Shown: positions 1-60,180 of the stretch, in pieces | How positions within the stretch are numbered: the first letter of the stretch is position 1 | How the letters are laid out: each line of letters begins with the position of its first letter | From: a virus | Taxonomy: Duplodnaviria; Caudoviricetes | Length of the DNA: 60,180 bases | Reading direction: 5' to 3' (one strand) | Virus record (IMG/VR): IMGVR_UViG_3300033146_003163 | Coordinates: 1 to 60,180 of that record | Made by a program: the position numbers and the translations under genes | Notes under the pieces: model-generated | The model's input: the letters and a program-made list of their open reading frames with translations, nothing else | Told to the model about the DNA's origin: nothing | Databases searched by the model: none

Positions 1-62
1 GTTTTTTTTATGAATAACACCACCGTGTCCCAGCCCCGCCGCCATGACCCCTACGTGACGGG

Positions 63-201
63 CCCTCCCCATCCCTGATCCCTACACACGACACTATGAC
101 GAAGGCTTCCCCCCATCCCTATCCCCATCCCAGATCCCTGTCCCATCCCCATCGAAAAAAATATTTCCCCACCCTACACACGTCGGGCCGTCCCCACACA
201 C
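63..201. repeat. C-rich low-complexity tract (CCCATCCC-like units; G-tracts on minus strand)
   Basis: Four C3+ runs at 63-82 and seven at 109-150; 11-bp direct repeat CCCTACACACG at 80-90 and 172-182. Confidence 0.7.
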
Positions 202-340
202 AAAGAGACCTGAACCGAAGTCCAGGCCTATTGAGCCTCCTGGGGCAAGAGGGAAGCTATCCCCCTTTATTACACCCGCCGGTTACCAGGCTACTCTCAA
301 TAAGTGAACTAAGTCCAGGTCTACATATCCCATCCCTATC

Positions 341-565
341 CTACTTCCGTCCCTTTCCCCCTCCTATAAAGCCATACCTATCAGTTGTATACCATATCCA
401 ATAAAAGTGAAAGAATCCCAGGCCTATAGAGAATTCCAACCGTTTATACCTATCAGCTACTGGAGGATGGAAGTCTATAAGGATTCCGATAGGGAAACGG
501 AAGAAGCTTAAGCCTACGTAAAGGGTATGGCGTTTTCCGTAATGGAAGTGATCTAAATATCTCAT
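341..565 (-). CDS. Hypothetical small aromatic-rich protein
   Basis: 74-aa ORF overlapping the upstream minus-strand ORF by 4 nt; part of the leftward gene run. Confidence 0.55.
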   Translation of the reverse strand: MRYLDHFHYGKRHTLYVGLSFFRFPIGILIDFHPPVADRYKRLEFSIGLGFFHFYWIWYTTDRYGFIGGGKGRK

Positions 566-897
566 ACTAGTGATTCGTTAGAGAGGAAGTCGATTTCCTG
601 AGGGATCTTGGACAAGGACAAGGACTGGGATTCTCTGTAATACGTATCATCGGATTCTCGATGGTGGAAACCCAGATGCTTTAAGGACGTAATAGCCTGC
701 TCTTTTGAAGAGAATACGGCTACAGGAAAAGTGACGTCTCCTACGGTCTGGGACAGGACCCAAGGCCGAGATACTTTTCTCTGGAGGGCAGTACGGATCC
801 AATCCTCTATACTTTGAAGGATCGGCCTACAGTGACGGTGATGCCTGTAGGTTAAGGCGAATCGGTTGTGGAAAGAAGTGGCTGGTGATCTTTTCAT
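562..897 (-). CDS. Hypothetical phage protein
   Basis: 111-aa ORF in tightly packed leftward run. Confidence 0.6.
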   Translation of the reverse strand: MKRSPATSFHNRFALTYRHHRHCRPILQSIEDWIRTALQRKVSRPWVLSQTVGDVTFPVAVFSSKEQAITSLKHLGFHHRESDDTYYRESQSLSLSKIPQEIDFLSNESLV

Positions 898-900
898 ATC

Positions 901-1353
901 TTAAACGGTTTTAGGGGAAAGGAGGACAATGTGGGAAGTGAAGATATCGAGCTCCTTTAGGAACTGCTCTTGGGCTCTCTTAGACTCGATGGGGTTTTCT
1001 GAGGCTGGGAGCTCTGCGAAGTAGGTAGTCTGAAGCACCAGAGTTTGCTCGAAGTGAATCAGATCCTTGTAGAAGGACCGGGTAAAGTATTCGCCATCGA
1101 ATTTACAGATAACCCTTATCCCATCCTTTATGAAATGGACCTCGTCTTTTGTCGGGGTAGAATGGTTAATACTGTAAATCTCTACGAAGCCTAAAGGGAG
1201 AAGGAAGCGGGAAGCTCTACTAACTAAAGGCCTTGGTCCTAACTCGGTAGAGGTCAGGAAGATGTTGATATCCGTTAAGAGATTCCTTAAAGGAGAAGTT
1301 GGGGTCTTTAGGATCTCTTGATCGATGCGTCTTAATAGGGAAGTTTTGTTCAT
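901..1353 (-). CDS. Hypothetical phage protein
   Basis: 150-aa ORF, ATG start, tightly packed. Confidence 0.65.
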   Translation of the reverse strand: MNKTSLLRRIDQEILKTPTSPLRNLLTDINIFLTSTELGPRPLVSRASRFLLPLGFVEIYSINHSTPTKDEVHFIKDGIRVICKFDGEYFTRSFYKDLIHFEQTLVLQTTYFAELPASENPIESKRAQEQFLKELDIFTSHIVLLSPKTV

Positions 1354-1389
1354 GATGCTATGGGTATTAATTTAGGGGGTAAAACTAGC

Positions 1390-1450
1390 ATCGCCTAAGA
1401 GTACTTAAGAGTATTTAGGCAATGCAATATACTCAAAGAATGCTTAAGAG
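1390..1450 (-). repeat. Degenerate copy of the dispersed palindromic element
   Basis: Reverse complement CTCTTAAGCATTCTTTGAGTATATTGCATTGCCTAAATACTCTTAAGTACTCTTAGGCGAT aligns with the copies at 22085, 37374 and 44775. Confidence 0.65.
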
Positions 1451-1505
1451 GCTATGCTGGCTTCTTAAATAATTCGGATGGGTGTCTGATAGCCCCTGTC
1501 ATACT

Positions 1506-1763
1506 TTAAAATTTTGGGTGTTTGGTACGGAGTATAGCAATATCCCGTAGAGTAGTTAAATCCCCTTTCTTTTCTAGGATCTCTACGAGGTCTATGATAA
1601 GGTCTATGAGCTCCCTGTCAAGCTTAACGCCACAAGCCTTAAGAGTAGCATCCAAAAGGGGGATAGTGACTTTATCGATAGGCTTGAACCAGGGAGCCCG
1701 TAGAGGAGCCTCAGGCCAATATCCCGGTGTATATGGGGATTGGGGTCCGTTCGGGAAATCCAT
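1506..1763 (-). CDS. Hypothetical phage protein
   Basis: 85-aa ORF abutting 1764..2054. Confidence 0.6.
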   Translation of the reverse strand: MDFPNGPQSPYTPGYWPEAPLRAPWFKPIDKVTIPLLDATLKACGVKLDRELIDLIIDLVEILEKKGDLTTLRDIAILRTKHPKF

Positions 1764-2054
1764 CTAAGTAGCTGGATATTGATAAGAGCCCCCTGGAGCA
1801 ACGGCATCTGGACCAGGGTCTTCCTCAAAGGAAGGTTCGGCCTTTACTATGTTATTTGCAATTAAGAGCAATCGAGTATCATCATACCAGACTGATACTG
1901 CTTTCTTGTTCTTCTTCTTCGGTTTTGCTACTACGAGGTGTTGGTTGCACCCTGTTAGGTAATATACACTACCTGTTACTACGCCGGTGAACCCAGTTAC
2001 TATGTCCTTCACTTTGTCACCATTACTGAATTTGAATCTTCTTGTTGTTTCCAT
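1764..2054 (-). CDS. Hypothetical phage protein (SH3/KOW-like G-D-K-V-K-D-x-x-T-G-F-x-G motif)
   Basis: FKFSNGDKVKDIVTGFTGVVTG..YLTGCNQ..WYDDTRL pattern typical of small phage proteins. Confidence 0.75.
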   Translation of the reverse strand: METTRRFKFSNGDKVKDIVTGFTGVVTGSVYYLTGCNQHLVVAKPKKKNKKAVSVWYDDTRLLLIANNIVKAEPSFEEDPGPDAVAPGGSYQYPAT

Positions 2055-2060
2055 GTTTTG

Positions 2061-2261
2061 TTACGTATTTGGGGATTGTTTCGCCTCAATTTCCCAAGAT
2101 GGGTTTACTGTTGAAGAACCAGAATTAGGGCCCTCGGGTTTAGCCATGTCTTCCTGGATGAGCTTAGAGATATACTCTTCAATCTTGATTCTAGCTGCTC
2201 TACCTTGTCGGTGCAGATATTCAAGCTCTTCTTCTGAAATGTGAATCACGAAATGTATCAT
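2061..2261 (-). CDS. Small protein, possible ribbon-helix-helix DNA binder
   Basis: Alternating hydrophobic N-terminal strand followed by two helices (EEELEYL..EEYISKLIQEDM). Confidence 0.4.
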   Translation of the reverse strand: MIHFVIHISEEELEYLHRQGRAARIKIEEYISKLIQEDMAKPEGPNSGSSTVNPSWEIEAKQSPNT

Positions 2262-2272
2262 ATCGATATAAA

Positions 2273-2596
2273 TTATGGGTTTTCTGTTTTACTAAGTTTA
2301 TGGGTTTTAAGGAGGGTATCTAGCTGAGCCTCCCAAGAGGCAGCCTCTATTGTATCACCGGGGAAATACTTAAGGGTATCAGTGAAAACTGAAATGATAT
2401 CCTCTAGGGTCATTTGTAAGTCCACTTTAAAGCTCCACTCAGCCCTGAAGCCTATGACTACTACCCTAAAGCTTATAACTTTCCCGTCTTTTTCCTCTAG
2501 GGACTTCAGCTTATACCCACGGAATTGGGTTATGGGTATAAGTAAAGATAAGAATTGGCCTAGTACTCCAGGCATCTGTTTAGTAGCATTATTCAT
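2273..2596 (-). CDS. Hypothetical phage protein
   Basis: 107-aa ORF overlapping the upstream gene. Confidence 0.6.
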   Translation of the reverse strand: MNNATKQMPGVLGQFLSLLIPITQFRGYKLKSLEEKDGKVISFRVVVIGFRAEWSFKVDLQMTLEDIISVFTDTLKYFPGDTIEAASWEAQLDTLLKTHKLSKTENP

Positions 2597-2804
2597 CTTC
2601 TCCTCCTTCTTTTCCCAATGGGAGTAAAACGGCCAAGGCAGATACTGCTATCCCAAAGAGGAATCCAAAGATAATAGTAGCTGCTTGTTGCACTTTTCGT
2701 AAATCCAAGTATACTGCTACTACACCGAGTAGGGTAAACCCTGTGATGATCAGTGCAATGAATAATAAGCTTCGCCAAGCTTTGGCATTTGAAATCTTTT
2801 CCAT
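2589..2804 (-). CDS. Small two-helix membrane protein
   Basis: Two hydrophobic segments (LLFIALIITGFTLLGVVAVYL; TIIFGFLFGIAVSALAVLL); A-rich upstream region. Confidence 0.65.
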   Translation of the reverse strand: MEKISNAKAWRSLLFIALIITGFTLLGVVAVYLDLRKVQQAATIIFGFLFGIAVSALAVLLPLGKEGGEDE

Positions 2805-3120
2805 AATAATAAATTTTAATGGTTTATAAAAAAAGCATTGGGAGGGTACTTTTCTCTCTTAAGTGGATGATTTTTATGTTTTAAGTGCATCATTTGCAAG
2901 GTCTTACCCCCACAATTAGAAAACTCCTCTAATGGTGATAAACTTAAGCATAATCCCCCCGAGACTTTTTGAGGTGGGTTGCTTTTATAGTTGCACTCCG
3001 ATAAAGGGGGGCAGGGGGGGTTTTCTTACCACGGGAAACGTGTACTCCTCTCGCTTAAAGGAAAATAAATTAAAGGTAGTCTATAGCAGGTTACCTTTCT
3101 TAGTGTTAGGTATAGGTTAG

Positions 3121-3128
3121 CAAATATA
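3121..3128 (-). promoter_or_regulatory. Bacteroidota housekeeping-sigma -7 box (TAnnTTTG) facing the leftward genes
   Basis: CAAATATA on + reads TATATTTG on -, in the divergent intergenic region. Confidence 0.45.
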
Positions 3129-3216
3129 GGTTTAACTTTGTCTTATGTTCCCCAAAATTTTGCAAGCTCCCAGCACAGCGATAAGGAAAGTGCCAATTTG
3201 TCAGGGGGGATAAAAA

Positions 3217-3263
3217 CTTAAGCGGGAAAAGGCAAAAGCATAGCCCAGTGGCTTTTATTAATA
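3217..3263 (+). promoter_or_regulatory. Phage-specific promoter-like motif
   Basis: CTTAAG..CCCAGTGGCTTTTATTAATA upstream of the methyltransferase/packaging operon; recurs at 35058, 43302, 47949, 53096. Confidence 0.6.
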
Positions 3264-3275
3264 AATATTATTGTT

Positions 3276-4292
3276 ATGTATAGCGTAATCGGATTATCTT
3301 CCGGGGCAGGCATAGTCCTGCACCCCTTTTATCAAAGTCCTGATGTAGAAGTTAAGGCCGGTATAGAATGCCGAAGAGATTATCTATTAGGGGGTATGCC
3401 CGTCCAATTCGAGTTGAATTTCCCAGATGTGACCTATTCAACTAACCTGGAAATCAAACCCGAGTCTGTAGATGTGGTGATCGGCCACCCTAAGTGTGGG
3501 ATGTCTTCCGTCTTCGCCCTCTCTAGAGGGAAGAAGAACACTTCCCATAAAAATGAGCCCTCTCTTGACCTCTTCATAGCAGGGATTCACAAGCTCTTCC
3601 CAAAGTACTTCCTACTTGAGAATCTGCCCAAATTACTGGACACGTACTCGGAAAAGGAGTTCGAAGAGATTTTTGCTAACTACCGGCTGATCTTTTGGCA
3701 CGGGTCAGTAAGCGAGTTCGGAAATTCCCAAAAATCCCGTAAAAGGCTTATTATAATAGGGATTAGGGCTGATCTCTACACCAAGAGAGCTCATAAACTC
3801 CTTTCAAAGCCTAAGCCCGTATATGAACCTCAAACCACTGGCCACCTCTTAATGCACCTTCCTGAGAACGGTCATATCACAGAGGATATCGAGGATGAGA
3901 TAACTATCTATGGTGGAAAGAAGATGTATCTCTGGCAATTACAAAAGTATTGGAGAGACAACCCCGACTTAACCAGGTTTGCTGTAAATAAGGGTAATAT
4001 GAAGTATGCCCCTGGCGTATACATAAACCGAGCAGATAACTACCCTAAGACTGTTCGGAAAACCAACAGGCAATTTAACCCAGACGGTATACAGATGTCC
4101 CCAAGGGAAATGGCCAGAATCCAGGGCGTACCCGATACCTTCAAACTCTGTATGCCAAGTAAACACTGTGTATACGAGGAAAAAACCCTTATTAATAAAG
4201 GCCGGCTGTCAATTGCCAATACCCCTCCTTATGAAGTGGGGCTTTGGTTTAAGCTTTGTATGGATAAGCTATTCCGAACAAATAACAAGTAA
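3276..4292 (+). CDS. Divergent C5-cytosine DNA methyltransferase
   Basis: Motif I-like GLSSGAG, IV GHPKCG, VI LLENLP, VIII QKSRKRLII, IX SPREMARIQGVPDTF, X IANTPP. Confidence 0.8.
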   Translation: MYSVIGLSSGAGIVLHPFYQSPDVEVKAGIECRRDYLLGGMPVQFELNFPDVTYSTNLEIKPESVDVVIGHPKCGMSSVFALSRGKKNTSHKNEPSLDLFIAGIHKLFPKYFLLENLPKLLDTYSEKEFEEIFANYRLIFWHGSVSEFGNSQKSRKRLIIIGIRADLYTKRAHKLLSKPKPVYEPQTTGHLLMHLPENGHITEDIEDEITIYGGKKMYLWQLQKYWRDNPDLTRFAVNKGNMKYAPGVYINRADNYPKTVRKTNRQFNPDGIQMSPREMARIQGVPDTFKLCMPSKHCVYEEKTLINKGRLSIANTPPYEVGLWFKLCMDKLFRTNNK

Positions 4293-4317
4293 GAGTTAAT
4301 TAATTAATGTAAAAGGA

Positions 4318-5820
4318 ATGGCCAATAAGAAAGCCTCTTGGATAGGTACCCAGGGATTCACCTCTTCAGAATTAAAACTACTTGCAAGGTGTGCAAGAGA
4401 CCCTTTCTACTTTATCATCAACTTTTACTGGGTAGTACACCCTATAAAAGGTAGAGTACATTTTGCTTTGTACCCCTTTCAAATACGAGCTTTATGGGAC
4501 TTCTTAAATAACCGATTTAACGTTGTCCTAAAAGCTAGGCAGATGGGGTTATCCGAACTATTGGGTGCCTACATCCTTTGGTTAGTCCTTTTTCACCCCT
4601 ATAAGTCTGTAACCATTATCTCTCTTAAGGATAGGGTTGCTAAAAAGCTTTTAAGGAGAATACGTTTTGCCTATTCCAACTTGCCCCCCGTTTTACAGAC
4701 ACCAATTGTAAACGGTAGGCCTGGAGAAGTTGGTACAGCCTCTGAATTAGTCTTTTCGAATGGGTCTGGCATAGTTTCAGTTCCTACTTCTGAAGATGCT
4801 GGTAGGTCTGATGCTTTATCCCTATTAGTAATGGACGAGGCTGCTATTATGCAATACGCCGAGGTGATTTGGGCTTCTGCCTTTCCTACTCTGGCTACTG
4901 GGGGTTCTGCTATAGTTAACTCAACCCCGTATGGGGTAGGTGGGTTCTTTTACCAGACCTGGTCAGAGTCTCTATTTGGGGGTAACGACTTTAACCCTAT
5001 AAAGATTCACTGGCACCACCACCCTGACCGAGATATCGAGTGGTATAAAACAATGCGTAGGTCTTTAGGGGCTAAAAGGACAGCTCAGGAAATTGACTGC
5101 GACTTCCTTGCTTCTGGAGATACAGTATTTGACTTGGCTGACATAAAAGCTATCGAGGAAGACATTCAAGAAGCTCCTGTAATAGAGTCTAGGTTAAATG
5201 GTAACTTTTTAATCTTTAAAAGGCCTAAACCTGATACTCAATTTATAATTGGATCAGACGTATCTACAGGTAGGGCATCTGACTACTCTTCTTTTACTGT
5301 AATGGATGAAGCGGGTGATGAGTATGCAGCTTTTAAAGGTAGACTACCCGTTAACCGATTACGGGACTTATTAGGGGATACTGGGATAGAATATAACAAG
5401 GCTTTGGTTGCTCCAGAGGCTAATGACGTCGGAGAGGCAGTAGTATCGGGGTTACAGGAAAGGGGTTATCCAAACCTCTACTATCATATACAATTAGTAA
5501 AGGAAAGGCGAAGTGCTAAACCTGTACAAAAGAAGGTACCTGGCTGGTATACTACCGGAGCTAACCGATCTCTCATAATTTCAGCCTTAGAAGAGGACAT
5601 AAGAATGGGTAATGTCCACATTTTAGACCCATTCTTCACAAATGAGGCCTACACTTTCATATACGATGATATGAACCGCCCAGTTGCCCAAAATAAAGGA
5701 GAATACATTGGTGATGGGTCTGAGACCTATGCCGATGACGATATAATGGGGAAAGCCATTACAAATTTTGTAAGAAGAGGAAAGAGAAGAGCATTAACAC
5801 AAACAACACATCCAAGATAA
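4318..5820 (+). CDS. terL: Terminase large subunit
   Basis: LYPFQ adenine-binding motif, Walker A LKARQMGLS, Walker B LVMDEAA, NSTP motif C, nuclease IGSDVS. Confidence 0.95.
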   Translation: MANKKASWIGTQGFTSSELKLLARCARDPFYFIINFYWVVHPIKGRVHFALYPFQIRALWDFLNNRFNVVLKARQMGLSELLGAYILWLVLFHPYKSVTIISLKDRVAKKLLRRIRFAYSNLPPVLQTPIVNGRPGEVGTASELVFSNGSGIVSVPTSEDAGRSDALSLLVMDEAAIMQYAEVIWASAFPTLATGGSAIVNSTPYGVGGFFYQTWSESLFGGNDFNPIKIHWHHHPDRDIEWYKTMRRSLGAKRTAQEIDCDFLASGDTVFDLADIKAIEEDIQEAPVIESRLNGNFLIFKRPKPDTQFIIGSDVSTGRASDYSSFTVMDEAGDEYAAFKGRLPVNRLRDLLGDTGIEYNKALVAPEANDVGEAVVSGLQERGYPNLYYHIQLVKERRSAKPVQKKVPGWYTTGANRSLIISALEEDIRMGNVHILDPFFTNEAYTFIYDDMNRPVAQNKGEYIGDGSETYADDDIMGKAITNFVRRGKRRALTQTTHPR

Positions 5821-5821
5821 C

Positions 5822-7312
5822 GTGAGTATATTTGATAAGAATTTTTTTACACTAAGGTCTACTCCCAAGGAGAATACTTCTAAAAAGGAGAAGATCCAGG
5901 AGATAAACCCTCAGAAAACCGTAGGTGTAGGCTTACCAACTTCTAGGGTTAGTGTTCCCGATCTAGAGTCCTCTTATAAGGGGCTTAAGAACTCTATGGA
6001 TTTCGTAACCCCCGATTTCCAATATGAGTACATTCCAATCATCCGTAAGTTATTTAAGGTTAACTCTTCTGTCTTTAGATCTACAGTTACCCTTACAGAA
6101 TTGATTAACTCGGGTTTTAGCTTAGAATTTGACTCTTCAGTTACAGATGAAGTACGTAGAGATATAAACCAACATCTCAAAAAAGTATATAAAACATGGG
6201 GATTAGGTACAGCCGGTATTCACGGTATAATCAATAAAATGGTTAGCCAGATATATGTTGGAGGAGCCTTATCCGTAGAATGGGTCCTTAACAGAGACCT
6301 AACAGGTATAGATTGCCCGGTTTTCGTAAACCCTGAAAATGTCCGAGTAAGATATAACACTTCTACGGGGAGGTATGATTTTTATCAAGTCCCCCACTAC
6401 TGGGAGCCTGGAAGAGATTATACTAAGGATAACGGTGCTATATTACTTAACCCCATTACATATCGTTACTATGGCCTCTTTACTGATGAGGAAAGCCCCA
6501 TAGGAACACCTCCTTTCCTTTCTGCATTGGATGATATCCAATCTCAATTAAAGATGCTCCGTAATATAGGGTTTGTCACTGACCAGCTTGGCCTCATGGG
6601 ATTCTTGGAGGTCATGTTGTCTAAACCCCTCCAAGCAGACGGAGAGAAAGACACCGCTTATATAGCTAGATTAGCTAAGTATTTAAATGACGCAAAAGCT
6701 GCGATAAAAGATGGGACTAAGGACGGAGTAGTTGCAGGTTTTAAAGATGAACATGAGTTCGATTTCCACGCTACTACCAAAGACACCTCTGGGGTAGCAG
6801 ACATCTTTAATATTAACCAAAGGATGGTTTCAAATGGTCTCTTATCTCCCTCTCAGTTCTTGGGAGGAGAGAAAGCGGGGGCTGAGACTGGTTTAGGCAT
6901 TATTTTCACTATGCTATTATCCCAGCTTAACAATATCCAACAATACATATCTGAGATTTTGGAAACTGGAATTTGGATGGAGTTAACCCTTGCTGGGTTT
7001 AAATTTGATTGGTTAGAAGTTAAATTTGATAAGTCAACAGTTACTGATACTTTGAAAGAAGCCCAATCTGAAGAGATAAAGATTAGGAATTCCAATTTAC
7101 TATATGCAGCTGGTATCATATCTCAAGCAACATACGCCAATAGACATGGTTTTGATGCCCCTGACCAAGAGGAACCTCGAGTAGAGATTGATCCTGTAAA
7201 AGCCCAAGCTGAACAAGTAGCTAAAGACAACAAACAGGACCAAGACAACAAGTCCAACCAAAAAACTCGAGAGAAAGAAAAAACACAGCCGAAACGTAAA
7301 GATCAAAAATAG
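5822..7312 (+). CDS. Portal protein
   Basis: 496 aa directly after TerL (GTG start); helical content and charged C-terminal tail. Confidence 0.8.
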   Translation: MSIFDKNFFTLRSTPKENTSKKEKIQEINPQKTVGVGLPTSRVSVPDLESSYKGLKNSMDFVTPDFQYEYIPIIRKLFKVNSSVFRSTVTLTELINSGFSLEFDSSVTDEVRRDINQHLKKVYKTWGLGTAGIHGIINKMVSQIYVGGALSVEWVLNRDLTGIDCPVFVNPENVRVRYNTSTGRYDFYQVPHYWEPGRDYTKDNGAILLNPITYRYYGLFTDEESPIGTPPFLSALDDIQSQLKMLRNIGFVTDQLGLMGFLEVMLSKPLQADGEKDTAYIARLAKYLNDAKAAIKDGTKDGVVAGFKDEHEFDFHATTKDTSGVADIFNINQRMVSNGLLSPSQFLGGEKAGAETGLGIIFTMLLSQLNNIQQYISEILETGIWMELTLAGFKFDWLEVKFDKSTVTDTLKEAQSEEIKIRNSNLLYAAGIISQATYANRHGFDAPDQEEPRVEIDPVKAQAEQVAKDNKQDQDNKSNQKTREKEKTQPKRKDQK

Positions 7313-7326
7313 TAAACATAAAAAAT

Positions 7327-8862
7327 ATGAAAAGTATGAAAAAGCCTAACTTTCCAGAGGTTATGTCTCTGACTCTTTCCCAAGGCCACAGCCTAGTAGT
7401 AGGCCATATCCCTGATAAGGTTTCTATGAGCGATTTATCAAGAGCTATCGTAGAGAATGCTACAGCTGAGTCTATTAAGAGTTTTGGGTTGTTTGACAGT
7501 ACAGCCCCCAATTATACTACTTTCTATCCTGATGCTACGCCTGATGACTGGACTCCCAAAGAAGAAGACTTTGTTACCCCAGTCTTCAGGCTTTTTTCTG
7601 AAACGATCGTGGTTAAGTATGGTATCCCTATTGATTTCTCTACCCCTGGGTTATTAAAGAACTCTATGGGGATGTTAGTTGGGGCTACAGTTAACCCCGA
7701 CCATGAGGGCGGTTCTGTTGGGAATGCTTTGGGGTCTATTCCCTCTGTAGAGTGGCAAGAGAGCTACACTGTTAAAGGAGTACAGATTCCAGCAGGTATC
7801 CTTGGGAAATTGAAGATCGATGCTAAATCTAACCCCAGGATTGCTAGAGGGGTTATGATGGACCCGCCTAGTATCCATTCTACTTCCGTAACTGTAAGGT
7901 TTAAATGGGAGAAGTCCCATCCAGACATGGAAGATTTTTGGGAGAAGGTTGGGTCTTACGATAAGGATCAAAACCTTATTCGGCTTATCGTAACTGAGAT
8001 TACTTCTTATCCTGAGGTATCCTTAGTACACCACGGGGCTGACCCATATGCCCAGAAAACTAACTCAAGTGGGGCTATCGTTAATCCCATTTATGCGAAA
8101 TCCGTATATGCTTTCTCAGCTGACCCTACTGATGGCTCTGAATTAAAGTGCGGTATTAATTTTAAAGGTCTTTGCAGCCTGGCTGCTGACAATACATTTA
8201 TTCATAATCCAAAATCTAATAAAATGGAACTTAAACAAATTTTAGCAATGTTGGGCCTGGCTGAAGATGCCTTTGCAACTCAGGAAGAGCTGCTTGCCCA
8301 TTACGAATCTTTAACTGCTGACCGTACCTCTCTCGAAGATATTTCGACTGAGTTGGGGATTGACGAGGAGTCTTCTCCCGTTGATGCTATTAAAGCCCTC
8401 AAGGATAACCAGATCCCTGAAGGAGCTAAGCTTATGACCGACAAAGAGGCTGCTTTAATAGCCACTTTAACGGAAGTATTCGGAGAAGCTCTCGATACCA
8501 CTGATTGGGCAGAACTTTCTGCTTTAGCTGGTGATGGTAAAACTTACCTCGAGGATATCCGTAGTAAAGCAACTTCCCTGTACAAACTGGTTTCAGGAGA
8601 AGAAAACGTTGATCCTACTATCGTGGAGGCTATCGAAAAAGCTTCTCTCAAAGAAGTTAAAGCCTACGAAGTCATGTACCAGAAACTGGCCGATACCACA
8701 GCCCCTCTCACTTGTCAGGAGTGTGGTTCCAAAAATGTATCTAGAGCTTCTGCTAAGATTGACCCTAAGCCTGGGGAGGATGGCAAAGGTTCCTATGCTG
8801 ATACCAAAAAGAAGGTAGTCGATTCTCACAAACGTAAAGCTTCTGATATCCACGGCGAATAG
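7327..8862 (+). CDS. Prohead protease/scaffold protein
   Basis: Position between portal and capsid genes; protease-like N-half (NPDH, STSV, PEVSLVHHGADP); acidic helical C-half with CQEC. Confidence 0.7.
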   Translation: MKSMKKPNFPEVMSLTLSQGHSLVVGHIPDKVSMSDLSRAIVENATAESIKSFGLFDSTAPNYTTFYPDATPDDWTPKEEDFVTPVFRLFSETIVVKYGIPIDFSTPGLLKNSMGMLVGATVNPDHEGGSVGNALGSIPSVEWQESYTVKGVQIPAGILGKLKIDAKSNPRIARGVMMDPPSIHSTSVTVRFKWEKSHPDMEDFWEKVGSYDKDQNLIRLIVTEITSYPEVSLVHHGADPYAQKTNSSGAIVNPIYAKSVYAFSADPTDGSELKCGINFKGLCSLAADNTFIHNPKSNKMELKQILAMLGLAEDAFATQEELLAHYESLTADRTSLEDISTELGIDEESSPVDAIKALKDNQIPEGAKLMTDKEAALIATLTEVFGEALDTTDWAELSALAGDGKTYLEDIRSKATSLYKLVSGEENVDPTIVEAIEKASLKEVKAYEVMYQKLADTTAPLTCQECGSKNVSRASAKIDPKPGEDGKGSYADTKKKVVDSHKRKASDIHGE

Positions 8863-8930
8863 CCTTCCCCGGATACTACAAGTACTCTTGCTTTAATTAT
8901 TGAAATATTATACATTAAAACTTAAATATT

Positions 8931-9386
8931 ATGACTTGGACATTAGGGTCGACTTCAAAATCGACAATTTTAAAATCGGAGTCCCACAAGCTCTTTCAAG
9001 AGTTTGAGGTCTCGGGCACTATCCACAAAGGACAGCCCGTTCTGCTTGAGCCTGCCACCGGAAAAGTTATAGCTTCTCCTGGTACTGCTGCAGACAAAGA
9101 CGACATTATCGGAATCTCCATCCACGAAGGTAACTCCATTTATGGGGATACTGTAGTAGTGATGATGAAAGCTTTTGCTATCGTTTCTTGTAAACTGGGT
9201 GCTGACGCTACTGCTGGTAAAGTACAGTATTCTGGATACGATACAAGTGATGCTTATCCTGGAAACCAGAAAGAATTTGCTGGTTATAACTTGGTCGAAC
9301 AGGCCGCTAATACCACCCAGATGTGGGGTTGGGCATTACAGCCGGGCGTAGCTGATGAGATTGTAGAAGTAGCTGTTTCTGTATAA
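8931..9386 (+). CDS. Capsid decoration/cement protein
   Basis: 151 aa before MCP; G-Q-P-V..G-K-V..I-I-G-I-S pattern of beta-tulip decoration proteins. Confidence 0.6.
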   Translation: MTWTLGSTSKSTILKSESHKLFQEFEVSGTIHKGQPVLLEPATGKVIASPGTAADKDDIIGISIHEGNSIYGDTVVVMMKAFAIVSCKLGADATAGKVQYSGYDTSDAYPGNQKEFAGYNLVEQAANTTQMWGWALQPGVADEIVEVAVSV

Positions 9387-9447
9387 AGGATCTTACTTCG
9401 GATTAGTTTATTAAATCGAATTTTCGAACTTACAAAATACCTAAAAA

Positions 9448-10563
9448 ATGGATATACAAAAATTCCAAAAGTCTGAATATAAGGATATTCGGACCCTCGT
9501 AAAAGAGGCAGAAGCCTTGCGGGTAGATCCTAAAACTCCTGTTGACGTTACCTTTGCGGAGATGGTTAAAACCAAACACAATGTTGACATCGATACGTTT
9601 TACGAATCTCTTGGCGTTGACCCCGCTTTTGACACGATCTCTAACCTGTTTACATCCCCCGATGCGGATGTTCGTTGGTTAATCCCTGAAATCTTCCGCG
9701 ATGCACTTCGCTTGGGTTACCGTAAAGCCCCAATCTGGCCGAGTATCACTGCCGTTGAAGAGAACACAACCGGTCTTTCACAAATCGTTCCTTCAGTGAA
9801 CATGAGTGATGCCACCCCTAAGAAAGTGGGTGAAGGTGAGACTATTCCTTTGGGAACAATCTCTTACCAGTCGAAACAGTTTTCCATCCATAAGTATGGA
9901 CGTGGTATCAAAATTACCGATGAGGTTGCACAGTACGTTTCACTTAACGTTGTTGCCCTTTATCTCCAGGACTTTGGGGTTAAGATGGGTATGGGAGTTG
10001 ACACTCTTGCCATCGACACTCTGATTAACGGTGAACAGGCTGACGGTTCTGAAGCTGCTCCTGTTATTGGAGTTAAAACTGCCGGTACCCTCACTTTCCG
10101 GGATATTTTGAAAATCTGGATTCGTATGAGTGCCATTGGCCGTATGCCGAAACTTATGATCGGTGGAGAAGACATGGCCCTTGAGACTTGGGACCTTCCT
10201 GAGTTTAAAAAACGTACTGTAAACGGTAACAACCCGGACGGTGCTCCTGTTGCCCGCTTGAATGTTAATACCCCATTACCACAGGGAGCTGACTATTACA
10301 TTCATGGTCTTATCGGTGCCGATCAGCAACTGGTCGTTGACCCCAGTTCTGCTTTGCTTAAGCTTAACGCTCAGCCTATGAAAGTTGAATCTGAAAGGAT
10401 CGTATCTAATCAGAGCTCTGCTTTTTACGCTTCTTTCACCACTGGCTTTGCCAAGATGTTTACCGATGCCTGCTTGATTCAGGATATGAGCAAAGACTTT
10501 GCAAACTTCCCATTCCCACCGGAGATGGATTACTATGCTTTGCAGCATGTTTTAATGGACTAG
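9448..10563 (+). CDS. Major capsid protein (HK97 fold)
   Basis: 371 aa; LIPE, VGEGETIP, KYGRGIKITDE motifs; followed by a strong stem-loop. Confidence 0.9.
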   Translation: MDIQKFQKSEYKDIRTLVKEAEALRVDPKTPVDVTFAEMVKTKHNVDIDTFYESLGVDPAFDTISNLFTSPDADVRWLIPEIFRDALRLGYRKAPIWPSITAVEENTTGLSQIVPSVNMSDATPKKVGEGETIPLGTISYQSKQFSIHKYGRGIKITDEVAQYVSLNVVALYLQDFGVKMGMGVDTLAIDTLINGEQADGSEAAPVIGVKTAGTLTFRDILKIWIRMSAIGRMPKLMIGGEDMALETWDLPEFKKRTVNGNNPDGAPVARLNVNTPLPQGADYYIHGLIGADQQLVVDPSSALLKLNAQPMKVESERIVSNQSSAFYASFTTGFAKMFTDACLIQDMSKDFANFPFPPEMDYYALQHVLMD

Positions 10564-10586
10564 TCGTCCAGAATTGAAAATTAGTT

Positions 10587-10640
10587 AAAAAGGGGGTTGA
10601 AGAGGGCACGGTAGTCCACCTCGGGATACTCCCTTTTTTT
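10587..10640 (+). terminator. Intrinsic (possibly bidirectional) terminator after MCP
   Basis: AAAAAGGGGGT...ACTCCCTTTTTTT stem with an inner GAGG/CCTC stem. Confidence 0.7.
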
Positions 10641-10667
10641 AGTATTACACTTTAAAAACAAAAGAAA

Positions 10668-10997
10668 ATGTCGAAAGTAACAGTAAAATTGGGAAATGGT
10701 CTAAAACACTTTTTTGATATGACCACAGGAGTCTCCGTATTCCCCGGAGAGACGAAGAAAGTTAATTACAATAACTCCAAGGTGAAAGCGGCTTTGGCTG
10801 TTGGTACCCTCATTCGGGCCGGTAAAGTAGAGGAGGAAAACAAATCACAGGACCCTCTCATGGCCAAGACTCGTAAAGATATCATGGAAGAGTATGGATT
10901 CCTCGCTGAGGAGGACTTAGCTAAGGCTGAGAAATGCTCAACAAAAGCGGATCTCGTAGCATTCCTCCGTGAAGTAGAAGGAGATTACGAAGACTAA
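10668..10997 (+). CDS. Hypothetical virion/head-completion protein
   Basis: 109-aa ORF after MCP with A-rich start. Confidence 0.6.
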   Translation: MSKVTVKLGNGLKHFFDMTTGVSVFPGETKKVNYNNSKVKAALAVGTLIRAGKVEEENKSQDPLMAKTRKDIMEEYGFLAEEDLAKAEKCSTKADLVAFLREVEGDYED

Positions 10998-11008
10998 AAT
11001 AATTCGTT

Positions 11009-11779
11009 ATGCTTTATAGATTTGCGATGAAATTTGAGGGTTTAGAGATAACCCTCACAGATATTACTAACTACCCAGTAGGGAGCAATCCGGATTTAAC
11101 TTCCTGGAAGATTAGTAGTCCTACAGATGGGACAAGTCCCATTGAGTCAGACGAAAACCCCTTTACAAACCCCTTAGCCCCTGAGAAGCATTACTTCATA
11201 GAGATGCTTTTAAAGGCTACTACAGAGGTTGTAAGTTCGGTAGAAGTAGTGACTACTTCATCGCAAATCTATCTCTTTCAACCTATCGACCAGACTGTAG
11301 AATTACTCTTACCCGGTTACACGGTTCCACAAGAAACCTTTGACAGGTTAAAGAGGAGATGGCAGACTGTAATAGGCCCCGTTGCTGGAGTTCCCCCTGA
11401 GTATACCTACGATGAGACTAAATACCCCGTACAGGCTAATATGCTTATCAGTTATTTAATTGTACGGGATATCTTAGTTACCAGTGCTAACAAGATGCTC
11501 CTAGATTCCACTTCTGGAGGGGGTGCTACTACTAAGATAGTAACAGGGCCCACAGAAGTAGACTTCTCTGATCCTGAAAAAGTGATAGAGGCTTTATTGG
11601 GGGATGGTATGCCCTTTGAAGTATTCATGTCTCAGCTTTGTGGTTTAGCAAGGCTATATGAGATCCATTTCCACGGTTGTTCCGGTTCCCCCTATAAGTT
11701 TACAGTATTCTATACTTCTGATTATTCCTATGAACATCGCTACATAAAAGCTCCAGAATTTATTAAAAAGCCCGTATAA
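11009..11779 (+). CDS. Putative head-tail adaptor
   Basis: Synteny; TKIVTGPTEVDF strand resembles adaptor proteins. Confidence 0.55.
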   Translation: MLYRFAMKFEGLEITLTDITNYPVGSNPDLTSWKISSPTDGTSPIESDENPFTNPLAPEKHYFIEMLLKATTEVVSSVEVVTTSSQIYLFQPIDQTVELLLPGYTVPQETFDRLKRRWQTVIGPVAGVPPEYTYDETKYPVQANMLISYLIVRDILVTSANKMLLDSTSGGGATTKIVTGPTEVDFSDPEKVIEALLGDGMPFEVFMSQLCGLARLYEIHFHGCSGSPYKFTVFYTSDYSYEHRYIKAPEFIKKPV

Positions 11780-12228
11780 TGCCTATCCCTTGGAAAACTT
11801 ACGATGAAGTTTTAGAGAAGTTTTCTACCGAGAACTTTAAAGAGACACTTATTTGGGAAAAGAAGATATCTGGGATTTCTAGATACGGAGAAGGAAGCCC
11901 GATTAGGAGACAGTCTTATGAAGTGAATTGCTTGGTAGACTGGAACTTTTATAGAAGGTGGCCAATTAACAAGCCTGACAATGATGGTTTACAGGATGAA
12001 CAACACTGCTCAGTCTACATCCATAGAAGTGAACTACAGAGATTAGGGCTACTTACCCCAGAGGGTAACCCGGACTTAGATCCCGGTTTAGACCTGTTTA
12101 AGATTGATGGGGTTAAGTATGTATCCGCTGGAGATACTACCGTAGCACAGTCTCTATCTAGCCCTCAGTTCTGTCTCTTAATTTTAAGAAGAGCTCCAAT
12201 ACTAACTGGTCAAAAATCCCGCCCATAA
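11779..12228 (+). CDS. Putative head-closure/neck protein
   Basis: Synteny; beta-rich with D-x-F-x-I-D-G-V-K-Y motif. Confidence 0.55.
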   Translation: MPIPWKTYDEVLEKFSTENFKETLIWEKKISGISRYGEGSPIRRQSYEVNCLVDWNFYRRWPINKPDNDGLQDEQHCSVYIHRSELQRLGLLTPEGNPDLDPGLDLFKIDGVKYVSAGDTTVAQSLSSPQFCLLILRRAPILTGQKSRP

Positions 12229-12800
12229 TGAATCCCGAAAGAATAGGTTCTTATGTAAGACGCCTTAACTTTAATTCCGCTTTAGGAAACGTAGAGTTTG
12301 AATTTCAAGGGGACTGGCTAAAGCTGGATAAGTTTATACAGTACATGGGAGGAAAGAAGAGAAGCCAAAGTATTAAACGAGATTTAGCAAAAGCCCAGAG
12401 GGACTGGTTTCAACGATTTAAAATAAAATTGGTAAACGGGTTACTATCAGAGGGGTCTTCTATAGGGGCACCCTTTGAGGAGCACTCTCCTAACTATACT
12501 GATGGGGGTCCTTCTATAGGTATTCGAAAAGGTATTTACCTGGATGCTTTAAGGAACCTTAGGATTATACAAAAGAATTACATAATCTCCCTATCGTATT
12601 ATCCAGGAGACCTTCATAGGAGATCCCGTTCTAAAGGCCTCCCCTTAGCTGGGTACGCTATGGCTTTTGAACATGGGAAGTTTGACCAACCTCCCCGGCC
12701 CCTTTGGGCCCCCACTTTTGAACGGATGGGAGGCGGTCAAAACATGGTTAAGGTTATGCGAGGAGCCATTGCTTTACGGTTATCTAATATGGGTATTTAA
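12228..12800 (+). CDS. Putative tail-completion/neck protein (HK97 gp10-like)
   Basis: YAMAFEHG..QPPRPLWAPTF motif. Confidence 0.65.
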   Translation: MNPERIGSYVRRLNFNSALGNVEFEFQGDWLKLDKFIQYMGGKKRSQSIKRDLAKAQRDWFQRFKIKLVNGLLSEGSSIGAPFEEHSPNYTDGGPSIGIRKGIYLDALRNLRIIQKNYIISLSYYPGDLHRRSRSKGLPLAGYAMAFEHGKFDQPPRPLWAPTFERMGGGQNMVKVMRGAIALRLSNMGI

Positions 12801-12801
12801 G

Positions 12802-13482
12802 ATGGGGTTACAATTACAACACATAGAAAGAAGTATATTTGAGGCAGTTAGACTACGGGCTGTAGCTTTGGGTTGTACCCCAGACATTACTACTTTCCCA
12901 GATACCCCTTTAGGTTTGCAACAGTATCAGCAAGCACTATCTCAAATACTTTCCTCTAAGGGATTCGCATTCGAGATTTTCGGAACTGAGGCCCCCTATT
13001 TTAGAGGACAGGAGAAATTTGCAAGGATAACTTTAAATCACAATTCTCTAATCCCTGGTGAGTACGGTATAGACCCAGGAGGAGAGTTAGTACAGGAAGG
13101 AACAGAGTTCCACAGAGTATTTTCGAATAACCTAGTTTACGAATACTACTTAGACTGTATCCTTTTGGCAGATAGCCAGGCAGTTCTACGAATAGGACAA
13201 GATATTCTATATGGGGCTTTGCCCGTTATGGGCTACTTACCCTTTTACCCAGAAGTGGATGAAGACCCTTTTCTCATGAAGTTAGATACCGTAACATCTT
13301 TGAACAAAGATTCCACGGGGTTCATGGGGAAGACTTTAACATACCTAGTCCCAGATGTATTTATCTCTGAAGATATTTCTGAAAATACTCCAGTAGTACC
13401 ATTAACGGAGATCACTTTAGAGACTACCCTTTCTCAGTATTTAGGGATTGGGGCATTAACAACTGAACTTCTTATTAAATAA
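12802..13482 (+). CDS. Putative tail terminator protein
   Basis: Directly before the sheath gene; ATG at 12802 immediately after the previous stop, so the track start at 12667 is probably over-extended. Confidence 0.55.
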   Translation: MGLQLQHIERSIFEAVRLRAVALGCTPDITTFPDTPLGLQQYQQALSQILSSKGFAFEIFGTEAPYFRGQEKFARITLNHNSLIPGEYGIDPGGELVQEGTEFHRVFSNNLVYEYYLDCILLADSQAVLRIGQDILYGALPVMGYLPFYPEVDEDPFLMKLDTVTSLNKDSTGFMGKTLTYLVPDVFISEDISENTPVVPLTEITLETTLSQYLGIGALTTELLIK

Positions 13483-13500
13483 TCATAAAACCTTTAAAAA

Positions 13501-15033
13501 ATGTCAAAGAATACAGCTAACGTTTCCATTAACGTTATTAACAAGGCCCAATCTGTAGCTACCCCATCGCTGGGAGTTATATTCGTGGCAGGGGAGACTG
13601 ATTACGGTATCCCGAACAACCCCGTAGATGTTATCACATCTGTTCCCCAATTCGAGAAACTATATGGGAGTCTGAGTAAACACTCCGATTTTCCGTTGCT
13701 TTGTGAGCTCGCTATCCAAGCCGGTGCCAAACTCCGGGTATGTAAGATTGTAGGTGCTGCTGCACACCCCGCAAGTCATGGGATTGAGAATGACACAGGG
13801 GAATTGCTGGCCACTATTACTACTAAAGGTAAGGGGTCCATCTACAATACTATGGACCTGGTTATCATGAAGGCTACTAACCTTGACCCGAATTGCTTTA
13901 ATTTGGTTCTTACCATAGTTCTTCCTTCTCCCGGTGGTGATATTACTATCCAAGAGGTTTATGAGAACCTTGAGGCTCCCACTAGCGATGCTCCTCCATA
14001 CACTTGGCTTAAGCCCATCGTAGATGGCTCTGACCTTGTCACTGTAACCTATGCCGACCTTACGGGAGTAACAGGTTCATTTATCCCATTCCAAATCGCT
14101 GTAAAACTTACAGGGGGTGCTGATGACTTCGCTCTTGCTGCTGCTGACTATACAGGTAGCCCTACCTTAAGGACTGGGTTCCATTCGTTCGACCCCTATG
14201 AAGAAGCCTTTATCATTTCCGCTCCTGCTGTTACTGAGGCCGAGATCACGGGTATCTATGGAGCTGGCCAAGCCTATGCTGCCTTACGTAAAGACCTTGT
14301 TTACTTTTACCCCTTTGCAAATTCCCTTAACACTGCTACTGACATTGTAACCCATCTTGAAGGCCTTACAGCTTCTAAGTACGTGGGTTCTTTTGGAGGG
14401 GGAGTTAAAGTGGTTGATGCTTTAGAGGGTGGGGTTAAAGAAACCCTTTCTACTGGAGAGTTGCTGGGCATTGTAGCCACTTCTCATTCCTTCAACGGAC
14501 CTTGGATCTCAGCTACTTCTTATGTTAATGGGATCTTTAACCAGGCTCTTGGAGTAGTGAATAACTTTGGGTCTCCTGCCTCTATTGCCGATTTAAATCT
14601 TATCGCAAACGCCGGAGGAAATATGGTAGTTAACAAGGCTGGTTCTATTATGCAGTGGGACTTCTATACAATGGACACTGCTGAATCTCCCGAGAAATTT
14701 TTAACCATTATGTTTTTAGAGATTTACTTACGGAAGTCCCTTAAACCGATGCTGGAAAGGTTCTTAGGTAAACCCAATACGTTCAGTACTTGGGAAGAGA
14801 TCTATTACACAGTTCTCCCATTCCTTACTAACTTGGTAGACCAGGAAGCTTTATATGAGTTCAAATGGGATGGTGACCAGTTTGCTAAGTCTCTGGATGA
14901 CCTTAAAATCAACGATCCGGATGATGTAGGGTTAGGAAAATACAAGATTCAGTTACAGATTAAAACTGTTGCTCCAATGGTAGAGATCTCTCTGGATATT
15001 ATCCTCACAAAGAACTCTGTAGAGTTTGAGTAA
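13501..15033 (+). CDS. Contractile tail sheath protein
   Basis: 510 aa; FVAGETDYG..ITSVPQFEKLYG N-terminus, LTGGAD, FLGKPN, C-terminal VAPMVEISLDI. Confidence 0.9.
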   Translation: MSKNTANVSINVINKAQSVATPSLGVIFVAGETDYGIPNNPVDVITSVPQFEKLYGSLSKHSDFPLLCELAIQAGAKLRVCKIVGAAAHPASHGIENDTGELLATITTKGKGSIYNTMDLVIMKATNLDPNCFNLVLTIVLPSPGGDITIQEVYENLEAPTSDAPPYTWLKPIVDGSDLVTVTYADLTGVTGSFIPFQIAVKLTGGADDFALAAADYTGSPTLRTGFHSFDPYEEAFIISAPAVTEAEITGIYGAGQAYAALRKDLVYFYPFANSLNTATDIVTHLEGLTASKYVGSFGGGVKVVDALEGGVKETLSTGELLGIVATSHSFNGPWISATSYVNGIFNQALGVVNNFGSPASIADLNLIANAGGNMVVNKAGSIMQWDFYTMDTAESPEKFLTIMFLEIYLRKSLKPMLERFLGKPNTFSTWEEIYYTVLPFLTNLVDQEALYEFKWDGDQFAKSLDDLKINDPDDVGLGKYKIQLQIKTVAPMVEISLDIILTKNSVEFE

Positions 15034-15066
15034 TCATTTAAGTAATAACCTTTAAAAAATATTATT

Positions 15067-15609
15067 ATGCCTGTAATTAAAAATCCCAGGAAGAAGTTTA
15101 ACTTTAGGATCACCATCCTGACTAATCCCGTTCTTCCTGTTTTTGCAGCTCAACAAGTTACTACACCGGACATTGAGGTGGAGGCTGTTGAACATGGTTT
15201 TGCGAATACCGTTTTAAAGACTGCGGGTCTTGTAAAAGTTGGTACTCTAAAAATTGACCGAATCATCTCTATGCTACCGGCAGATGGCCAAGCTTTTATC
15301 CGGTGGCAACAGAATGCCCAGAATGCTATCACCCAAACTGGGGGTGACCCAGAAGACTATAAACAAATAGTAAAGATAGAAGAGTATGCCCAGTATAATC
15401 AAGGGAACGTTGAGGTAATCGATACTTACTATGCTATTGGATGTTGGCCTCAAAAAATAAATGGAAGAGAGTATGACAGGACTGCTTCTGAAAATGTAGT
15501 AGAGTCTATAGAATTAGCCGTAGACTACTTGTCATTAAACATGACATTTTTACTGGCAGTTCTGCCAAGGATTATGAAACCATCAACACCTTCATCTCTG
15601 GGATTATAG
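15067..15609 (+). CDS. Tail tube protein (T4 gp19-like); last ~23 aa probably spurious
   Basis: NPRKKFNF, TAGLVKVGTL, GCWPQKI, SENVVESIELAVDY; see the junction at ~15540. Confidence 0.85.
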   Translation: MPVIKNPRKKFNFRITILTNPVLPVFAAQQVTTPDIEVEAVEHGFANTVLKTAGLVKVGTLKIDRIISMLPADGQAFIRWQQNAQNAITQTGGDPEDYKQIVKIEEYAQYNQGNVEVIDTYYAIGCWPQKINGREYDRTASENVVESIELAVDYLSLNMTFLLAVLPRIMKPSTPSSLGL

Positions 15610-16211
15610 TAGGAGGAGATTTAGGATCAAGAGTATCACCTACTGCAGTAATGGGTATGTTACTTAGAGATAAGTATTACCTTTTATTAGCTTCCAGGAT
15701 ATTTTCACTAAGTCCTATCCTGTACTTCAAACATACATGGATGGAAGGAGCTGAACCTTTAGAATACGATGTAGATTTAGAGCAGTACATTTGGGACTAC
15801 ACTAAACCCTTTCCTACTATTGGTTCCCCCGATTATTTTGACCAACGTATTCCCCCTTACCCTGAAGGAACCGATGGGTGGGTATACTTCTCTTTGGGAG
15901 ACCACGAGGCCCGTTTTAAGTTTTTAGACGGGAAAGGAGAGGCCTATCTATTAGACCTTCCGGCTAACAAACGCAGTATTAATCAGCAATTCTCTGCCCG
16001 TGAGCTCCAGGTTAAGACAGGAGATTCATGGGAATTAGTTAGGAACTTCGGGTACTTCAGTGCCAGGGATATGGTTATTCTTAGAAGTAAGTTAGCTGAG
16101 TCTGATCCAGAGATACAAGGCCTGGTTATTATTAGTAACCCTTATACTGGAGAGGAAATCCCTATGTCTATTTTGGGGATCGTGGATTTTTTCTTCCCAA
16201 CGAGGATTTAG
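15543..16211 (+). CDS. Tail assembly chaperone, N-terminus apparently missing
   Basis: Frame of the 15651 ORF is open and protein-like from ~15543 (DIFTGSSAKDYETINTFISGII...) but has no ATG there; lies between tube and tape measure. Confidence 0.65.
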   Translation, partial: DIFTGSSAKDYETINTFISGIIVGGDLGSRVSPTAVMGMLLRDKYYLLLASRIFSLSPILYFKHTWMEGAEPLEYDVDLEQYIWDYTKPFPTIGSPDYFDQRIPPYPEGTDGWVYFSLGDHEARFKFLDGKGEAYLLDLPANKRSINQQFSARELQVKTGDSWELVRNFGYFSARDMVILRSKLAESDPEIQGLVIISNPYTGEEIPMSILGIVDFFFPTRI

Positions 16212-16360
16212 AGGGGGTTTATTTTAACTTATGCTTGGCCAAGTTAAGCTTAACTTGGACTGAGTTTTTATCTTTTGGTATGTCTAGGATAGCAAGGTTC
16301 AAGGCTTTATCTGACTCATATTTTGATGCTCAGCATAAAGCCCTTTCTAAGCCTTCCTAG
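16187..16360 (+). CDS. -1 frameshift extension of the tail chaperone (G/GT-type)
   Basis: In-frame slippery heptamer T TTT TTC at 16187-16193; -1 frame open to TAG at 16358-16360, 15 nt before the tape measure. Confidence 0.75.
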   Translation, partial: FFLPNEDLEGVYFNLCLAKLSLTWTEFLSFGMSRIARFKALSDSYFDAQHKALSKPS

Positions 16361-16375
16361 TTCTAAATTCTCGTT

Positions 16376-18364
16376 ATGTTATTAGGAAGCAACAATAAAA
16401 CCCTAGCTCTAGGGATTAGAGTATTTCTTAAGGATGAGTTTTCTGGGCCTACCAGAAATATGACGGATGCGTTACGTGGTTATAAGAAGGAGTTCTTAGC
16501 TTTTCAAGAGAACCTTCGAGTAGCTCGTAACGCTTCTGCTGTGATAGCTACTACAGGGGCCCTACTCACTAAGGGTATGGTATCTGCAGTAAACCAGGGG
16601 GCAGACTTCTTATATATCATGAAAGGGGTCCAAGCTATTACTAGTGCCACTCGGTCCGCTTTAGAGGCCTCATCCAAATTGGCTATGCGAATTGGTAGAG
16701 AGACTATGTTTACTCCCGAAGAGGTTGCTTCCGGTATGCGTTTTATGGCTATGGCTGGTCAACAGCTTTCTACTATTAATTCCACTATCCGAGCAGCAAC
16801 TAACCTTGCTGGTGCTACTATGACTAGGTTAGGGGGTAAGATGGGAGCTGCTGATATCTTAACAAATACTTTAAAAGCTTTCGGATTAGCAGACCGAGAG
16901 TCCTCTTATGTCGCTGACCTTTTGACTAAGGCTGCTACCAGTGCTAACGTAACTCTGAATGACTTAGGTAACTCTATTAAGTACGTGGCAGCTACTTCAC
17001 GAAACCTAAACATCCCAATGACCGAGACCATTGCTGGGTTAATGGCTCTAGGTAATGCGGGTATCTTTGGGAGTATGGGAGGTACTAGTTTAGAGAATGC
17101 TTACAGGTATCTAGCGAACTCTTTATCCCCCAGCGCTACTAAAAAGGCTAAAGCTGCTTGGGCTAGTTTGGGCTTAACCCGGAAGGACATTACTTCTACT
17201 AAGGGAGACCTATTACCCATATATGAAGTGATGGCAAAGATACAGAATAAACTAAAATCAATAGGCTCTATCCCAACACAGAATATCCTTAAAGACATCT
17301 TTGGAGTAAGGGGCCAAAAGGCTGCTGCTACTTTGATGCGTAATTTATCCCAATACGAGGGCTTTGTCCATTTACTAAGACGATCTAGTGGGACTGCCCA
17401 AGAGAAAATGTCAATGATGATGGATGAGGTAAAAGGGGATATCTTAAAACTTACCTCTGCCCTGTCTGGTTTACAAGTGTCTTTTGCCAAGGCAGTAGGC
17501 CCTACCTTCAGGTCATTTGTACGGGGTTTGACTACAGTAGTTACTAAGTTGTCAGACTTCTTGTCTACTCCCTTTGGGTCTTTCTTAGCCAAGCTGGCTA
17601 TGGGGATTACTGCTACTGTGACTGCCGTTGCTGTTCTTAGATTAGGGATCCACTCTCTTATCTATTCTCTAAGGATGTTATCTGCTACCTCCAAGGGTAT
17701 GCAAGCTTCCACTAGGTTTATGGTAAACGCTTTACTTGGGAGAGCGACTTTTACGGGTACTAATCCTGTTGTTCCTCCAGTAGGCCTCCAGTCTTCCCCT
17801 GTTAGGAATGTTGCTGGGTTCCCAAGTACCTGGGTCCAGCGTAGTGGGTACAGGTACCAACGGTACAACACCCCCACGGGTAGAGCCCCATCTTGGAGTG
17901 TTAAACCTCTTATGATTTCGGGTATGCCCAGGTTAGTCGCTGCTACTAGTAGAAGTACCTCTATTCTAACAGGGTTAGCTAGTGTAGGAAAAGGTATTCT
18001 AGGATTCTTTGGAGGCCCAGTAGGACTAGCTTTTACAGCACTGTCCTTCGCTATGCCCTTTATCATAGATGCTTTATCCGATAACACTAAAGCTACAGAA
18101 GAAAATACACAGGCTTTAAAGAAGGAGACTCCCTCTGCTAATGCAAACCTTTTGTTTGAAGCTTTAAAAGGGATGTCAGTTGATGAGATGGCTACAGCTT
18201 TGATAAATAAATTTGATGAATTGATCCGTTCTAACCAAGCCCAGGCAGAGGCTTTTAAAGAAGCTATAGAAAACTCTGATTTCTTATCCATCGCTAGTAT
18301 TTATGCGGGGACTAATGCGGGTCAGTTAGAACCAACTTTCCAAGGAGGACTGCCAGATGAGTAA
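16376..18364 (+). CDS. Tape measure protein (TP901-type core)
   Basis: TMFTPEEVASGM..AMAG, ADLLTKAA, GSMGGTSL, IFGVRG; Ala/Gly-rich. Confidence 0.9.
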   Translation: MLLGSNNKTLALGIRVFLKDEFSGPTRNMTDALRGYKKEFLAFQENLRVARNASAVIATTGALLTKGMVSAVNQGADFLYIMKGVQAITSATRSALEASSKLAMRIGRETMFTPEEVASGMRFMAMAGQQLSTINSTIRAATNLAGATMTRLGGKMGAADILTNTLKAFGLADRESSYVADLLTKAATSANVTLNDLGNSIKYVAATSRNLNIPMTETIAGLMALGNAGIFGSMGGTSLENAYRYLANSLSPSATKKAKAAWASLGLTRKDITSTKGDLLPIYEVMAKIQNKLKSIGSIPTQNILKDIFGVRGQKAAATLMRNLSQYEGFVHLLRRSSGTAQEKMSMMMDEVKGDILKLTSALSGLQVSFAKAVGPTFRSFVRGLTTVVTKLSDFLSTPFGSFLAKLAMGITATVTAVAVLRLGIHSLIYSLRMLSATSKGMQASTRFMVNALLGRATFTGTNPVVPPVGLQSSPVRNVAGFPSTWVQRSGYRYQRYNTPTGRAPSWSVKPLMISGMPRLVAATSRSTSILTGLASVGKGILGFFGGPVGLAFTALSFAMPFIIDALSDNTKATEENTQALKKETPSANANLLFEALKGMSVDEMATALINKFDELIRSNQAQAEAFKEAIENSDFLSIASIYAGTNAGQLEPTFQGGLPDE

Positions 18365-19196
18365 TAATACACAATACCTGTATTCATGTCGCCCCTTAGT
18401 ATACGGGGATAGTACTTTAGCTAGTTTGGCTTTAGGGCCTTTGATAGCTGCTCCCCTAGTGGGTTACACTGTTAGGTTACACAAATACTTTTTAGGATCA
18501 CGTAGGAGAGAGGCCTTAGAAAAACTATCTGCTAAGTTGGACCGTCGGGATAAAACAGACTACTCCAGCTTCTTTAAACAGGGGCCCTTGGAATACCCTA
18601 AGGCTACTACACCTGAACCCCGTGAACTTTATGTAGAGACTCCCATCCGTATTATCCGCCCAGAGTCTTTGGCTATTCACATTGTAGACCCTTTCAAAGC
18701 TGCCCAGGAGGGGGCTAGGCCTTACATAGTTTTAGACTTTCCCCCTAAAGAATTATCAATAGATATAAAAAGCGACTTCGCTGCTGTAAAGATACTGGGA
18801 GCTAATAACCCTCATTATCACTATGGTGGTAGTGAGGACACTATTACGTTAGAAGTAGACTGGTATCACTTTGCTAGAGGAAGCCAAAAGAACTCTGTAA
18901 TTGAGAAGTGCCGGGCTTTAGAAGCTTTGACTAAGGCTGATGGCACTCGGAGACGTCCCCCGATTATCTATCTACAGTGGGGAGTTAAGAACCCAATCTT
19001 CCGCAACCACTTCTTTGTCATGACTTCTGCTTCATACAAGCTGCGTAACTTCACTAATACCTTATTAGCTAGCACCCGTAACCCCAATCAGGGATTGAAC
19101 AATGAGGGGGGAATGCTTCCCTTGTATGCTACTCAGACTGTGGTATTAAAAAGGGTAACTCCCCACTCTTTAACTTGGAAGGAGATATTACAATGA
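18357..19196 (+). CDS. Tail tube initiator / baseplate tube-like protein
   Basis: P-x-E-L-S..GANNPHYHYGGSEDTI..PPIIYLQWG..P-L-Y-A motifs; follows TMP. Confidence 0.7.
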   Translation: MSNNTQYLYSCRPLVYGDSTLASLALGPLIAAPLVGYTVRLHKYFLGSRRREALEKLSAKLDRRDKTDYSSFFKQGPLEYPKATTPEPRELYVETPIRIIRPESLAIHIVDPFKAAQEGARPYIVLDFPPKELSIDIKSDFAAVKILGANNPHYHYGGSEDTITLEVDWYHFARGSQKNSVIEKCRALEALTKADGTRRRPPIIYLQWGVKNPIFRNHFFVMTSASYKLRNFTNTLLASTRNPNQGLNNEGGMLPLYATQTVVLKRVTPHSLTWKEILQ

Positions 19197-19462
19197 TCTA
19201 TGAAAAAGGTTACATAATAACCCATGAGGATAGCACTAAATTCTTAGGGTCAGCTCTGACTATATCCCCATCAATAGTAGGAAAGAAACCTTACATTACT
19301 ATGGAGGGGGATACGCTATTTCGTATAGCTAACACCCAATTCCAGGATACTAGATCTTGGTATGATATTGCTTTGTTAAACCCGGACCTTCCGGACCCTA
19401 TCGTCATTCCGATAGGAACCACCTTATTCCTACCCGTATATGGTAAAACTTCCCGTAGTTGA
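19193..19462 (+). CDS. LysM/tail-X-like baseplate protein
   Basis: YITMEGDTLFRIA..WYDIALLNP..IPIGTTLFLP. Confidence 0.85.
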   Translation: MIYEKGYIITHEDSTKFLGSALTISPSIVGKKPYITMEGDTLFRIANTQFQDTRSWYDIALLNPDLPDPIVIPIGTTLFLPVYGKTSRS

Positions 19463-21368
19463 TATCTTCGCTGTACTGCCCTTAGTGGGCACCGACTTTG
19501 AGGAGAGGCTCTTAGTGGTAGATGGAGCAAGCGTTGGGAGGTCTAGTCTTGCCTCCTTCTCTTATACTTACAAACAGAGTGGGGATGATAAGGGCCACTT
19601 CATACTAAGGTTTGACCATGTGAATATTGATATCTCCGCTTTGCGCAGGGGTAACTATTTAAGGGTTAGGTGGGGGTATTCTTACCAGCCCGCTGACCAG
19701 CGCTTATCCCAACTAGTGGCGATTGATAAATTACATGTTACCTATAATAAGTCAGGGCTATCTATAAAAGTCCTATTTTTGTCTATAGCTGGGTTTAAGA
19801 TGAAACACCCAAACCAGATAGATAATGCTTTCGACTCGCTGTCAGAGGAGGGTATAACTATCTACTACGAATACTACAACCCTATCTCTAAGTCAACTAT
19901 CCAATACATTTATTCACCAGCTCACGGAACCCGTACTTATGCTGAGAAGGTTAGGAAAGATAAACAGGACGAAGCACAGGACTATGATGATCGTATAAAG
20001 GATGCTAAAAAGGGAGTAGTAACAGATGACCCGAATTGGGTAAGTAGCTATGGGTCTTCCCCATTTAGCCACGCTTACATCAGTGGGGTAAGCTCGGGGT
20101 TTTCAGGCCCCGATTCTGAAACCCATAAAGTATTATCAGAGAAAGGGTACAGAGCTTTTAGACAGAAGATTCAGGAGGCTTTGGCTAAGGCTGTACTGGC
20201 TAAGACAGGAGACTTCCTAATGAGCACCCGAGATCAGGGGATAAACATAACCACAGACATATCTCAGAGAGCTCCTATAACAGGTATACGACCTTCAGGG
20301 GTTATCTCCATTACATACAAAGAATTACCCAAGAAACTTACTACTGCTTACACTTCTGTAGTTAGCGTTAACCCTACTACTGGTGAGGTGAAGACCGAGA
20401 CCTCACATGTTTATCGAGGAGGTAGTAAGATCTACCGGTTTAGTAAGACTCACAAAACTTTCGTAGAGTACGATATAGTTTATCAAGATGGGGTTTATGG
20501 AACTAAACAATACAATCCTTCTACTGGAGAAGAGTTTATCCCATTGTCTGCTGAAGACCAAGAGTTATTTATAAAGAGTTCCAAGGAGATGAGTAAAAGG
20601 ATGGAGTCAGTTAACTCCGTTCATGCTCACATGGACCAAGAGCAATACTACACAGCGCAGGGTATCCCGAAGGACGCTATGCAAAGGGATCTTGATTCTC
20701 TCGAGTACGAAGGTTATGAGAAATACAGAACTGGGGCTTTTACTAGAGAAGACATAGGGGTAGAGGGGGATGGCACCGCAATCATTGCTAGAGTAGTTCC
20801 CGGAGATACTGTATCTGAGAATAACCGGATAGTACAAGAGAGGTTAATAGACTTCTTTCATGCCACTGGGGTATCTATAGTTATGGAAGGAGACCCCAAG
20901 ATTTTTGGGAATTATAACTTCGCTTTAGCTGACTTCGTAGTTAACTTTAATGGGGTATATGTAGCTTTAGACACTACCCACGCTATCATTAAAGGGAAGT
21001 ATATCACAACTATTTTGGGGGGTAGGATACCGGAAAACATTACTTCTATTGTAGCAGAGGTCCAAGAGTCAATCGATGATAGGTCTAAGCGGATAGTAGA
21101 GAAGTACTCTTCTTTAGCTAAACCTGAAGACTTCTTTAATATTATACATTGGGCTGGGGATGAAGATTATCTAGAAGAACAATACTATCCGGATGAGACC
21201 CCGTCTTATGACTTTAGTAAGGATGGAACAGAGGGAGCTAAGGCAAGGAAAAATTCTACTAAGTATTACAAAGATAGGGATTACAAAGAGGTAGATTCAA
21301 AGCTAGACTCTGGAGATGGTTATATGAAAACAATTGAGATGTCAGATATTGATTTACAAAGCAAATGA
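19440..21368 (+). CDS. Baseplate hub (gpD/gp27-like) with large insertions
   Basis: VRWGY, EGDPKI, GVYV..TTHAI..YIT motifs; between the LysM and spike genes. Confidence 0.7.
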   Translation: MVKLPVVDIFAVLPLVGTDFEERLLVVDGASVGRSSLASFSYTYKQSGDDKGHFILRFDHVNIDISALRRGNYLRVRWGYSYQPADQRLSQLVAIDKLHVTYNKSGLSIKVLFLSIAGFKMKHPNQIDNAFDSLSEEGITIYYEYYNPISKSTIQYIYSPAHGTRTYAEKVRKDKQDEAQDYDDRIKDAKKGVVTDDPNWVSSYGSSPFSHAYISGVSSGFSGPDSETHKVLSEKGYRAFRQKIQEALAKAVLAKTGDFLMSTRDQGINITTDISQRAPITGIRPSGVISITYKELPKKLTTAYTSVVSVNPTTGEVKTETSHVYRGGSKIYRFSKTHKTFVEYDIVYQDGVYGTKQYNPSTGEEFIPLSAEDQELFIKSSKEMSKRMESVNSVHAHMDQEQYYTAQGIPKDAMQRDLDSLEYEGYEKYRTGAFTREDIGVEGDGTAIIARVVPGDTVSENNRIVQERLIDFFHATGVSIVMEGDPKIFGNYNFALADFVVNFNGVYVALDTTHAIIKGKYITTILGGRIPENITSIVAEVQESIDDRSKRIVEKYSSLAKPEDFFNIIHWAGDEDYLEEQYYPDETPSYDFSKDGTEGAKARKNSTKYYKDRDYKEVDSKLDSGDGYMKTIEMSDIDLQSK

Positions 21369-22093
21369 TAGATTTTTCTCTTTACATGCGTAGGCTAGTG
21401 TTAGACGGGTTAGAGTCCTTTGGAAGGTACTACTCCTCGTACTATGGATTTGTTGTTGATAACAAAGACGAGAGTGGTTTGAACAGGCTTTCTGTTATAG
21501 TACCAGAGGTCTTCCCGTCTGGACGAGCAGTAGTTGCTCTACCTAACGGGGTCTATGCTGGGAAGGGCTATGGCATCCAGCTATTACCCAAGTCAGGGGA
21601 CATGGTGTCTATCAAGTTTAGACATGGTAACACAGATTACCCAATGTGGGGCTTCTCTAATTATCAACATGGACAGAAGCCAGAAGTCTTTAAAGACCCT
21701 GAAACAATCGGGATAGTAACCCCCAACGGGATTTCCATTTTAATAAACGACAAAGAAGGTGAACAAGAGATTACTTTAACTACTAAGGATGGTACGATTC
21801 TTTCTGTAAAGGATGAGGAGATCGCCCTTACCCATAACAAAGATACGAAAGTAGTTATTAAAGATGGAGAGGTTACTGTAGGCAAAGACCAGATGACCCA
21901 TTTCTCTAAGGGGGAAAACACCCAAGACATCCTCAAAGATCTGGTAGATATCATAGACACATGGTCAAAACTTATTTCAGTACCAGTAGCCGGTACTCCT
22001 ACTCTGAATACCGTTTATTTTGGAGATGCGATGTCCATTCCCCTTGCTAAACTAAAACAAGATATAGAGAAATCTATTACCAAGTACTCTTAA
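21365..22093 (+). CDS. Baseplate central spike (gpV/gp5 OB-fold)
   Basis: GFVVDNKD..RLSVIVP..LPKSGDMVSIKF..G..DYP followed by beta-helix strands. Confidence 0.85.
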   Translation: MIDFSLYMRRLVLDGLESFGRYYSSYYGFVVDNKDESGLNRLSVIVPEVFPSGRAVVALPNGVYAGKGYGIQLLPKSGDMVSIKFRHGNTDYPMWGFSNYQHGQKPEVFKDPETIGIVTPNGISILINDKEGEQEITLTTKDGTILSVKDEEIALTHNKDTKVVIKDGEVTVGKDQMTHFSKGENTQDILKDLVDIIDTWSKLISVPVAGTPTLNTVYFGDAMSIPLAKLKQDIEKSITKYS

Positions 22094-22146
22094 GCATACT
22101 TAAACTATATATTGCAATTACTATGCACTTAAGTACTTTTAGGGAT
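22085..22146 (+). repeat. Dispersed palindromic element, copy A
   Basis: TACTCTTAAGCATACTTAAACTATATATTGCAATTACTATGCACTTAAGTACTTTTAGGGAT; 22083-22135 is identical to 37372-37424. Confidence 0.95.
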
Positions 22147-22262
22147 AACATAAAGCATCGCTATTTTAATTATGGATACTGCCTATATTAAATATGCTTA
22201 TAATAAAAATAAAGAAAGACCAGGACCACATAATTTACAAGTAAACATTAACTTATAATAAA

Positions 22263-22625
22263 ATGGATAACAGATACGGGTTATATTTTCCAATCATACT
22301 TAGTCAGGGGGCTCCAATAGCACCTGCCTTAGTGGACAGTGTTGATGCTTCTCTCAGACACATCTTCACTTGGACTATCGGAACTCGTAACTTTAATCTT
22401 AGTTTTGGGTCCCCGTTATACCACATGCTGGGTCAGTTAACATCTGATAAGAATCTAGAGATACTAAGAATCTACTCCCTCCAAGCTATTGCTCGTTGGG
22501 AAAAACGATTAGAGGTTACAAACCTAGAACTAGTAGCTGATCGAGACACTGGGCTTGTTAACATCCAGATTGAGGGAAAGATTATGCCAGAGAATATTGA
22601 TTATACATACGAAACCGCCTTATGA
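22263..22625 (+). CDS. Baseplate wedge, gp25/gpW-like
   Basis: GLYFPI, SLRHIF..GTR..FGSPL, AIARWEKRL. Confidence 0.9.
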   Translation: MDNRYGLYFPIILSQGAPIAPALVDSVDASLRHIFTWTIGTRNFNLSFGSPLYHMLGQLTSDKNLEILRIYSLQAIARWEKRLEVTNLELVADRDTGLVNIQIEGKIMPENIDYTYETAL

Positions 22626-24310
22626 AAATATCAACCAATTGGGTAGGCTATATAGACAGGACTGCATCAGCAATCCGCTCATCAGTTTTAAAGGCTCTGT
22701 CCACAAACGTACCAGAGTTAACTGATCGTAGCAGTTCTAACTTATTAATTATCCTTATAGACATCTTTGCTGGTGTATCTGAATTGTTAAACTATTACAT
22801 AGATACCACAGCAAGAGAGCTATTTCTTCCTACAGCTCGTAGGTTTAGCAGTGTATTGAAACAAGCTTTCTTAGTAAACTATAATGGAAAGGCAAGAGTC
22901 ACAGCATTCGTATCAGTGGAACTAGTGGCCTTAGATTCTTTAGGGAACCCCGTTGCAGTTCCTTCTGATTTTGAGATACCAATGGGAACGATCTTTAGAG
23001 ATAAGAATGGTAATACTTGGTTAAGCGTTACATCTCTAACTTTTAGGAAAGATTACTCTTCTATTGTACTGGAGCTTTCCCAGTATGAAACGATAACTGA
23101 CGATGACTTTGGGGTATCAGACGGTAGTTTGAATATGATGATAAAGCTCCCAACTGAGTACGCTCATGAATCCTTAGATGTTAAAGTAGGAGCTGAATAT
23201 TGGAACAGGGTAGACGACCTGGGCTTCTCTAAGCCAGATAGTAAAGACTTCCAAGTAAAAATGCAGATGGATGGTGGAGTTTACTTGGTATTTGGGGATG
23301 GGGTGACTGGTGCAGTTCCGCCTATAGGATCTCCGATACTAGGCTCTTACAAAGCTACAACAGGAACGGGAGGAAATATCCCATCTGATTATATTAAAAA
23401 TATTGTAACCTTGATCCCAGTATTGCCTCCTGTAGCTTCCTACTCTGTGAGTAACCCGAATCCTGGGTATGGAGGTAAGAGCATAGAAGGTATAGAAGAG
23501 ATTAGGAAAGCAACCCCCCTATCCTTACGAACACTGCACAGAGCAGTTTCAAGACAAGATTATCTGGATGTAACATTATTAGCACCAGGAGTACGGGGAG
23601 TTACTTTGGGGTATGACTGCGGACTAGGGGTCCTTTTGTTTGTAGTCCCAGAAGGAGGAGGTAATCCAACCCAAGCTTTTCTTAATAGCGTAGAAACCTT
23701 TGTAAAGCAGAGAGGTATAGCAGGGTTCCCAACTAAGATCCTTCCTTCGGGAGAGACACATATACATGGGATAATGCGTATCCAAGGTAGATACCGAGTA
23801 ACTGAAACTACGATTCTTAAAGCAGTAACAGCTGCTTTGATAGACCTCTACAGCCCATACAAGAGTAACATAAACCAGGCAGTACGCCAGTCTGATATCA
23901 TATCTACTGTTGACAACTTACCTGAGGTAGACTTTTTGGTATTGGAGGAATTCTGGGCAGAGCCTTATCTGAGACCCAGCAACCTTTCAATAGATCTCCA
24001 GTACTCAATCAAGATACTTATGAATTCTAATGTTATCGTACATTGGAAACTGGTCTACAACTATGTGAATGATGATTTCCAATTGTATAAGGATAATGTA
24101 TCTAACCAAGCTTTAACCCCAGGTACAGTATATAACATTGATGGTATTATGGAGATAGTGATACCCTCTGTTCCAGCCAACTTAGTAGCAAATGATTCTT
24201 GGACGTTCACAACGTACCCATATTCTAAAGATGTAGAATTAGACGATATGTCAATTCCTATAATTGGTCCTAATGATTTCACATTTATAATACAAGAAAC
24301 AAATGGGTAG
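22622..24310 (+). CDS. Baseplate J / gp6-like wedge protein
   Basis: ELFLPTARRFSSV, FGDGVTGAVPP, G-G-x-S-x-E..RAVSRQDY. Confidence 0.9.
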   Translation: MKISTNWVGYIDRTASAIRSSVLKALSTNVPELTDRSSSNLLIILIDIFAGVSELLNYYIDTTARELFLPTARRFSSVLKQAFLVNYNGKARVTAFVSVELVALDSLGNPVAVPSDFEIPMGTIFRDKNGNTWLSVTSLTFRKDYSSIVLELSQYETITDDDFGVSDGSLNMMIKLPTEYAHESLDVKVGAEYWNRVDDLGFSKPDSKDFQVKMQMDGGVYLVFGDGVTGAVPPIGSPILGSYKATTGTGGNIPSDYIKNIVTLIPVLPPVASYSVSNPNPGYGGKSIEGIEEIRKATPLSLRTLHRAVSRQDYLDVTLLAPGVRGVTLGYDCGLGVLLFVVPEGGGNPTQAFLNSVETFVKQRGIAGFPTKILPSGETHIHGIMRIQGRYRVTETTILKAVTAALIDLYSPYKSNINQAVRQSDIISTVDNLPEVDFLVLEEFWAEPYLRPSNLSIDLQYSIKILMNSNVIVHWKLVYNYVNDDFQLYKDNVSNQALTPGTVYNIDGIMEIVIPSVPANLVANDSWTFTTYPYSKDVELDDMSIPIIGPNDFTFIIQETNG

Positions 24311-24962
24311 GCTTAACGAGTTCTTTTTTAAATCTCTTCCAGACTTTTTTCGGATCCACGATACATATCCCGATGTTAATAACAAAGGGATATTGGAGCG
24401 TTATTTGGATACCCTACAAGCTGACATGGAGATAACTGAACAGGATATAACTTCTCTAAGCTCTGCTATATTCCCGGCTGAAGCTAAGGAAAAACACTTA
24501 GATTACATAGCCGCTTTATTAGGAACGCCTCCATTACTGGTATTAGATGAGGAAGATCTATACAGATTTATCCTATCCCATATAATAGGGGTATATAAAT
24601 ACAAGGGAACAGAGGAAGGAGTAAAAAGGTTTTTTAACTTGTGGGGATTTGAGGTTACTTTGGTATACACTACACCCACTAATTCTTCTTATGATACCCC
24701 CCTAAACTATGACGAGGGACACCAATACGACCAAGGTTGCTCGGTATGTATTAGTGTAGATATAACTCTACAGCCCTTTACCCAAGAAGCTGCTGAAGCT
24801 ATAACTGATCCAAAATTCCCTGACAGAGTCGCTAGAGCCCTACGGTCAGTTGCTCCTATTTTCTGGTATTCAATAACGACAAACTATACTTCACCTTACT
24901 TAGTAAATGAGGATGACCTTATCATCAACTCAGACTTGGGTAGGATGACAGTATTAAAATAA
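24303..24962 (+). CDS. Baseplate wedge gpI-like protein
   Basis: LPDFFR, LDYIAALLG, YKYKGTEEGVK. Confidence 0.8.
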   Translation: MGRLNEFFFKSLPDFFRIHDTYPDVNNKGILERYLDTLQADMEITEQDITSLSSAIFPAEAKEKHLDYIAALLGTPPLLVLDEEDLYRFILSHIIGVYKYKGTEEGVKRFFNLWGFEVTLVYTTPTNSSYDTPLNYDEGHQYDQGCSVCISVDITLQPFTQEAAEAITDPKFPDRVARALRSVAPIFWYSITTNYTSPYLVNEDDLIINSDLGRMTVLK

Positions 24963-24969
24963 ATAAGAT

Positions 24970-26160
24970 ATGGCTAGTGGAGATATATATGAAAGCACGC
25001 TACCCCAAAAACCTATGCCAGATGCCCTGGACTGGGTAAGGATAGTAACACAGGATGGTAAATCTGTTATGGTTCCTAAGAACAGTTTAGGGGGAGCTTC
25101 TGTAATTACTGGGTTAGCTTATTTAATTACAGATCCTGGTACTCCTGTAGACAAGGACCTATGGCTATGTATGGAGTCAGGAGAGTTTACTAATTTTGGA
25201 AACCTTACAGCCTCTGCCCAAGACTTTCTGGTATATAACGTGGACCATTGGGAAGTAGTTAAAGATCCTAGATCTCTGTTAGGATACTGCGTATGTAATG
25301 ATACTGATCCTACTAAAATGCCAAACCCTTTGCCCGGCCAGTACTTCGTGGGGATCTGGGATAACAGGCCTTGGTTTATTAACAACGCTGGTACTATACG
25401 GGAGTTTGTGACAGTACCCTGGGAAGACCATTACTATGTTGACTTAGTAGTAAACCTATACTCTTCAGATTATACCCCCACTATTGGGGACACCATAGAG
25501 GTTTCTGTCCCGATCCAGAATGCCGGGACTGTAGATGACACGGGAGTTTCTGTAGAGATCCCAGCTGTTTCGGGGTTGACCTATCAATCAGATAACAGTG
25601 GAGGATCTTATGACCCAGCTACTGGAGTCTGGACAATTGGCCAATTCCCCTCAGGCCAAGCCAGGACTCTTAGGATAAATTTTTCAGTAGATGTCTCTTC
25701 TGCTATGTCTGTCTCTGCCACTATTTCTGGGGATGCAGATGACAAGTACCCTACAAACAACTCAGCTGTAATCGCTATCAATGCCCATCCCCCATTACCT
25801 CCCATATACTATGGAAGGAGAGTTAGTAGTATTCCTCCTGACTCGGTTGATATTAAAGCTGGTACTAAAGTAGAAGGATACGATTATACAGTTAACCAGT
25901 TTATCTTTCCTCCGGATATAGAATCCCAGTTTTTATGGGCAGCTATCCCGGATGGAGTATTCCCTGATGATTTTAATAAGTGGATGGATGTACAGAATAC
26001 GCTAAACCAGGGGAATATAAGTACGGGGAATCCCGGTGAAGGCTCTGACTTTATGAAAAGAATCCCCGGTCTTACATCTGTAGATGGGGTGGACTACGTA
26101 ATTTACATGTCCAACTACCTATCCTACTTTAAAAACGATTTGAAAATTTATAAACAATAA
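24970..26160 (+). CDS. Tail-fibre-associated protein with DUF11 Ig-like domain
   Basis: [41 protein letters not shown]. Confidence 0.75.
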
Positions 26161-26164
26161 AACG

Positions 26165-29100
26165 ATGGCAATCCCTTTTAACGAATCCCTTTGGGCTGCT
26201 CTACAGGCCCCTTTAGACATCAAAACATATGTAGGTGATCTTACTACTTTTCCATTCCTAAAGTACGCTGCTAAAGAGGATATTGAGATGTACGTTAGAT
26301 ACCCCAATATGATTGTGACTGATCTAAACACTGGGATGGCTTATACGTTAGAAGGTGGGATTACAAACAGCTACTGGGTTGAAGTACCTGATTATTGGAA
26401 TCGTAAAATCCAAGCTAGAGTAGTAAGGTCTGGGGACCAAGCTATTGTACAATGGTACGACGGAACCTCTTGGCATGACACACCCATTAAGATATCAGCA
26501 GACCCTGACAATGCCGCTACGATTGGGTCAGACGGGGGGTTATACGTACCTCTTTCTTCTGGAGGGTCTGGGAAATACCTTAGCTCTGTGGATGCTGCTA
26601 CCCTATCCGCGGTAGTCTTCGCCTTTTCAGACGGATCAGATTTTACAGAAGATTTTATGCAATACTTTGTAAACCAGGGAGGACCCGGTTTTGAGTATAG
26701 ACCTGTTAAGTTAAACTCGTCTGGGAAAATAGACCCCAGTATGTTAGATACTTCTATCTTCCATTTAGTCGGAGCTTGGGACCCCTCTGACCCGGATGGC
26801 CCTAATGATGATAACACAGGATGTGATCCTTCACTTGGTTGTGAATACCCAGATGTAACTGGCCAGAATCCTGGAGCATTTTGGTATGTGGATAAGTTAG
26901 ATAACCCTGATTGTAGTACTCCCGGAGGGGATGATTGCTACGGATTTACTACTGGAGATTTAATAAATAACACGGTTAAAGTAGGGGACTTCATGGTTTG
27001 GGGAAGTGCTGGGTGGAGCATTATGGTAGGAGAGATGAATCCTACTTTATATATGAAGATAGCAGACTATGATTCTGGGAGCGATGCTGCACCGCTAGCC
27101 GTAGACAAAGCACGGAACAGCGATAAACTGGAAGGCCATCCTGCCTCATATTTTGAACCTGATTTAAACAACCCAACTACTGATGACCAAGTACTATCGT
27201 CTAAGACGGATGGAACAAGGTCTTGGGTAGACCCCCAGACTGGGCCAGAAGGTCCACAAGGTCCAGAAGGACCCCAAGGAGATTCTATAAACTGGTTAGG
27301 GGAACTAGCTACCCCACCCCTGACCCCTGCTGAGCTTGACGCATATTACAACATTCCAGAAGGTCAAGCCTACATATTCCACGGATCGGGTTGGGACCAA
27401 CTATCACAAAAAGGAGAGACAGGAGCTCAGGGACCCCAAGGACCCATTGGGCCTGACGGGCCTCAAGGAGATACTGGTCCTAAAGGAGATACTGGAGACG
27501 AGGGGCCTCAAGGAGATTCAATTAACTGGTTAGGGGAGTTTAGTACTCAACCAACTACCCCTGTTACTCTAGATGCTTATTTTAATACTGTAGATGGGCA
27601 ATCCTATATTTTTAACGGGGTTGACTGGGATAAGCTATCCCAAAAGGGAGATCAAGGGATACAGGGGGAACAAGGTATTCAGGGTATCCCTGGAGAAAAG
27701 GGAGATACAGGGGACCCAGGACCTCAAGGGGACCCAGGGCAGGATGGAGACCCCGGTCCTCAAGGGGACCCAGGACCACAAGGGCCAGAAGGCCCTACTG
27801 CTGTATCTGGGGATACAGGTAACATGGCTGTTCTTGGTAGTGACAACTTAATCTTTGTACCTCAATTTTCTAGCCCTGATGATAATTACTTGAATGACGT
27901 AGATGCTTCAGACTTATCCGCTGTTAAGTTCGCTTTCGAGGATGGCTCAGATTTCACAGAAGATTTTAAAAGCTCTTTCGTATTCGATGAGAATACTCCG
28001 ATGGCTCCCGTAATGTTGAATTCTGCTGGTAAGATAGACCCTGCCCTTTTAGATACTAATATCTTTTACTTAGTAGGGGAATGGGATCCCTCTGATCCCG
28101 ATGGACCTAGTGATGATAACTCTGGTTGCGATCCTTCCCTTGGCTGTGAATACCCAGATACTACTGGAGAAACTCCTGGAGCTTTCTGGTTTGTATCCCA
28201 CCTATCTAACCCCGATGGTACTGACCCAGTAGATAACCGAGACTACTACACTTTCACTACTGATGGTGGAGACTTAGAGGGTAAGAGAATTAAAGTAGGG
28301 GACTTCATGGTTCTCAGTGTATCCGGCTGGTCAATAATGACTGGATATATGAACCCCGCTTTGTATATGCGGAAGAGTACTTACGATACCGATAATACTG
28401 GAGTAGTTGATGACTCTGAACAATTAGGTGGGGTTGATGCTGCCCTCTACGCTTTAAAAACTGACTACGTTGCAAGGGCTGGAGATACTATGACTGGGAA
28501 CTTAGTAGTAGGGGCAGGGGTGCTTCACGCTAGTATCAGTGCAAAAAACGGGAATGCTTCTACCAGTGGCTCTTCATCATTCATTCTTCGAGATAATAAT
28601 GGAAACCCCCGAGGAACTTTTTATTCAAGGAACTTCGGTTATGTAGGAATCCAAAGACAAGCTGCAGATCAATCTGTAGCCGCAGAGATTTCTTTATCTG
28701 ACAATGGAAACTTACACTCTGAGTTAGCTATAACCCCTGTAGACAATTACGATTTTACTCCTAAGAAGTTTGTCGATGAGGGGCTAGCTTTAAAAGAAAA
28801 CTCTTTAGGGAACCCAAGTAATGATGGTTACATTCTATCCTCTACTGCTAGTGGAACAAGGTCTTGGGTGCCTTCTACCTCAGGCCCTCCTGGGAAAGGG
28901 ATTAACTGGTTAGGAGAACTAGCTGCAGCTCCGGACCCAGCAGAAGAGTTGGATGCTTACTTTAATACCACAGACGGTCAATCCTATATTTATAACGGTA
29001 CTGACTGGGACCAGATGTCTCAAAAAGGTGCTAAGGGTGATACTGGAGACACTGGTCCACAGGGTCCTCAAGGGGAACAGGGTATACAGGGTGAGAAAGG

Positions 29101-32100
29101 TGATCCCGGAGAGAAAGGAGATACTGGAGACCCCGGACCAAAAGGAGACACTGGAGATACAGGACCACAAGGACCCGAAGGCCCCCAAGGAGATTCTATA
29201 AACTGGTTAGGGGAACTAGCTGCCCCACCTACAGATCCTGCTCCAGTTTTGTTAGACGCCTATTTTAACACTACCGATGGCTGTTCATATATCTACAACG
29301 GTACTGATTGGGATTTAATGGCACAAAAAGGTGCACAGGGACCACAAGGGATACAGGGGGAGCAAGGAGAGAAAGGTGATACTGGAGACCCCGGACAAGA
29401 TGGTGCCCCAGGACCTCAGGGTGACCCCGGCCCACAAGGTATTCAAGGTATTCCTGGGGAAAAGGGGGATACTGGTGATACTGGCCCCGAAGGCCCCCAA
29501 GGACCAGAAGGTCCTTCTGAACCTTCGGTTGATGCCGATAACCTTATTACTAAGGGGTCTGATGGGTTACTATGGGTTTCTAAGACTCACTTACATGACA
29601 CTCAGTATTACCGTAAAGACTTATTCGTAACTACTAGTACTCCGGATAGCCCTATCCTATTAAACAATAATGGGAAGATAGACCCAAGTATGTTGGATAC
29701 TTCTATCTTCCACCTTATCGGTGATTGGGATCCATCTGACCCAGACGGACCCAATGATGACAACTCAGAATGTGATCCTACTGACGGATGCGAATACCCA
29801 GATGCTAGTGCTGAGACCCCAGGAGCTTTCTGGTTAGTATCGGCATTATCAAACCCGGACGGCACAGATCCTGGGGATAACCGAGACTACTATGATTTTA
29901 AAACAGTAGGAGGTGCTCTGGAAGGAGAACGAATTAAAGTTGGAGATTTCATGGTCCTAACTGCTGCAGGGTGGAGCATAATGTCTGGGTATATGAATCC
30001 AGCTTTATATATGCTGAAAACAGATTATGATAGTGGGGATGGAAGTGCTAACCCACATACTGTTGACCACGCTGTATACGCTGACTCAGTTGCCTCACAT
30101 ACACATCCCTACTTGCCTTTAGCTGGTGGGATTATTACAGGAGACCTCGAAGTACAGGGGGTATTAAGAACTCATAATATCTATGATGACCCGAATGGGG
30201 ATTTAGTTATTAATGAGAAGGACTACTCAGGGAAGAAATTATCTGGCATTGTTTTTTCAGATACGTCAAAACCTACTAATCCAGGGATCTGGTGGGACAG
30301 CGTAGATGAGAGATTTGAGATTAGGAAAGCTGGAGAAGCTGCAGCAGATCCCGGTCATGTAATATGGAATGACGATAACTTTGACCCAGGTACAAAAGAA
30401 GACTCTTTAGGAGATCCTAGTACCGATGGGTTCATCCTGTCTTCACTGGCAGATGGAACAAGGTCTTGGGTATCTCCTACCTCAGGCCCTCCCGGAGAAG
30501 ATGGTAAGTCTATCGTTTGGTTAGGAGAATTTGATGATGCTCCTACTAGCCCCAATGAATTAGAGGCCTACTTCAACAACATTGATGGATGCTCCTACAT
30601 TTGGGATGGTGGGGAATGGGACTTCATGGCTAGAAAAGGAGCCCAAGGAGTAGTAGGCCCTCAGGGTATCCAAGGAGAACCTGGTCCTAAAGGGGATCAA
30701 GGAGATCCTGGTCCTCAGGGTATTCAGGGAGAACAAGGACCTCAAGGAGACCCAGGACCTAAAGGGGATACTGGATCTACCGGTCCACAAGGAGACTCCG
30801 TTAATTGGTTAGGAGAATTTGATGCAGTACCCCCTGACCCCGTTGTATTAGACGCATACTTTTTAATCCCAGAGGGCCAGTCCTATATTTATAATGGTAC
30901 TGATTGGGATTTAATGGCCCAAAAAGGAGCTAAAGGAGATACTGGTTCCACAGGCCCCCAGGGTGAGCAGGGCCCTCAAGGAGATCCAGGACCCCAAGGT
31001 ATCCAAGGTATCCCTGGAGAAAAGGGAGATACAGGGGATACTGGTCCACAGGGTCCTCAAGGACCCCAAGGTGAGCAAGGCTTACAAGGAGACCAAGGCC
31101 CTCCAGGACCCGATGGTCCCACGGGACCACAAGGCCCCGGAGGCCCTCAGGGAGCTTCCATTAATTGGTTAGGAGAGTTTGATGAGTACCCTACTTCCCC
31201 CGTTACCCTGGACGCATTTTTTCATGCGCTTGACGGAAGAGCTTACATTTGGGATGGAGGAGAATGGGATTATCTATCTGACAAGGGGGCCAAAGGGGAT
31301 ACTGGTTCCACAGGCCCCCAAGGAGACCCCGGTCCCCAAGGTATTCAAGGAGAAAAGGGAGATCAAGGAGACCCCGGTCCCCAAGGTATCCCAGGGGAAA
31401 AAGGAGATACTGGAGATACTGGTCCACAAGGACCTGAGGGTCCCGCTGGCCCTACCGGACCTCAAGGGGATTCAATTAACTGGTTGGGTGAACTCGATGC
31501 TGAGCCAACTACTCCTGCTACATTAGACGCATACTTTTTAATCCCAGAGGGCCAATCCTATATTTATAACGGTACTGACTGGGACCAACTATCCCAAAAA
31601 GGTGCTAAAGGAGATCCTGGTGCTAAAGGGGATCAAGGAGATCCAGGACCACAAGGCATCCAAGGAGAAGAAGGACCACAAGGACCCGAGGGGCCCATTG
31701 GTCCAACGGGAGGTACTGGCCCACAAGGAGCTTCCATAGTTTGGTTAGGGGAATTCGCTGATCCACCAGATTCCCCTAATACTCTTGAAGCTTACTACGA
31801 TACAAGTGACGGAAGAGCTTACATTTGGGACGGGGCAGAATGGGATTACCTATCTGAAAAGGGTGCTAAAGGGGATCAAGGAGACCCCGGTCCCCAAGGT
31901 ATTCAAGGAGAAAAGGGAGATACTGGAGGTACTGGACCACAAGGTCCAGAAGGACCCCAAGGTATACCGGGAGAAAAGGGAGATCAAGGAGATCCAGGGC
32001 CAACCGGTCCTGGCGGACCCCAGGGCCCAGAAGGACCCCAAGGACCTAAAGGGGATCCAGGAGATCCTATTAATTGGCTGGGAGAGTTTGATAATCCCCC

Positions 32101-35062
32101 AACAGACCCAGCCCCTGTAGAGTTGGACTCATACTTCAATAAGTCTAATGGAAACTCTTATGTTTTCAACGGTACTGATTGGGATTTAATGGCACAAAAA
32201 GGGGCCCAAGGTATCCAAGGAGAAGTAGGACCACAAGGAGACCCAGGCCCTCAAGGAGATCCAGGACCTAAAGGAGACCCCGGACAAGATGGTTCCCCAG
32301 GACCTCAAGGAGAGCCAGGACCTAAAGGGGATACTGGCCCTACCGGTCCTCAAGGCCCTGCTGGTCCGTCCACTCCTTCAGGGGATGAGCATAATGCTTT
32401 AACGGTGGGATCAGATAGCTTACTAATGCTTCTTCCTACTAATATGGGAGGGTCTGGCAACGAAGATAAAGTAGTTAAACTTAATGGAAGTGGCCTGATA
32501 GACCCCTCAATGCTTGACACCTCTTCCTTCTACCCAGTGGCTCCTTGGGATCCTAGTGCAGGTACAGAGTACCCTAGCACTGATGGGGAAACACATGGAG
32601 CCTTCTGGTGGGTTGAAACTTTAACGGGCGGTAACCCCTACACATTCACTACTGGAGACTTAGCAGGAAGAGAGATCTCAATTGGAGACTTCATGGTTTG
32701 GGCAGCTTCAGGCTGGGGGATTATGGCAGGAGAGATGAACCCTCAACTCTACATGAAGATCGCAGACTATGCTAATGGTTCCGGGGCTAGCAATGGCAGT
32801 AAGGTAGACCACGCTATGTACGCTGATGAGGCTCCCGTTGGAGGCCACACATTAATGGCCCACTCAGATGTAACTGCAGGAACCCCCGCAGATAATCAGA
32901 TCTTAAAGTGGGATGCTGATACTAATAAGTGGGTATTGGCTGCTGACAATAACTCAAATGAAGTTATAGTATACGACAATGAAGCTGGCCTCCCCGCTAC
33001 TGGGTCTGAAGGTATCATATACATTACTAGAGACACAGACTTTATCTGGATATGGGATGTAGACACTAGTACTTACAAACAACAAGTGGGCCCTCCTGGT
33101 GCTAAAGGGGATCAAGGAGACCCTGGTCCTCAGGGTGACCCCGGTCCTCAAGGAGATCCCGGTCCTACAGGACCTGGAGGACCTGAAGGCCCCCAAGGAC
33201 CAGAAGGCCCCCAAGGAGAAAAGGGAGATAAAGGAGACCCCGGTCCAATCGGTCCTACAGGACCTGAAGGCCCTAAAGGAGATTCGATAGTTTGGTTAGG
33301 GGAATTCGCTGATCCCCCAACAGACCCAGTTCCTGTAGAACTCGATGCTTATTTTAATACTACTGATGGATGTTCCTATATTTATGACGGTACCGAATGG
33401 GATTTAATGGCCCAGAAAGGAGCCCAAGGTATACAGGGGGACCAGGGTCCCCAAGGAGATCCAGGAGAAAAAGGAGATACCGGTGATCCAGGTGCTCCCG
33501 GTGATCCAGGGCCAATCGGTCCTACAGGACCTGAAGGCCCTAAAGGAGACTCAATCAACTGGTTAGGGGAATTCGCTGACCCACCCACTGATCCAGTTCC
33601 TGTAGAACTCGATGCCTACTTTAATACTACTGACGGATGTTCCTATATACACAATGGGACTGATTGGGATTTAATGGCCCAAAAAGGTGCCAAAGGAGAT
33701 ACAGGAGCCCAGGGGGAGCAAGGTATCCCAGGAGAAGAAGGCTCGCAAGGCCCTCCCGGAGATCCCGGAGATCCCGGTCCTGCTGGTGCCCCAGGAAGTA
33801 GGTGGTACTCTGGAACAGGGGCTCCTGATGCGGGTCTTGGTATAGACCACGATTTCTACTTGGATGATGGAAATGGAGATGTATATGAGAAGGCTTCTGG
33901 TGCTTGGGCTGTTATAGACAATTTGACTGGTCCCCAAGGTATTCAAGGTATTCAAGGTATACAGGGAGAACCTGGTCCTAAAGGAGACACCGGAGAACCT
34001 GGTCCTCAAGGAGAACAGGGTATACAGGGAATACCAGGGGATACTGGACCACAAGGAGCAGAAGGACCCCAAGGTCCTGCCGGTCCTCAAGGAGACTCAA
34101 TTACCTGGTTAGGGGAGTTTGAGACTGCCCCTACAGACCCAGCCCCTGTAGAGCTTGATGCCTATTTTAACACTACCGATGGTAGCTCCTATATACACAA
34201 CGGTACTGATTGGGATATGATGGCACAAAAAGGTGCCACTGGTTCTACTGGCCCCCAAGGAGATCCTGGCCCCCAAGGAGATCCTGGCCCTAAAGGGGAT
34301 ACTGGGGATACTGGTCCTGCTGGTCCTCAAGGAGAACAGGGAATACCGGGAGAAAAGGGAGATCCAGGGGATACTGGCCCACAAGGTCCAGAGGGTCCAC
34401 AAGGACCCCAAGGTATACAGGGTGAAAAGGGAGATCAAGGAGATCCCGGACCTAAAGGGGATACTGGAGATACTGGTCCACAGGGCCCTCCCGGTCCTAC
34501 TGCAGTAAGCGCTGACTCAGGAAACTTAGCTGTTATCAGTGCTACAGACGGCCTAATTTTTGTTCCTTCTTCACACAGCCACACTTTAGCTGGGTTATCT
34601 GATACAAATATTGGAACTCCAACTGCTAACCAGGCTCTGATGTACGATGAAGCTAATGCTAAATGGATAAATAAGTCTTTGCCTACTAGTTCAGACAGAT
34701 TAGTTGCTGCTGACACTGAGGATGGTTCTCCCGGTACTCTATCTGATAAGTTAGAAGGTGGTACTAATGTCGATTTAGCGATGAGTGCTGATGGGTTAAG
34801 GGTTGTTATTAATGCCAATCAACCTGACGTATCTGGGTTTATGGAACAGTCCATGTATGACCCCGATGGGGATGGTAAAGTTCTGGATTCCGTACATGCA
34901 GACGAGGCGAGTACTGCCAGCCATGCTGATGCAGCCGACGTAGCAGTATCTGCAGGCCAGTTGGAAGACGCAGAGAGTACTGGTACTTTTAGGACTATAG
35001 CAGTGGTATCAGCTTTACCCGGTTCTCCTAATTCCAATACTATTTATTTTATAACCTCTTAA
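26165..35062 (+). CDS. Giant collagen-like fibre with interspersed knob modules
   Basis: 2965 aa; Gly-X-Y runs (GPQGPEG, GEKGDTG) separated by 13 copies of a ~46-aa WLGE..LDAYF..DG.SYI..G..WD module and 4 copies of a larger [22 protein letters not shown] module. Confidence 0.9.
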
Positions 35063-35095
35063 GAGTATTTTAATAACTGAGATTCTTTTATAATA
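35058..35095 (+). promoter_or_regulatory. Phage-specific promoter-like motif (variant)
   Basis: CTTAAGAGTATTTTAATAACTGAGATTCTTTTATAATA. Confidence 0.45.
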
Positions 35096-35111
35096 AAGAC
35101 ACTTTTACAGA

Positions 35112-37373
35112 ATGGCAATTTACGTAGGAACTCAAGAAATCCTGGCTGGTAAGTTAAAGTTGGGAGGCAACGATATACAGGAGGTATATGTGGGGTCACA
35201 GAAAGTGTGGCCACCTGCTCCGCCTGATGTTCATTATGCTACTATTGTTAGTAATGGTAGTATGTATATATCAGTAGTTGATGTTGAGGGTGTATATGTC
35301 ATTGTTAATGATACAGTACGTACAGATGTACCTAATGGAAGTACTCAGCTAACTATCGCTGTTAACGGTACTGCAAAAGTTTATATTCCCGGAAATATAG
35401 TTCCTACCACTACTGATCAAATAGTAGCTTTTTATGAAACTAATAAAGCTCCGAGCATACAATCTCTCACTATTCATAATTTTGGTAATTTAATTTCATT
35501 GTATCAATTAGCAAGAGAATGTGGTAATTTATCTACTATTATAATTGAAGATAAAAGACCAACTATTCAATCTATAACAACAGCTTTTTATGAAACTAAT
35601 ATTTCTGATGTTATAGATATGAATTATGAAGGAGTACTTTATGCACAATCTACTTATGTAGGTACACCTCTTTCATCAAATATTAATCTTGAATTACCAA
35701 ATGCTATTAATCTAAGTTTTATGTTTGATATGTATAGTTCTTCAGCATCATTTGGAGATATTTCAATCATAGCTTTGAAAGCAACAAACTGGTGGAAAAC
35801 ATTTAATGGTATTCCTGCTACACATGCCCATGTTGAAATGGGAGCTGGTGTAGCAGACAGTACAAAAGAGATGTTTAGATATGCTGAAGATCTCGAATGT
35901 ATTACGGGAGTATTAGATACTACACAATGTAGTGATACAAGTTCAATGTTTGCAATGGCTAATAATCTTATAAGCCCTAATGCAGATGAACAAAATGCTA
36001 TTGAAGGTAGAGCGAGGTGGGAAAATGACGCTTGTGATGTACCCCTATATGAGACCATAGCTTTCAGGTTTACCTTAGCAAGTGGGAATAATTCAGATAC
36101 TACTTGTGTGGAGGTTATTGAGGTTAACAATGGTGTGATGATCTATAATGAAGATACTGGAGAACAGTTTTTAGTAAATGGGGATGGGTTATCCTTGGTA
36201 CCCATTGGGGTTTCTGGTAATTTTTCGGTTAGGCTTAAGTCGGGTTCTGATACGAGTGATCGTTCAAGGATAAGATTTCCTGTATTTACAGGACAAAACC
36301 CAGATGCTGAACCCTCAATAGGTAGCTTGGGGATAGAGGATCCAGGTTACTTAAATAAGTTAGATTATTTATTGTATGGGCAAAGGCTATTTACAACTGG
36401 GTTGTCTGGAGCCTTTAATATAAAAGAAGTCATAGATACCTATGCCCACGCTTTTGACGGTACTGCTATTTCTGAGATCCCTTTTAATATCTTTAAACCA
36501 GACCCCGTCCAACGATCAGAGTGCGAATTTATTTATGCTTTTGCTAATACTCCTAACTTACAAGACGTTGACCTTCCTGTCATACACGGGTGGAATCTGA
36601 CAGGTATGTTTTACAATTCGGGAGTTTCTACTGTACTCAATGTGATACCGGATTTGAGAATAGGGGACTATTCAGTTATGAGTGAAATATTTGCAAACTG
36701 TTCTAATCTTGACTCTGTAGAGAACATTGAAGCTGTAAGTGAGTTGGCAGATTCAATGTTTTATGGGTGTACTCAGTTAGTCTGCATAAACGGTCATTTC
36801 GATCTTCTTACTTATGGAAGTAATATGTTTACTAATTGTAACAACTTAGTACGACCCAGTGCTAGTGAAATTCTAGACATCGAAGCAGGGGAAGATGTAG
36901 TTATTAGCTCCTGTAGCCCTCCTACCCCCGAGCCCCTAATTCCTCAGATGACTGGGTATACAACTGGGAATGTTACTGTGAGTGCCTCCAATGAGTATCC
37001 CGATGCAGCTTTAGCAGCTTGGAAGGCTTTTGATAGGGACAATAATACAAGGTGGTCTACCGAGTTCAATGTTACGACAGCCCATTTACAGATCGAGTTT
37101 AGTGATGGGAATAAAGACATTTATACTATTACCGTTAGGGCTTCTGCTTCTGCTGATTGTGGTCCTACTATGATAACTCTACAAGAGTCCAGTGATGGTA
37201 ACACTTGGAGAAGCGTACAACAGTTTACGGGTATGACCTGGACACCCGGCCAATACAGGGAGTTAACTGTTACCCAGCCTACTAGCTACTCTAAGTTTCG
37301 ATTACAGATGCAGGCCCAAGTCTGCGGATCTGCGAACTTGGGACTAGCGGAAGTACAGTTCATAGGGTTTTAG
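35112..37373 (+). CDS. Putative receptor-binding/adhesin: DUF285/BspA-like repeats plus C-terminal F5/8-type C (discoidin) domain
   Basis: Recurrent MF..C..L / A-F..T repeats; VSASNEY..AWKAFDRDNNTRWST..LQIEF..LQESSDGNTW..LAEVQF. Confidence 0.7.
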   Translation: MAIYVGTQEILAGKLKLGGNDIQEVYVGSQKVWPPAPPDVHYATIVSNGSMYISVVDVEGVYVIVNDTVRTDVPNGSTQLTIAVNGTAKVYIPGNIVPTTTDQIVAFYETNKAPSIQSLTIHNFGNLISLYQLARECGNLSTIIIEDKRPTIQSITTAFYETNISDVIDMNYEGVLYAQSTYVGTPLSSNINLELPNAINLSFMFDMYSSSASFGDISIIALKATNWWKTFNGIPATHAHVEMGAGVADSTKEMFRYAEDLECITGVLDTTQCSDTSSMFAMANNLISPNADEQNAIEGRARWENDACDVPLYETIAFRFTLASGNNSDTTCVEVIEVNNGVMIYNEDTGEQFLVNGDGLSLVPIGVSGNFSVRLKSGSDTSDRSRIRFPVFTGQNPDAEPSIGSLGIEDPGYLNKLDYLLYGQRLFTTGLSGAFNIKEVIDTYAHAFDGTAISEIPFNIFKPDPVQRSECEFIYAFANTPNLQDVDLPVIHGWNLTGMFYNSGVSTVLNVIPDLRIGDYSVMSEIFANCSNLDSVENIEAVSELADSMFYGCTQLVCINGHFDLLTYGSNMFTNCNNLVRPSASEILDIEAGEDVVISSCSPPTPEPLIPQMTGYTTGNVTVSASNEYPDAALAAWKAFDRDNNTRWSTEFNVTTAHLQIEFSDGNKDIYTITVRASASADCGPTMITLQESSDGNTWRSVQQFTGMTWTPGQYRELTVTQPTSYSKFRLQMQAQVCGSANLGLAEVQFIGF

Positions 37374-37435
37374 TACTCTTAAGCATACTTAAACTATATA
37401 TTGCAATTACTATGCACTTAAGTATGCTTAGGGAT
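37374..37435 (+). repeat. Dispersed palindromic element, copy B
   Basis: Perfect 13-bp inverted arms TAAGCATACTTAA (37380-37392) / TTAAGTATGCTTA (37418-37430). Confidence 0.95.
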
Positions 37436-37507
37436 GACCTATACTATCTCAAATTACACTCTGGCATATAATATTCATTAAAATTAAAACCTTAAAATCT
37501 TACGCAA

Positions 37508-39034
37508 ATGAAAAGATTAATTTTCTTTAGCCTTGCAGTGCTTATGACACTCGGCTTTTTAACTCAGTCTTGTAAAAAAGACTTGCCTACTATGGGTACA
37601 GAAAAAGGACAGCTCCAGCTCTCCCTTAACCAGACCGATTTTCAAACTGGTCTGAAAGATGTAGGCTTTGACTCTGTACCGGAGTGTAGTGACCTTGGTT
37701 GGTCCTATGCAAAATTTGTTATCAATGGAGACACCATCAAAACTGGGCTTATTACAATGGCCGACGGTACCGTTAATACGGAACCTTTACAATTAGATGT
37801 AGGGGTATATACCGTAACACGTTTTTGGGTATTTAACGACAATGGTACTCCCAATGACGAAAGTGATGACATCCTTATCCGAGCAGCCCCCCTACCTGGT
37901 AGTACGTACTACCCTCTTGTGGCTAATGCCCTCGACATCAGTGTGGAGATACAAGCTTTTAAAAAGGTTAATTACGTTATCGACGTACTATGCTATGAGG
38001 AGCTGTTCTATGAAGAGTTTGGATTCGTATGGTTTACCCTAAATGACGTGGTGGTACATCAGATCTGCGTTTTTGGGGATGTCTGTACAACCGATCCCGA
38101 TTTATATGCCGGGAGCCTTTATGAGGGGCAGCAAAACGGTCTACAGATGGATATGCCGGCAATCTTCGAGGCTCTAATTTACAAGAATGAGGTACTCCAA
38201 TCAACATTTAGCAATGAGGCGTGGCTCGGTGAAGGCGAATGCTTGCCGGTGTACTGGGCAGATGATGTTGACCTCGATGAGGACTTCTATCTGGTTATTA
38301 AAACATTGCTACCGGTAGGAACAGGCTTTGGATATGTTACCACAGATAGTATTGCGATTGATCCGGATGATGGAAGCGGGCTTATGCTTGATGATGGTGT
38401 TCTCGTCTTCGAAGTAGGTGATTGTAATGGGGGGCCCAACGTTTATGGGTGTACAGCTTGGATTAATCTACCCACCACTACTTTCACTTTCACCTTATCA
38501 GGAAATAGCTACATGGTTATCGATGCAGGTACAGGAGATACTACCTGGTACCCGGCATCCCTTGGCACATACTTTAGCTATGACTTCAGCGGAGTACCCA
38601 GTGGCTATGCGGTCCACGATGGGACTTGGGCTGGTTGGTGCGGAGATAAGAATACTGGAATCTCTGGAGGTAATAGTTACACTGCGAAATTTGTAAGTTC
38701 AGTTCAGCCACTTCCCACTGGTTTTTATTTAAGCCAGACACAAGTTAATGAGTTAAACTGGATCTTCAACCATTTGCAGGACTTCTTCCCTGGCTTAGAT
38801 CAAGATGATTGGGTAAGTTGGCAAACTTCACATCCGGGAGAGTTTTACGAACTTCAAACAGCGATCTGGATGATTACGAATGGTATCAGTTCAGGGAGCC
38901 ATACTTTAGCACAATCTATTTACGATGTAGCTATCGCGAATCCCTTGTATAGTCCTCCGATGGATGGTACAGGTATTGTATTTGTTTATATGGGTAATGA
39001 TATACAGCTTCAATTTATACAGCTGCACTGTTAA
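37508..39034 (+). CDS. Bacteroidota-type lipoprotein with C-terminal thioester-domain-like region
   Basis: Signal peptide II ending TQS-C22-KKD; GWC378GD, VNELNWIFN, LQ450TAIW, terminal IQLQF. Confidence 0.7.
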   Translation: MKRLIFFSLAVLMTLGFLTQSCKKDLPTMGTEKGQLQLSLNQTDFQTGLKDVGFDSVPECSDLGWSYAKFVINGDTIKTGLITMADGTVNTEPLQLDVGVYTVTRFWVFNDNGTPNDESDDILIRAAPLPGSTYYPLVANALDISVEIQAFKKVNYVIDVLCYEELFYEEFGFVWFTLNDVVVHQICVFGDVCTTDPDLYAGSLYEGQQNGLQMDMPAIFEALIYKNEVLQSTFSNEAWLGEGECLPVYWADDVDLDEDFYLVIKTLLPVGTGFGYVTTDSIAIDPDDGSGLMLDDGVLVFEVGDCNGGPNVYGCTAWINLPTTTFTFTLSGNSYMVIDAGTGDTTWYPASLGTYFSYDFSGVPSGYAVHDGTWAGWCGDKNTGISGGNSYTAKFVSSVQPLPTGFYLSQTQVNELNWIFNHLQDFFPGLDQDDWVSWQTSHPGEFYELQTAIWMITNGISSGSHTLAQSIYDVAIANPLYSPPMDGTGIVFVYMGNDIQLQFIQLHC

Positions 39035-39049
39035 ACCCTTTTGGTTATC

Positions 39050-39074
39050 GGGGATAGGGGTTAAGCCTATCCCC
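39050..39074 (+). terminator. GC-rich hairpin after the lipoprotein gene
   Basis: GGGGATAGG-GGTTAAG-CCTATCCCC; no clear U-tract. Confidence 0.55.
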
Positions 39075-39115
39075 TGTAATCACAAGTAAGTTTTGACTAT
39101 TAATTAAAATTAGGT

Positions 39116-40159
39116 ATGGGACGTTTATTTGGAAAACTTGGATTTAACTTAGGGTTTGCTGGTAGTTTAGAAGCTCCTGAAACCCCTTTAGAGGGGTACC
39201 CATTAGAGCAGCATCCCGACTGGAGAGTCCTACAAGGTATTTACGATACAAAACTAGGCTGGAGAAAAAGAGGAGAAACGATATTTGTTAGAAACCAGCC
39301 TGTCTCTGGGGTAAAAAATCTAGCTTTTAAATCCTTTTATCTGGAGGACGGTTACATATTGGGTACATACCTATATCAACCAATGTCTGGGGAGACTTGG
39401 ACAATCCCCTTTGCTAAGATGGTAAATGGAAACAACATCATTGGAGCTAGGATATTGGCTAACAAGGTTGAGATAGTACAAAGGAGAAACGGAACATGGG
39501 CGACTAGAGCTTCTACACCTGTCCCAGCAGGCTCATCTCATTGGGTTGTACATATCACTAATGACCATGTCTATGTAGAGATAGATGGAGTACCTGTACT
39601 GGACAGTTCTCACGCTGTACCCGGTCCAGGTTATTTCGGTATTAGTATGCACAAATTTGAGATTGGAGCAGAAACTGATTTCTTAGAGAATTACAAGGTA
39701 TTTGCAGAAGAGCCCATCACATATCGAGGAGAGCTGATAACATATAACCAAAAAATCATAAAAGACATGGCTGAATTATTTAACATATTAGCATATGAAA
39801 AATCTCTCGTAGCTAGCGTAGAGGTTACAGCAGTAGACCCTGACTGGTTACCCATTAACCAGCTTGTAACACAGGAGAAAGAACCGGGGGATTACGAAGT
39901 ACTATTCTCTATGGGTTGGAGTTATGATGTTACCAATAAATCGGGTAAGATCAGGTTTTCACTTGACGGAGGATCTAGCTGGGAGGAGAGATCAGAAGAA
40001 CCGAAAGATAAGACCGACAAAAGGACATCGAGTATTATCCTTCCATTGACCCTTACTACAGCCCAAACCCTGGACATCCAGCTGGAGGCTAACAAGGAGG
40101 GGACGGACCATATCATGACAATTCACCATTCGCTGATCTCCATTCAGCGAGTGAAATAA
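39116..40159 (+). CDS. Hypothetical beta-rich protein, possibly two fused genes
   Basis: Lectin-like N-half; in-frame ATG at 39767 with an A-rich leader starts a second domain. Confidence 0.6.
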   Translation: MGRLFGKLGFNLGFAGSLEAPETPLEGYPLEQHPDWRVLQGIYDTKLGWRKRGETIFVRNQPVSGVKNLAFKSFYLEDGYILGTYLYQPMSGETWTIPFAKMVNGNNIIGARILANKVEIVQRRNGTWATRASTPVPAGSSHWVVHITNDHVYVEIDGVPVLDSSHAVPGPGYFGISMHKFEIGAETDFLENYKVFAEEPITYRGELITYNQKIIKDMAELFNILAYEKSLVASVEVTAVDPDWLPINQLVTQEKEPGDYEVLFSMGWSYDVTNKSGKIRFSLDGGSSWEERSEEPKDKTDKRTSSIILPLTLTTAQTLDIQLEANKEGTDHIMTIHHSLISIQRVK

Positions 40160-40180
40160 ATAATCAAAAACAAAGAAAAC

Positions 40181-40621
40181 ATGGAACAAAGATTGCAAGA
40201 TGTATTAGTACCTAAGGATTCAGTATCCTTTGAGGTACCTTTGAACACAACTTGGAGAAGAGAGTACGGCTCTCTTAACCTTGTATTTGGCATTGAATAT
40301 GAGAATCGTAAAGTAGGTTTACTATTCAAAGCACAACCTCAACCCGATGGTTCTATCACAGGAGAATTCTGGGCAGGTACCATTCCCACTACTGCAGAGG
40401 GAACCTGGGATCTTAAGAAGCTGTCTGACTTAGAGAACTGGAATGGAGTACACACCTTTGAGATTGGTCACGATGATGACGAGGTTTTCGTTATAGAGAA
40501 AAAACACCCAATTTCAATAAGCCACCGTTTCGAAGCCCATGATGTTGGAGAGCCCTTAAGCTTTTTAACACCCGCTTTCAGGTGGAGACCTCGTTGGGAC
40601 GTTAAAGTTAAACTTGTTTAA
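40181..40621 (+). CDS. Hypothetical protein
   Basis: 146-aa ORF, A-rich start. Confidence 0.7.
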   Translation: MEQRLQDVLVPKDSVSFEVPLNTTWRREYGSLNLVFGIEYENRKVGLLFKAQPQPDGSITGEFWAGTIPTTAEGTWDLKKLSDLENWNGVHTFEIGHDDDEVFVIEKKHPISISHRFEAHDVGEPLSFLTPAFRWRPRWDVKVKLV

Positions 40622-40632
40622 AACCCATAACT

Positions 40633-40908
40633 ATGGAATTAGTAGCACAACAGGGCTTAGATAATGCCCAACTTTTGTATCCTGGTAAGTCTTTGATAGC
40701 TCTTACAGATGGAGCAGCCCATGATCCCCAATTAACCCGTCCCACTGTGGCTCGGATTTTTACAACCCAAGCTGGAGTAAAGCTTTCTATTGACCCCGTA
40801 CCGGAAGTCACTAAAGCTTTCACCTTAAACGTGGGAGAGAATATCTGGGGAGTCCCTGGTGGAGCCCAGATCTGCGTATTTGGAGGTGACGCTGAACTGA
40901 TGTACTAG
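40633..40908 (+). CDS. Hypothetical protein
   Basis: 91-aa ORF in operon. Confidence 0.65.
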   Translation: MELVAQQGLDNAQLLYPGKSLIALTDGAAHDPQLTRPTVARIFTTQAGVKLSIDPVPEVTKAFTLNVGENIWGVPGGAQICVFGGDAELMY

Positions 40909-41169
40909 ATGAAAAGGATCTTAGCAGTATTTCTGATAGTAGGGAGTCTCTTAGTAGCCTCCCTACTTATTCAGTGTAACACTCTTCATAATCCTAAGCG
41001 GGAAGTTAAGGAAAGGACTATCTCTGTAGATACTGTCTTTGGTCCTAATGGCCAGATCCTTTACATAAAGAAACATCACTCAAATGAGTTTAAGGAGGAG
41101 GTGTATCTATACTCTATAGTAGGTTTAATGGTAGTCCTTATCGCATTAGTTTTGTACGGAAAAAAATAA
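40909..41169 (+). CDS. Small lipoprotein with C-terminal TM helix (possible unimolecular spanin)
   Basis: MKR-hydrophobic-LIQ-C23; C-terminal VYLYSIVGLMVVLIALVLY-GKK. Confidence 0.45.
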   Translation: MKRILAVFLIVGSLLVASLLIQCNTLHNPKREVKERTISVDTVFGPNGQILYIKKHHSNEFKEEVYLYSIVGLMVVLIALVLYGKK

Positions 41170-41175
41170 TAAAAG

Positions 41176-42615
41176 ATGAATAAAAATCACATTGAATATT
41201 TAGACCCTATAGATTCCTTCCCACAGCAGGAAGCTAGAATACCTCTTGCTAAGCCCGGTAGGTATTTGGGATTTGACACTTGGGTAGCAGATGGCCAAGG
41301 TACAGGGGACATCCCCATTCGAGTAGGCCATTCCAAAAAAGGGGTTTTGGGGATTGTCCCTGCCCAGCCCTTTTCAGATGAAGCCAACACTCTTCAGTAC
41401 ACGGGAACTCTAGTGACTTGTCAAGGTGTAGTACATAACCGCATCATAGATAATATCCTAATAGAGGGGATTCCACTATCCTTTGACAGTAACACTGGAA
41501 CTCAGGATAAGTACTGGTTATTTTATGGAAGGTACTCTTGGGTTCCCACTGCTGGCGGGTCACAGGTAGAGTTCGGGATCTATGAATTTTCTCCGACTAA
41601 CCTAGAGGAGATAGACCTATGGGAATTTATTACTTCTCCCAATATAGAGTTCCCCATAGGATACTTTGTTATTAAACCTAACACAACTGACATCACGGGG
41701 TTAGCTTATTACCCAGCCTTAACCCCTAAATTCGCTTGGTCAGAGGAAGCTTACTTTGATCCCAACTTATATGCTAAGCTGTGGGAATACAATGAGTTCC
41801 ACATGACCAACTACCTACAGCTCCAAGAACTAAACGATGATAATGTTGACACCAGTGCTTGGGAGCTAAGCTTTGATGGGGATAAGGGCAATGTTATCGA
41901 TGTCACTTTAACTAAGCCCCTAACCGCTTTGGTCACTATAAACAGTGGGAATAGAAGAACACAGGGAGTATACTTTTTTAAGTTTTCTAGCTTGGCCCAT
42001 GAGCCTTTAAGGTTGTTTGAAACAGGCAATATCAAAATACCCCCTGGTGCAGAAGAGATGTATTACGGGGCAAGAGTTATGAATGTTTATCATGGCCAAA
42101 CCCTGATAATGCTTAAATCCACGAACATGGTAGGCCAAGAGGTTTGGACAATTTGGAATAAATTTCCAGAGTCTCGTATACGGGGAACCTGGAAAACTCT
42201 AGACCCTAAAGTATTAGAGAACCCATCGTATATCCAGTTTGATTACCTGGAGTATCTTAAAGACCCATTCACTGGACATGTTAAAATCCGGGCTCAGATA
42301 AGGCAAACTAGGCCTAGTGGAATAGTTTCTGGTACTTATAACAATGTGGCTAATGTACCTCTTCCGATTGATTACTCCCCATCGACTTGTCCAACAGACC
42401 CCTCCACTTGTAGGATGGCTGTACAACATGCCATTTGTACTACTGCCTACAAACAATCCATAGCGGGTATACCAGATCCCCCCGGTTTTGAAACTACTAT
42501 GGCTATTGTTTCTGCTGTTCTGGTTATTACCCCCGATAATACTATCGACCTAATTGTACAGGACTTAGAGCCTGGTACTTACCTGTTTTCTGAATTCCAT
42601 CTTTCTAATGGATAA
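41176..42615 (+). CDS. Putative tail/baseplate-attached fibre protein
   Basis: 479 aa, beta-rich; PGRYLGFD N-terminal motif; last gene of the structural block. Confidence 0.5.
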   Translation: MNKNHIEYLDPIDSFPQQEARIPLAKPGRYLGFDTWVADGQGTGDIPIRVGHSKKGVLGIVPAQPFSDEANTLQYTGTLVTCQGVVHNRIIDNILIEGIPLSFDSNTGTQDKYWLFYGRYSWVPTAGGSQVEFGIYEFSPTNLEEIDLWEFITSPNIEFPIGYFVIKPNTTDITGLAYYPALTPKFAWSEEAYFDPNLYAKLWEYNEFHMTNYLQLQELNDDNVDTSAWELSFDGDKGNVIDVTLTKPLTALVTINSGNRRTQGVYFFKFSSLAHEPLRLFETGNIKIPPGAEEMYYGARVMNVYHGQTLIMLKSTNMVGQEVWTIWNKFPESRIRGTWKTLDPKVLENPSYIQFDYLEYLKDPFTGHVKIRAQIRQTRPSGIVSGTYNNVANVPLPIDYSPSTCPTDPSTCRMAVQHAICTTAYKQSIAGIPDPPGFETTMAIVSAVLVITPDNTIDLIVQDLEPGTYLFSEFHLSNG

Positions 42616-42641
42616 GATCCCGTTCCTGTGTTTCTTTTGCT

Positions 42642-42666
42642 GGGCCCCGTTTGGGGCCCTTTTTTT
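42642..42666 (+). terminator. Intrinsic terminator ending the structural operon
   Basis: GGGCCCC-GTTT-GGGGCCC followed by TTTTTTT. Confidence 0.9.
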
Positions 42667-42686
42667 GTTTACAAAAATTAATTCCC

Positions 42687-42719
42687 TTGTAAACCGTATA
42701 ATCTTTTTTATTATATTTG
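42687..42719 (+). promoter_or_regulatory. Bacteroidota housekeeping promoter (-33 TTG / -7 TAnnTTTG)
   Basis: TTG at 42687-42689 and TATATTTG at 42712-42719, 23 nt upstream of ATG 42743. Confidence 0.7.
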
Positions 42720-42742
42720 CATTACATATTAAAAAAGGGTTT

Positions 42743-43306
42743 ATGAAAGCACAGGACAAAATGTTAAGGCTATTTTCCGAGACGGAAGGCCTTAAAAAGA
42801 AGTTAGCTTCTAGTTTTAATTACAGTCGATATGGTTTTTCTTACGATGACATTATCGGCTTTCTTGATGACAAAATCATCCACGTATTTATGAGGTATCC
42901 CGATAAGGATTACGAGGAATTATTGGGGTTGTGTATTACTTCTATGAGAAGGGTTATCCCTCGGTTAGCCAGGAAGTATGGCAGGGAAGTATTAGTAGAT
43001 AGTATAGTTTTCGAAAGAGCGGTTACCGAAGAAGCTCCTCAGATATCTACTTTAATCTCTAACGTGATCCCCCTGCTAGAAACACATAGTAGGGCCTTGA
43101 TAGAGGTAATCCTAGACCCACCCGCTTACATCCTTGCACGGGTAACTAACCCGGACCACAGAATCCCCTCTCACTTGTTTCTCGAGTATTTAGATTTCCC
43201 TATAAACAAACAAACCGTTAAGATGTTTAATAAATTTAGACGGGACCTGTTTAGTTTTATACGAGAAAAAATAGACCCTGAAACACTTGAATTAAAATAT
43301 ACTTAA
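42743..43306 (+). CDS. Putative sigma-factor-like transcription protein
   Basis: Helical 187-aa protein; LKKKLASSFN..YDDIIGFLDDKIIHVF recalls sigma region 2 and the C-terminus recalls an HTH; the track start at 42608 runs through a terminator and is rejected. Confidence 0.45.
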   Translation: MKAQDKMLRLFSETEGLKKKLASSFNYSRYGFSYDDIIGFLDDKIIHVFMRYPDKDYEELLGLCITSMRRVIPRLARKYGREVLVDSIVFERAVTEEAPQISTLISNVIPLLETHSRALIEVILDPPAYILARVTNPDHRIPSHLFLEYLDFPINKQTVKMFNKFRRDLFSFIREKIDPETLELKYT

Positions 43307-43344
43307 GTTCGATAGAATTTTAATCCCCATTGGCTTTTATAATA
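43302..43344 (+). promoter_or_regulatory. Phage-specific promoter-like motif
   Basis: CTTAAG..AATTTTAATCCCCATTGGCTTTTATAATA directly before the DnaB ATG. Confidence 0.65.
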
Positions 43345-43345
43345 T

Positions 43346-44770
43346 ATGGAAGAAAATAAATTTTCCTTTGACCTGACATTTCAGGCAGAGGTACTTCGAT
43401 TTATACTAAACAATAGCGATGGTTATAAAGCCCTTGATTTTATAAACCATCGCTATTTCTCCTTGTTAGAGCATAGCATCATAGCTCATGCGCTAGAGGC
43501 TTTGTGGAAGAATACTTCTAATATTCCTTCTAAGCCTTTGTTAAGGAATGCTATCCAGGCATCTTTCAGAGACCGGATGTTTGCCGATGCTTTAACATCA
43601 AATGATCGAGCTGATATCTTGACTCTTGTAGAAGACCTGTACTCTAGGCCTGCGAAGGATGGGAAAGAGATTTTAGTAGAGATAGTAAGATTCGCTTCCT
43701 ATGTGGACCTTAAAAACACTCTTGAAAACTTTCAGCTAGAGGACTACAGTTCTTACAAAAGTTTTAGCGAAAGGGTAATCCAAGCCATCCATAAAGAGGA
43801 CCAGTTAAAGGAGAAGCGAGGAGCTTTCTTAATAAAAGATATCAAAGAAAGACAGCTATCAAGGCAAGCACAAGATTTGATCATACCATCACCTTTCTAC
43901 CAATTGAATAGGTTAACAAGCGCAGGGGGTTTTTCCCCTGCTTCTGTGTTAGTTATCTTGGATAAACCTAAGAGGTTAAAGACTACTCTGATGGTTAACA
44001 TAACCAGAAGGTATTTAGCTAGGAAGAAGAAGGTACTATACATTGACCTTGAGAATGGGGAACTAGAGATAGTGACTAGAGAAGAACAGAGTATCGGAAG
44101 AGTTACTAAGAAGGAGATTATAGCTGGGACTAAGGATAAGGAAATACAAAAGGTCTTAAGGAGGTATAGGAGGATAGGGGGAGAGATGTACGTAAGAAGG
44201 CTACCTGGTTTCTCTACTGCCTTAGATATCCAGAGAGTGATTAACGAAATATACCGGGAAGAGGGGTTACTATTTGACGTTCTCATCATTGATTACCTAG
44301 CCCTTATGGGAAGTATATCTGGAAAGACTGATGACTTTGGACGTATCTCAGATGCTTATGTAGATGTGGCTAACTTGGCTTTCGAGAATAGCTTCGAGGT
44401 TGTATGGACAGCTAACCACGTAGTAAGGGGTGCTTCTAAACGGGAAAGGACTAGGTATATTGGGGACGATATTGCAAAGTGTATCGATATCGTAAGACAC
44501 GCTCAGGGGATCTTTGGCCTTAACCGGTCCATCGAAGAAGAGGAGAATGGGATAGTTAGGCTAGAGATTGTAGAGGGCCGAGAAACTCTTCCAAGAGGGA
44601 GGGGATACTTTAGGGTCGATGCTCCAACCCAACGAGTAGATGAGTTAACTAAGAAAGAGGTTGCACAGCTAACTGCTGAAGGGATTCTTTATAACCCAGA
44701 CAACGCCTACCAGGAAGAAGGAGAAGAGGACTCTCCCAAGAAGAAGGGGAAGCCAACTGGAGACATTTAA
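43346..44770 (+). CDS. Replicative DnaB-like (SF4) helicase
   Basis: LNRLTSAGGF, altered Walker A DKPKRLKTT, VLYIDLE, LIIDYLALM, VWTANH. Confidence 0.85.
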   Translation: MEENKFSFDLTFQAEVLRFILNNSDGYKALDFINHRYFSLLEHSIIAHALEALWKNTSNIPSKPLLRNAIQASFRDRMFADALTSNDRADILTLVEDLYSRPAKDGKEILVEIVRFASYVDLKNTLENFQLEDYSSYKSFSERVIQAIHKEDQLKEKRGAFLIKDIKERQLSRQAQDLIIPSPFYQLNRLTSAGGFSPASVLVILDKPKRLKTTLMVNITRRYLARKKKVLYIDLENGELEIVTREEQSIGRVTKKEIIAGTKDKEIQKVLRRYRRIGGEMYVRRLPGFSTALDIQRVINEIYREEGLLFDVLIIDYLALMGSISGKTDDFGRISDAYVDVANLAFENSFEVVWTANHVVRGASKRERTRYIGDDIAKCIDIVRHAQGIFGLNRSIEEEENGIVRLEIVEGRETLPRGRGYFRVDAPTQRVDELTKKEVAQLTAEGILYNPDNAYQEEGEEDSPKKKGKPTGDI

Positions 44771-44774
44771 TATG

Positions 44775-44832
44775 CTTAAGCATACTTAAACTATATATTG
44801 CAATTACTATGCACTTAAGTATGCTTAGGGAT
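44775..44832 (+). repeat. Dispersed palindromic element, copy C
   Basis: 44775-44832 is identical to 37378-37435 (58 bp). Confidence 0.95.
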
Positions 44833-44903
44833 AAAATAAAATGTCGCCTACTGCAATTCTGATACTGCCTTTTTATTATATTGCATTAAATAAAAATAAA
44901 CGG

Positions 44904-45875
44904 ATGAACAAGAATCTACAGAATAAAGTTTATGGCTACCTTATTACAAGGTTAAGGGCCTTTGAGTACAAGGGTTCTTGGCTTAAGCTACCCACCTGCC
45001 CCTTTTGTGGTGGAGAAGAGAAGCTTGGGATTAACCTTGTTACCAACTATGTCCACTGTTTCAAGTGTGAACATAGGAGTGGGGTAATAGATTTTATCCA
45101 GAAGGTAGAGGGCATTCACCAGAAGAAGGAAGTATACAGGTTTTTGGGAGACTTTACAAGCTATGAGTATACTCCTCCTCCTATGGAATTGCTCGAAGAG
45201 CTTCCGGTAATTTTACCCAAGGGTTATGTAAACATCCGTAGAGGAGAAACAGGAGTGGGTAAATTGGCTAGGAAGTACTTACTGAGTAGGGGGTTTTCCT
45301 TAGAATATCTGGGGAAAAGGGGGATAGGATACGTACAAAACCCAGAAGAGGGTCTTTATGGGTTTATAATCATCCCATTCTATAAGGATAAGAAGTTAGT
45401 ATACTTCCAGACTCGAAGGTTCTTGGGGGATGGTCCTAAGTATAAGAACCCAGCTGTGGAGGATTTTGGGATAGGAAAACAAACCCTTATATATAATATC
45501 GATAGTTTAAATAAACGATTTAAACAAGTATCACTATTCGAGGGAGCTTTTAATGCTTTAACGCTTGGTGAAGAGACTGTAGCCATTCAGGGTAAGGTAC
45601 TAAGCCTTTGGCAAAGAAGCCGGATCCTTACTTCTAAAGTTTCCTTGATTAATATTTGCCTAGACTTCGATGCCCTTGAATATGCTTTTAGGATAGCGAT
45701 GGAGTTAGTTCCTTACAAAGCTGTACGGGTAGTAGTATTCCCAGATGGAGAAGACGCAAATGATTTAGGGAAAGAAAAGACTTTAAAATTGATTGAAGAA
45801 ACTGAGATAATTAAAACCTATAAAGATTTAAAAAGATATGAGTCAAAGTTATATAGAGAAATTAAAAATAACTAA
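44904..45875 (+). CDS. DNA primase (Zn finger + TOPRIM)
   Basis: CPFC..HCFKC, FEGAFNAL, CLDFDA, EDANDLG; likely start MNKNLQ at 44904. Confidence 0.9.
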   Translation: MNKNLQNKVYGYLITRLRAFEYKGSWLKLPTCPFCGGEEKLGINLVTNYVHCFKCEHRSGVIDFIQKVEGIHQKKEVYRFLGDFTSYEYTPPPMELLEELPVILPKGYVNIRRGETGVGKLARKYLLSRGFSLEYLGKRGIGYVQNPEEGLYGFIIIPFYKDKKLVYFQTRRFLGDGPKYKNPAVEDFGIGKQTLIYNIDSLNKRFKQVSLFEGAFNALTLGEETVAIQGKVLSLWQRSRILTSKVSLINICLDFDALEYAFRIAMELVPYKAVRVVVFPDGEDANDLGKEKTLKLIEETEIIKTYKDLKRYESKLYREIKNN

Positions 45876-46560
45876 GGACGAATTCTTATCGGCCCTGGGA
45901 GATGTAAGAGACCCTCAAAAGCTTTGGGAGATCTTAGTAGAAGCTGGGTATGTAAAGAAGAAGCGATTAGGGGATGATAATGAGGGGATGTTTCTTAAGG
46001 TATGGCTAGCAGTTCGTAAGAAGTTTAAGCTGGGTAGCCCTAAGAGTATTCCGAGGTCTCAGTTAGAAGAAGCTACTTATGAAGCGATGGCATTTGCTAA
46101 AGAGTTCGACTTAGATTTGAGGATAGGGATGGTGGCCTACTGTACAATAGCAGCAGAACAATTCGAAGCCCACCAGTTATACAGACTTCCTTTCTTTAGT
46201 GATAAGATTTCTCACTTTTATTCAGTACACCAAGAGGTATTGAAAGATCCTAATAAAGGGCTAACTGATAAACTGATTGACTTATATGACTACCATAGGG
46301 TTGAAAGGTTTGGGGAACATTGGTGGCCAGACTCTCCTCAAGATCGCTTACACTTTGTACGATTAGCAGGTATCCTTAAGAAGAAAAGGATAAACCCTGA
46401 GGAGTATATGCATGAGATTTTCGATAGGTATGACTGGTTAGGGAAACCCTTTAGTTTAACAGCCCTGACTAAAGTCTCTGATGATAATACTGACTCTACT
46501 AGAGAACCCGTAAAAGTACGTAGAGTTACATTAAAGAGAGGAGCTGATAGATATGATTAG
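45838..46560 (+). CDS. Hypothetical replication-associated protein
   Basis: 240-aa helical ORF overlapping primase and helicase. Confidence 0.65.
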   Translation: MSQSYIEKLKITKDEFLSALGDVRDPQKLWEILVEAGYVKKKRLGDDNEGMFLKVWLAVRKKFKLGSPKSIPRSQLEEATYEAMAFAKEFDLDLRIGMVAYCTIAAEQFEAHQLYRLPFFSDKISHFYSVHQEVLKDPNKGLTDKLIDLYDYHRVERFGEHWWPDSPQDRLHFVRLAGILKKKRINPEEYMHEIFDRYDWLGKPFSLTALTKVSDDNTDSTREPVKVRRVTLKRGADRYD

Positions 46561-47953
46561 GATGGAGATAAATAATAACAGGACTAAGTTATCTGGAGAT
46601 ATAAAACCTCTAAAGGCTTTATATAAACACTTGAGCTTTAAGCACCCAGAAGCGTACCATATCCAGCAACATGTTAAGTATAAGTGGGATGGTATGGTAC
46701 ATCCCCTATCTAATAAAGGGTGGATAGCCACTGGGTTATTAGAGAGGGTCGTTAATTTTCTATTTGATTATGGGGAATATGACTTTGAAGTGATCGATCA
46801 TAGAAGAATGCCAGAGGTTGGTAGTATCCCAGATAAAGTAGGGATCTTGACTCTCCGCCCTTATCAAAGAGAATCCTTAGAACTATTCTTATCCCATACT
46901 TTATTGGATGCCCCACATCCCAGGGGGTTATTTCTCCAGGCTGTTAATGCTGGTAAGACCCTGGAAATGTTTGCGTTACATTTATCCTATAAAGACGCCA
47001 GGACAATCATATTATTGAATTCTTCTGTTTTATACAAACAGATGAAGCAGGATTTAGTATCGGTCTTTGGGGATGATGCTGGATGGATGCAAGGAAAAAG
47101 GATAAAGTGGGGAAAGATTATGGTAGTGATGGCCCCTACTTTAAAGAACAGGTTAAAGGATTACCAATCTGAGCTGCTAGAGTATAACATATTACTCACA
47201 GATGAAGCAGACTTAGCTACGAACAAGGTCTTTAAAACTATCTACACAGCTTTATCCCATATCTCCGTTAGAGCAGCCTTCACAGGTACCGCTTTTATGA
47301 GGAATCTAAAAAAGGATAGCCTTCGTAATAACACTATGGTAGAAACTTTTGGTGAAGTTATCCACGAGGTTAGTATGAAGAACCTGGAAGATTGGGGCCA
47401 CAGTACTAAGCTAAAGATTAAACTAATAAAAGCCCCAAGGGTTATCCGGTCCTACTCAGATTGGATGCTAGAGTTTAAAGAGACAGCTATATATGAGGAA
47501 GCTACCCATAGGCTAGTCCTTAAAAGGATCAAGCATAACCAGAAGTTGGGTAGAAGATACATATTAGTAGTGACTAAGTTTATCGAACAAGCTGAAATTT
47601 TATTCGATTACTTAAAGGACAAAGTAAAAGGTAATATAGAGTATATCCACCATAAAAAAGTTGGGGACTCTATTGATAGGTTTAGAGATGGGGATATTGA
47701 TATCCTAATCTCTACTCTCTTCATAAAACGAGGTATGAATTTACCCTTAATACAGACCATTATCTCTGTAGCAGATGGGGAATTCTATACCAATCCTATC
47801 CAAGTAATTGGTAGAGGAACTAGGTTGGACAAGTCTAAGGACCTTATCATCTATGAGGACATTCTATTCAATGGTAAGTACTTAGCCTCTCACAGTAGAC
47901 AACGGATCAAATATTATAAAGGACTTAAAGTAGAGATAAAGGACTACTCTTAA
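46553..47953 (+). CDS. SF2 DNA helicase (UvsW-like)
   Basis: LRPYQ, VNAGKT, TDEAD, FTGT, RGMNLP, QVIGRGTR. Confidence 0.9.
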   Translation: MIRMEINNNRTKLSGDIKPLKALYKHLSFKHPEAYHIQQHVKYKWDGMVHPLSNKGWIATGLLERVVNFLFDYGEYDFEVIDHRRMPEVGSIPDKVGILTLRPYQRESLELFLSHTLLDAPHPRGLFLQAVNAGKTLEMFALHLSYKDARTIILLNSSVLYKQMKQDLVSVFGDDAGWMQGKRIKWGKIMVVMAPTLKNRLKDYQSELLEYNILLTDEADLATNKVFKTIYTALSHISVRAAFTGTAFMRNLKKDSLRNNTMVETFGEVIHEVSMKNLEDWGHSTKLKIKLIKAPRVIRSYSDWMLEFKETAIYEEATHRLVLKRIKHNQKLGRRYILVVTKFIEQAEILFDYLKDKVKGNIEYIHHKKVGDSIDRFRDGDIDILISTLFIKRGMNLPLIQTIISVADGEFYTNPIQVIGRGTRLDKSKDLIIYEDILFNGKYLASHSRQRIKYYKGLKVEIKDYS

Positions 47954-47990
47954 GTCTTGAGAATTTTAATAACCCAATGCTTTTATAATA
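47949..47990 (+). promoter_or_regulatory. Phage-specific promoter-like motif
   Basis: CTTAAG..AATTTTAATAACCCAATGCTTTTATAATA before the nucleotide-modification cluster. Confidence 0.65.
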
Positions 47991-48000
47991 AATAACAAAT

Positions 48001-48381
48001 ATGCCCAGGAAATCACGCAAAAGGTCGGTAGAACCTCAGACCTTCTTACACCCCATAAATATAAAAGATTTTGGGGATCCAGAGAAGGATCCCTGCTTTG
48101 GTAAGCTGTATGATTTATCTGCTAACGAATGCCAGATTTGTGGTGATTTTGAGCTATGTAGTATAGCCTTTGCCCAGAAGCTTCAACAGAAAAGATTAGT
48201 AGCAGAAACGAAGACGAAGACTAAAGACTTAGAGCTGAACGAGTTAGACTTCAAAAGGGAAGTAAGGAAGTTCTACGAAGACTTCGTTTTAAAAGGGAAT
48301 AGTAAAGCCAGAGCCTTACGTAAAGCCTCCCGGAGGTACCGAGTTAAAGTAATTAAAGTGAAAGAACTTATAAAACAATAG
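48001..48381 (+). CDS. Basic protein with four-Cys metal-binding cluster
   Basis: PCFGKLYDLSANECQICGDFELC. Confidence 0.7.
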   Translation: MPRKSRKRSVEPQTFLHPINIKDFGDPEKDPCFGKLYDLSANECQICGDFELCSIAFAQKLQQKRLVAETKTKTKDLELNELDFKREVRKFYEDFVLKGNSKARALRKASRRYRVKVIKVKELIKQ

Positions 48382-48384
48382 ATT

Positions 48385-49032
48385 ATGGATGTAAAACATT
48401 TAGAAAACATCGAGATCCCTAAACCTAAGCACTATTTTATAACAGTGTGGGGATTACAAAAAGGCTTAGTGAGAGACTATGCTAAAATTGAAAAACTGCC
48501 TGCCTATCCTTTAAACCTGGATCTAAAAGATAGCCAGACTTTGCTGAAGGACTTCATAAGTAGGGCAGTTGAAGAGCTTGCAGAGGCCTATGAACAGATC
48601 ACAGTTCACAAAGACTTCCAACTTTTTTATGAAGAGCTTGCAGATACTCTGCACTTCATGGTGGAGACTATGATTTTCTCAGGCCATCTCCCGGATTTTG
48701 TGGGACCTAAGATGTTGGATATTATCGCAGAGAATGCAGTTGAGAAACCCGGTACAGCAAAGAGTAAAGATATTAACTTTACAGCTTTAGCGATTTGGAT
48801 GTGGGATGTAACCTATCTCCTTAACTTAGCTCGTAACGTTTTCCGGAACAAGCCCTGGAAACAAACTCAGGTTATAACAAAGCAGCCCGAGTACATACTC
48901 CTGTTACGTAAAGCCTTCTCTACTTTTATCTATGGAATGACCAACGTAGTGGGGTTAAGTAAAGAAGAGATCTTTGCTGAGTACTACAAAAAGAATCAGA
49001 TAAACCGTTTTCGCATAAAGAGCAAGTACTAA
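48385..49032 (+). CDS. All-alpha dCTP/dUTP pyrophosphatase (T4 gp56-like)
   Basis: EELAEA, EELADTLHF, NKPWKQ and C-terminal YYKKNQINRFRIKSKY. Confidence 0.85.
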   Translation: MDVKHLENIEIPKPKHYFITVWGLQKGLVRDYAKIEKLPAYPLNLDLKDSQTLLKDFISRAVEELAEAYEQITVHKDFQLFYEELADTLHFMVETMIFSGHLPDFVGPKMLDIIAENAVEKPGTAKSKDINFTALAIWMWDVTYLLNLARNVFRNKPWKQTQVITKQPEYILLLRKAFSTFIYGMTNVVGLSKEEIFAEYYKKNQINRFRIKSKY

Positions 49033-49796
49033 TGATCCAGAAGACCTATGCCACATCCCTTGATGCTTTTCGGGGAATAAATAAAACCCTTTTATTTGAC
49101 GCAGAAGCAATAGAGGAGTCAGGTTTTCAGCAGTCTAGTCAGGTTAATTTATATAACCTATTAGTTAGGGTTGAACGATCCTATCTGTCTGAAGATTTTG
49201 ACTTCTCTGCTCTTGCTAACTACAGGGCAGCAAAGGGGACCTCTCTTATAAACAACTATGTAGACAGGGATTATTTGGATGAAGTAATAGCCCAAGTATT
49301 GCACAAGGAACTACGTAAAACTAAGAGCTATAATCTTAGCTTCCATTTTACGAATGCCCACGATGGTGGGAAGGGCTGCTTACTTACCTGTACTTTTGCC
49401 CGAAGATACAATGACCCAACCCCTGTACTCATAGCCAATGTCAGAGCAAGTGAGAGTTTTAAGCGATTACTATTTGACTTCCTTTTATTACATAGGATGG
49501 GTCAAAAAGCCTATGGGGATCAACCTTTTGCTGTAGAGATTTTCTTTCCGTACATTTGGCAAGTCCCAGATTGGGCTTCCATGTTTCTAAAATTCGATAA
49601 GGCTTCTTTGAGGAAAGCTAAGAAAGCAGAGGAGGGAACATATCCTAACAAGGTGTACAAAAAGTATATCCAGTTAAAGAATACACCTGAAGAAGAGATG
49701 AACGCCTTTAAGTATCATGCCCTTAAAAGGTCTTGGAAGGTTGTAAATGATGCCACTGCCAAGCCCCCTTATCTTGCAGCCGATTTTCAGATTTAA
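49032..49796 (+). CDS. Highly divergent thymidylate-synthase-fold protein
   Basis: KGCLLTCTFARR..VLIANVRASESFKRLLFD aligns with TS PC..F..L..QRSxD-x7-N/D; lacks the SLHxY motif. Confidence 0.6.
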   Translation: MIQKTYATSLDAFRGINKTLLFDAEAIEESGFQQSSQVNLYNLLVRVERSYLSEDFDFSALANYRAAKGTSLINNYVDRDYLDEVIAQVLHKELRKTKSYNLSFHFTNAHDGGKGCLLTCTFARRYNDPTPVLIANVRASESFKRLLFDFLLLHRMGQKAYGDQPFAVEIFFPYIWQVPDWASMFLKFDKASLRKAKKAEEGTYPNKVYKKYIQLKNTPEEEMNAFKYHALKRSWKVVNDATAKPPYLAADFQI

Positions 49797-49837
49797 CATT
49801 TTTATTATATTTATAAAACCTTAAAAATTAGAACGTT

Positions 49838-50557
49838 ATGAGAATTTATGGAACGGCAGAAGAATTGATCTCTGAGATATTTAGAGACTTAGATGAGATG
49901 GGGACTATTGTTAAGCCCCGATCTTACCAAAACAAGGACATATCAGGAAACCCCGACTTTATTACAAAGGAGTTACAGATGTATGTGTACGGTTTAGTAG
50001 CATTGCCTGACCCTGAAGTCCTGTTCCTTTTCGAAGGAGAGAAAGCCAAGGATTGGTGTTTGGCAGAGTTCCAGGAAAGAATTGATTTCACGGGGGGTAT
50101 AAACCCTGGAGAGGCTTGGAAAATACGACAAGACGTATGGGAACAATTTTTGGTTAATGGGAAGTTTGATTACACTTACAATCAGAGGTTACAGTTTAAC
50201 TCTAACCTTCATCTAATTATCCATGAACTGAAAAGAAACCCTGGCTCAAGGCAGTGTTGGTTACCTATTTTTAACCCAGATGACGTTGGTTACCTCGGAG
50301 GTAAGAAACGTATACCCTGTTCTTTGGGCTATCATTTTATGGTACGAGATGGGAAACTCTCTATGACTTATGTCCAACGGTCTGCCGATGCTGTACAGCA
50401 TTTTGGGAATGATATATATTTAGCTTGGATGATGAAAGAATGGGTAGCTAAACAGATTAATGTAGAACCCGGCTATCTGTTTCATAACATCTTTAGCCTA
50501 CACTCTTACCGAAAAGATTGGGGGAAATTAAAAAAGGGAATTTCAAAACTTATATAG
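49838..50557 (+). CDS. dCMP (hydroxy)methyltransferase-like, thymidylate synthase family
   Basis: YTYNQR, NPGSRQ, IPCSL, QRSADAVQHFGND (Asp at the E. coli Asn177 position), FSLHSY. Confidence 0.85.
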   Translation: MRIYGTAEELISEIFRDLDEMGTIVKPRSYQNKDISGNPDFITKELQMYVYGLVALPDPEVLFLFEGEKAKDWCLAEFQERIDFTGGINPGEAWKIRQDVWEQFLVNGKFDYTYNQRLQFNSNLHLIIHELKRNPGSRQCWLPIFNPDDVGYLGGKKRIPCSLGYHFMVRDGKLSMTYVQRSADAVQHFGNDIYLAWMMKEWVAKQINVEPGYLFHNIFSLHSYRKDWGKLKKGISKLI

Positions 50558-50558
50558 A

Positions 50559-50906
50559 ATGGGAAAATTAAAAGAACAGAAAGAGCGAGGCTATAAGGCC
50601 ATCGCTCTTTTAGTATCACAGCTCTCCGAGTTGCAACCTAAACAAGGTTTAATAGTAGTGAAAGATAAGAGGATAGTAACCTCTTGTTTTAACCAGGTAA
50701 AAGGGGGCTTGGCTTTAACTGCAATTGATGTCTTAAACGATATCATACATGATAACCCCAAGATTCGAGAAGACCTCAGACAGTCCAGGGTATTCCACGT
50801 GGGGGATGTAAGCAATGAAGATGCAGAATGGATAGCAGGAGAGGGGATAAAACAATTAATAATAATAAAACATGAAGTCAGTTTACCGCATATGCCGATC
50901 ACTTGA
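50559..50906 (+). CDS. dCMP deaminase-like protein lacking catalytic Zn ligands
   Basis: GLIVVKDKRIVTSCFN and AEWIAGEGIKQLII match the deaminase scaffold; HAE and PCxxC are absent. Confidence 0.6.
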   Translation: MGKLKEQKERGYKAIALLVSQLSELQPKQGLIVVKDKRIVTSCFNQVKGGLALTAIDVLNDIIHDNPKIREDLRQSRVFHVGDVSNEDAEWIAGEGIKQLIIIKHEVSLPHMPIT

Positions 50907-53100
50907 GGAGGTAAAGAAGGTTATCTCTTACTGTAAGGTGACTGGGTATGCTAGTGTTGACTTTGAAACTACTGGTAGCAACCCTAGAGACCCTAACTTT
51001 TACCCTACTATTATAGGGGTATCCTTCCAAGTAGGTAGTTCCTGGATTATACCTTTGGGACATTTTGATTCCCCCTTTGAGGATTGGAGGGAGGTCTTTG
51101 ACCTATTTGCCAGGGAGGTATGGGAGAACCCAGCTATAACTAAGTTTGCTTGGAATGCTATCTTTGAAACTAAGGTCTTCTTACACTACGGATATCATGT
51201 ACGGGGTAGATTGCTTGATGGGTTACTTGCTAAGTACTTACTGAATGAGGAAAGGCCTAATGACCTCAAGTCTATCACTGATCAGTTTTTACCCGATTTT
51301 GCTGGGTATGATTTACCGGGTCAGCCTGGTAAGAAAGCAAGTAAGGAAGCTATCTTTAACTTCTGGTCCAACGTAGAGTTAGAAGAGTTATCAGAATATT
51401 GTGGTCTTGACTGCGATAATACTTTTAGATTAACTTTACACTTTGAGAATAGACTGATTGATTTAGGGTTGTACCACTTACTCCGTAACCTTTATATGCC
51501 TCTGGTGAAAGTAATAGCAGAGTCTACCCTTGATGGGGTCCATATTGATAGGACTTATCTGAAGTGGTTAGATGGGTTCTTTGCTAAAAAGATAGCAGCT
51601 GTAGAGAAAACGCTATTTGATATCCCTGAAGTTGAAGAGTATAACGAGATCTTCGTAGAAGATAAGATCGAAGCATACATAGATGAGATTCAAGACGAGA
51701 TTGACTTTGATAATTTATCGAATAGCCAGATTGCTGCAAGAGAAGAGAAAATATCTAGGGTAGAGGCTGGAGAGCCCACAACAAAGAAGGAATTAAAACT
51801 TTTTGAAAACCTTAATTTTGGTTCTCCTAAACAACTGATAGGTTTATTATATGAATCGGAGGATGGGTTTGAGTTTCCAATATTAGGAAGGTCTAAGACA
51901 GGGGCCCCAGCAACAGATGAAACAACTCTGTTAAAGCTTAAGCCATACGATGAGAGCGGGTTTATTGATAAGCTCTTAGAGTTTAGGGGAATAAAGAAAC
52001 TATATTCCACCTATGTTAAGAATATCCTGGAAGAACAGCTAACCGATGAGGATAGGTTACACCCAAGCTTTCTTCCATTCGGGACAGTGACTGGGAGGTT
52101 AAGCAGTAGGAATCCCAATTTCCAGAATCTCCCAAGAGTAAAAGGAAAGGATTCTCTAGATTCTTATATAAAGAAATACATCATCCCACCTCCCGGATGT
52201 CTATTCTTGGAATCAGATGGGTCCCAGATGGAATTACGAGTTGCAGCAGAATTAGCCAGAGATAAGGCTATGATGGAGGTATACAATCAGGGTAAGAACA
52301 TCCACGTGCAGACTGCTTCACTAGTATTTGGTATCCCCTATGGGGACATTCAAAAAGCTAGAAAGGACCCTGACCATCCTCAACATGATGCAATGGTTAA
52401 GAAACACAAAGCAGCTAAGGTATTAAACTTCACAATCTTTTATGGGGCTGGTGCTAAGAAAGTAGCAGAGTTCTTAACAGAGAGGACTGGGGACTACCAT
52501 ACAAAGGAGGAGGCAGAGGAAATGATTGAGGACTGGTTTGCAGCTTTCCCTGATATTGGTAGGTGGATAAAAAGAATAAGGAAACAGGCTAAACGGGATG
52601 GTTATGTAACTAACATGTTTGGGTTTAAGAGACGGCTGCCAATCTTATTGGAAAATCCAAAACAACTGCAAGGAAAGGAATCTTATAGTTATGCAGAGGC
52701 AGAGAGGCAAGCTATCAACAGTATAATACAGGGCTCTGCTTCTATGATAACCTTATGGTTAGCGATTAAGGTATATGAAGCGGTACGTTTAGGTATACTA
52801 CCTGACTATCTAAAGTTGGTGATCACCGTACATGATTCAATTGAGTATACCCCAATTGTTAAAGATGCAGCCCGTGTAGTAAAGACCATCCAAGACATGG
52901 CTGTTGCATTACCCGAGATGGAAGACTATCTTGGGGCTACTATGAAGAACGTACCTATGAAATTCTCCTCTGAGATTGGGATTAATTGGGGAGTAATGCA
53001 GGAAGTAGAGCGGGATATGGATTATGCCCAGTTCTATATGGAACAGTGGGAAAAGTATAACCAGGCTGAATTCCCACACATAAATTATTTAAAAACTTAA
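50872..53100 (+). CDS. polA: Family A DNA polymerase with 3'-5' exonuclease
   Basis: VDFETTG, YCGLD, TGRLSSRNPNFQNLP, motif A DGSQMELR, motif B AKVLNFTIFYG, motif C TVHDS. Confidence 0.95.
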   Translation: MKSVYRICRSLEEVKKVISYCKVTGYASVDFETTGSNPRDPNFYPTIIGVSFQVGSSWIIPLGHFDSPFEDWREVFDLFAREVWENPAITKFAWNAIFETKVFLHYGYHVRGRLLDGLLAKYLLNEERPNDLKSITDQFLPDFAGYDLPGQPGKKASKEAIFNFWSNVELEELSEYCGLDCDNTFRLTLHFENRLIDLGLYHLLRNLYMPLVKVIAESTLDGVHIDRTYLKWLDGFFAKKIAAVEKTLFDIPEVEEYNEIFVEDKIEAYIDEIQDEIDFDNLSNSQIAAREEKISRVEAGEPTTKKELKLFENLNFGSPKQLIGLLYESEDGFEFPILGRSKTGAPATDETTLLKLKPYDESGFIDKLLEFRGIKKLYSTYVKNILEEQLTDEDRLHPSFLPFGTVTGRLSSRNPNFQNLPRVKGKDSLDSYIKKYIIPPPGCLFLESDGSQMELRVAAELARDKAMMEVYNQGKNIHVQTASLVFGIPYGDIQKARKDPDHPQHDAMVKKHKAAKVLNFTIFYGAGAKKVAEFLTERTGDYHTKEEAEEMIEDWFAAFPDIGRWIKRIRKQAKRDGYVTNMFGFKRRLPILLENPKQLQGKESYSYAEAERQAINSIIQGSASMITLWLAIKVYEAVRLGILPDYLKLVITVHDSIEYTPIVKDAARVVKTIQDMAVALPEMEDYLGATMKNVPMKFSSEIGINWGVMQEVERDMDYAQFYMEQWEKYNQAEFPHINYLKT

Positions 53101-53134
53101 GAGTGAAAATACTAAGCCCAGTGCTTTTATAATA
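53096..53134 (+). promoter_or_regulatory. Phage-specific promoter-like motif
   Basis: CTTAAG..AAAATACTAAGCCCAGTGCTTTTATAATA. Confidence 0.65.
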
Positions 53135-53154
53135 AACAAATAAAAATAGTTACA

Positions 53155-53388
53155 ATGAGTTACCCATTAAAATTTAGAAGGATCACAAGATCTGTACAAC
53201 CCCGGCTAAGGTCCAGACGGGAGTTCTTATCAACTGTTTCCGCTAACCTTAATACAGTTTGGGGAACAGATATGCTGGCAATGTCCATTGCTTCAGCCTC
53301 TGCCTCTAACGACTCAAGAAGAGTTAAGAACAGAAGGATAAGAAAACGTAAGTCTAATCACCAGAAAGTTATAAATAAAAAAGGATAG
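53155..53388 (+). CDS. Small very basic hypothetical protein
   Basis: 77 aa, Arg/Lys-rich, A-rich leader after a promoter motif. Confidence 0.5.
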   Translation: MSYPLKFRRITRSVQPRLRSRREFLSTVSANLNTVWGTDMLAMSIASASASNDSRRVKNRRIRKRKSNHQKVINKKG

Positions 53389-53391
53389 GAT

Positions 53392-54045
53392 ATGAAAAAA
53401 CCATTAAAAGTAGCATTCTCTGGCCCGAGTGGGTTAGGGAAAAGTACTCTCTGTAAATACATACAGGATGCTATTAGCCTGGAGTGGTTATCTACAAGTG
53501 CCGGGGATATTTTTACTGGGGCTGATGTTGCCCTATTAAAAGATAAGTATGGGTATTCCCAGTCCGGCCATAGGGATGTCATTAACCTGAGTGCCGATAA
53601 CCCTGAGTTTGGGTGGACATTCCAAAGGTTAATCCTAAACCGTAGAGCGGATCAGATCTTTACTCACAATGACTTTGTAATCGACCGATCCCCTATGGAT
53701 AATGTCGCCTATATGTTATCCCAAATCTCACACCAGGCTTCTGAAGATGATATAAAAGGGTTTATACAAACGGCCCAGATAGCTTACCAGGAGTTGACAC
53801 ATGTCATTCAGATTCGCCATTCTCCAGATATCCCCTCTATAGAGGACAACGGTAGTAGAATCCCCAATACTTACTTCCAAAAGTATATATCTGACGTATT
53901 TATGGGGGTTTACGCTAGATACTTTGCTAACCAACCGGGCCCAAGGGTCATCACAATCGATTTCTGGGATTTAACGGAAAGAAAAAGGGTAGTAAGGGAC
54001 TTCCTAAAGAACCCCCAAATGGAGATGGATTATGCGGGTTCCTAA
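53392..54045 (+). CDS. P-loop deoxynucleoside monophosphate kinase
   Basis: FSGPSGLGKST, FVIDRSPMDNVAY, IEDNGSR. Confidence 0.8.
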   Translation: MKKPLKVAFSGPSGLGKSTLCKYIQDAISLEWLSTSAGDIFTGADVALLKDKYGYSQSGHRDVINLSADNPEFGWTFQRLILNRRADQIFTHNDFVIDRSPMDNVAYMLSQISHQASEDDIKGFIQTAQIAYQELTHVIQIRHSPDIPSIEDNGSRIPNTYFQKYISDVFMGVYARYFANQPGPRVITIDFWDLTERKRVVRDFLKNPQMEMDYAGS

Positions 54046-54460
54046 GGGAGAGAAAATATCACTAAGGATAAACGGGGATCTAATTGTTCTCGATATTGCT
54101 AAAGAGTTTTCTTTAGAAGAGCGGGAGGTTAAGCCCCTTTCCAAGTACTTCGCTTACTTGGTTGGGTTAAAGGCTAGGCTATACCGTTTGCTAAAGGAAC
54201 GAGAGCTAGAGAAAGACAAATACTATTATACCCAGTTCCTTATAATTAAGGATGATGATACCTTAGATTACCCCAAGTCTAACGAGTGGGTAAAAGCTGA
54301 AATTATGGAGGACGAGAAGTACTTAGAATTACTTGAAATCTATAACCAGACTGAGATCAATTACAAAGTGATTGTAGATGTGGTAAAAGCATATGAAATA
54401 AAGATATCTATGGCAAGGGCCTTGATGTCTATGGAACGGACCGAAAAATATCTGAGTTAA
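54032..54460 (+). CDS. UvsY-like recombination mediator
   Basis: Coiled-coil, VKAEIMEDEKY; next to SSB and RecA. Confidence 0.55.
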   Translation: MRVPKGEKISLRINGDLIVLDIAKEFSLEEREVKPLSKYFAYLVGLKARLYRLLKERELEKDKYYYTQFLIIKDDDTLDYPKSNEWVKAEIMEDEKYLELLEIYNQTEINYKVIVDVVKAYEIKISMARALMSMERTEKYLS

Positions 54461-54494
54461 TCTCTGAGTTATTAATAAAAATCAATTAAACGCT

Positions 54495-55232
54495 ATGGCA
54501 AAGAAAAGTTTAAAAGAACGGCTAAAGAAACGCCGTCAGGAAATTAAGGAAAGGTCCTCAGGTTCTGGGAACATTTTCTTTATTAAGGCTGGTAAAACCC
54601 GGTTTAGGATTCTCCCCGTTGAAGACGAGGATGAGGATTTTTCCTTTGAAGCAACCCATTTTTATTTGGGTGGGACGATTAAAGGAGTCTTTTCAAGGGC
54701 TTCCTTGGGTGAAGATTGCCCGATTAAGGAGTTCTATGAAGAGTTAAAAGAATCGAGTGATCCCGGTGACAAAGAGAAAGCTAAAAAGTTTCCTCCTCGT
54801 AAGAAGTATTTAGTTCCCGCAATCGTTTATAAGGATGAGCGTGGTAGAGAGGTAGACACTGATCGTGGGGTATGTCTTGTTATGCTTCCATCCAGGACTT
54901 ACGGAGAAGTTATTGACAGTTATCTGGATCCCGACTTGGGAGATTTTACTGACCCTGAAGAAGGATATGACTTCAAAGTTACTCGAACAGGTACCGGTAA
55001 AATGGATACTGAGTATACCATTCAACCTATGAGGCCTACGCCTTTACCGAAAGAGTTTAGCAAACCCGTTAACCTTCACAAGATGATTGAAGCTGCCTTG
55101 CCCTCTCGTGAAAAAGTAGAGGAATACTTGGAACAGTGGAAAGAAATTATTGATGATGGGGAGGATGAGCCAAAAGAAAAGCCTCGTAAGAAAAAAGGTA
55201 AGAAAGCGAGGAAACACAGGGGAGACGCTTAG
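54495..55232 (+). CDS. Single-stranded DNA-binding protein (gp32-like)
   Basis: GKTRFRILP, THF, CPI, GDFTDPEEGYDFKVTRTG..TEY. Confidence 0.8.
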   Translation: MAKKSLKERLKKRRQEIKERSSGSGNIFFIKAGKTRFRILPVEDEDEDFSFEATHFYLGGTIKGVFSRASLGEDCPIKEFYEELKESSDPGDKEKAKKFPPRKKYLVPAIVYKDERGREVDTDRGVCLVMLPSRTYGEVIDSYLDPDLGDFTDPEEGYDFKVTRTGTGKMDTEYTIQPMRPTPLPKEFSKPVNLHKMIEAALPSREKVEEYLEQWKEIIDDGEDEPKEKPRKKKGKKARKHRGDA

Positions 55233-55254
55233 GCTATGGCTACAGCTTTTTCTG

Positions 55255-55292
55255 CTTGGGATGAGGGCAACACTAGTTGCCCTTGTCTTGAG
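55255..55292 (+). other. Long G-U-rich RNA hairpin in the SSB-recA leader
   Basis: CTTGGGATGAGGGCAAC-ACTA-GTTGCCCTTGTCTTGAG: 17 pairs including 5 G-U. Confidence 0.7.
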
Positions 55293-55340
55293 CCTTATCA
55301 CACGGAGTTTGCAAATGGATCAATCATAACAACAGAAACT

Positions 55341-56486
55341 ATGGCAAAAAAGAGACAAGTAAAACGGTTAAGTCCCAGTGATTTATCCGAGAAATATTTT
55401 GGGGCTGGTATCGTTGCTGATATAGCTATCCCAGATGAAGAAAAATTATACATTCCTACGAAGTCCCCCGTCCTTAACTACCAGTTGGGAGGGGGATTTA
55501 TGTATGGTAGAATAGCAGAGATTGCTGGCTACGAGTCATCAGGTAAAACTCTGATGGCTATCTCTGCAGCAGCTGCAGCCCAGGAGTTAGGTGGGGTAGC
55601 AATTATCGTGGATGCTGAAATGGCTTTCTCTGAGATCTGGGCTGAGAAGAATGGCTTGGACTTAGATAAAACTTTTATCTATCCAGAGAATACTTTGGAA
55701 AACATCTCGGACTTTGTGGTGGAGTCAGCCCTTGCATACAGGGCAGAGCTAACCAACAATGAGCCCATCCTATTAATCGTAGACTCTATTGCAGCTCTCG
55801 ATACTCTGGAGGCTATGATGACCTCCGAGCTTGATTCTAAAGCTGAGATGGGGATACGAGCTAAGGCCTTATATAAAATGCTGAGATTACGTAATAGGCT
55901 ATGGCACAGACTTGGTATCACAGTAATCTTTATCAACCAGCTAAGGGATACGATATCCACTGGCTTTGGCTCTCAGTTTAAGGATAGTAGAGCAACCCCT
56001 GGTGGAAGAGCAATGCCTTTTTATGCTACCCAACGAGTATACTTGGAGGTTAAGAAAACTTTGACTATCGGGGGTAAAAAGAATAAGAGAAAAGTTGGAG
56101 TAGAGGTTGCTGTTGAGATGAAGAAAAACAAGATCGCTATCCCCAAAGCCACTCGTAGAGTTAAGGTTATATTCCACCCAGACGGTGGGGATATTGGTTG
56201 GGATAAGTATGATGGTTTAATTGATATCCTTATCTATGAAGATGTCATAGTAAAAGAGGGAGGCCAATATAGATTCGATGATGAAGAACTCGGGTCTACT
56301 AAAGAGGATGCCTTAGAAGCTTTGATCGATGACCCAGAATTACTGGGAGATGCTTGCATAGAAGCTGGGATTATGACTGTAGAGGAAATGCAGAAAAGGC
56401 TAGACGATACTACGGACAACCTTTATGAGGTTACAGAGGACTTATTCCCTAAAAAAGGTAAAGGGGAGGATGATGACGATGAGTAA
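55341..56486 (+). CDS. recA: RecA/UvsX-like recombinase
   Basis: GGGFMYGRIAEIAGYESSGKT, VDAE, IVDSIAAL, FINQLR, TPGGRAMPFYA, KNKI; likely start MAKKRQ at 55341. Confidence 0.95.
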   Translation: MAKKRQVKRLSPSDLSEKYFGAGIVADIAIPDEEKLYIPTKSPVLNYQLGGGFMYGRIAEIAGYESSGKTLMAISAAAAAQELGGVAIIVDAEMAFSEIWAEKNGLDLDKTFIYPENTLENISDFVVESALAYRAELTNNEPILLIVDSIAALDTLEAMMTSELDSKAEMGIRAKALYKMLRLRNRLWHRLGITVIFINQLRDTISTGFGSQFKDSRATPGGRAMPFYATQRVYLEVKKTLTIGGKKNKRKVGVEVAVEMKKNKIAIPKATRRVKVIFHPDGGDIGWDKYDGLIDILIYEDVIVKEGGQYRFDDEELGSTKEDALEALIDDPELLGDACIEAGIMTVEEMQKRLDDTTDNLYEVTEDLFPKKGKGEDDDDE

Positions 56487-57372
56487 AGCAGAGAACGTAT
56501 TAATCATAGATGCCTTTAACCTGGCACATAGAGCCCAGCATAAGTTTAACCTGTCCACAGCCACGGGTACCCGGTCGGGAGTAGCTTATGGGTTTATTTA
56601 TATCCTAAGTTCTATGGTGAAAAGATTTAGCCCTAACCGAGTAATCACCGTGTTTGATGGAGGTAGGGCCCAGTTTAGGAAAGATTTATTACCTGACTAT
56701 AAAGCTAGGGAAAATACATTGGGGGATGAGAGAGAACATTTTATGTCCCAGATTAAAGACCTAGAGGAATACCTACCCTATCTGAATACCCACGTATACT
56801 ATGCTGATGGGGTAGAAGCAGATGATGCAATAGCTGCTATGGTTTTATCCTCTAGAGGAATAAACATAACTCTAGTCTCTAGCGATAAGGATTTTATCCC
56901 CTTACTAGGCCCCCGTTTTAAAATATTTAACCCCTTTAAGAATAAGCTCATATCCACTATCAACGTAAAGAAAGAGTATGGGTTTGATGAATCAGAATTC
57001 TTAGATTTCCTTATCTTGGATGGGGATAAGTCAGACCATATCCCCGGTGTATTTGGGCTGGGGCCTAAGAGAATCCGGGCATTCCTAGATACCTACGGGT
57101 CCATAGAAAATTTTCTGGATTCCAACGCGACGGGGCCGTTCGAAGATTACAGGGATGCGATAGAGGAAGTCTACATACGTAACAAACGGTTGATTGACCT
57201 ACGGTATTCTTCCCGAAAACTTTTTGGGGTTAAGAGGGGTAAGATTATAGTCTTCCAAGTAAGCACTGGTACGTTTGACCTAGATAAGCTGAAGCCTTTT
57301 CTCCATAAATACCAGTTAAACAAATTTAGGAGAGACGGTTTCCTTGATACCTTTAAAAACATAAGCCGATGA
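56479..57372 (+). CDS. 5'-3' exonuclease / flap endonuclease (T4 RNase H-like)
   Basis: IIDAFN, VFDGG, RKDLLPDYKA, EADD, SSDKDF, GDKSDHIPGVFGLGPK. Confidence 0.92.
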   Translation: MSKAENVLIIDAFNLAHRAQHKFNLSTATGTRSGVAYGFIYILSSMVKRFSPNRVITVFDGGRAQFRKDLLPDYKARENTLGDEREHFMSQIKDLEEYLPYLNTHVYYADGVEADDAIAAMVLSSRGINITLVSSDKDFIPLLGPRFKIFNPFKNKLISTINVKKEYGFDESEFLDFLILDGDKSDHIPGVFGLGPKRIRAFLDTYGSIENFLDSNATGPFEDYRDAIEEVYIRNKRLIDLRYSSRKLFGVKRGKIIVFQVSTGTFDLDKLKPFLHKYQLNKFRRDGFLDTFKNISR

Positions 57373-58316
57373 GGGGAATTATATTTTCAGATTTACACTT
57401 GCATACTTGGCCGCAGTTTAATGTAGATAACGTAAGGCTGCGGTTCCAATTAAGCGTACTCGAGAAAATGATGAAGTTAGGGTTTAAGAATGATGTCCCA
57501 GTATTTTTCGGTGGAGACTTTTTCCACCAGCCCGTTTCATTAGACAACGACCTTCTTTCTGTTGTCCTCCCCGAGTTACGTAGGATTTTAAACCAGTACC
57601 CAGCTAACCTTTATGCTATAACTGGAAACCATGATGTCTCTAAGATTAATAGTATAAAAAGAAGATCTCCTTCCTATATTAATACTCTGGCCAATACCTT
57701 TAAAAACTTTAAGGTAATAGACTTCGACCGGGTAGAGACTCTGGACTACGTTGTACATGGAGTCCCCTATATACATTTTAATGAGGGGTTAATGGATTAC
57801 ATAAATAGCATCGAATTATCCGATAAGTTTAATATCCTTTTATTACACACTGACTTTAGAGCCCAGCGAGATACCAATGGCATAGTAATAGGGAAAGGAG
57901 AGGGTATTAGTGAGAAAGATTTATCTAGATTTGATTTAGTAGTATCCGGGCATGTCCACAAGGCTGCACATTTAAGGAAAAACATCTATTCGATTGGAGC
58001 CCCTATGCAACAGAGGGTTTCGGATATGGGAGGTTCTTTTGGATACTGGATTATTACAAACGATCTGGGTTTAAAGTTTCGTAAATTAAAAGGACCAGAG
58101 TTTCGGTATTATACTAATGAAGAGGATATTACCGATGACTATAACTATTGGGTAAAAGAAAACATCTCTAGAGAAGAGAGTAGCCAAGAGGTAGAAGATT
58201 TCTTAGATTTATCCGATCGCAAACGTATTATAAGGAATTACTTGAAAGCCCAGGGGGTAGTAAGTAAAAGTAAAAGAAGTCTATTAATAAACCTAGTATC
58301 TGAGATCGATGAGTAA
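57369..58316 (+). CDS. SbcD/Mre11-like metallophosphoesterase nuclease
   Basis: SDLH, GGDFFH, GNHD, LLHTD, SGHVH. Confidence 0.9.
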   Translation: MRGIIFSDLHLHTWPQFNVDNVRLRFQLSVLEKMMKLGFKNDVPVFFGGDFFHQPVSLDNDLLSVVLPELRRILNQYPANLYAITGNHDVSKINSIKRRSPSYINTLANTFKNFKVIDFDRVETLDYVVHGVPYIHFNEGLMDYINSIELSDKFNILLLHTDFRAQRDTNGIVIGKGEGISEKDLSRFDLVVSGHVHKAAHLRKNIYSIGAPMQQRVSDMGGSFGYWIITNDLGLKFRKLKGPEFRYYTNEEDITDDYNYWVKENISREESSQEVEDFLDLSDRKRIIRNYLKAQGVVSKSKRSLLINLVSEIDE

Positions 58317-60047
58317 CACGGGAATAACTTTTAATACCCTTAAAATAGTAGGGTTTGGGAATATTATTGATTACACTGTATATAAGTTAAACGATCCAGG
58401 TCTAACAGTTATACGGGGTAGGAATGGAGCGGGTAAATCCACTATCTTTTCTGCTTTATCCTGGGTTTTATATGGTAAGCCCCTAAAGAGTGGGTCTACC
58501 ATAGAGACTTGGGAACACAAAAGACCTTCGGGTTGGGCAGGTACTATGGTTTCAGTAACTATGTATAGGGGTGAGACCAAGGTAAAACTGATTCGCTGTA
58601 AGGATTATAAAAGAAAGATTGGTACAGTTAAAGGAGGTAACAGGTTAATCGTAGAGGAGGCTGGAGTACCCTTAGACATCAAGGATAAAAGGGATATACA
58701 GAAATACATAGAAGCCTTGTTAGGCATGTCTCATAACCTTTTTACAACCTCTGTGATTTTTGCCCAAAAAGGTACCCGTTTTATAGAGTTACCTGGTCCT
58801 GATAAGAAGGCTATCTTAGAGGAGAGCTTTAAAATTGACTGGATTACCAAGGCCCAAGACCTAGCTAAGAGTAAGAGAAAGGCTTTAGATAAGCCCCTAG
58901 CCTTAGCCAATAAGGAAATGGAAGGATTAAATAAAGAGCTTGGGTCTTTGAAGGAAGTCTTGGATAGTGTAGAGGAATCTCGTAAGGATTTTGAAAAGCA
59001 AAAGGAAGAACGGATAAAAAAGATAAAGAAAGATCTGAAGGATAAAAAAGCTATAAAGGGGTACGAAGGACTAGATACCTTAGTTAAAGAGGAGGAGGAT
59101 TTAAAGAATAAACGGGACAACGCTAAGAATGCTCTCGATAAATTCAATAAGGAGAATAAGACTCTTGTAAATGACCTCGTAACCTACAACATAGAAGAGA
59201 CCCAACTCATAGCTTCTAAGACGAAGTTAGAGAAAGAGATTCTAGTACATAAGCAGGCTAAGGTTAAAACTTGTCCTACTTGTGGAGCTAGATTAAAGGG
59301 GAGTAAAGCTAAAGACTACCTCTCTGAGTTAGAGGAAAAACTGATTAAGGAAAGAGAAAAGCTCAAGAATGTTCAGGCTACCCTTAGGGATTTGGACCTT
59401 TTAGATATCCGTAAAGCCAAGCTAGTTAAAGAGTTTGACAAGAGCCAAGAGCTTTGGGAGGAAAAGAGTGGGGTCTTGGCTAAAGCTCGAGAAGAGAATG
59501 TAGCTTTCGAACAAGCCAAAGGAAGTATAAAGGAATTGGAAAAGGATTTAATAAGAGAAAAGGCCAAGGAGTTCAAAGACCCCAGTAAAAACGTTAAGGT
59601 TAGAGTATTCGAAATTGAAAAACAGAAGAAAGGGGTTTTAAAGACTATTAAGAGACACTCTAGGGCTATCTCACTATTAACCTGGTCTATAACAGGCCCT
59701 CTTTCAAACAATGGGATAAAGGCCTTTCTGTTCTCCAAACTCTTACAAAAACTAAACCTTAAGCTTAATCACTATTCTAAGTTTACTGGAGTAGGGATTG
59801 AGTTATTTATAGACATGGAGTCTTCTCGTAAAAACGTAGAAGCGATAGTCTATAAGGATGAAGCCCCTGTGGATTATCATGACTTATCCGGTTTGATGAG
59901 TTAGATATCTTTTTAGATCCAGAAAACTCTGCAACCCTTATGAGCTTGGTAGCGGATATTGCTGAAACCAAGAATACTTATTTAATAACCCATAACCCTA
60001 CTTTGGATGTACGTGGGGCTACCTATAAAACCGTAGAAGATGAGTAG
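58309..60047 (+). CDS. SbcC/Rad50-like ATPase, disrupted at ~59891
   Basis: GRNGAGKST, FAQ, coiled coils, CPTC hook; frame stops after LSG (59904) while Walker B FDE..LD and H-loop LITH lie in the -1 frame 59892-60047. Confidence 0.85.
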
Positions 60048-60180
60048 AATTAATTCTAGTAAAAAAGGTGGAAAAAATGAAAGAGATATAGCTAAGTTGT
60101 TTACTGCTTGGACGGGGGTGGAATTCGTAAGAGTCCCCCGGTCCGGCGGTTTACAGTGGAAATCTGGCTTATCTGTAACT
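60040..60180 (+). CDS. Holliday junction resolvase (Hjc/PD-(D/E)xK type), partial
   Basis: MSRINSSKKGGKNERDIAKLFTAWTGVEFVRVPRSGG; runs off the window end. Confidence 0.8.
   Translation, partial: MSRINSSKKGGKNERDIAKLFTAWTGVEFVRVPRSGGLQWKSGLSVT

Follow-up and report, generated by a model that had tools for sequence, protein, structure and literature searches.

The middle promoters of phage T4 carry a MotA box at -30 in place of a -35 element. T4-type phages also contain PeSLs, composite stem-loop and promoter repeats that recombine (PMC2839356; PMC4122927). A different kind of dispersed element is described for the Cluster A mycobacteriophages, in which the operators and stoperators of an L5-type repressor consist of one short motif scattered over the genome, at promoters and at short intergenic gene borders, and are thought to block both initiation and elongation (PMC9283540). 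For the Bacteroidota, the published primary-sigma promoter has TTTG at -33 and TAnnTTTG at -7, and in Bacteroides this layout comes with leaders of about 23 nt (PMC7366714).

The window analysed here, a whole stretch of 60,180 nt of DNA from an uncultivated tailed phage, contains four copies of an element that resembles PeSLs, as these are described in PMC2839356 and PMC4122927, in being a short intergenic composite repeat of a stem-loop-forming sequence and a promoter-like box, near-identical within its genome, variable in position among relatives and carried by a phage with an active recombination system. According to the same descriptions, the promoter of PeSLs is a complete sigma-70 consensus preceded by an AT-rich region, whereas the box here resembles the Bacteroidota -7 type, and their GC-rich stem-loop (often GGGG...CCCC) was shown to terminate transcription. 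The stem in the window, in contrast, is AT-rich and not conserved in relatives; a pair of CTTAAG hexamers is conserved instead, and it is in the 'loop' that the promoter-like box is found. PeSLs gather near ORFans in hyperplastic regions; the copies described here stand at core-module borders. Recombination between copies was shown for PeSLs, whereas here it is a prediction. The likeness to stoperators lies in the dispersal of one short motif and its placement at gene borders. Stoperators, as PMC9283540 describes them, are asymmetric 13-mers bound by a monomer in one orientation only, whereas the motif here is the palindrome CTTAAG, extended up to TACTTAAGTA. The phages in that account are temperate and the binding protein is the immunity repressor; no lysogeny genes were found in the 60 kb of this phage that were seen.

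The repeated element and its gene context

The sequence-only reading had described a repeated palindromic element, and the motif search of the window bore this out. The arm TAAGCATACTTAA occurs exactly on the plus strand at 22091, 37380 and 44777 (copies A, B and C) and its reverse complement at 37418-37430 and 44815-44827, with an arm-to-arm distance of 25 nt; the right arm of copy A has diverged, as had been noted (TTAAGTACTTTTA instead of TTAAGTATGCTTA). When up to two mismatches were allowed, TAAGCATACTTAA matched 13 times against 3.10 expected, a count reached by none of 100 shuffles. The three plus-strand cores (Table 1) are 95-100% identical to one another. With blastn-short, B and C were identical at 58/58 positions, the full length of their cores, and A and B at 53/53 (22083-22135 / 37372-37424), in agreement with the 53-58 bp first reported, while A and C were 93.9% identical over 66 nt. 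One repeat family (D16) groups 22083-22175, 37372-37464 and 44769-44861, and the further loose similarity claimed between A and C (GGGATAA.ATAAA..TCGC..GATACTGCC) is visible in the alignment. The degenerate minus-strand copy also proved real: its identity to A, B and C is 61-63%, its two CTTAAG hexamers are likewise 39 nt apart, the TATATTGC box is kept, and CTTAGG is present. Four instances of the arrangement CTTAAG-N33-CTTAAG were counted in the window, where 0.03 would be expected; no shuffle in 100 reached four.

Table 1 Positions of the element copies and single CTTAAG sites in the window
Feature	Positions	Strand	Details
Copy A core	22089..22146	+	left CTTAAG 22089-22094; TATATTGC box 22108-22115; right CTTAAG 22128-22133
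Copy A, 3' part		+	diverged right arm, then GGGAT; conserved leader up to gp25-like start 22263
Copy B core	37378..37435	+	CTTAAG 37378 and 37417; box 37397-37404
Copy C core	44775..44832	+	CTTAAG 44775 and 44814; box 44794-44801
Leader 3' of copy C	44833..44903	+	second TATATTGC box 44877-44884, 19 nt before likely primase start
Degenerate copy	1390..1450	-	in gene-strand order: left CTTAAG 1443-1448, box 1424-1431, right CTTAAG 1404-1409
Single site (class 1)	43302..43343	+	CTTAAG, 26 nt, GCTTTTATAAT; just 5' of helicase
Single site (class 1)	35058..35094	+	between collagen-like fibre gene and 753-aa tail protein gene
Single site (class 1)	47949..47989	+	5' of 48001-48381
Single site (class 1)	53096..53133	+	after DNA polymerase gene, 5' of 53155-53388
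Single site (class 1)	3217..3261	+	5' of C5 DNA methyltransferase gene (3276-4292)
Single site (class 1)	2826..2863	-	divergent control region, faces minus-strand small-gene block

All four copies are intergenic and co-oriented with their flanking and downstream genes. Copy A separates a gpV-like spike gene (PF04717), whose TAA stop (22091-22093) falls inside the copy within the left CTTAAG, from a gp25-like wedge gene. Copy B occupies a 134-nt gap between the last tail/adhesin gene (35112-37373, with BspA LRR and F5/8-C domains), which ends in TAG at 37371-37373 ahead of the arm at 37380, and a putative lipoprotein gene (37508-39034) whose product begins MKRLIFFSLAVLMTLGFLTQSC. Copy C follows a DnaB-like helicase gene (43346-44770; TAA 44768-44770, arm from 44777) and precedes the primase gene, for which 44904 is likely the true start. 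The minus-strand copy lies in a 152-nt gap between minus-strand ORFs 1506-1763 and 901-1353. The earlier statements that every copy follows local transcription, that the three plus-strand copies begin at or just after a stop codon, that A and B enclose the wedge/fibre/adhesin block and that B precedes the lipoprotein gene agree with the gene map. SD-like motifs were present in just 6/57 window genes, and the putative lipoprotein N-terminus ends ...SCKKD; both features fit a Bacteroidota host, as judged from sequence. The nearest cultured phages share only about 35% TerL identity.

Further copies, four in all, come from two related phage contigs, G001 and G007, each of which has one at the place of copy A. 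Across the eight copies of the three phages only the two CTTAAG hexamers are invariant, spaced 39 nt apart in the window and G001 and 40 nt apart in G007. Pairwise identity of copies between phages is 42-63%, and G001's own two copies are 71% identical. A copy precedes the gp25-like gene in all three phages, with flanking proteins just 31-48% identical, and because G001 and G007 share both the gene order and the orthologous element, mis-assembly is unlikely for copy A. At copy C, the downstream region is conserved in a primase relative (L087, 77% identical), which was weighed against mis-assembly there. An alignment of six of the copies needs no gaps for some 100 columns, starting at the left CTTAAG and reaching a CTGG block that lies about 44 nt past the right one, and in the G007 copy upstream of gp25 the 10-bp palindrome TACTTAAGTA is present twice. 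The pattern CTTAAG-N21-25-ATTAC-N5-7-CTTAAGTA had no other match in the whole IMG/VR collection once the window's own record was left out. Copy A is orthologous and probably ancestral; B and C would stem from recent duplication or gene conversion.

CTTAAG at gene borders and the box between the hexamers

CTTAAG touches non-coding DNA at 16/33 of its sites in the window, which is 6% non-coding, and ranks at the top of the 64 palindromic hexamers in this respect. The corresponding counts were 4/9 in G001 and 8/18 in G007, compared with 4/35 and 6/34 in two distant relatives (G004 and G005), which is background level. CTTAAG in the window is one short motif enriched at gene borders across the genome, as would be expected of an operator network. 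Pfam and PHROGs named no DNA-binding family among the ORFs scanned, a set in which many small ORFs are unnamed and which lacks about 29% of the genome. CTTAAG also marks at least six more places between genes that the sequence-only reading had passed over (Table 1); the hexamer at 43302 holds the stop codon of 42608-43306.

The presence of a promoter-type box in the 'loop' had likewise been missed. The loop of the window copies contains TATATTGCAAT, and the identical 11 bases stand 35-42 nt before three start codons in G007. This sequence is a variant of the Bacteroidota -7 box, one T short. Its core TATATTGC, of the form TAnnTTGC, is found in all four window copies and, of all 8-mers, showed the strongest enrichment in the 54 upstream gaps taken from the three phages (present in 7, with 0.27 expected). 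In G007, TATATTGC lies 35, 40 and 42 nt before the three starts with TTT[TG] 20 nt farther upstream, and this start-proximal arrangement (TTT[TG]-N20-TATATTGC, leaders of about 20-30 nt) matches the published Bacteroides -33/-7 layout and leader length as given in PMC7366714. The window copies differ from that layout in having no TTTG 19-21 nt upstream of the box; GTAC, ATAT or ATAG is found there instead, and a CTTAAG falls roughly at this position. Canonical TAnnTTTG occurs at 35 plus-strand and 21 minus-strand sites of the window, but the copies and the remaining large gaps are free of it, and a sigma-70 scan of 34500-48500 gave 24 sites against 35.2 expected, none of them at B or C. All five window occurrences of TATATTGC are in the four elements or just 5' of primase, a count that is not significant by itself (2.09 expected; 6/100 shuffles reach 5). 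Three of these five are copies of each other.

The fit of the box varies among the relatives. The copy upstream of gp25 has a poor loop box in G001 (TAATTCTA) and one shifted by about 10 nt in G007, and in a second G007 copy (12322-12367) the ATG follows directly on the right CTTAAG, so that a leader would have no space. A second register is possible from the sequence, in which TTG of the loop would serve as -33 and TAnnYTTR, right after the right CTTAAG, as -7. It fits the G001 copy upstream of helicase well (TTTG-N19-TAGCTTGC), and the exact promoter geometry can therefore be read two ways.

A candidate transcription gate and its alternatives

We give about an even chance to the explanation that the element is a promoter-like box between two palindromic operators for a dimeric regulator, and that it acts as a transcriptional gate at operon borders. 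From these patterns we infer the promoter role of the box, protein binding to CTTAAG and the sign of regulation. The element would work as double-stranded DNA, as a cis-acting control cassette in which the box TATATTGCAAT sits midway between CTTAAG-core operators 39-40 bp apart, both of them bound by a putative dimeric protein that is probably phage-encoded. If transcription starts a few bases 3' of the box, the operators would lie at about -28 and +11, and their occupation would gate initiation at the box and block read-through from the upstream operon. Operon borders would be set in this way before the baseplate-wedge/fibre, lipoprotein and primase blocks and inside the minus-strand small-gene block, and the regulon would also take in the six other gene borders that have a single CTTAAG site. 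A dimeric-protein operator had been one of several options in the sequence-only reading, and it fits best the invariant hexamer pair at fixed spacing and the doubled TACTTAAGTA of G007. The spacing itself counts against an operator pair, since 39 bp is about 3.7 helical turns and would place the two dimers off the same face. With its host-type downstream box, no upstream box and a phage-specific motif near -30, the arrangement would by analogy resemble a T4 middle promoter. It differs in that no MotA or AsiA homologue was seen and that a second site lies 3' of the box, which suggests repression, not activation; repression or gating is the favoured sign, although it too is a prediction.

A doubtful alternative, which can coexist with the promoter-operator explanation, is that the element is a PeSL-like mobile cassette. 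The chief biological effect of the repeat would then be that copies recombine by homology, in one genome or among co-infecting relatives, and so move, delete or swap the gene blocks they bracket, the A-B wedge/fibre/adhesin block included. The near-identity of A, B and C, set against orthologues at 42-63%, exceeds functional need and implies that they were duplicated or converted recently. The copies are also mosaic, A sharing six extra upstream nucleotides (AGTACT) with B and its downstream leader with C. The position of the cassette differs as well: G001 has a full two-hexamer cassette inserted upstream of helicase, where the window has only the single CTTAAG site at 43302, its own cassette lying downstream of that gene. 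The phage encodes UvsX-, SbcCD- and exonuclease-like recombination proteins. The earlier proposal of a recombination site is supported in part: recent duplication or homogenisation of the copies and their variable position speak for it, whereas the gene-content breaks against G001 and G007 do not coincide with the copies. Synteny with both contigs ends after 24962, 2.8 kb to the right of copy A (22091). The unshared block surrounds copy B, which thus does not mark its edge; at this divergence a missing tblastn match may reflect divergence only. No close relatives carrying the element were found for a breakpoint comparison, and recombination of A with B in one genome would remove essential baseplate genes.

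Conserved intergenic hairpins serve as RNase III sites in T7, and the hairpin could similarly be an RNA element that is processed by an RNase III-type enzyme, stabilises the 3' end of the upstream message, or signals factor-dependent termination or antitermination. In copies B and C a stem of 16 bp does form, at -19.3 kcal/mol (z -3.6) and -21.4 kcal/mol (z -5.5), respectively, and copies directly follow stop codons. We nevertheless regard this as improbable, because copy A gives only a weak fold (-8.4 kcal/mol, z -0.33), the minus-strand copy folds differently and the G001 copies have z scores of -1.27 and +0.57. In a covariation analysis of the eight copies, the consensus structure consisted of six trivial CTTAAG:CTTAAG pairs (-1.69 kcal/mol) with no compensatory changes, and the pairing register varies from phage to phage. 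Rfam gave no match at gathering score. With a strong hairpin only in B and C and no covariation, the suggestion of a mobile hairpin or RNA-processing element was not upheld. The earlier exclusion of a CRISPR array, a tRNA and an intrinsic terminator holds; for the terminator, the arms are AT-rich and followed by GGGAT, with no T-run after the stem, and a terminator scan of 34500-48500 was blank at both B and C.

Still less probable is another kind of DNA transaction site, such as a replication origin or set of iterons, a site-specific nicking or packaging site, a CTTAAG methylation switch or a miniature invertible promoter. One copy adjoins the helicase and primase genes, but the copies spread over 43 kb, and the conserved orthologous one is in the baseplate region, not in the replication module; nothing supported the origin that had been suggested. 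The C5 DNA methyltransferase of this phage (PF00145) would suit a methylation switch, yet the enzyme is also present in G004 and G005, both without CTTAAG enrichment. Inverted repeats around a promoter box may recall, by analogy, Bacteroides invertible promoters, but the box is in gene orientation in all copies. A segment of 25 nt is also very short for recombinase-mediated inversion. A MITE or Correia-like element was rejected: there is no direct duplication at the arms (CT...GG in A and B, CT...GG in C), similarity extends beyond the right arm from GGGAT onward, and one copy is orthologous in three diverged phages.

The distant relative G004 contains seven canonical promoter cassettes of 45-67 bp (TTTG-N20-TAATTTTG) that are 92-100% identical to one another, which indicates that phages of this group habitually carry promoter cassettes in several copies.

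A dispersed repeat in a contractile-tailed phage

The window, a whole IMG/VR record of 60,180 bases, is classed as linear and estimated to be 71% complete. Genes were named with PHROGs and Pfam (see table), and the named genes indicated that the phage is contractile-tailed. All genes from 3276 to 59904 run rightward, and eight small ORFs at 341-2804 run leftward. By TerL, the nearest GenBank phages were uncultured gut phages (54%), and the nearest cultured ones, Microcystis and Flavobacterium phages, were only about 35% identical. The host is probably a member of the Bacteroidota, a placement based on scarce SD motifs, the promoter boxes and a lipoprotein signal. An SD-like motif was found in the 20 nt before the start of only 6 of 57 window genes, in regions that are A-rich, and the product of 37508-39034, a putative lipoprotein, begins MKRLIFFSLAVLMTLGFLTQSCKKD. 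SD sequences are described as absent from Bacteroidetes mRNAs in an excerpt of PMC7366714.

Several other features of the window were recorded. The fibre ORF encodes 2,965 aa, in which many collagen-like Gly-X-Y runs alternate with repeated globular modules; it is the source of nearly all large repeat families in the window and had no detectable homologue in the related phage contigs G001 and G007. Just 3' of the putative lipoprotein gene, at 39050-39074, lies a GC-rich hairpin, GGGGATAGG-N7-CCTATCCCC, which looks like a terminator stem yet is followed by no T-run. The 164-nt gap that precedes the tape-measure gene (16376) contains a perfect 20-bp palindrome, CCAAGTTAAGCTTAACTTGG, at 16239-16258 and lacks CTTAAG; the palindrome occurs only once in the window and in 0 of 100 shuffles.

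The sequence-only reading had described a palindromic element of about 56 bp in four copies, and its account of them was borne out. The left arm, TAAGCATACTTAA, is exact at 22091, 37380 and 44777 (copies A, B and C), and exact matches to its complement lie at 37418 and 44815, with 25 nt between the arms; the right arm of copy A has diverged at 3 of 13 positions. Copies B and C are identical over 58/58 positions and A and B over 53/53, A and C are 93.9% identical over 66 nt, and the looser similarity of A and C beyond this, put at about 50 bp, continues for about 40 nt. The degenerate copy claimed on the minus strand is a true diverged member, 61-63% identical to the others. All four copies are oriented with the genes, and the plus-strand copies begin within a stop codon or 7 nt past one. 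The pattern CTTAAG-N33-CTTAAG was found four times in the window against 0.03 expected; the repeat is real and non-random. The earlier dismissal of a CRISPR, a tRNA and an intrinsic terminator was also upheld: the repeat family consists of 3 dispersed copies, a tRNA/tmRNA search found none, and the defining tests for a terminator came out negative, with no hit at copies B and C in a scan of 34500-48500. A MITE was ruled out by the lack of target duplication, and Rfam held no family matching the element. The longest primase ORF begins at 44841, just past copy C. Alignments with all relatives begin at residue 22 (MNKNL...), which makes 44904 the most likely true start; the resulting 133-nt gap contains copy C and another TATATTGC box.

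Positions of the main features, with the predicted RNA fold of each copy of the element
Feature	Position	Detail
Head and packaging genes		large terminase, portal, prohead protease, major head protein
Tail genes		sheath, tube, tape measure
gpV-like spike	21365-22093	
gp25-like and gp6-like wedge proteins	22263-24310	
Collagen-repeat fibre gene	26165-35062	8.9 kb
BspA-LRR / F5/8-C tail protein	35112-37373	
DnaB-like helicase	43346-44770	replication/recombination module
Rest of replication/recombination module		primase, second helicase, PolA, SSB, UvsX-like, exonuclease, SbcCD-like
Copy A	22089-22146 (+)	-8.4 kcal/mol, z -0.33
Copy B	37378-37435 (+)	-19.3 kcal/mol, z -3.6
Copy C	44775-44832 (+)	-21.4 kcal/mol, z -5.5
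Minus-strand copy	1390-1450 (-)	-19.2 kcal/mol, z -3.24, a different fold
G001 gp25-upstream copy		-11.0 kcal/mol, z -1.27
G001 helicase-upstream copy		-10.6 kcal/mol, z +0.57
Single CTTAAG sites	3217, 35058, 43302, 47949, 53096 (+); 2826-2863 (-)	each just before a gene
Repeats of the relative G004 (L095-L099)	5176, 8477, 9226, 10822, 20512 (-), 60135 (-), 83309	

Conserved hexamers in relatives

Close relatives were rare, and three were found: G001 (28.8 kb; helicase 59% and gp6-like protein 48% identical), syntenic between the prohead protease and the baseplate and once more at the helicase; G007 (45.25 kb; gp6-like protein 45% identical), syntenic with window 3276-24962; and L087, a fragment of 1.4 kb that has a 77% identical primase, is cut inside the cassette and was the only close fragment matched using a 3-sequence primase alignment. 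G001 contains two CTTAAG pairs with 39-nt spacing, upstream of the gp25-like gene and of the helicase, and G007 contains two with 40-nt spacing, upstream of the gp25-like gene and within the leftward small-gene block. The gp25-upstream copy is orthologous in the window, G001 and G007, where its flanking proteins are only 31-48% identical between the phages. Six copies can be aligned without indels for about 100 columns, starting at the left hexamer and ending at a CTGG block that lies about 44 nt past the right one. The architecture of the element is conserved across the three phages. Arm sequences recur in G007 outside the two-hexamer cassettes as well: a 334-nt non-coding stretch (L113, about 5830-5900) contains AAGCATACTTAAG, the window left-arm sequence, and about 30 nt away on the other strand ATGCTTAGGGAT, the end of the window right arm.

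Wider searches were negative. The stricter pattern CTTAAG-N21-25-ATTAC-N5-7-CTTAAGTA had no other match in the IMG/VR collection, the window-type arms had none there, and the gp6-like protein as sole query retrieved no relative from it; megablast of 36000-46000 against GenBank phages gave no match. Among 80 distant helicase-primase loci (about 40% primase identity), taken together with L004 as 81 loci (L004-L084, 973,973 bases), the core at up to 8 mismatches and the 14-bp arm consensus at up to 1 mismatch were each found 0 times. The 39-nt CTTAAG pair was present in 0 of 86 fetched loci outside the window and G001, and G008 (38% gp6-like identity) contained no CTTAAG pair.

A hairpin acting as RNA, one of the roles proposed in the sequence-only reading, draws on the stable predicted folds of copies B and C, and the folds differ widely among copies (see table). 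In an alignment of 8 copies, the only invariant core columns are the two CTTAAG hexamers, and no covariation emerged: the consensus was 6 trivial hexamer pairs (-1.69 kcal/mol), with 0 pairs showing compensatory change. The pairing register also shifts. The partner of the left CTTAAG in the window is CTTAGG, ten bases past the right CTTAAG; in G001 and G007, hexamer pairs with hexamer via TA flanks, and the gp25-upstream copy of G007 simply carries two occurrences of the 10-bp palindrome TACTTAAGTA. What is conserved is not the hairpin. Palindromic sites held at a constant distance, with no shared fold, point to a symmetric protein that reads the element as double-stranded DNA, and an RNA role for the hairpin is unlikely.

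CTTAAG is a genome-wide intergenic motif limited to this lineage. It touches non-coding DNA at 16 of 33 occurrences in the window (non-coding fraction 6%), 4 of 9 in G001 (10.8%) and 8 of 18 in G007 (9.7%); values in the distant relatives G004 (4 of 35; 10.8%) and G005 (6 of 34; 10.2%) are about background. The window share is the highest among the 64 palindromic hexamers, with TTATAA next (9/39). At six single sites, CTTAAG lies 21-29 nt upstream of [CT]TTTT[AT]T[AT]A[AT], with GCTTTT at five, and G001 too has a single site before its helicase. At five gene ends (22093, 35062, 43306, 47953, 53100) the TAA stop is within CTTAAG.

The divergent region 2805-3275, which separates the leftward small genes from the rightward block, contains a TTTGCAAG box near 2910 and another near 3168, as well as two of the single sites, facing outwards. 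It looks like the main control region, and 12558-12875 of G007 has the same layout. Directly after it lies a C5 cytosine DNA methyltransferase gene (3276-4292; PF00145, E 5e-18), also kept in G004, G005 and G007. The restriction enzymes AflII and BfrI recognise CTTAAG. A link between the methyltransferase and CTTAAG was set aside, as G004 and G005 also have the enzyme and show no CTTAAG enrichment.

A promoter-type box and a candidate transcriptional gate

Upstream regions were assessed in 54 non-coding gaps of at least 35 nt before ORFs of the window, G001 and G007 (7,374 nt). The top enriched 8-mer was TATATTGC (7 gaps against 0.27 expected), and ACTTAAG occurred in 12 gaps against 1.03. In the window, TATATTGC is found in the four copy loops, 13 nt after the left hexamer and 12 nt before the right, and thus midway, and at 44877, 19 nt before the primase start, a site conserved in L087. 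Taken alone, this window count of 5 is not significant (2.09 expected; 5 was reached in 6 of 100 shuffles), and three of these sites are copies of each other. Three start codons of G007 are preceded by TATATTGCAAT, at distances of 35, 40 and 42 nt, and in every case TTTT or TTTG stands exactly 20 nt upstream of the box. These boxes match the Bacteroidota layout given in an excerpt of PMC7366714 (-33 TTTG, -7 TAnnTTTG) and would give leaders near the typical 23 nt.

The element itself agrees only partly with canonical Bacteroidota promoters. The -33 TTTG is absent from the window copies, and canonical TTTG-N19-21-TAnnTTTG occurred 3 times in the window and 0 times in gaps. The gp25-upstream loop has only TAATTCTA in G001 and TAGTTGC about 10 nt further left in G007, and at 12322 of G007 the right hexamer directly abuts ATG. 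An alternative register, with the loop TTG as -33 and TAnnYTTR past the right hexamer as -7, is a good fit to the G001 helicase-upstream copy (TTTG-N19-TAGCTTGC). That the unit includes a promoter we hold with fair confidence; its exact geometry is less certain. A sigma-70 reading of the loop (TTGCAA-N16-TATGCT) was rejected, as sigma-70-type sites were not enriched in 34500-48500. The downstream GATACT/TATACT block was likewise rejected as an extended -10, being altered to GATATG in L087, and is kept only as a conserved block. GATACTNCC at up to 1 mismatch was found 68 times against 54.4 expected (4 of 100 shuffles reach 68), which is marginal at best. In the head module, gaps 8863-8930 and 10564-10667 contain GGATACT(A/C)C followed by a T-rich, TA-rich run, similar to the block that follows copies A and C.

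The element is most likely a promoter-operator cassette. We give an even chance to the fuller reading that it is a DNA-level transcriptional gate, with a host-type promoter box between two operators for a putative dimeric regulator. Transcription would start a few bases past the box, which would centre the hexamers at about -28 and +11, the usual places of repressor sites. The regulator would sit on both operators and on the single CTTAAG sites as well. When bound, it would govern initiation at the box and stop polymerases reading in from the operon upstream, which would explain why copies lie at operon borders. The sign of regulation comes from the geometry of the hexamers around the box, which favours repression; in the alternative, activation, the regulator would replace the missing -33 contact. 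Roles as an origin, nicking site, methylation site or mini-inverton had no positive support.

We rate the element as belonging among repeated phage regulatory cassettes. T4-type PeSLs, as excerpted from PMC2839356 and PMC4122927, likewise repeat a stem-loop and promoter, but they have a sigma-70 consensus promoter, GC-rich terminator stems, ORFan surroundings and demonstrated recombination, and the element tested negative for the PeSL type of promoter and stem-loop. The operators and stoperators of Cluster A mycobacteriophages, in the excerpted text of PMC9283540, also use a single motif both at promoters and at gene borders, but they are asymmetric, monomer-bound and from temperate phages. 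A cassette of this kind would extend these systems to phages with Bacteroidota-type promoters. More tentatively, and in our view rather doubtfully, a lytic, uncultivated myovirus lineage, with hosts probably in the Bacteroidota, may control expression through genome-wide CTTAAG operators and one putative phage binder, with two-operator gates around a host-type promoter box at module borders, single sites at other gene ends, often over the stop codon, and gates that copy themselves by recombination to further intergenic positions and so rewire operons. If true, it would amount to stoperator-like control in phages other than temperate actinobacteriophages. The main value of the element is as a way into the gene regulation of an unstudied lineage: in the abundant uncultivated myovirus relatives of the ~85-kb gut phages, the timing of gene expression is almost wholly unstudied. 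Neither "promoter" nor "intergenic" occurs in the excerpted text of the 'Flandersviridae' paper (PMC8008677). The motif set, a CTTAAG pair 39-40 bp apart around TATATTGCAAT and six single CTTAAG sites, is compact and testable, and allows prediction of operon borders and a regulator search by DNA pull-down.

Probable duplication and movement of the cassette

Core identity is 95-100% among copies A, B and C, 71% between the two copies of G001 and 42-63% between phages. The identity within the window exceeds functional need, which indicates recent duplication or gene conversion. Copies A and B share six extra upstream bases (AGTACT), which in A are codons for the last gpV-like residues and so suggest copying from A to B; C shares the downstream leader of A, and the flanks are mosaic. 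In G001, a full cassette lies between the end of the 42608 homologue and the single CTTAAG site before the helicase, where the window has the single site (43302) only and its cassette sits after the helicase instead. Over a longer time scale, the cassette appears to move.

The sequence-only reading had offered, among its options, a recombination site for exchanging host-range genes; breakpoints at the copies were not seen in comparison with relatives. By tblastn, window genes up to 24962 have homologues in G001 and G007, and none were found for 24970-41169 in G001 or past 24962 in G007; homology ends 2.8 kb to the right of A, and B is inside the unshared block. G001 and G007 are too distant for a fair breakpoint test. 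Recombination between the near-identical copies is plausible as a side effect, or even a second function, by analogy with PeSLs; if it occurs, the bracketed receptor-binding block would have a possible route to cassette exchange.

Repeated promoters were also found in distant relatives. G004 is a complete 85.5-kb genome with terminal repeats and is syntenic with the window throughout. Its seven dispersed repeats measure 45-67 bp, are 92-100% identical and occur in both orientations; each lies upstream of a gene and is a canonical Bacteroidota promoter, TTTG-N20-TAATTTTG, followed by CATTG. G005 has two TATATTTGCAT cassettes. The window element would be this lineage's own, differently built version of the repeated-promoter-cassette habit. 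At least one G004 repeat, at 83309, is preceded by a terminator-like hairpin and is PeSL-like.

Follow-up and report, generated by a model that had tools for sequence, protein, structure and literature searches.

A candidate second thymidylate-synthase-fold enzyme in a coupled cytosine-nucleotide gene module of phages

Nearly all known pre-replicative hypermodifications of phage pyrimidines, including 5hmC, 5hmU, 5mC and, since 2025–26, 5hoC, begin with a homologue of thymidylate synthase (TS), and until now the chemistry of the product has been deduced from a handful of active-site positions in one enzyme. TS-family enzymes are dimers in which each active site is built from both subunits. The T4 scheme runs from a dCTPase (gp56) through the dCMP hydroxymethylase gp42 to a dNMP kinase (gp1), and a single TS-fold enzyme suffices for the modification. 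The residues that steer such enzymes have been described in a study of TS homologues (PMC13326640), according to which an Asp at the position of Asn177 marks cytosine over uracil substrates in the superfamily, an Asp or Glu at the position of Leu143 admits water to the methylene intermediate in dCMP hydroxymethylases of the T4 type, and the residues within 6 Å of C5 in TS include Gly173. The same source reports that non-folate chemistry occurs among TS homologues, describes AfhB of Escherichia coli phage HY126 as a flavin-dependent dCMP hydroxylase (that is, a 5hodCMP synthase), gives Asn at the Asp169 position (D169N) as diagnostic for all 5hodCMP synthases tested there, and presents MilA, a CMP 5-hydroxymethylase, as a Cys enzyme that is specific for cytosine nucleotides and in which Asp takes the Asn177 position (PMC13326640).

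The window analysed here (the whole 60,180-nucleotide stretch of IMG/VR virus record IMGVR_UViG_3300033146_003163, Caudoviricetes) shares the logic of the T4 pathway in that a pyrophosphatase, a TS-fold enzyme and a kinase lie beside replication genes; however, its module contains a constant second, cryptic TS-fold protein. The gene for this protein (49032–49796, + strand, 254 amino acids) belongs to a new family related to PHROG 34294 with no annotated function. A preliminary description of the window had proposed this reading frame, a putative catalytic Cys within KGCL, an R-A-S-E-x7-D segment with Asp at the specificity position and the absence of the SLHxY and SRQ motifs, all of which hold: the frame is as described, Cys116 (codon 49377–49379, + strand) lies in GGKGCLL, the segment reads R138-A-S-E141-SFKRLLF-D149 (49443–49478, + strand), and a reading of the sequence finds neither of the two classical motifs. 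Immediately upstream is an all-alpha NTP pyrophosphohydrolase of the dUTPase_2 or MazG-like type (48385–49032, + strand; PF08761, 1.7e-08; also PHROG 12184 and 173, nucleotide pyrophosphohydrolase), a candidate dCTPase, and the coupling that had been suggested is visible in a TAATG (49030–49034, + strand) in which the stop codon TAA (49030–49032) overlaps the start codon ATG of the cryptic gene (49032–49034).

Downstream, and likewise on the + strand, follow a recognizable TS-family protein of 239 amino acids (49838–50557; PF00303, 5.1e-15), a 115-amino-acid reading frame (50559–50906), a family A DNA polymerase with a 3'-5' exonuclease (50872–53100; PF00476, 5e-73; PF01612) and a P-loop (d)NMP-kinase-like protein (53392–54045; PHROG 2107, thymidylate kinase, 1.7e-07; weak Pfam matches to AAA_28, Cytidylate_kin and dNK), a candidate kinase for modified dCMP. 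The 115-amino-acid product had no Pfam, PHROG or NCBIfam match; by alignment (18–27% identity) it is an apparent degenerate deaminase lacking the HAE and PCxxC zinc motifs, and relatives carry a dCMP deaminase (PF00383) in its place. The neighbouring TS-like protein itself resembles AfhB most closely, as the best match of its profile in the PDB (5.3e-17), and in a 17-sequence alignment it has Asp192 at the Asn177 position (aligned with Asn in TS and with Asp in AfhB), Asp184 at the Asp169 position and an invariant Arg158 at the Leu143 position; its Cys161 sits in an R-I-P-C motif, and it has a single Arg (R138-Q) where TS has the cross-subunit pair R126-R127.

The tie to the TS-like gene and the pyrophosphatase gene that the preliminary description had drawn recurs far beyond the window, with near-obligate synteny and overlapping start and stop codons in many phages. 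A TS-family gene lies directly downstream of the cryptic gene in 76 of 80 IMG/VR loci and, scanned in reverse, 79 of 80 loci with a TS-like gene have the cryptic gene upstream of it; the two often overlap by 4 or 17 nucleotides (20 of these 79 loci show a −4 gap). The pyrophosphatase family occupies the directly upstream position in 10 of 13 representative loci scanned and in the Clostridium, Serratia, Yersinia and Pseudomonas phages, which are cultured, unrelated and carry the same module, and a kinase of the type encoded at 53392–54045 recurs with PolA in the module of relatives. Phages with the module also carry a separate, bona fide ThyA or ThyX, so that dTMP synthesis does not depend on either member of the TS-fold pair. 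Some loci depart from this arrangement: a Cpn10 gene (L010 and L073), a dUTPase gene (L015) or an HNH-type gene (L003) may intervene between the pair, and one locus (L030) has the cryptic gene with no TS-like gene within 2.3 kb downstream; a 170-amino-acid reading frame that follows it there was considered as a TS remnant and rejected.

At the level of sequence the cryptic protein is nearly invisible. It has no Pfam, PHROG or NCBIfam match, a phmmer search of PDB sequences found nothing, PF00303 was matched neither by the protein itself at E ≤ 1 nor by 71 family members at E ≤ 0.1, and BLASTP against the neighbouring TS-like protein gave nothing significant. A profile search of the PDB matched only centrin (E 0.07–0.4, on the helical C terminus), which was taken as chance. 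The ESM Atlas returned only clusters of hypothetical proteins, in one of which 10% of the members carry PF00303, and it contains no structure of this protein. When a small local set was searched with the TS-like HMM, a long paralogue in locus L145 matched at 8.1e-4. Searches for the family itself gave 90 representative homologues and 449 IMG/VR relatives (the latter found from an 11-sequence alignment), and a scan of genome contigs yielded only 2 relatives, on MAG contigs of about 80 kb. The homologue in a Clostridium perfringens phage is the founding type of PHROG 34294 (2.1e-180), which the Serratia, Pseudomonas, Yersinia and gut-phage homologues match weakly and which the protein of the window does not reach.

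The preliminary description had also proposed a TS fold for this protein, and a predicted structure and two kinds of structure search agree. AF2 reached a pLDDT of 37.7 with only 3 sequences, and a 71-sequence alignment was used instead, giving a model with a pLDDT of 96.2 and a pTM of 0.92, for which Foldseek ranked AfhB, MilA and TS chains at the top of the PDB. With residues 1–190 of the model, VIA-align gave a Z of 14.5 to AfhB (9iqu; 180 aligned residues, r.m.s.d. 3.6), 13.5 to MilA and about 10–11 to ThyA, and in a Foldseek-independent search of 48,161 PDB chains the 7 chains that reached Z ≥ 5 were all of the TS family (AfhB 14.1, MilA 11.8, ThyA and T4 dCMP hydroxymethylase 9.4–10.2, with 9.5 for gp42 entry 6l18), the next best chain scoring 4.3. 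The closest solved structure is thus AfhB (9iqu and 9iqc, Z 14.5 and 14.1, 180 residues, r.m.s.d. 3.5–3.6; RB69 gp48 and DLP3 gp80 are related), its lead over MilA (5jnh, 5b6d and 5b6e; Z 11.8–13.5) being about 1 Z unit in VIA-align, a tie by that tool, and 2.3 in the 48,161-chain search. The C-terminal third (residues 190–254) does not align to TS or AfhB. As modelled, the protein has the TS alpha/beta fold, and it represents a new, uncharacterized subfamily of the known TS/dCMP hydroxymethylase superfamily.

The placement of individual residues comes from hhalign, in which Cys116, Arg138, Glu141 and Asp149 fall on Cys161, Arg181, Asp184 and Asp192 of the neighbour and, through it, on C146, R166, D169 and N177 of E. 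coli ThyA. Family against family, this alignment has a probability of 7–12% and E values of 0.0048 and 0.00055 (single comparisons), a weak sequence link to TS, so that the residue equivalences depend on a short profile alignment of low confidence together with the shared fold. Conservation within the family is strict. Among 214 distinct family sequences, the 202 that cover the columns all keep Cys116, Arg138 and Asp149, which places the motif pattern far above chance (the remaining 12 are fragments of 75–170 amino acids, gapped at the catalytic columns), and position 141 is Glu in 198 of these and Asp in 4. Identity among family sequences falls to 21–35%, and the Clostridium, Serratia, Yersinia and Pseudomonas phage homologues, though distant, retain the conserved residues. 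Tyr64 (204/204), Lys68 (205/205) and Tyr76 (204/204) are equally fixed among the covering sequences, Arg155 and Arg233 are further invariant residues specific to the family, and the invariant basic residues comprise K68, K114, K144, R145, R155 and R233. The protein thus appears from its sequence to keep the predicted C6-attacking Cys, the phosphate-binding Arg, an acidic residue at the Asp169 position and an Asp at the position of base specificity, and the model, the fold searches and conservation alike back the central claim, that of a second, cryptic TS-fold protein in which the Cys is kept and Asp holds the specificity position.

Elsewhere the family departs from TS. By offset from Glu141, the positions of L172 and G173 hold Lys144 and Arg145; the Leu143 position is Gly113 (Gly in 68 of 71 family sequences), in place of the Asp of MilA and the acidic residue of T4-type dCMP hydroxymethylases; and Ala139 stands at the Ser167 position. 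Global hhalign sets Lys96 opposite Arg138 of the neighbour, in the cross-subunit R126'/R127' loop of TS, yet this loop has no strongly conserved position in the family (Lys occurs at position 95 in 43 of 68 sequences). For the His207/Tyr209 pair of TS, no His is found; hhalign places residues 184–185 opposite the H-x-Y of the neighbour, and these are mostly Met-Tyr in the family (Tyr185 in 172 of 201 covering sequences) and Met-Phe in the protein of the window. ThyA shares with the cryptic protein the core fold (Z about 10) and the Cys and Arg positions, whereas its Asn177 is replaced by Asp, its L172-G173 by Lys-Arg, its SRR loop is not conserved and neither, on this alignment, is the His207/Tyr209 pair that holds the deoxyribose 3'-OH, and the C-terminal third differs. 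MilA is folate-dependent, has 318 amino acids with classical cofactor elements and is only 10–13% identical. Trp69, near-invariant in the family (199 of 205 sequences), is Gly in the clade of the window, in which Tyr185 is Phe, so that co-substrate binding by this copy may be different or weaker.

Taking these observations together, we suggest that the cryptic protein is a catalytically active, very divergent TS-superfamily enzyme, probably folate-independent, that acts on a cytosine nucleotide in a coupled line from dCTP through dCMP to modified dCMP, a reading to which we give about an even chance of being correct. In this co-translated line the pyrophosphatase would convert dCTP to dCMP, the two TS-fold proteins would convert dCMP to a modified dCMP, and the P-loop kinase and phage polymerase would place the product into DNA. 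The cryptic protein would bind dCMP or a C5-modified dCMP, presumably without the classical use of methylene-tetrahydrofolate, given that Lys144 and Arg145 occupy the C5/cofactor pocket at L172/G173 and that family-specific elements replace the folate-binding helices and the C terminus. For the step itself we favour, by inference only, an addition of Cys116 to C6 of the product of the neighbour; the adduct could allow exchange or elaboration of the C5 substituent through an exocyclic-methylene-type intermediate, and the basic pocket might hold an anionic co-substrate or leaving group. It is equally conceivable that the cryptic protein acts before its neighbour, or alongside it, and not second. 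A broader form of this proposal, which we put forward tentatively and consider rather less probable than not, is that many phages, among them hundreds of gut phage contigs and the cultured Pseudomonas, Serratia, Yersinia and Clostridium phages, make a novel cytosine derivative at the mononucleotide level by means of two cooperating TS-fold proteins. One would be the recognizable TS homologue with its unusual Arg at the Leu143 position, and the other the cryptic protein, performing a folate-independent Cys-to-C6 chemistry new for the fold (perhaps C5 exchange or extension with an anionic co-substrate), possibly within the first natural heterodimeric TS-family enzyme. The phage of the window also has a gene for a C5-cytosine DNA methyltransferase (3276–4292), and complete substitution of C by a C5-substituted base is not easily squared with its presence.

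A conceivable though somewhat improbable alternative is that the cryptic protein and the neighbouring TS-like protein pair obligately as a heterodimer, the two forming one asymmetric enzyme in which the cryptic subunit either contributes a second, different active site or completes that of the neighbour. The composite active sites of TS dimers, the near-obligate adjacency in both directions, the frequent 4- or 17-nucleotide overlap, the retention of the pair in unrelated cultured phages and the single Arg of the neighbour in place of the R126-R127 pair are what such an enzyme would lead one to expect; however, no fusion of the two was present among the 9 longest of the 90 representatives (306–483 amino acids, no TS domain by Pfam), genes intervene in L010, L073, L015 and L003, and L030 has no TS-like partner in the downstream stretch. 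A simple 1:1 dimer would also leave unexplained at least 7 loci (including L001–L003, L088, L145 and L152) in which two paralogues of the cryptic gene stand beside one TS-like gene, both with their catalytic residues intact; this arrangement, though not decisive, suits an independent enzyme slightly better than it does a heterodimer of fixed 1:1 composition. Two prediction runs on the complex, neither accompanied by folded controls, gave an ipSAE of 0.00, which counts neither for nor against binding. The heterodimer would moreover be compatible with the catalytic reading that we prefer if the cryptic subunit were also catalytic.

Given that its nearest solved structures are AfhB entries (9iqu and 9iqc) and that non-folate chemistry is described among TS homologues (PMC13326640), the protein might instead be a stand-alone first-step enzyme of the AfhB kind, for example flavin-dependent, which installs another C5 group on dCMP in parallel with its neighbour. 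Like the cryptic protein, AfhB is a small phage protein of the TS fold that retains the Cys and has an Asp at the Asn177 position; yet the two are 12% identical with no sequence-level match, Pfam TS-type profiles recognize AfhB only, and the similarity to AfhB in sequence (5.3e-17) belongs to the neighbour. The signature of the 5hodCMP synthases, that is, Asn at the Asp169 position and an acidic residue at the Leu143 position, is absent, with Glu141 in place of the Asn and Gly113 where a Glu would stand, and the small lead in Z over MilA may only reflect the similarly small TS fold of AfhB. We therefore regard this explanation as unlikely.

Some relatives carry tails that could suit binding to DNA or the replisome, and these bear on the two least probable explanations. 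Low-complexity, basic or AT-hook-like extensions are present in four long representatives (P0021, P0035, P0062 and P0070), and across 93 family proteins we found AT-hook-like GRP motifs in 3 (P0021, P0062 and P0070), Lys-rich tails in 3 (P0014, P0017 and P0031) and an acidic tail in 1. Such tails, together with the translational coupling of the three genes, could be expected of a non-catalytic TS-fold protein that senses nucleotides as a regulator or, as a scaffold, tethers the enzymes encoded on either side (pyrophosphatase and TS-like) to the replication machinery; we nevertheless find this quite improbable, as a scaffold would need no invariant set of Cys, Arg, Glu and Asp across sequences only 21–35% identical, and the protein of the window has no such tail. 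Action on cytosine or modified cytosine already in DNA, as a TS-fold counterpart of C5 DNA methyltransferase chemistry, is the least probable of all, for although the AT-hook-like motifs, Lys-rich tails and many invariant basic residues would accommodate it, mononucleotides are the substrate of every characterized member of the fold, the gene lies in a mononucleotide module (pyrophosphatase, deaminase and kinase) and basic tails occur in only 6 of the 93 proteins.

Under the catalytic reading, a new reaction would be added to a textbook fold and a novel DNA base would be indicated, with relevance to the evasion of restriction and CRISPR systems, sequencing bias in gut viromes and enzymatic tools. 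In any case, one TS-homologue subfamily is constantly accompanied by a second TS-fold protein that escapes profile searches, across 449 IMG/VR stretches as well as several cultivable phages, and annotation pipelines miss one component of these pathways. The question is directly testable in cultured hosts, for example Pseudomonas fluorescens with phage PMBT14. Searches of the literature on dCMP hydroxylases, on hypermodification by TS homologues and on the carrier phages, main texts only, turned up no account of this protein or of modified DNA in its carriers.

Existing labels are uneven. GenBank records of the homologues read 'hypothetical' almost throughout, with the exceptions of ORF027 of Yersinia phage vB_YenM_P744, labelled 'pyrimidine hmase synthase' (a label that recurs in the features of MW202455 under the match), and of the CPAS-15 homologue, labelled 'colanic acid biosynthesis glycosyltransferase'; we found no experimental basis for either label. 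An acidic tail, in addition to the one noted above, is carried by a 330-amino-acid paralogue in L001, one of the loci with two copies.

The window record is a linear virus of 60,180 bases (71% complete according to CheckV) in which structural genes are followed by a replication block comprising, in order, a DnaB-like helicase, a primase, an SF2 helicase, a small Cys-rich protein, the region of the cryptic protein, PolA and a P-loop kinase, with gp32-like SSB, RecA-like, Mre11-like and Rad50-like proteins in its 3′ part after the kinase. The cryptic protein itself (254 amino acids, 49032–49796, + strand; hereafter, the target) lies between an all-alpha NTP pyrophosphohydrolase of the dUTPase_2 type (48385–49032; PF08761, 1.7e-08; PHROG nucleotide pyrophosphohydrolase) and a recognisable thymidylate synthase (TS)-family protein (49838–50557, + strand; PF00303, 5.1e-15; hereafter, the partner), and the upstream TAA overlaps the target ATG at 49030–49034 (TAATG), as the preliminary description had read it. 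The slot held by dCMP deaminase in relatives is occupied by a 115-amino-acid ORF (50559–50906, + strand) that aligns to their PF00383 deaminases with 18–27% identity. Neither zinc motif (HAE or PCxxC) is present in this ORF, which resembles a degenerate deaminase or pseudoenzyme.

The target matched nothing in Pfam, PHROGs, NCBIfam or the PDB sequences. An AF2 model built from a 71-sequence alignment reached a pLDDT of 96.2 and a pTM of 0.92 (a 3-sequence input gave a pLDDT of only 37.7), and a Foldseek search of the PDB bears out the TS fold that had been proposed for this protein: the phage HY126 dCMP hydroxylase AfhB ranked first (9iqu, E = 1.3e-06), followed by the CMP hydroxymethylase MilA and then by many thymidylate synthases and the T4 dCMP hydroxymethylase. 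VIA-align Z scores for the model were 14.5 to 9iqu (180 amino acids, rmsd 3.6), 14.1 to 9iqc (also AfhB), 13.5 to MilA and about 10–11 to ThyA chains, and a Foldseek-independent search of 48,161 representative chains returned seven with Z ≥ 5, all of the TS family (Z 9.4–14.1), the eighth scoring 4.3. The BFVD hits run from two uncharacterised viral proteins (TM 0.89–0.91) through one from Pseudomonas phage PMBT14, likewise uncharacterised (TM 0.67), to viral entries annotated as TS or dCMP hydroxymethylase. The best structural matches align target residues 1–190; the helical C-terminal third, with its conserved K-Y-K...R233 motif, is family-specific.

The motifs named in the preliminary description are present in the sequence (GGKGCLL with Cys116, and R138-A-S-E141-x7-D149, with SLHxY and SRQ missing). 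Only two close relatives (70–75% identity) came out of a word-indexed search, but an exhaustive HMMER search with the alignment to these two as query returned 90 cluster representatives with E ≤ 0.001, of which 81 had E ≤ 1e-10; in IMG/VR, a pattern scan picked up 449 stretches encoding the family. In the 71-sequence alignment, which spans 21–75% identity to the window's target, Y64, K68, L72, Y76, C116, R138, R145 and D149 are invariant, and N17, W69, N75, F106, N108, G113, K114, L117, E141, K144, L152, R155 and R233 are at least 90% conserved. When representatives, loci and four cultured-phage homologues were pooled (214 distinct sequences, 12 of them fragments of 75–170 amino acids with no residue at the catalytic columns), Cys116, Arg138 and Asp149 were each found in 202 of the 202 sequences covering the column, and position 141 was always acidic (198 Glu, 4 Asp). 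The target shows a TS fold together with a conserved Cys/Arg/Glu/Asp set and, judged by sequence conservation, is a real, conserved protein. Two positions in the window's own lineage speak against the catalytic reading proposed below: Trp69, found in 199 of 205 sequences of the pooled set, is Gly, and Tyr185, found in 172 of 201 covering sequences, is Phe. The near-invariant Trp69 is Gly or Ala throughout the window's clade (the target and the family proteins P0002 and P0003), and in the target Phe also replaces the Trp13 of most family members; together, the changes at residues 13, 69 and 185 suggest that the co-substrate pocket has changed in this lineage.

The partnership with a second TS-family gene is nearly fixed. 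In 76 of the best 80 of the 449 target-encoding stretches, the next gene after the target is a TS-family ORF on the same strand, and 3 of the remaining 4 end 182–581 nt past the target gene; the true exception (L030) reads helicase, 132-amino-acid ORF, target, 170-amino-acid unassigned ORF and PolA, with 2.3 kb downstream examined. In a reverse scan seeded with the TS-like gene (best 80 of 566), the target family lies upstream in 79 of 80 loci, the exception (L120) having only 179 nt of upstream sequence, and recurrent gaps between the two genes are −4 nt, in 20 loci, and 197 nt, in 39. The two scans share some contigs and, as the best 80 of 449 and of 566, are samples biased towards human-gut phages. 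Across 13 representative loci, a dUTPase_2 pyrophosphatase lies directly upstream of the target in 10, a trimeric dUTPase is sometimes among the neighbours, a dCMP deaminase follows the TS-like gene in 6, and PolA and a dNK-like P-loop kinase come next.

The module also occurs in cultured phages. Its order in ten Clostridium perfringens phage records (including P21, CPAS-15, CP3 and CPD4) is kinase, pyrophosphatase, homologue and thyA-like gene (98.3% probability, E = 1.4e-14 to the target family by hhalign), and Serratia phages Tlacuache, Serbin and Opt-155 also carry it (91.5%, E = 8.8e-07 by hhalign). Homologues also match in Pseudomonas phages PMBT14, Almagne, STP12 and Lebethron, Stutzerimonas phage STP9, Yersinia phage vB_YenM_P744, two Brevundimonas phages and one Desulfofustis phage; the annotated order in PMBT14 and P744 is thymidylate-kinase-like, pyrophosphatase/dUTPase, homologue, thymidylate synthase, deaminase and PolA. 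These homologues fall in or near phrog_34294 (unknown function in PHROGs) and are labelled hypothetical with three exceptions: 'pyrimidine hmase synthase' for P744 ORF027 and likewise among the features under the MW202455 match, and 'colanic acid biosynthesis glycosyltransferase' in CPAS-15. In Tlacuache, the PolA that adjoins the module (gp39, 6865–9357 of L085) is fused to an N-terminal domain of the uracil-DNA-glycosylase superfamily (PF03167, 1.7e-15).

In some gut phages, two target paralogues (about 330 and about 245–262 amino acids) stand before one TS-like gene (phage records MT121960, MT121964 and MT836181 and the IMG/VR loci L088, L145 and L152). In L088, four TS-fold genes stand in a row (ThyA, two paralogues, TS-like), the first being a bona fide ThyA (2.7e-72 to PDB TS), and an ORF between the paralogues of MT121960 appears ThyX-like from a RHRxxSxxxxSxR-type motif read by eye; given these separate genes, target and partner are not the dTMP synthase of the phage. 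Both paralogues keep Y64, K68, W69, Y76, the Cys, the Arg, the Glu/Asp, R145 and D149, and the long L145 paralogue matches the TS-like HMM directly (8.1e-4, small local database).

For the partner profile, the alignment with TS and AfhB chains is a confident one (9iqu, 5.3e-17) and places partner residues C161, R181, D184 and D192 at C146, R166, D169 and N177 of E. coli ThyA. The target profile aligns weakly to a 30-sequence partner alignment (probability 7.3%, E = 0.0048) and, in a global run, to a 17-sequence one (12.4%, E = 0.00055), both runs placing target C116, R138, E141 and D149 on these four residues; Gly113 would then fall at L143 and, by offset from Glu141, Lys144-Arg145 at L172-G173, equivalences that rest on a short, low-probability alignment and the shared fold. 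According to PMC13326640, N177D gives dCMP preference in TS homologues, an acidic residue at L143 goes with hydroxymethylation, D169N is common to all tested 5hodCMP synthases and G173 is among 12 residues within 6 Å of C5. In 17 diverse partners, R158-x-P-C161, R181-S182-x-D184, H188, D192 and L221-H222, among others, are invariant, from which the partner is predicted to be cytosine-specific. At the L143 position, which is Leu in ThyA and acidic (Asp or Glu) in hydroxymethylases and hydroxylases, the partner carries Arg158. With Asp kept at the D169 position, the partner is, on sequence grounds, not a 5hodCMP synthase by the D169N rule; with the invariant R158 and Asp at both the D169 and N177 positions, the published rules do not allow its product to be predicted.

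We suggest that the target binds a cytosine mononucleotide and that Cys116 adds to C6. Since its pocket is rebuilt and basic on the cofactor side, the co-substrate would be other than classical methylene-tetrahydrofolate. In the reading we prefer, the target may act second and tailor what the partner has made, and together with the pyrophosphatase, partner and kinase it would feed modified dCTP to the polymerase. In phage T4, gp56, gp42 and gp1 form a line to modified dCTP, a scheme that this proposed route parallels. The window also encodes a C5-cytosine DNA methyltransferase (3276–4292, + strand; PF00145, 5.3e-18), in the same phage as the module whose predicted product is C5-modified dCMP; the related record MT121964 likewise has an annotated DNA cytosine methyltransferase. 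Were all cytosines C5-substituted, the window's methyltransferase would be without substrate, a point against.

Target and partner may also form a complex, as the preliminary description proposed for a heterodimer, and this is favoured by the near-obligate adjacency of the two genes and by how often their stop and start codons overlap. A strict 1:1 dimer, however, sits poorly with the two-paralogue loci, with the genes that intervene between target and TS-like gene (Cpn10 in L010 and L073, a dUTPase in L015, an HNH-type gene in L003) and with the 9 longest representatives, none of which is a target–TS fusion. The Cpn10/GroES-like genes (PF00166; L010, 6832–7176; L073, 6777–7097) belong to two phage groups.

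The closest work (PMC13326640) establishes non-folate chemistry of TS homologues, with single enzymes as its subject, and a search of the accessible literature gave no account of the target family or of a two-TS-fold module. We rate the family as a new, uncharacterised and widespread TS-superfamily subfamily with a fixed partnership.

Some members carry C-terminal additions: AT-hook-like GRP motifs in the extensions of P0021, P0062 and P0070, Lys-rich tails in P0014, P0017 and P0031, and acidic tails in P0054 and the 330-amino-acid MT121960 paralogue (4121–5113), which would be compatible with a role at the DNA or the replisome; such tails are confined to a few family members. The PolA of MT121960 (L001, 8380–12645) has 1421 amino acids, about twice the usual length, and HNH/LAGLIDADG-like stretches read in it suggest inteins or homing-endonuclease insertions. 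In MT121964 (L002), the TS-like gene is directly followed by an IspD/TarI-like cytidylyltransferase (8140–8895; 1.1e-19 to IspD, 6.3e-10 to ribitol-5-phosphate cytidylyltransferase) and an FKRP/LicD-like transferase (8888–9760; 1.1e-07 to fukutin-related protein), a pair that hints at polyol-phosphate on a hydroxylated base in the DNA of that phage.
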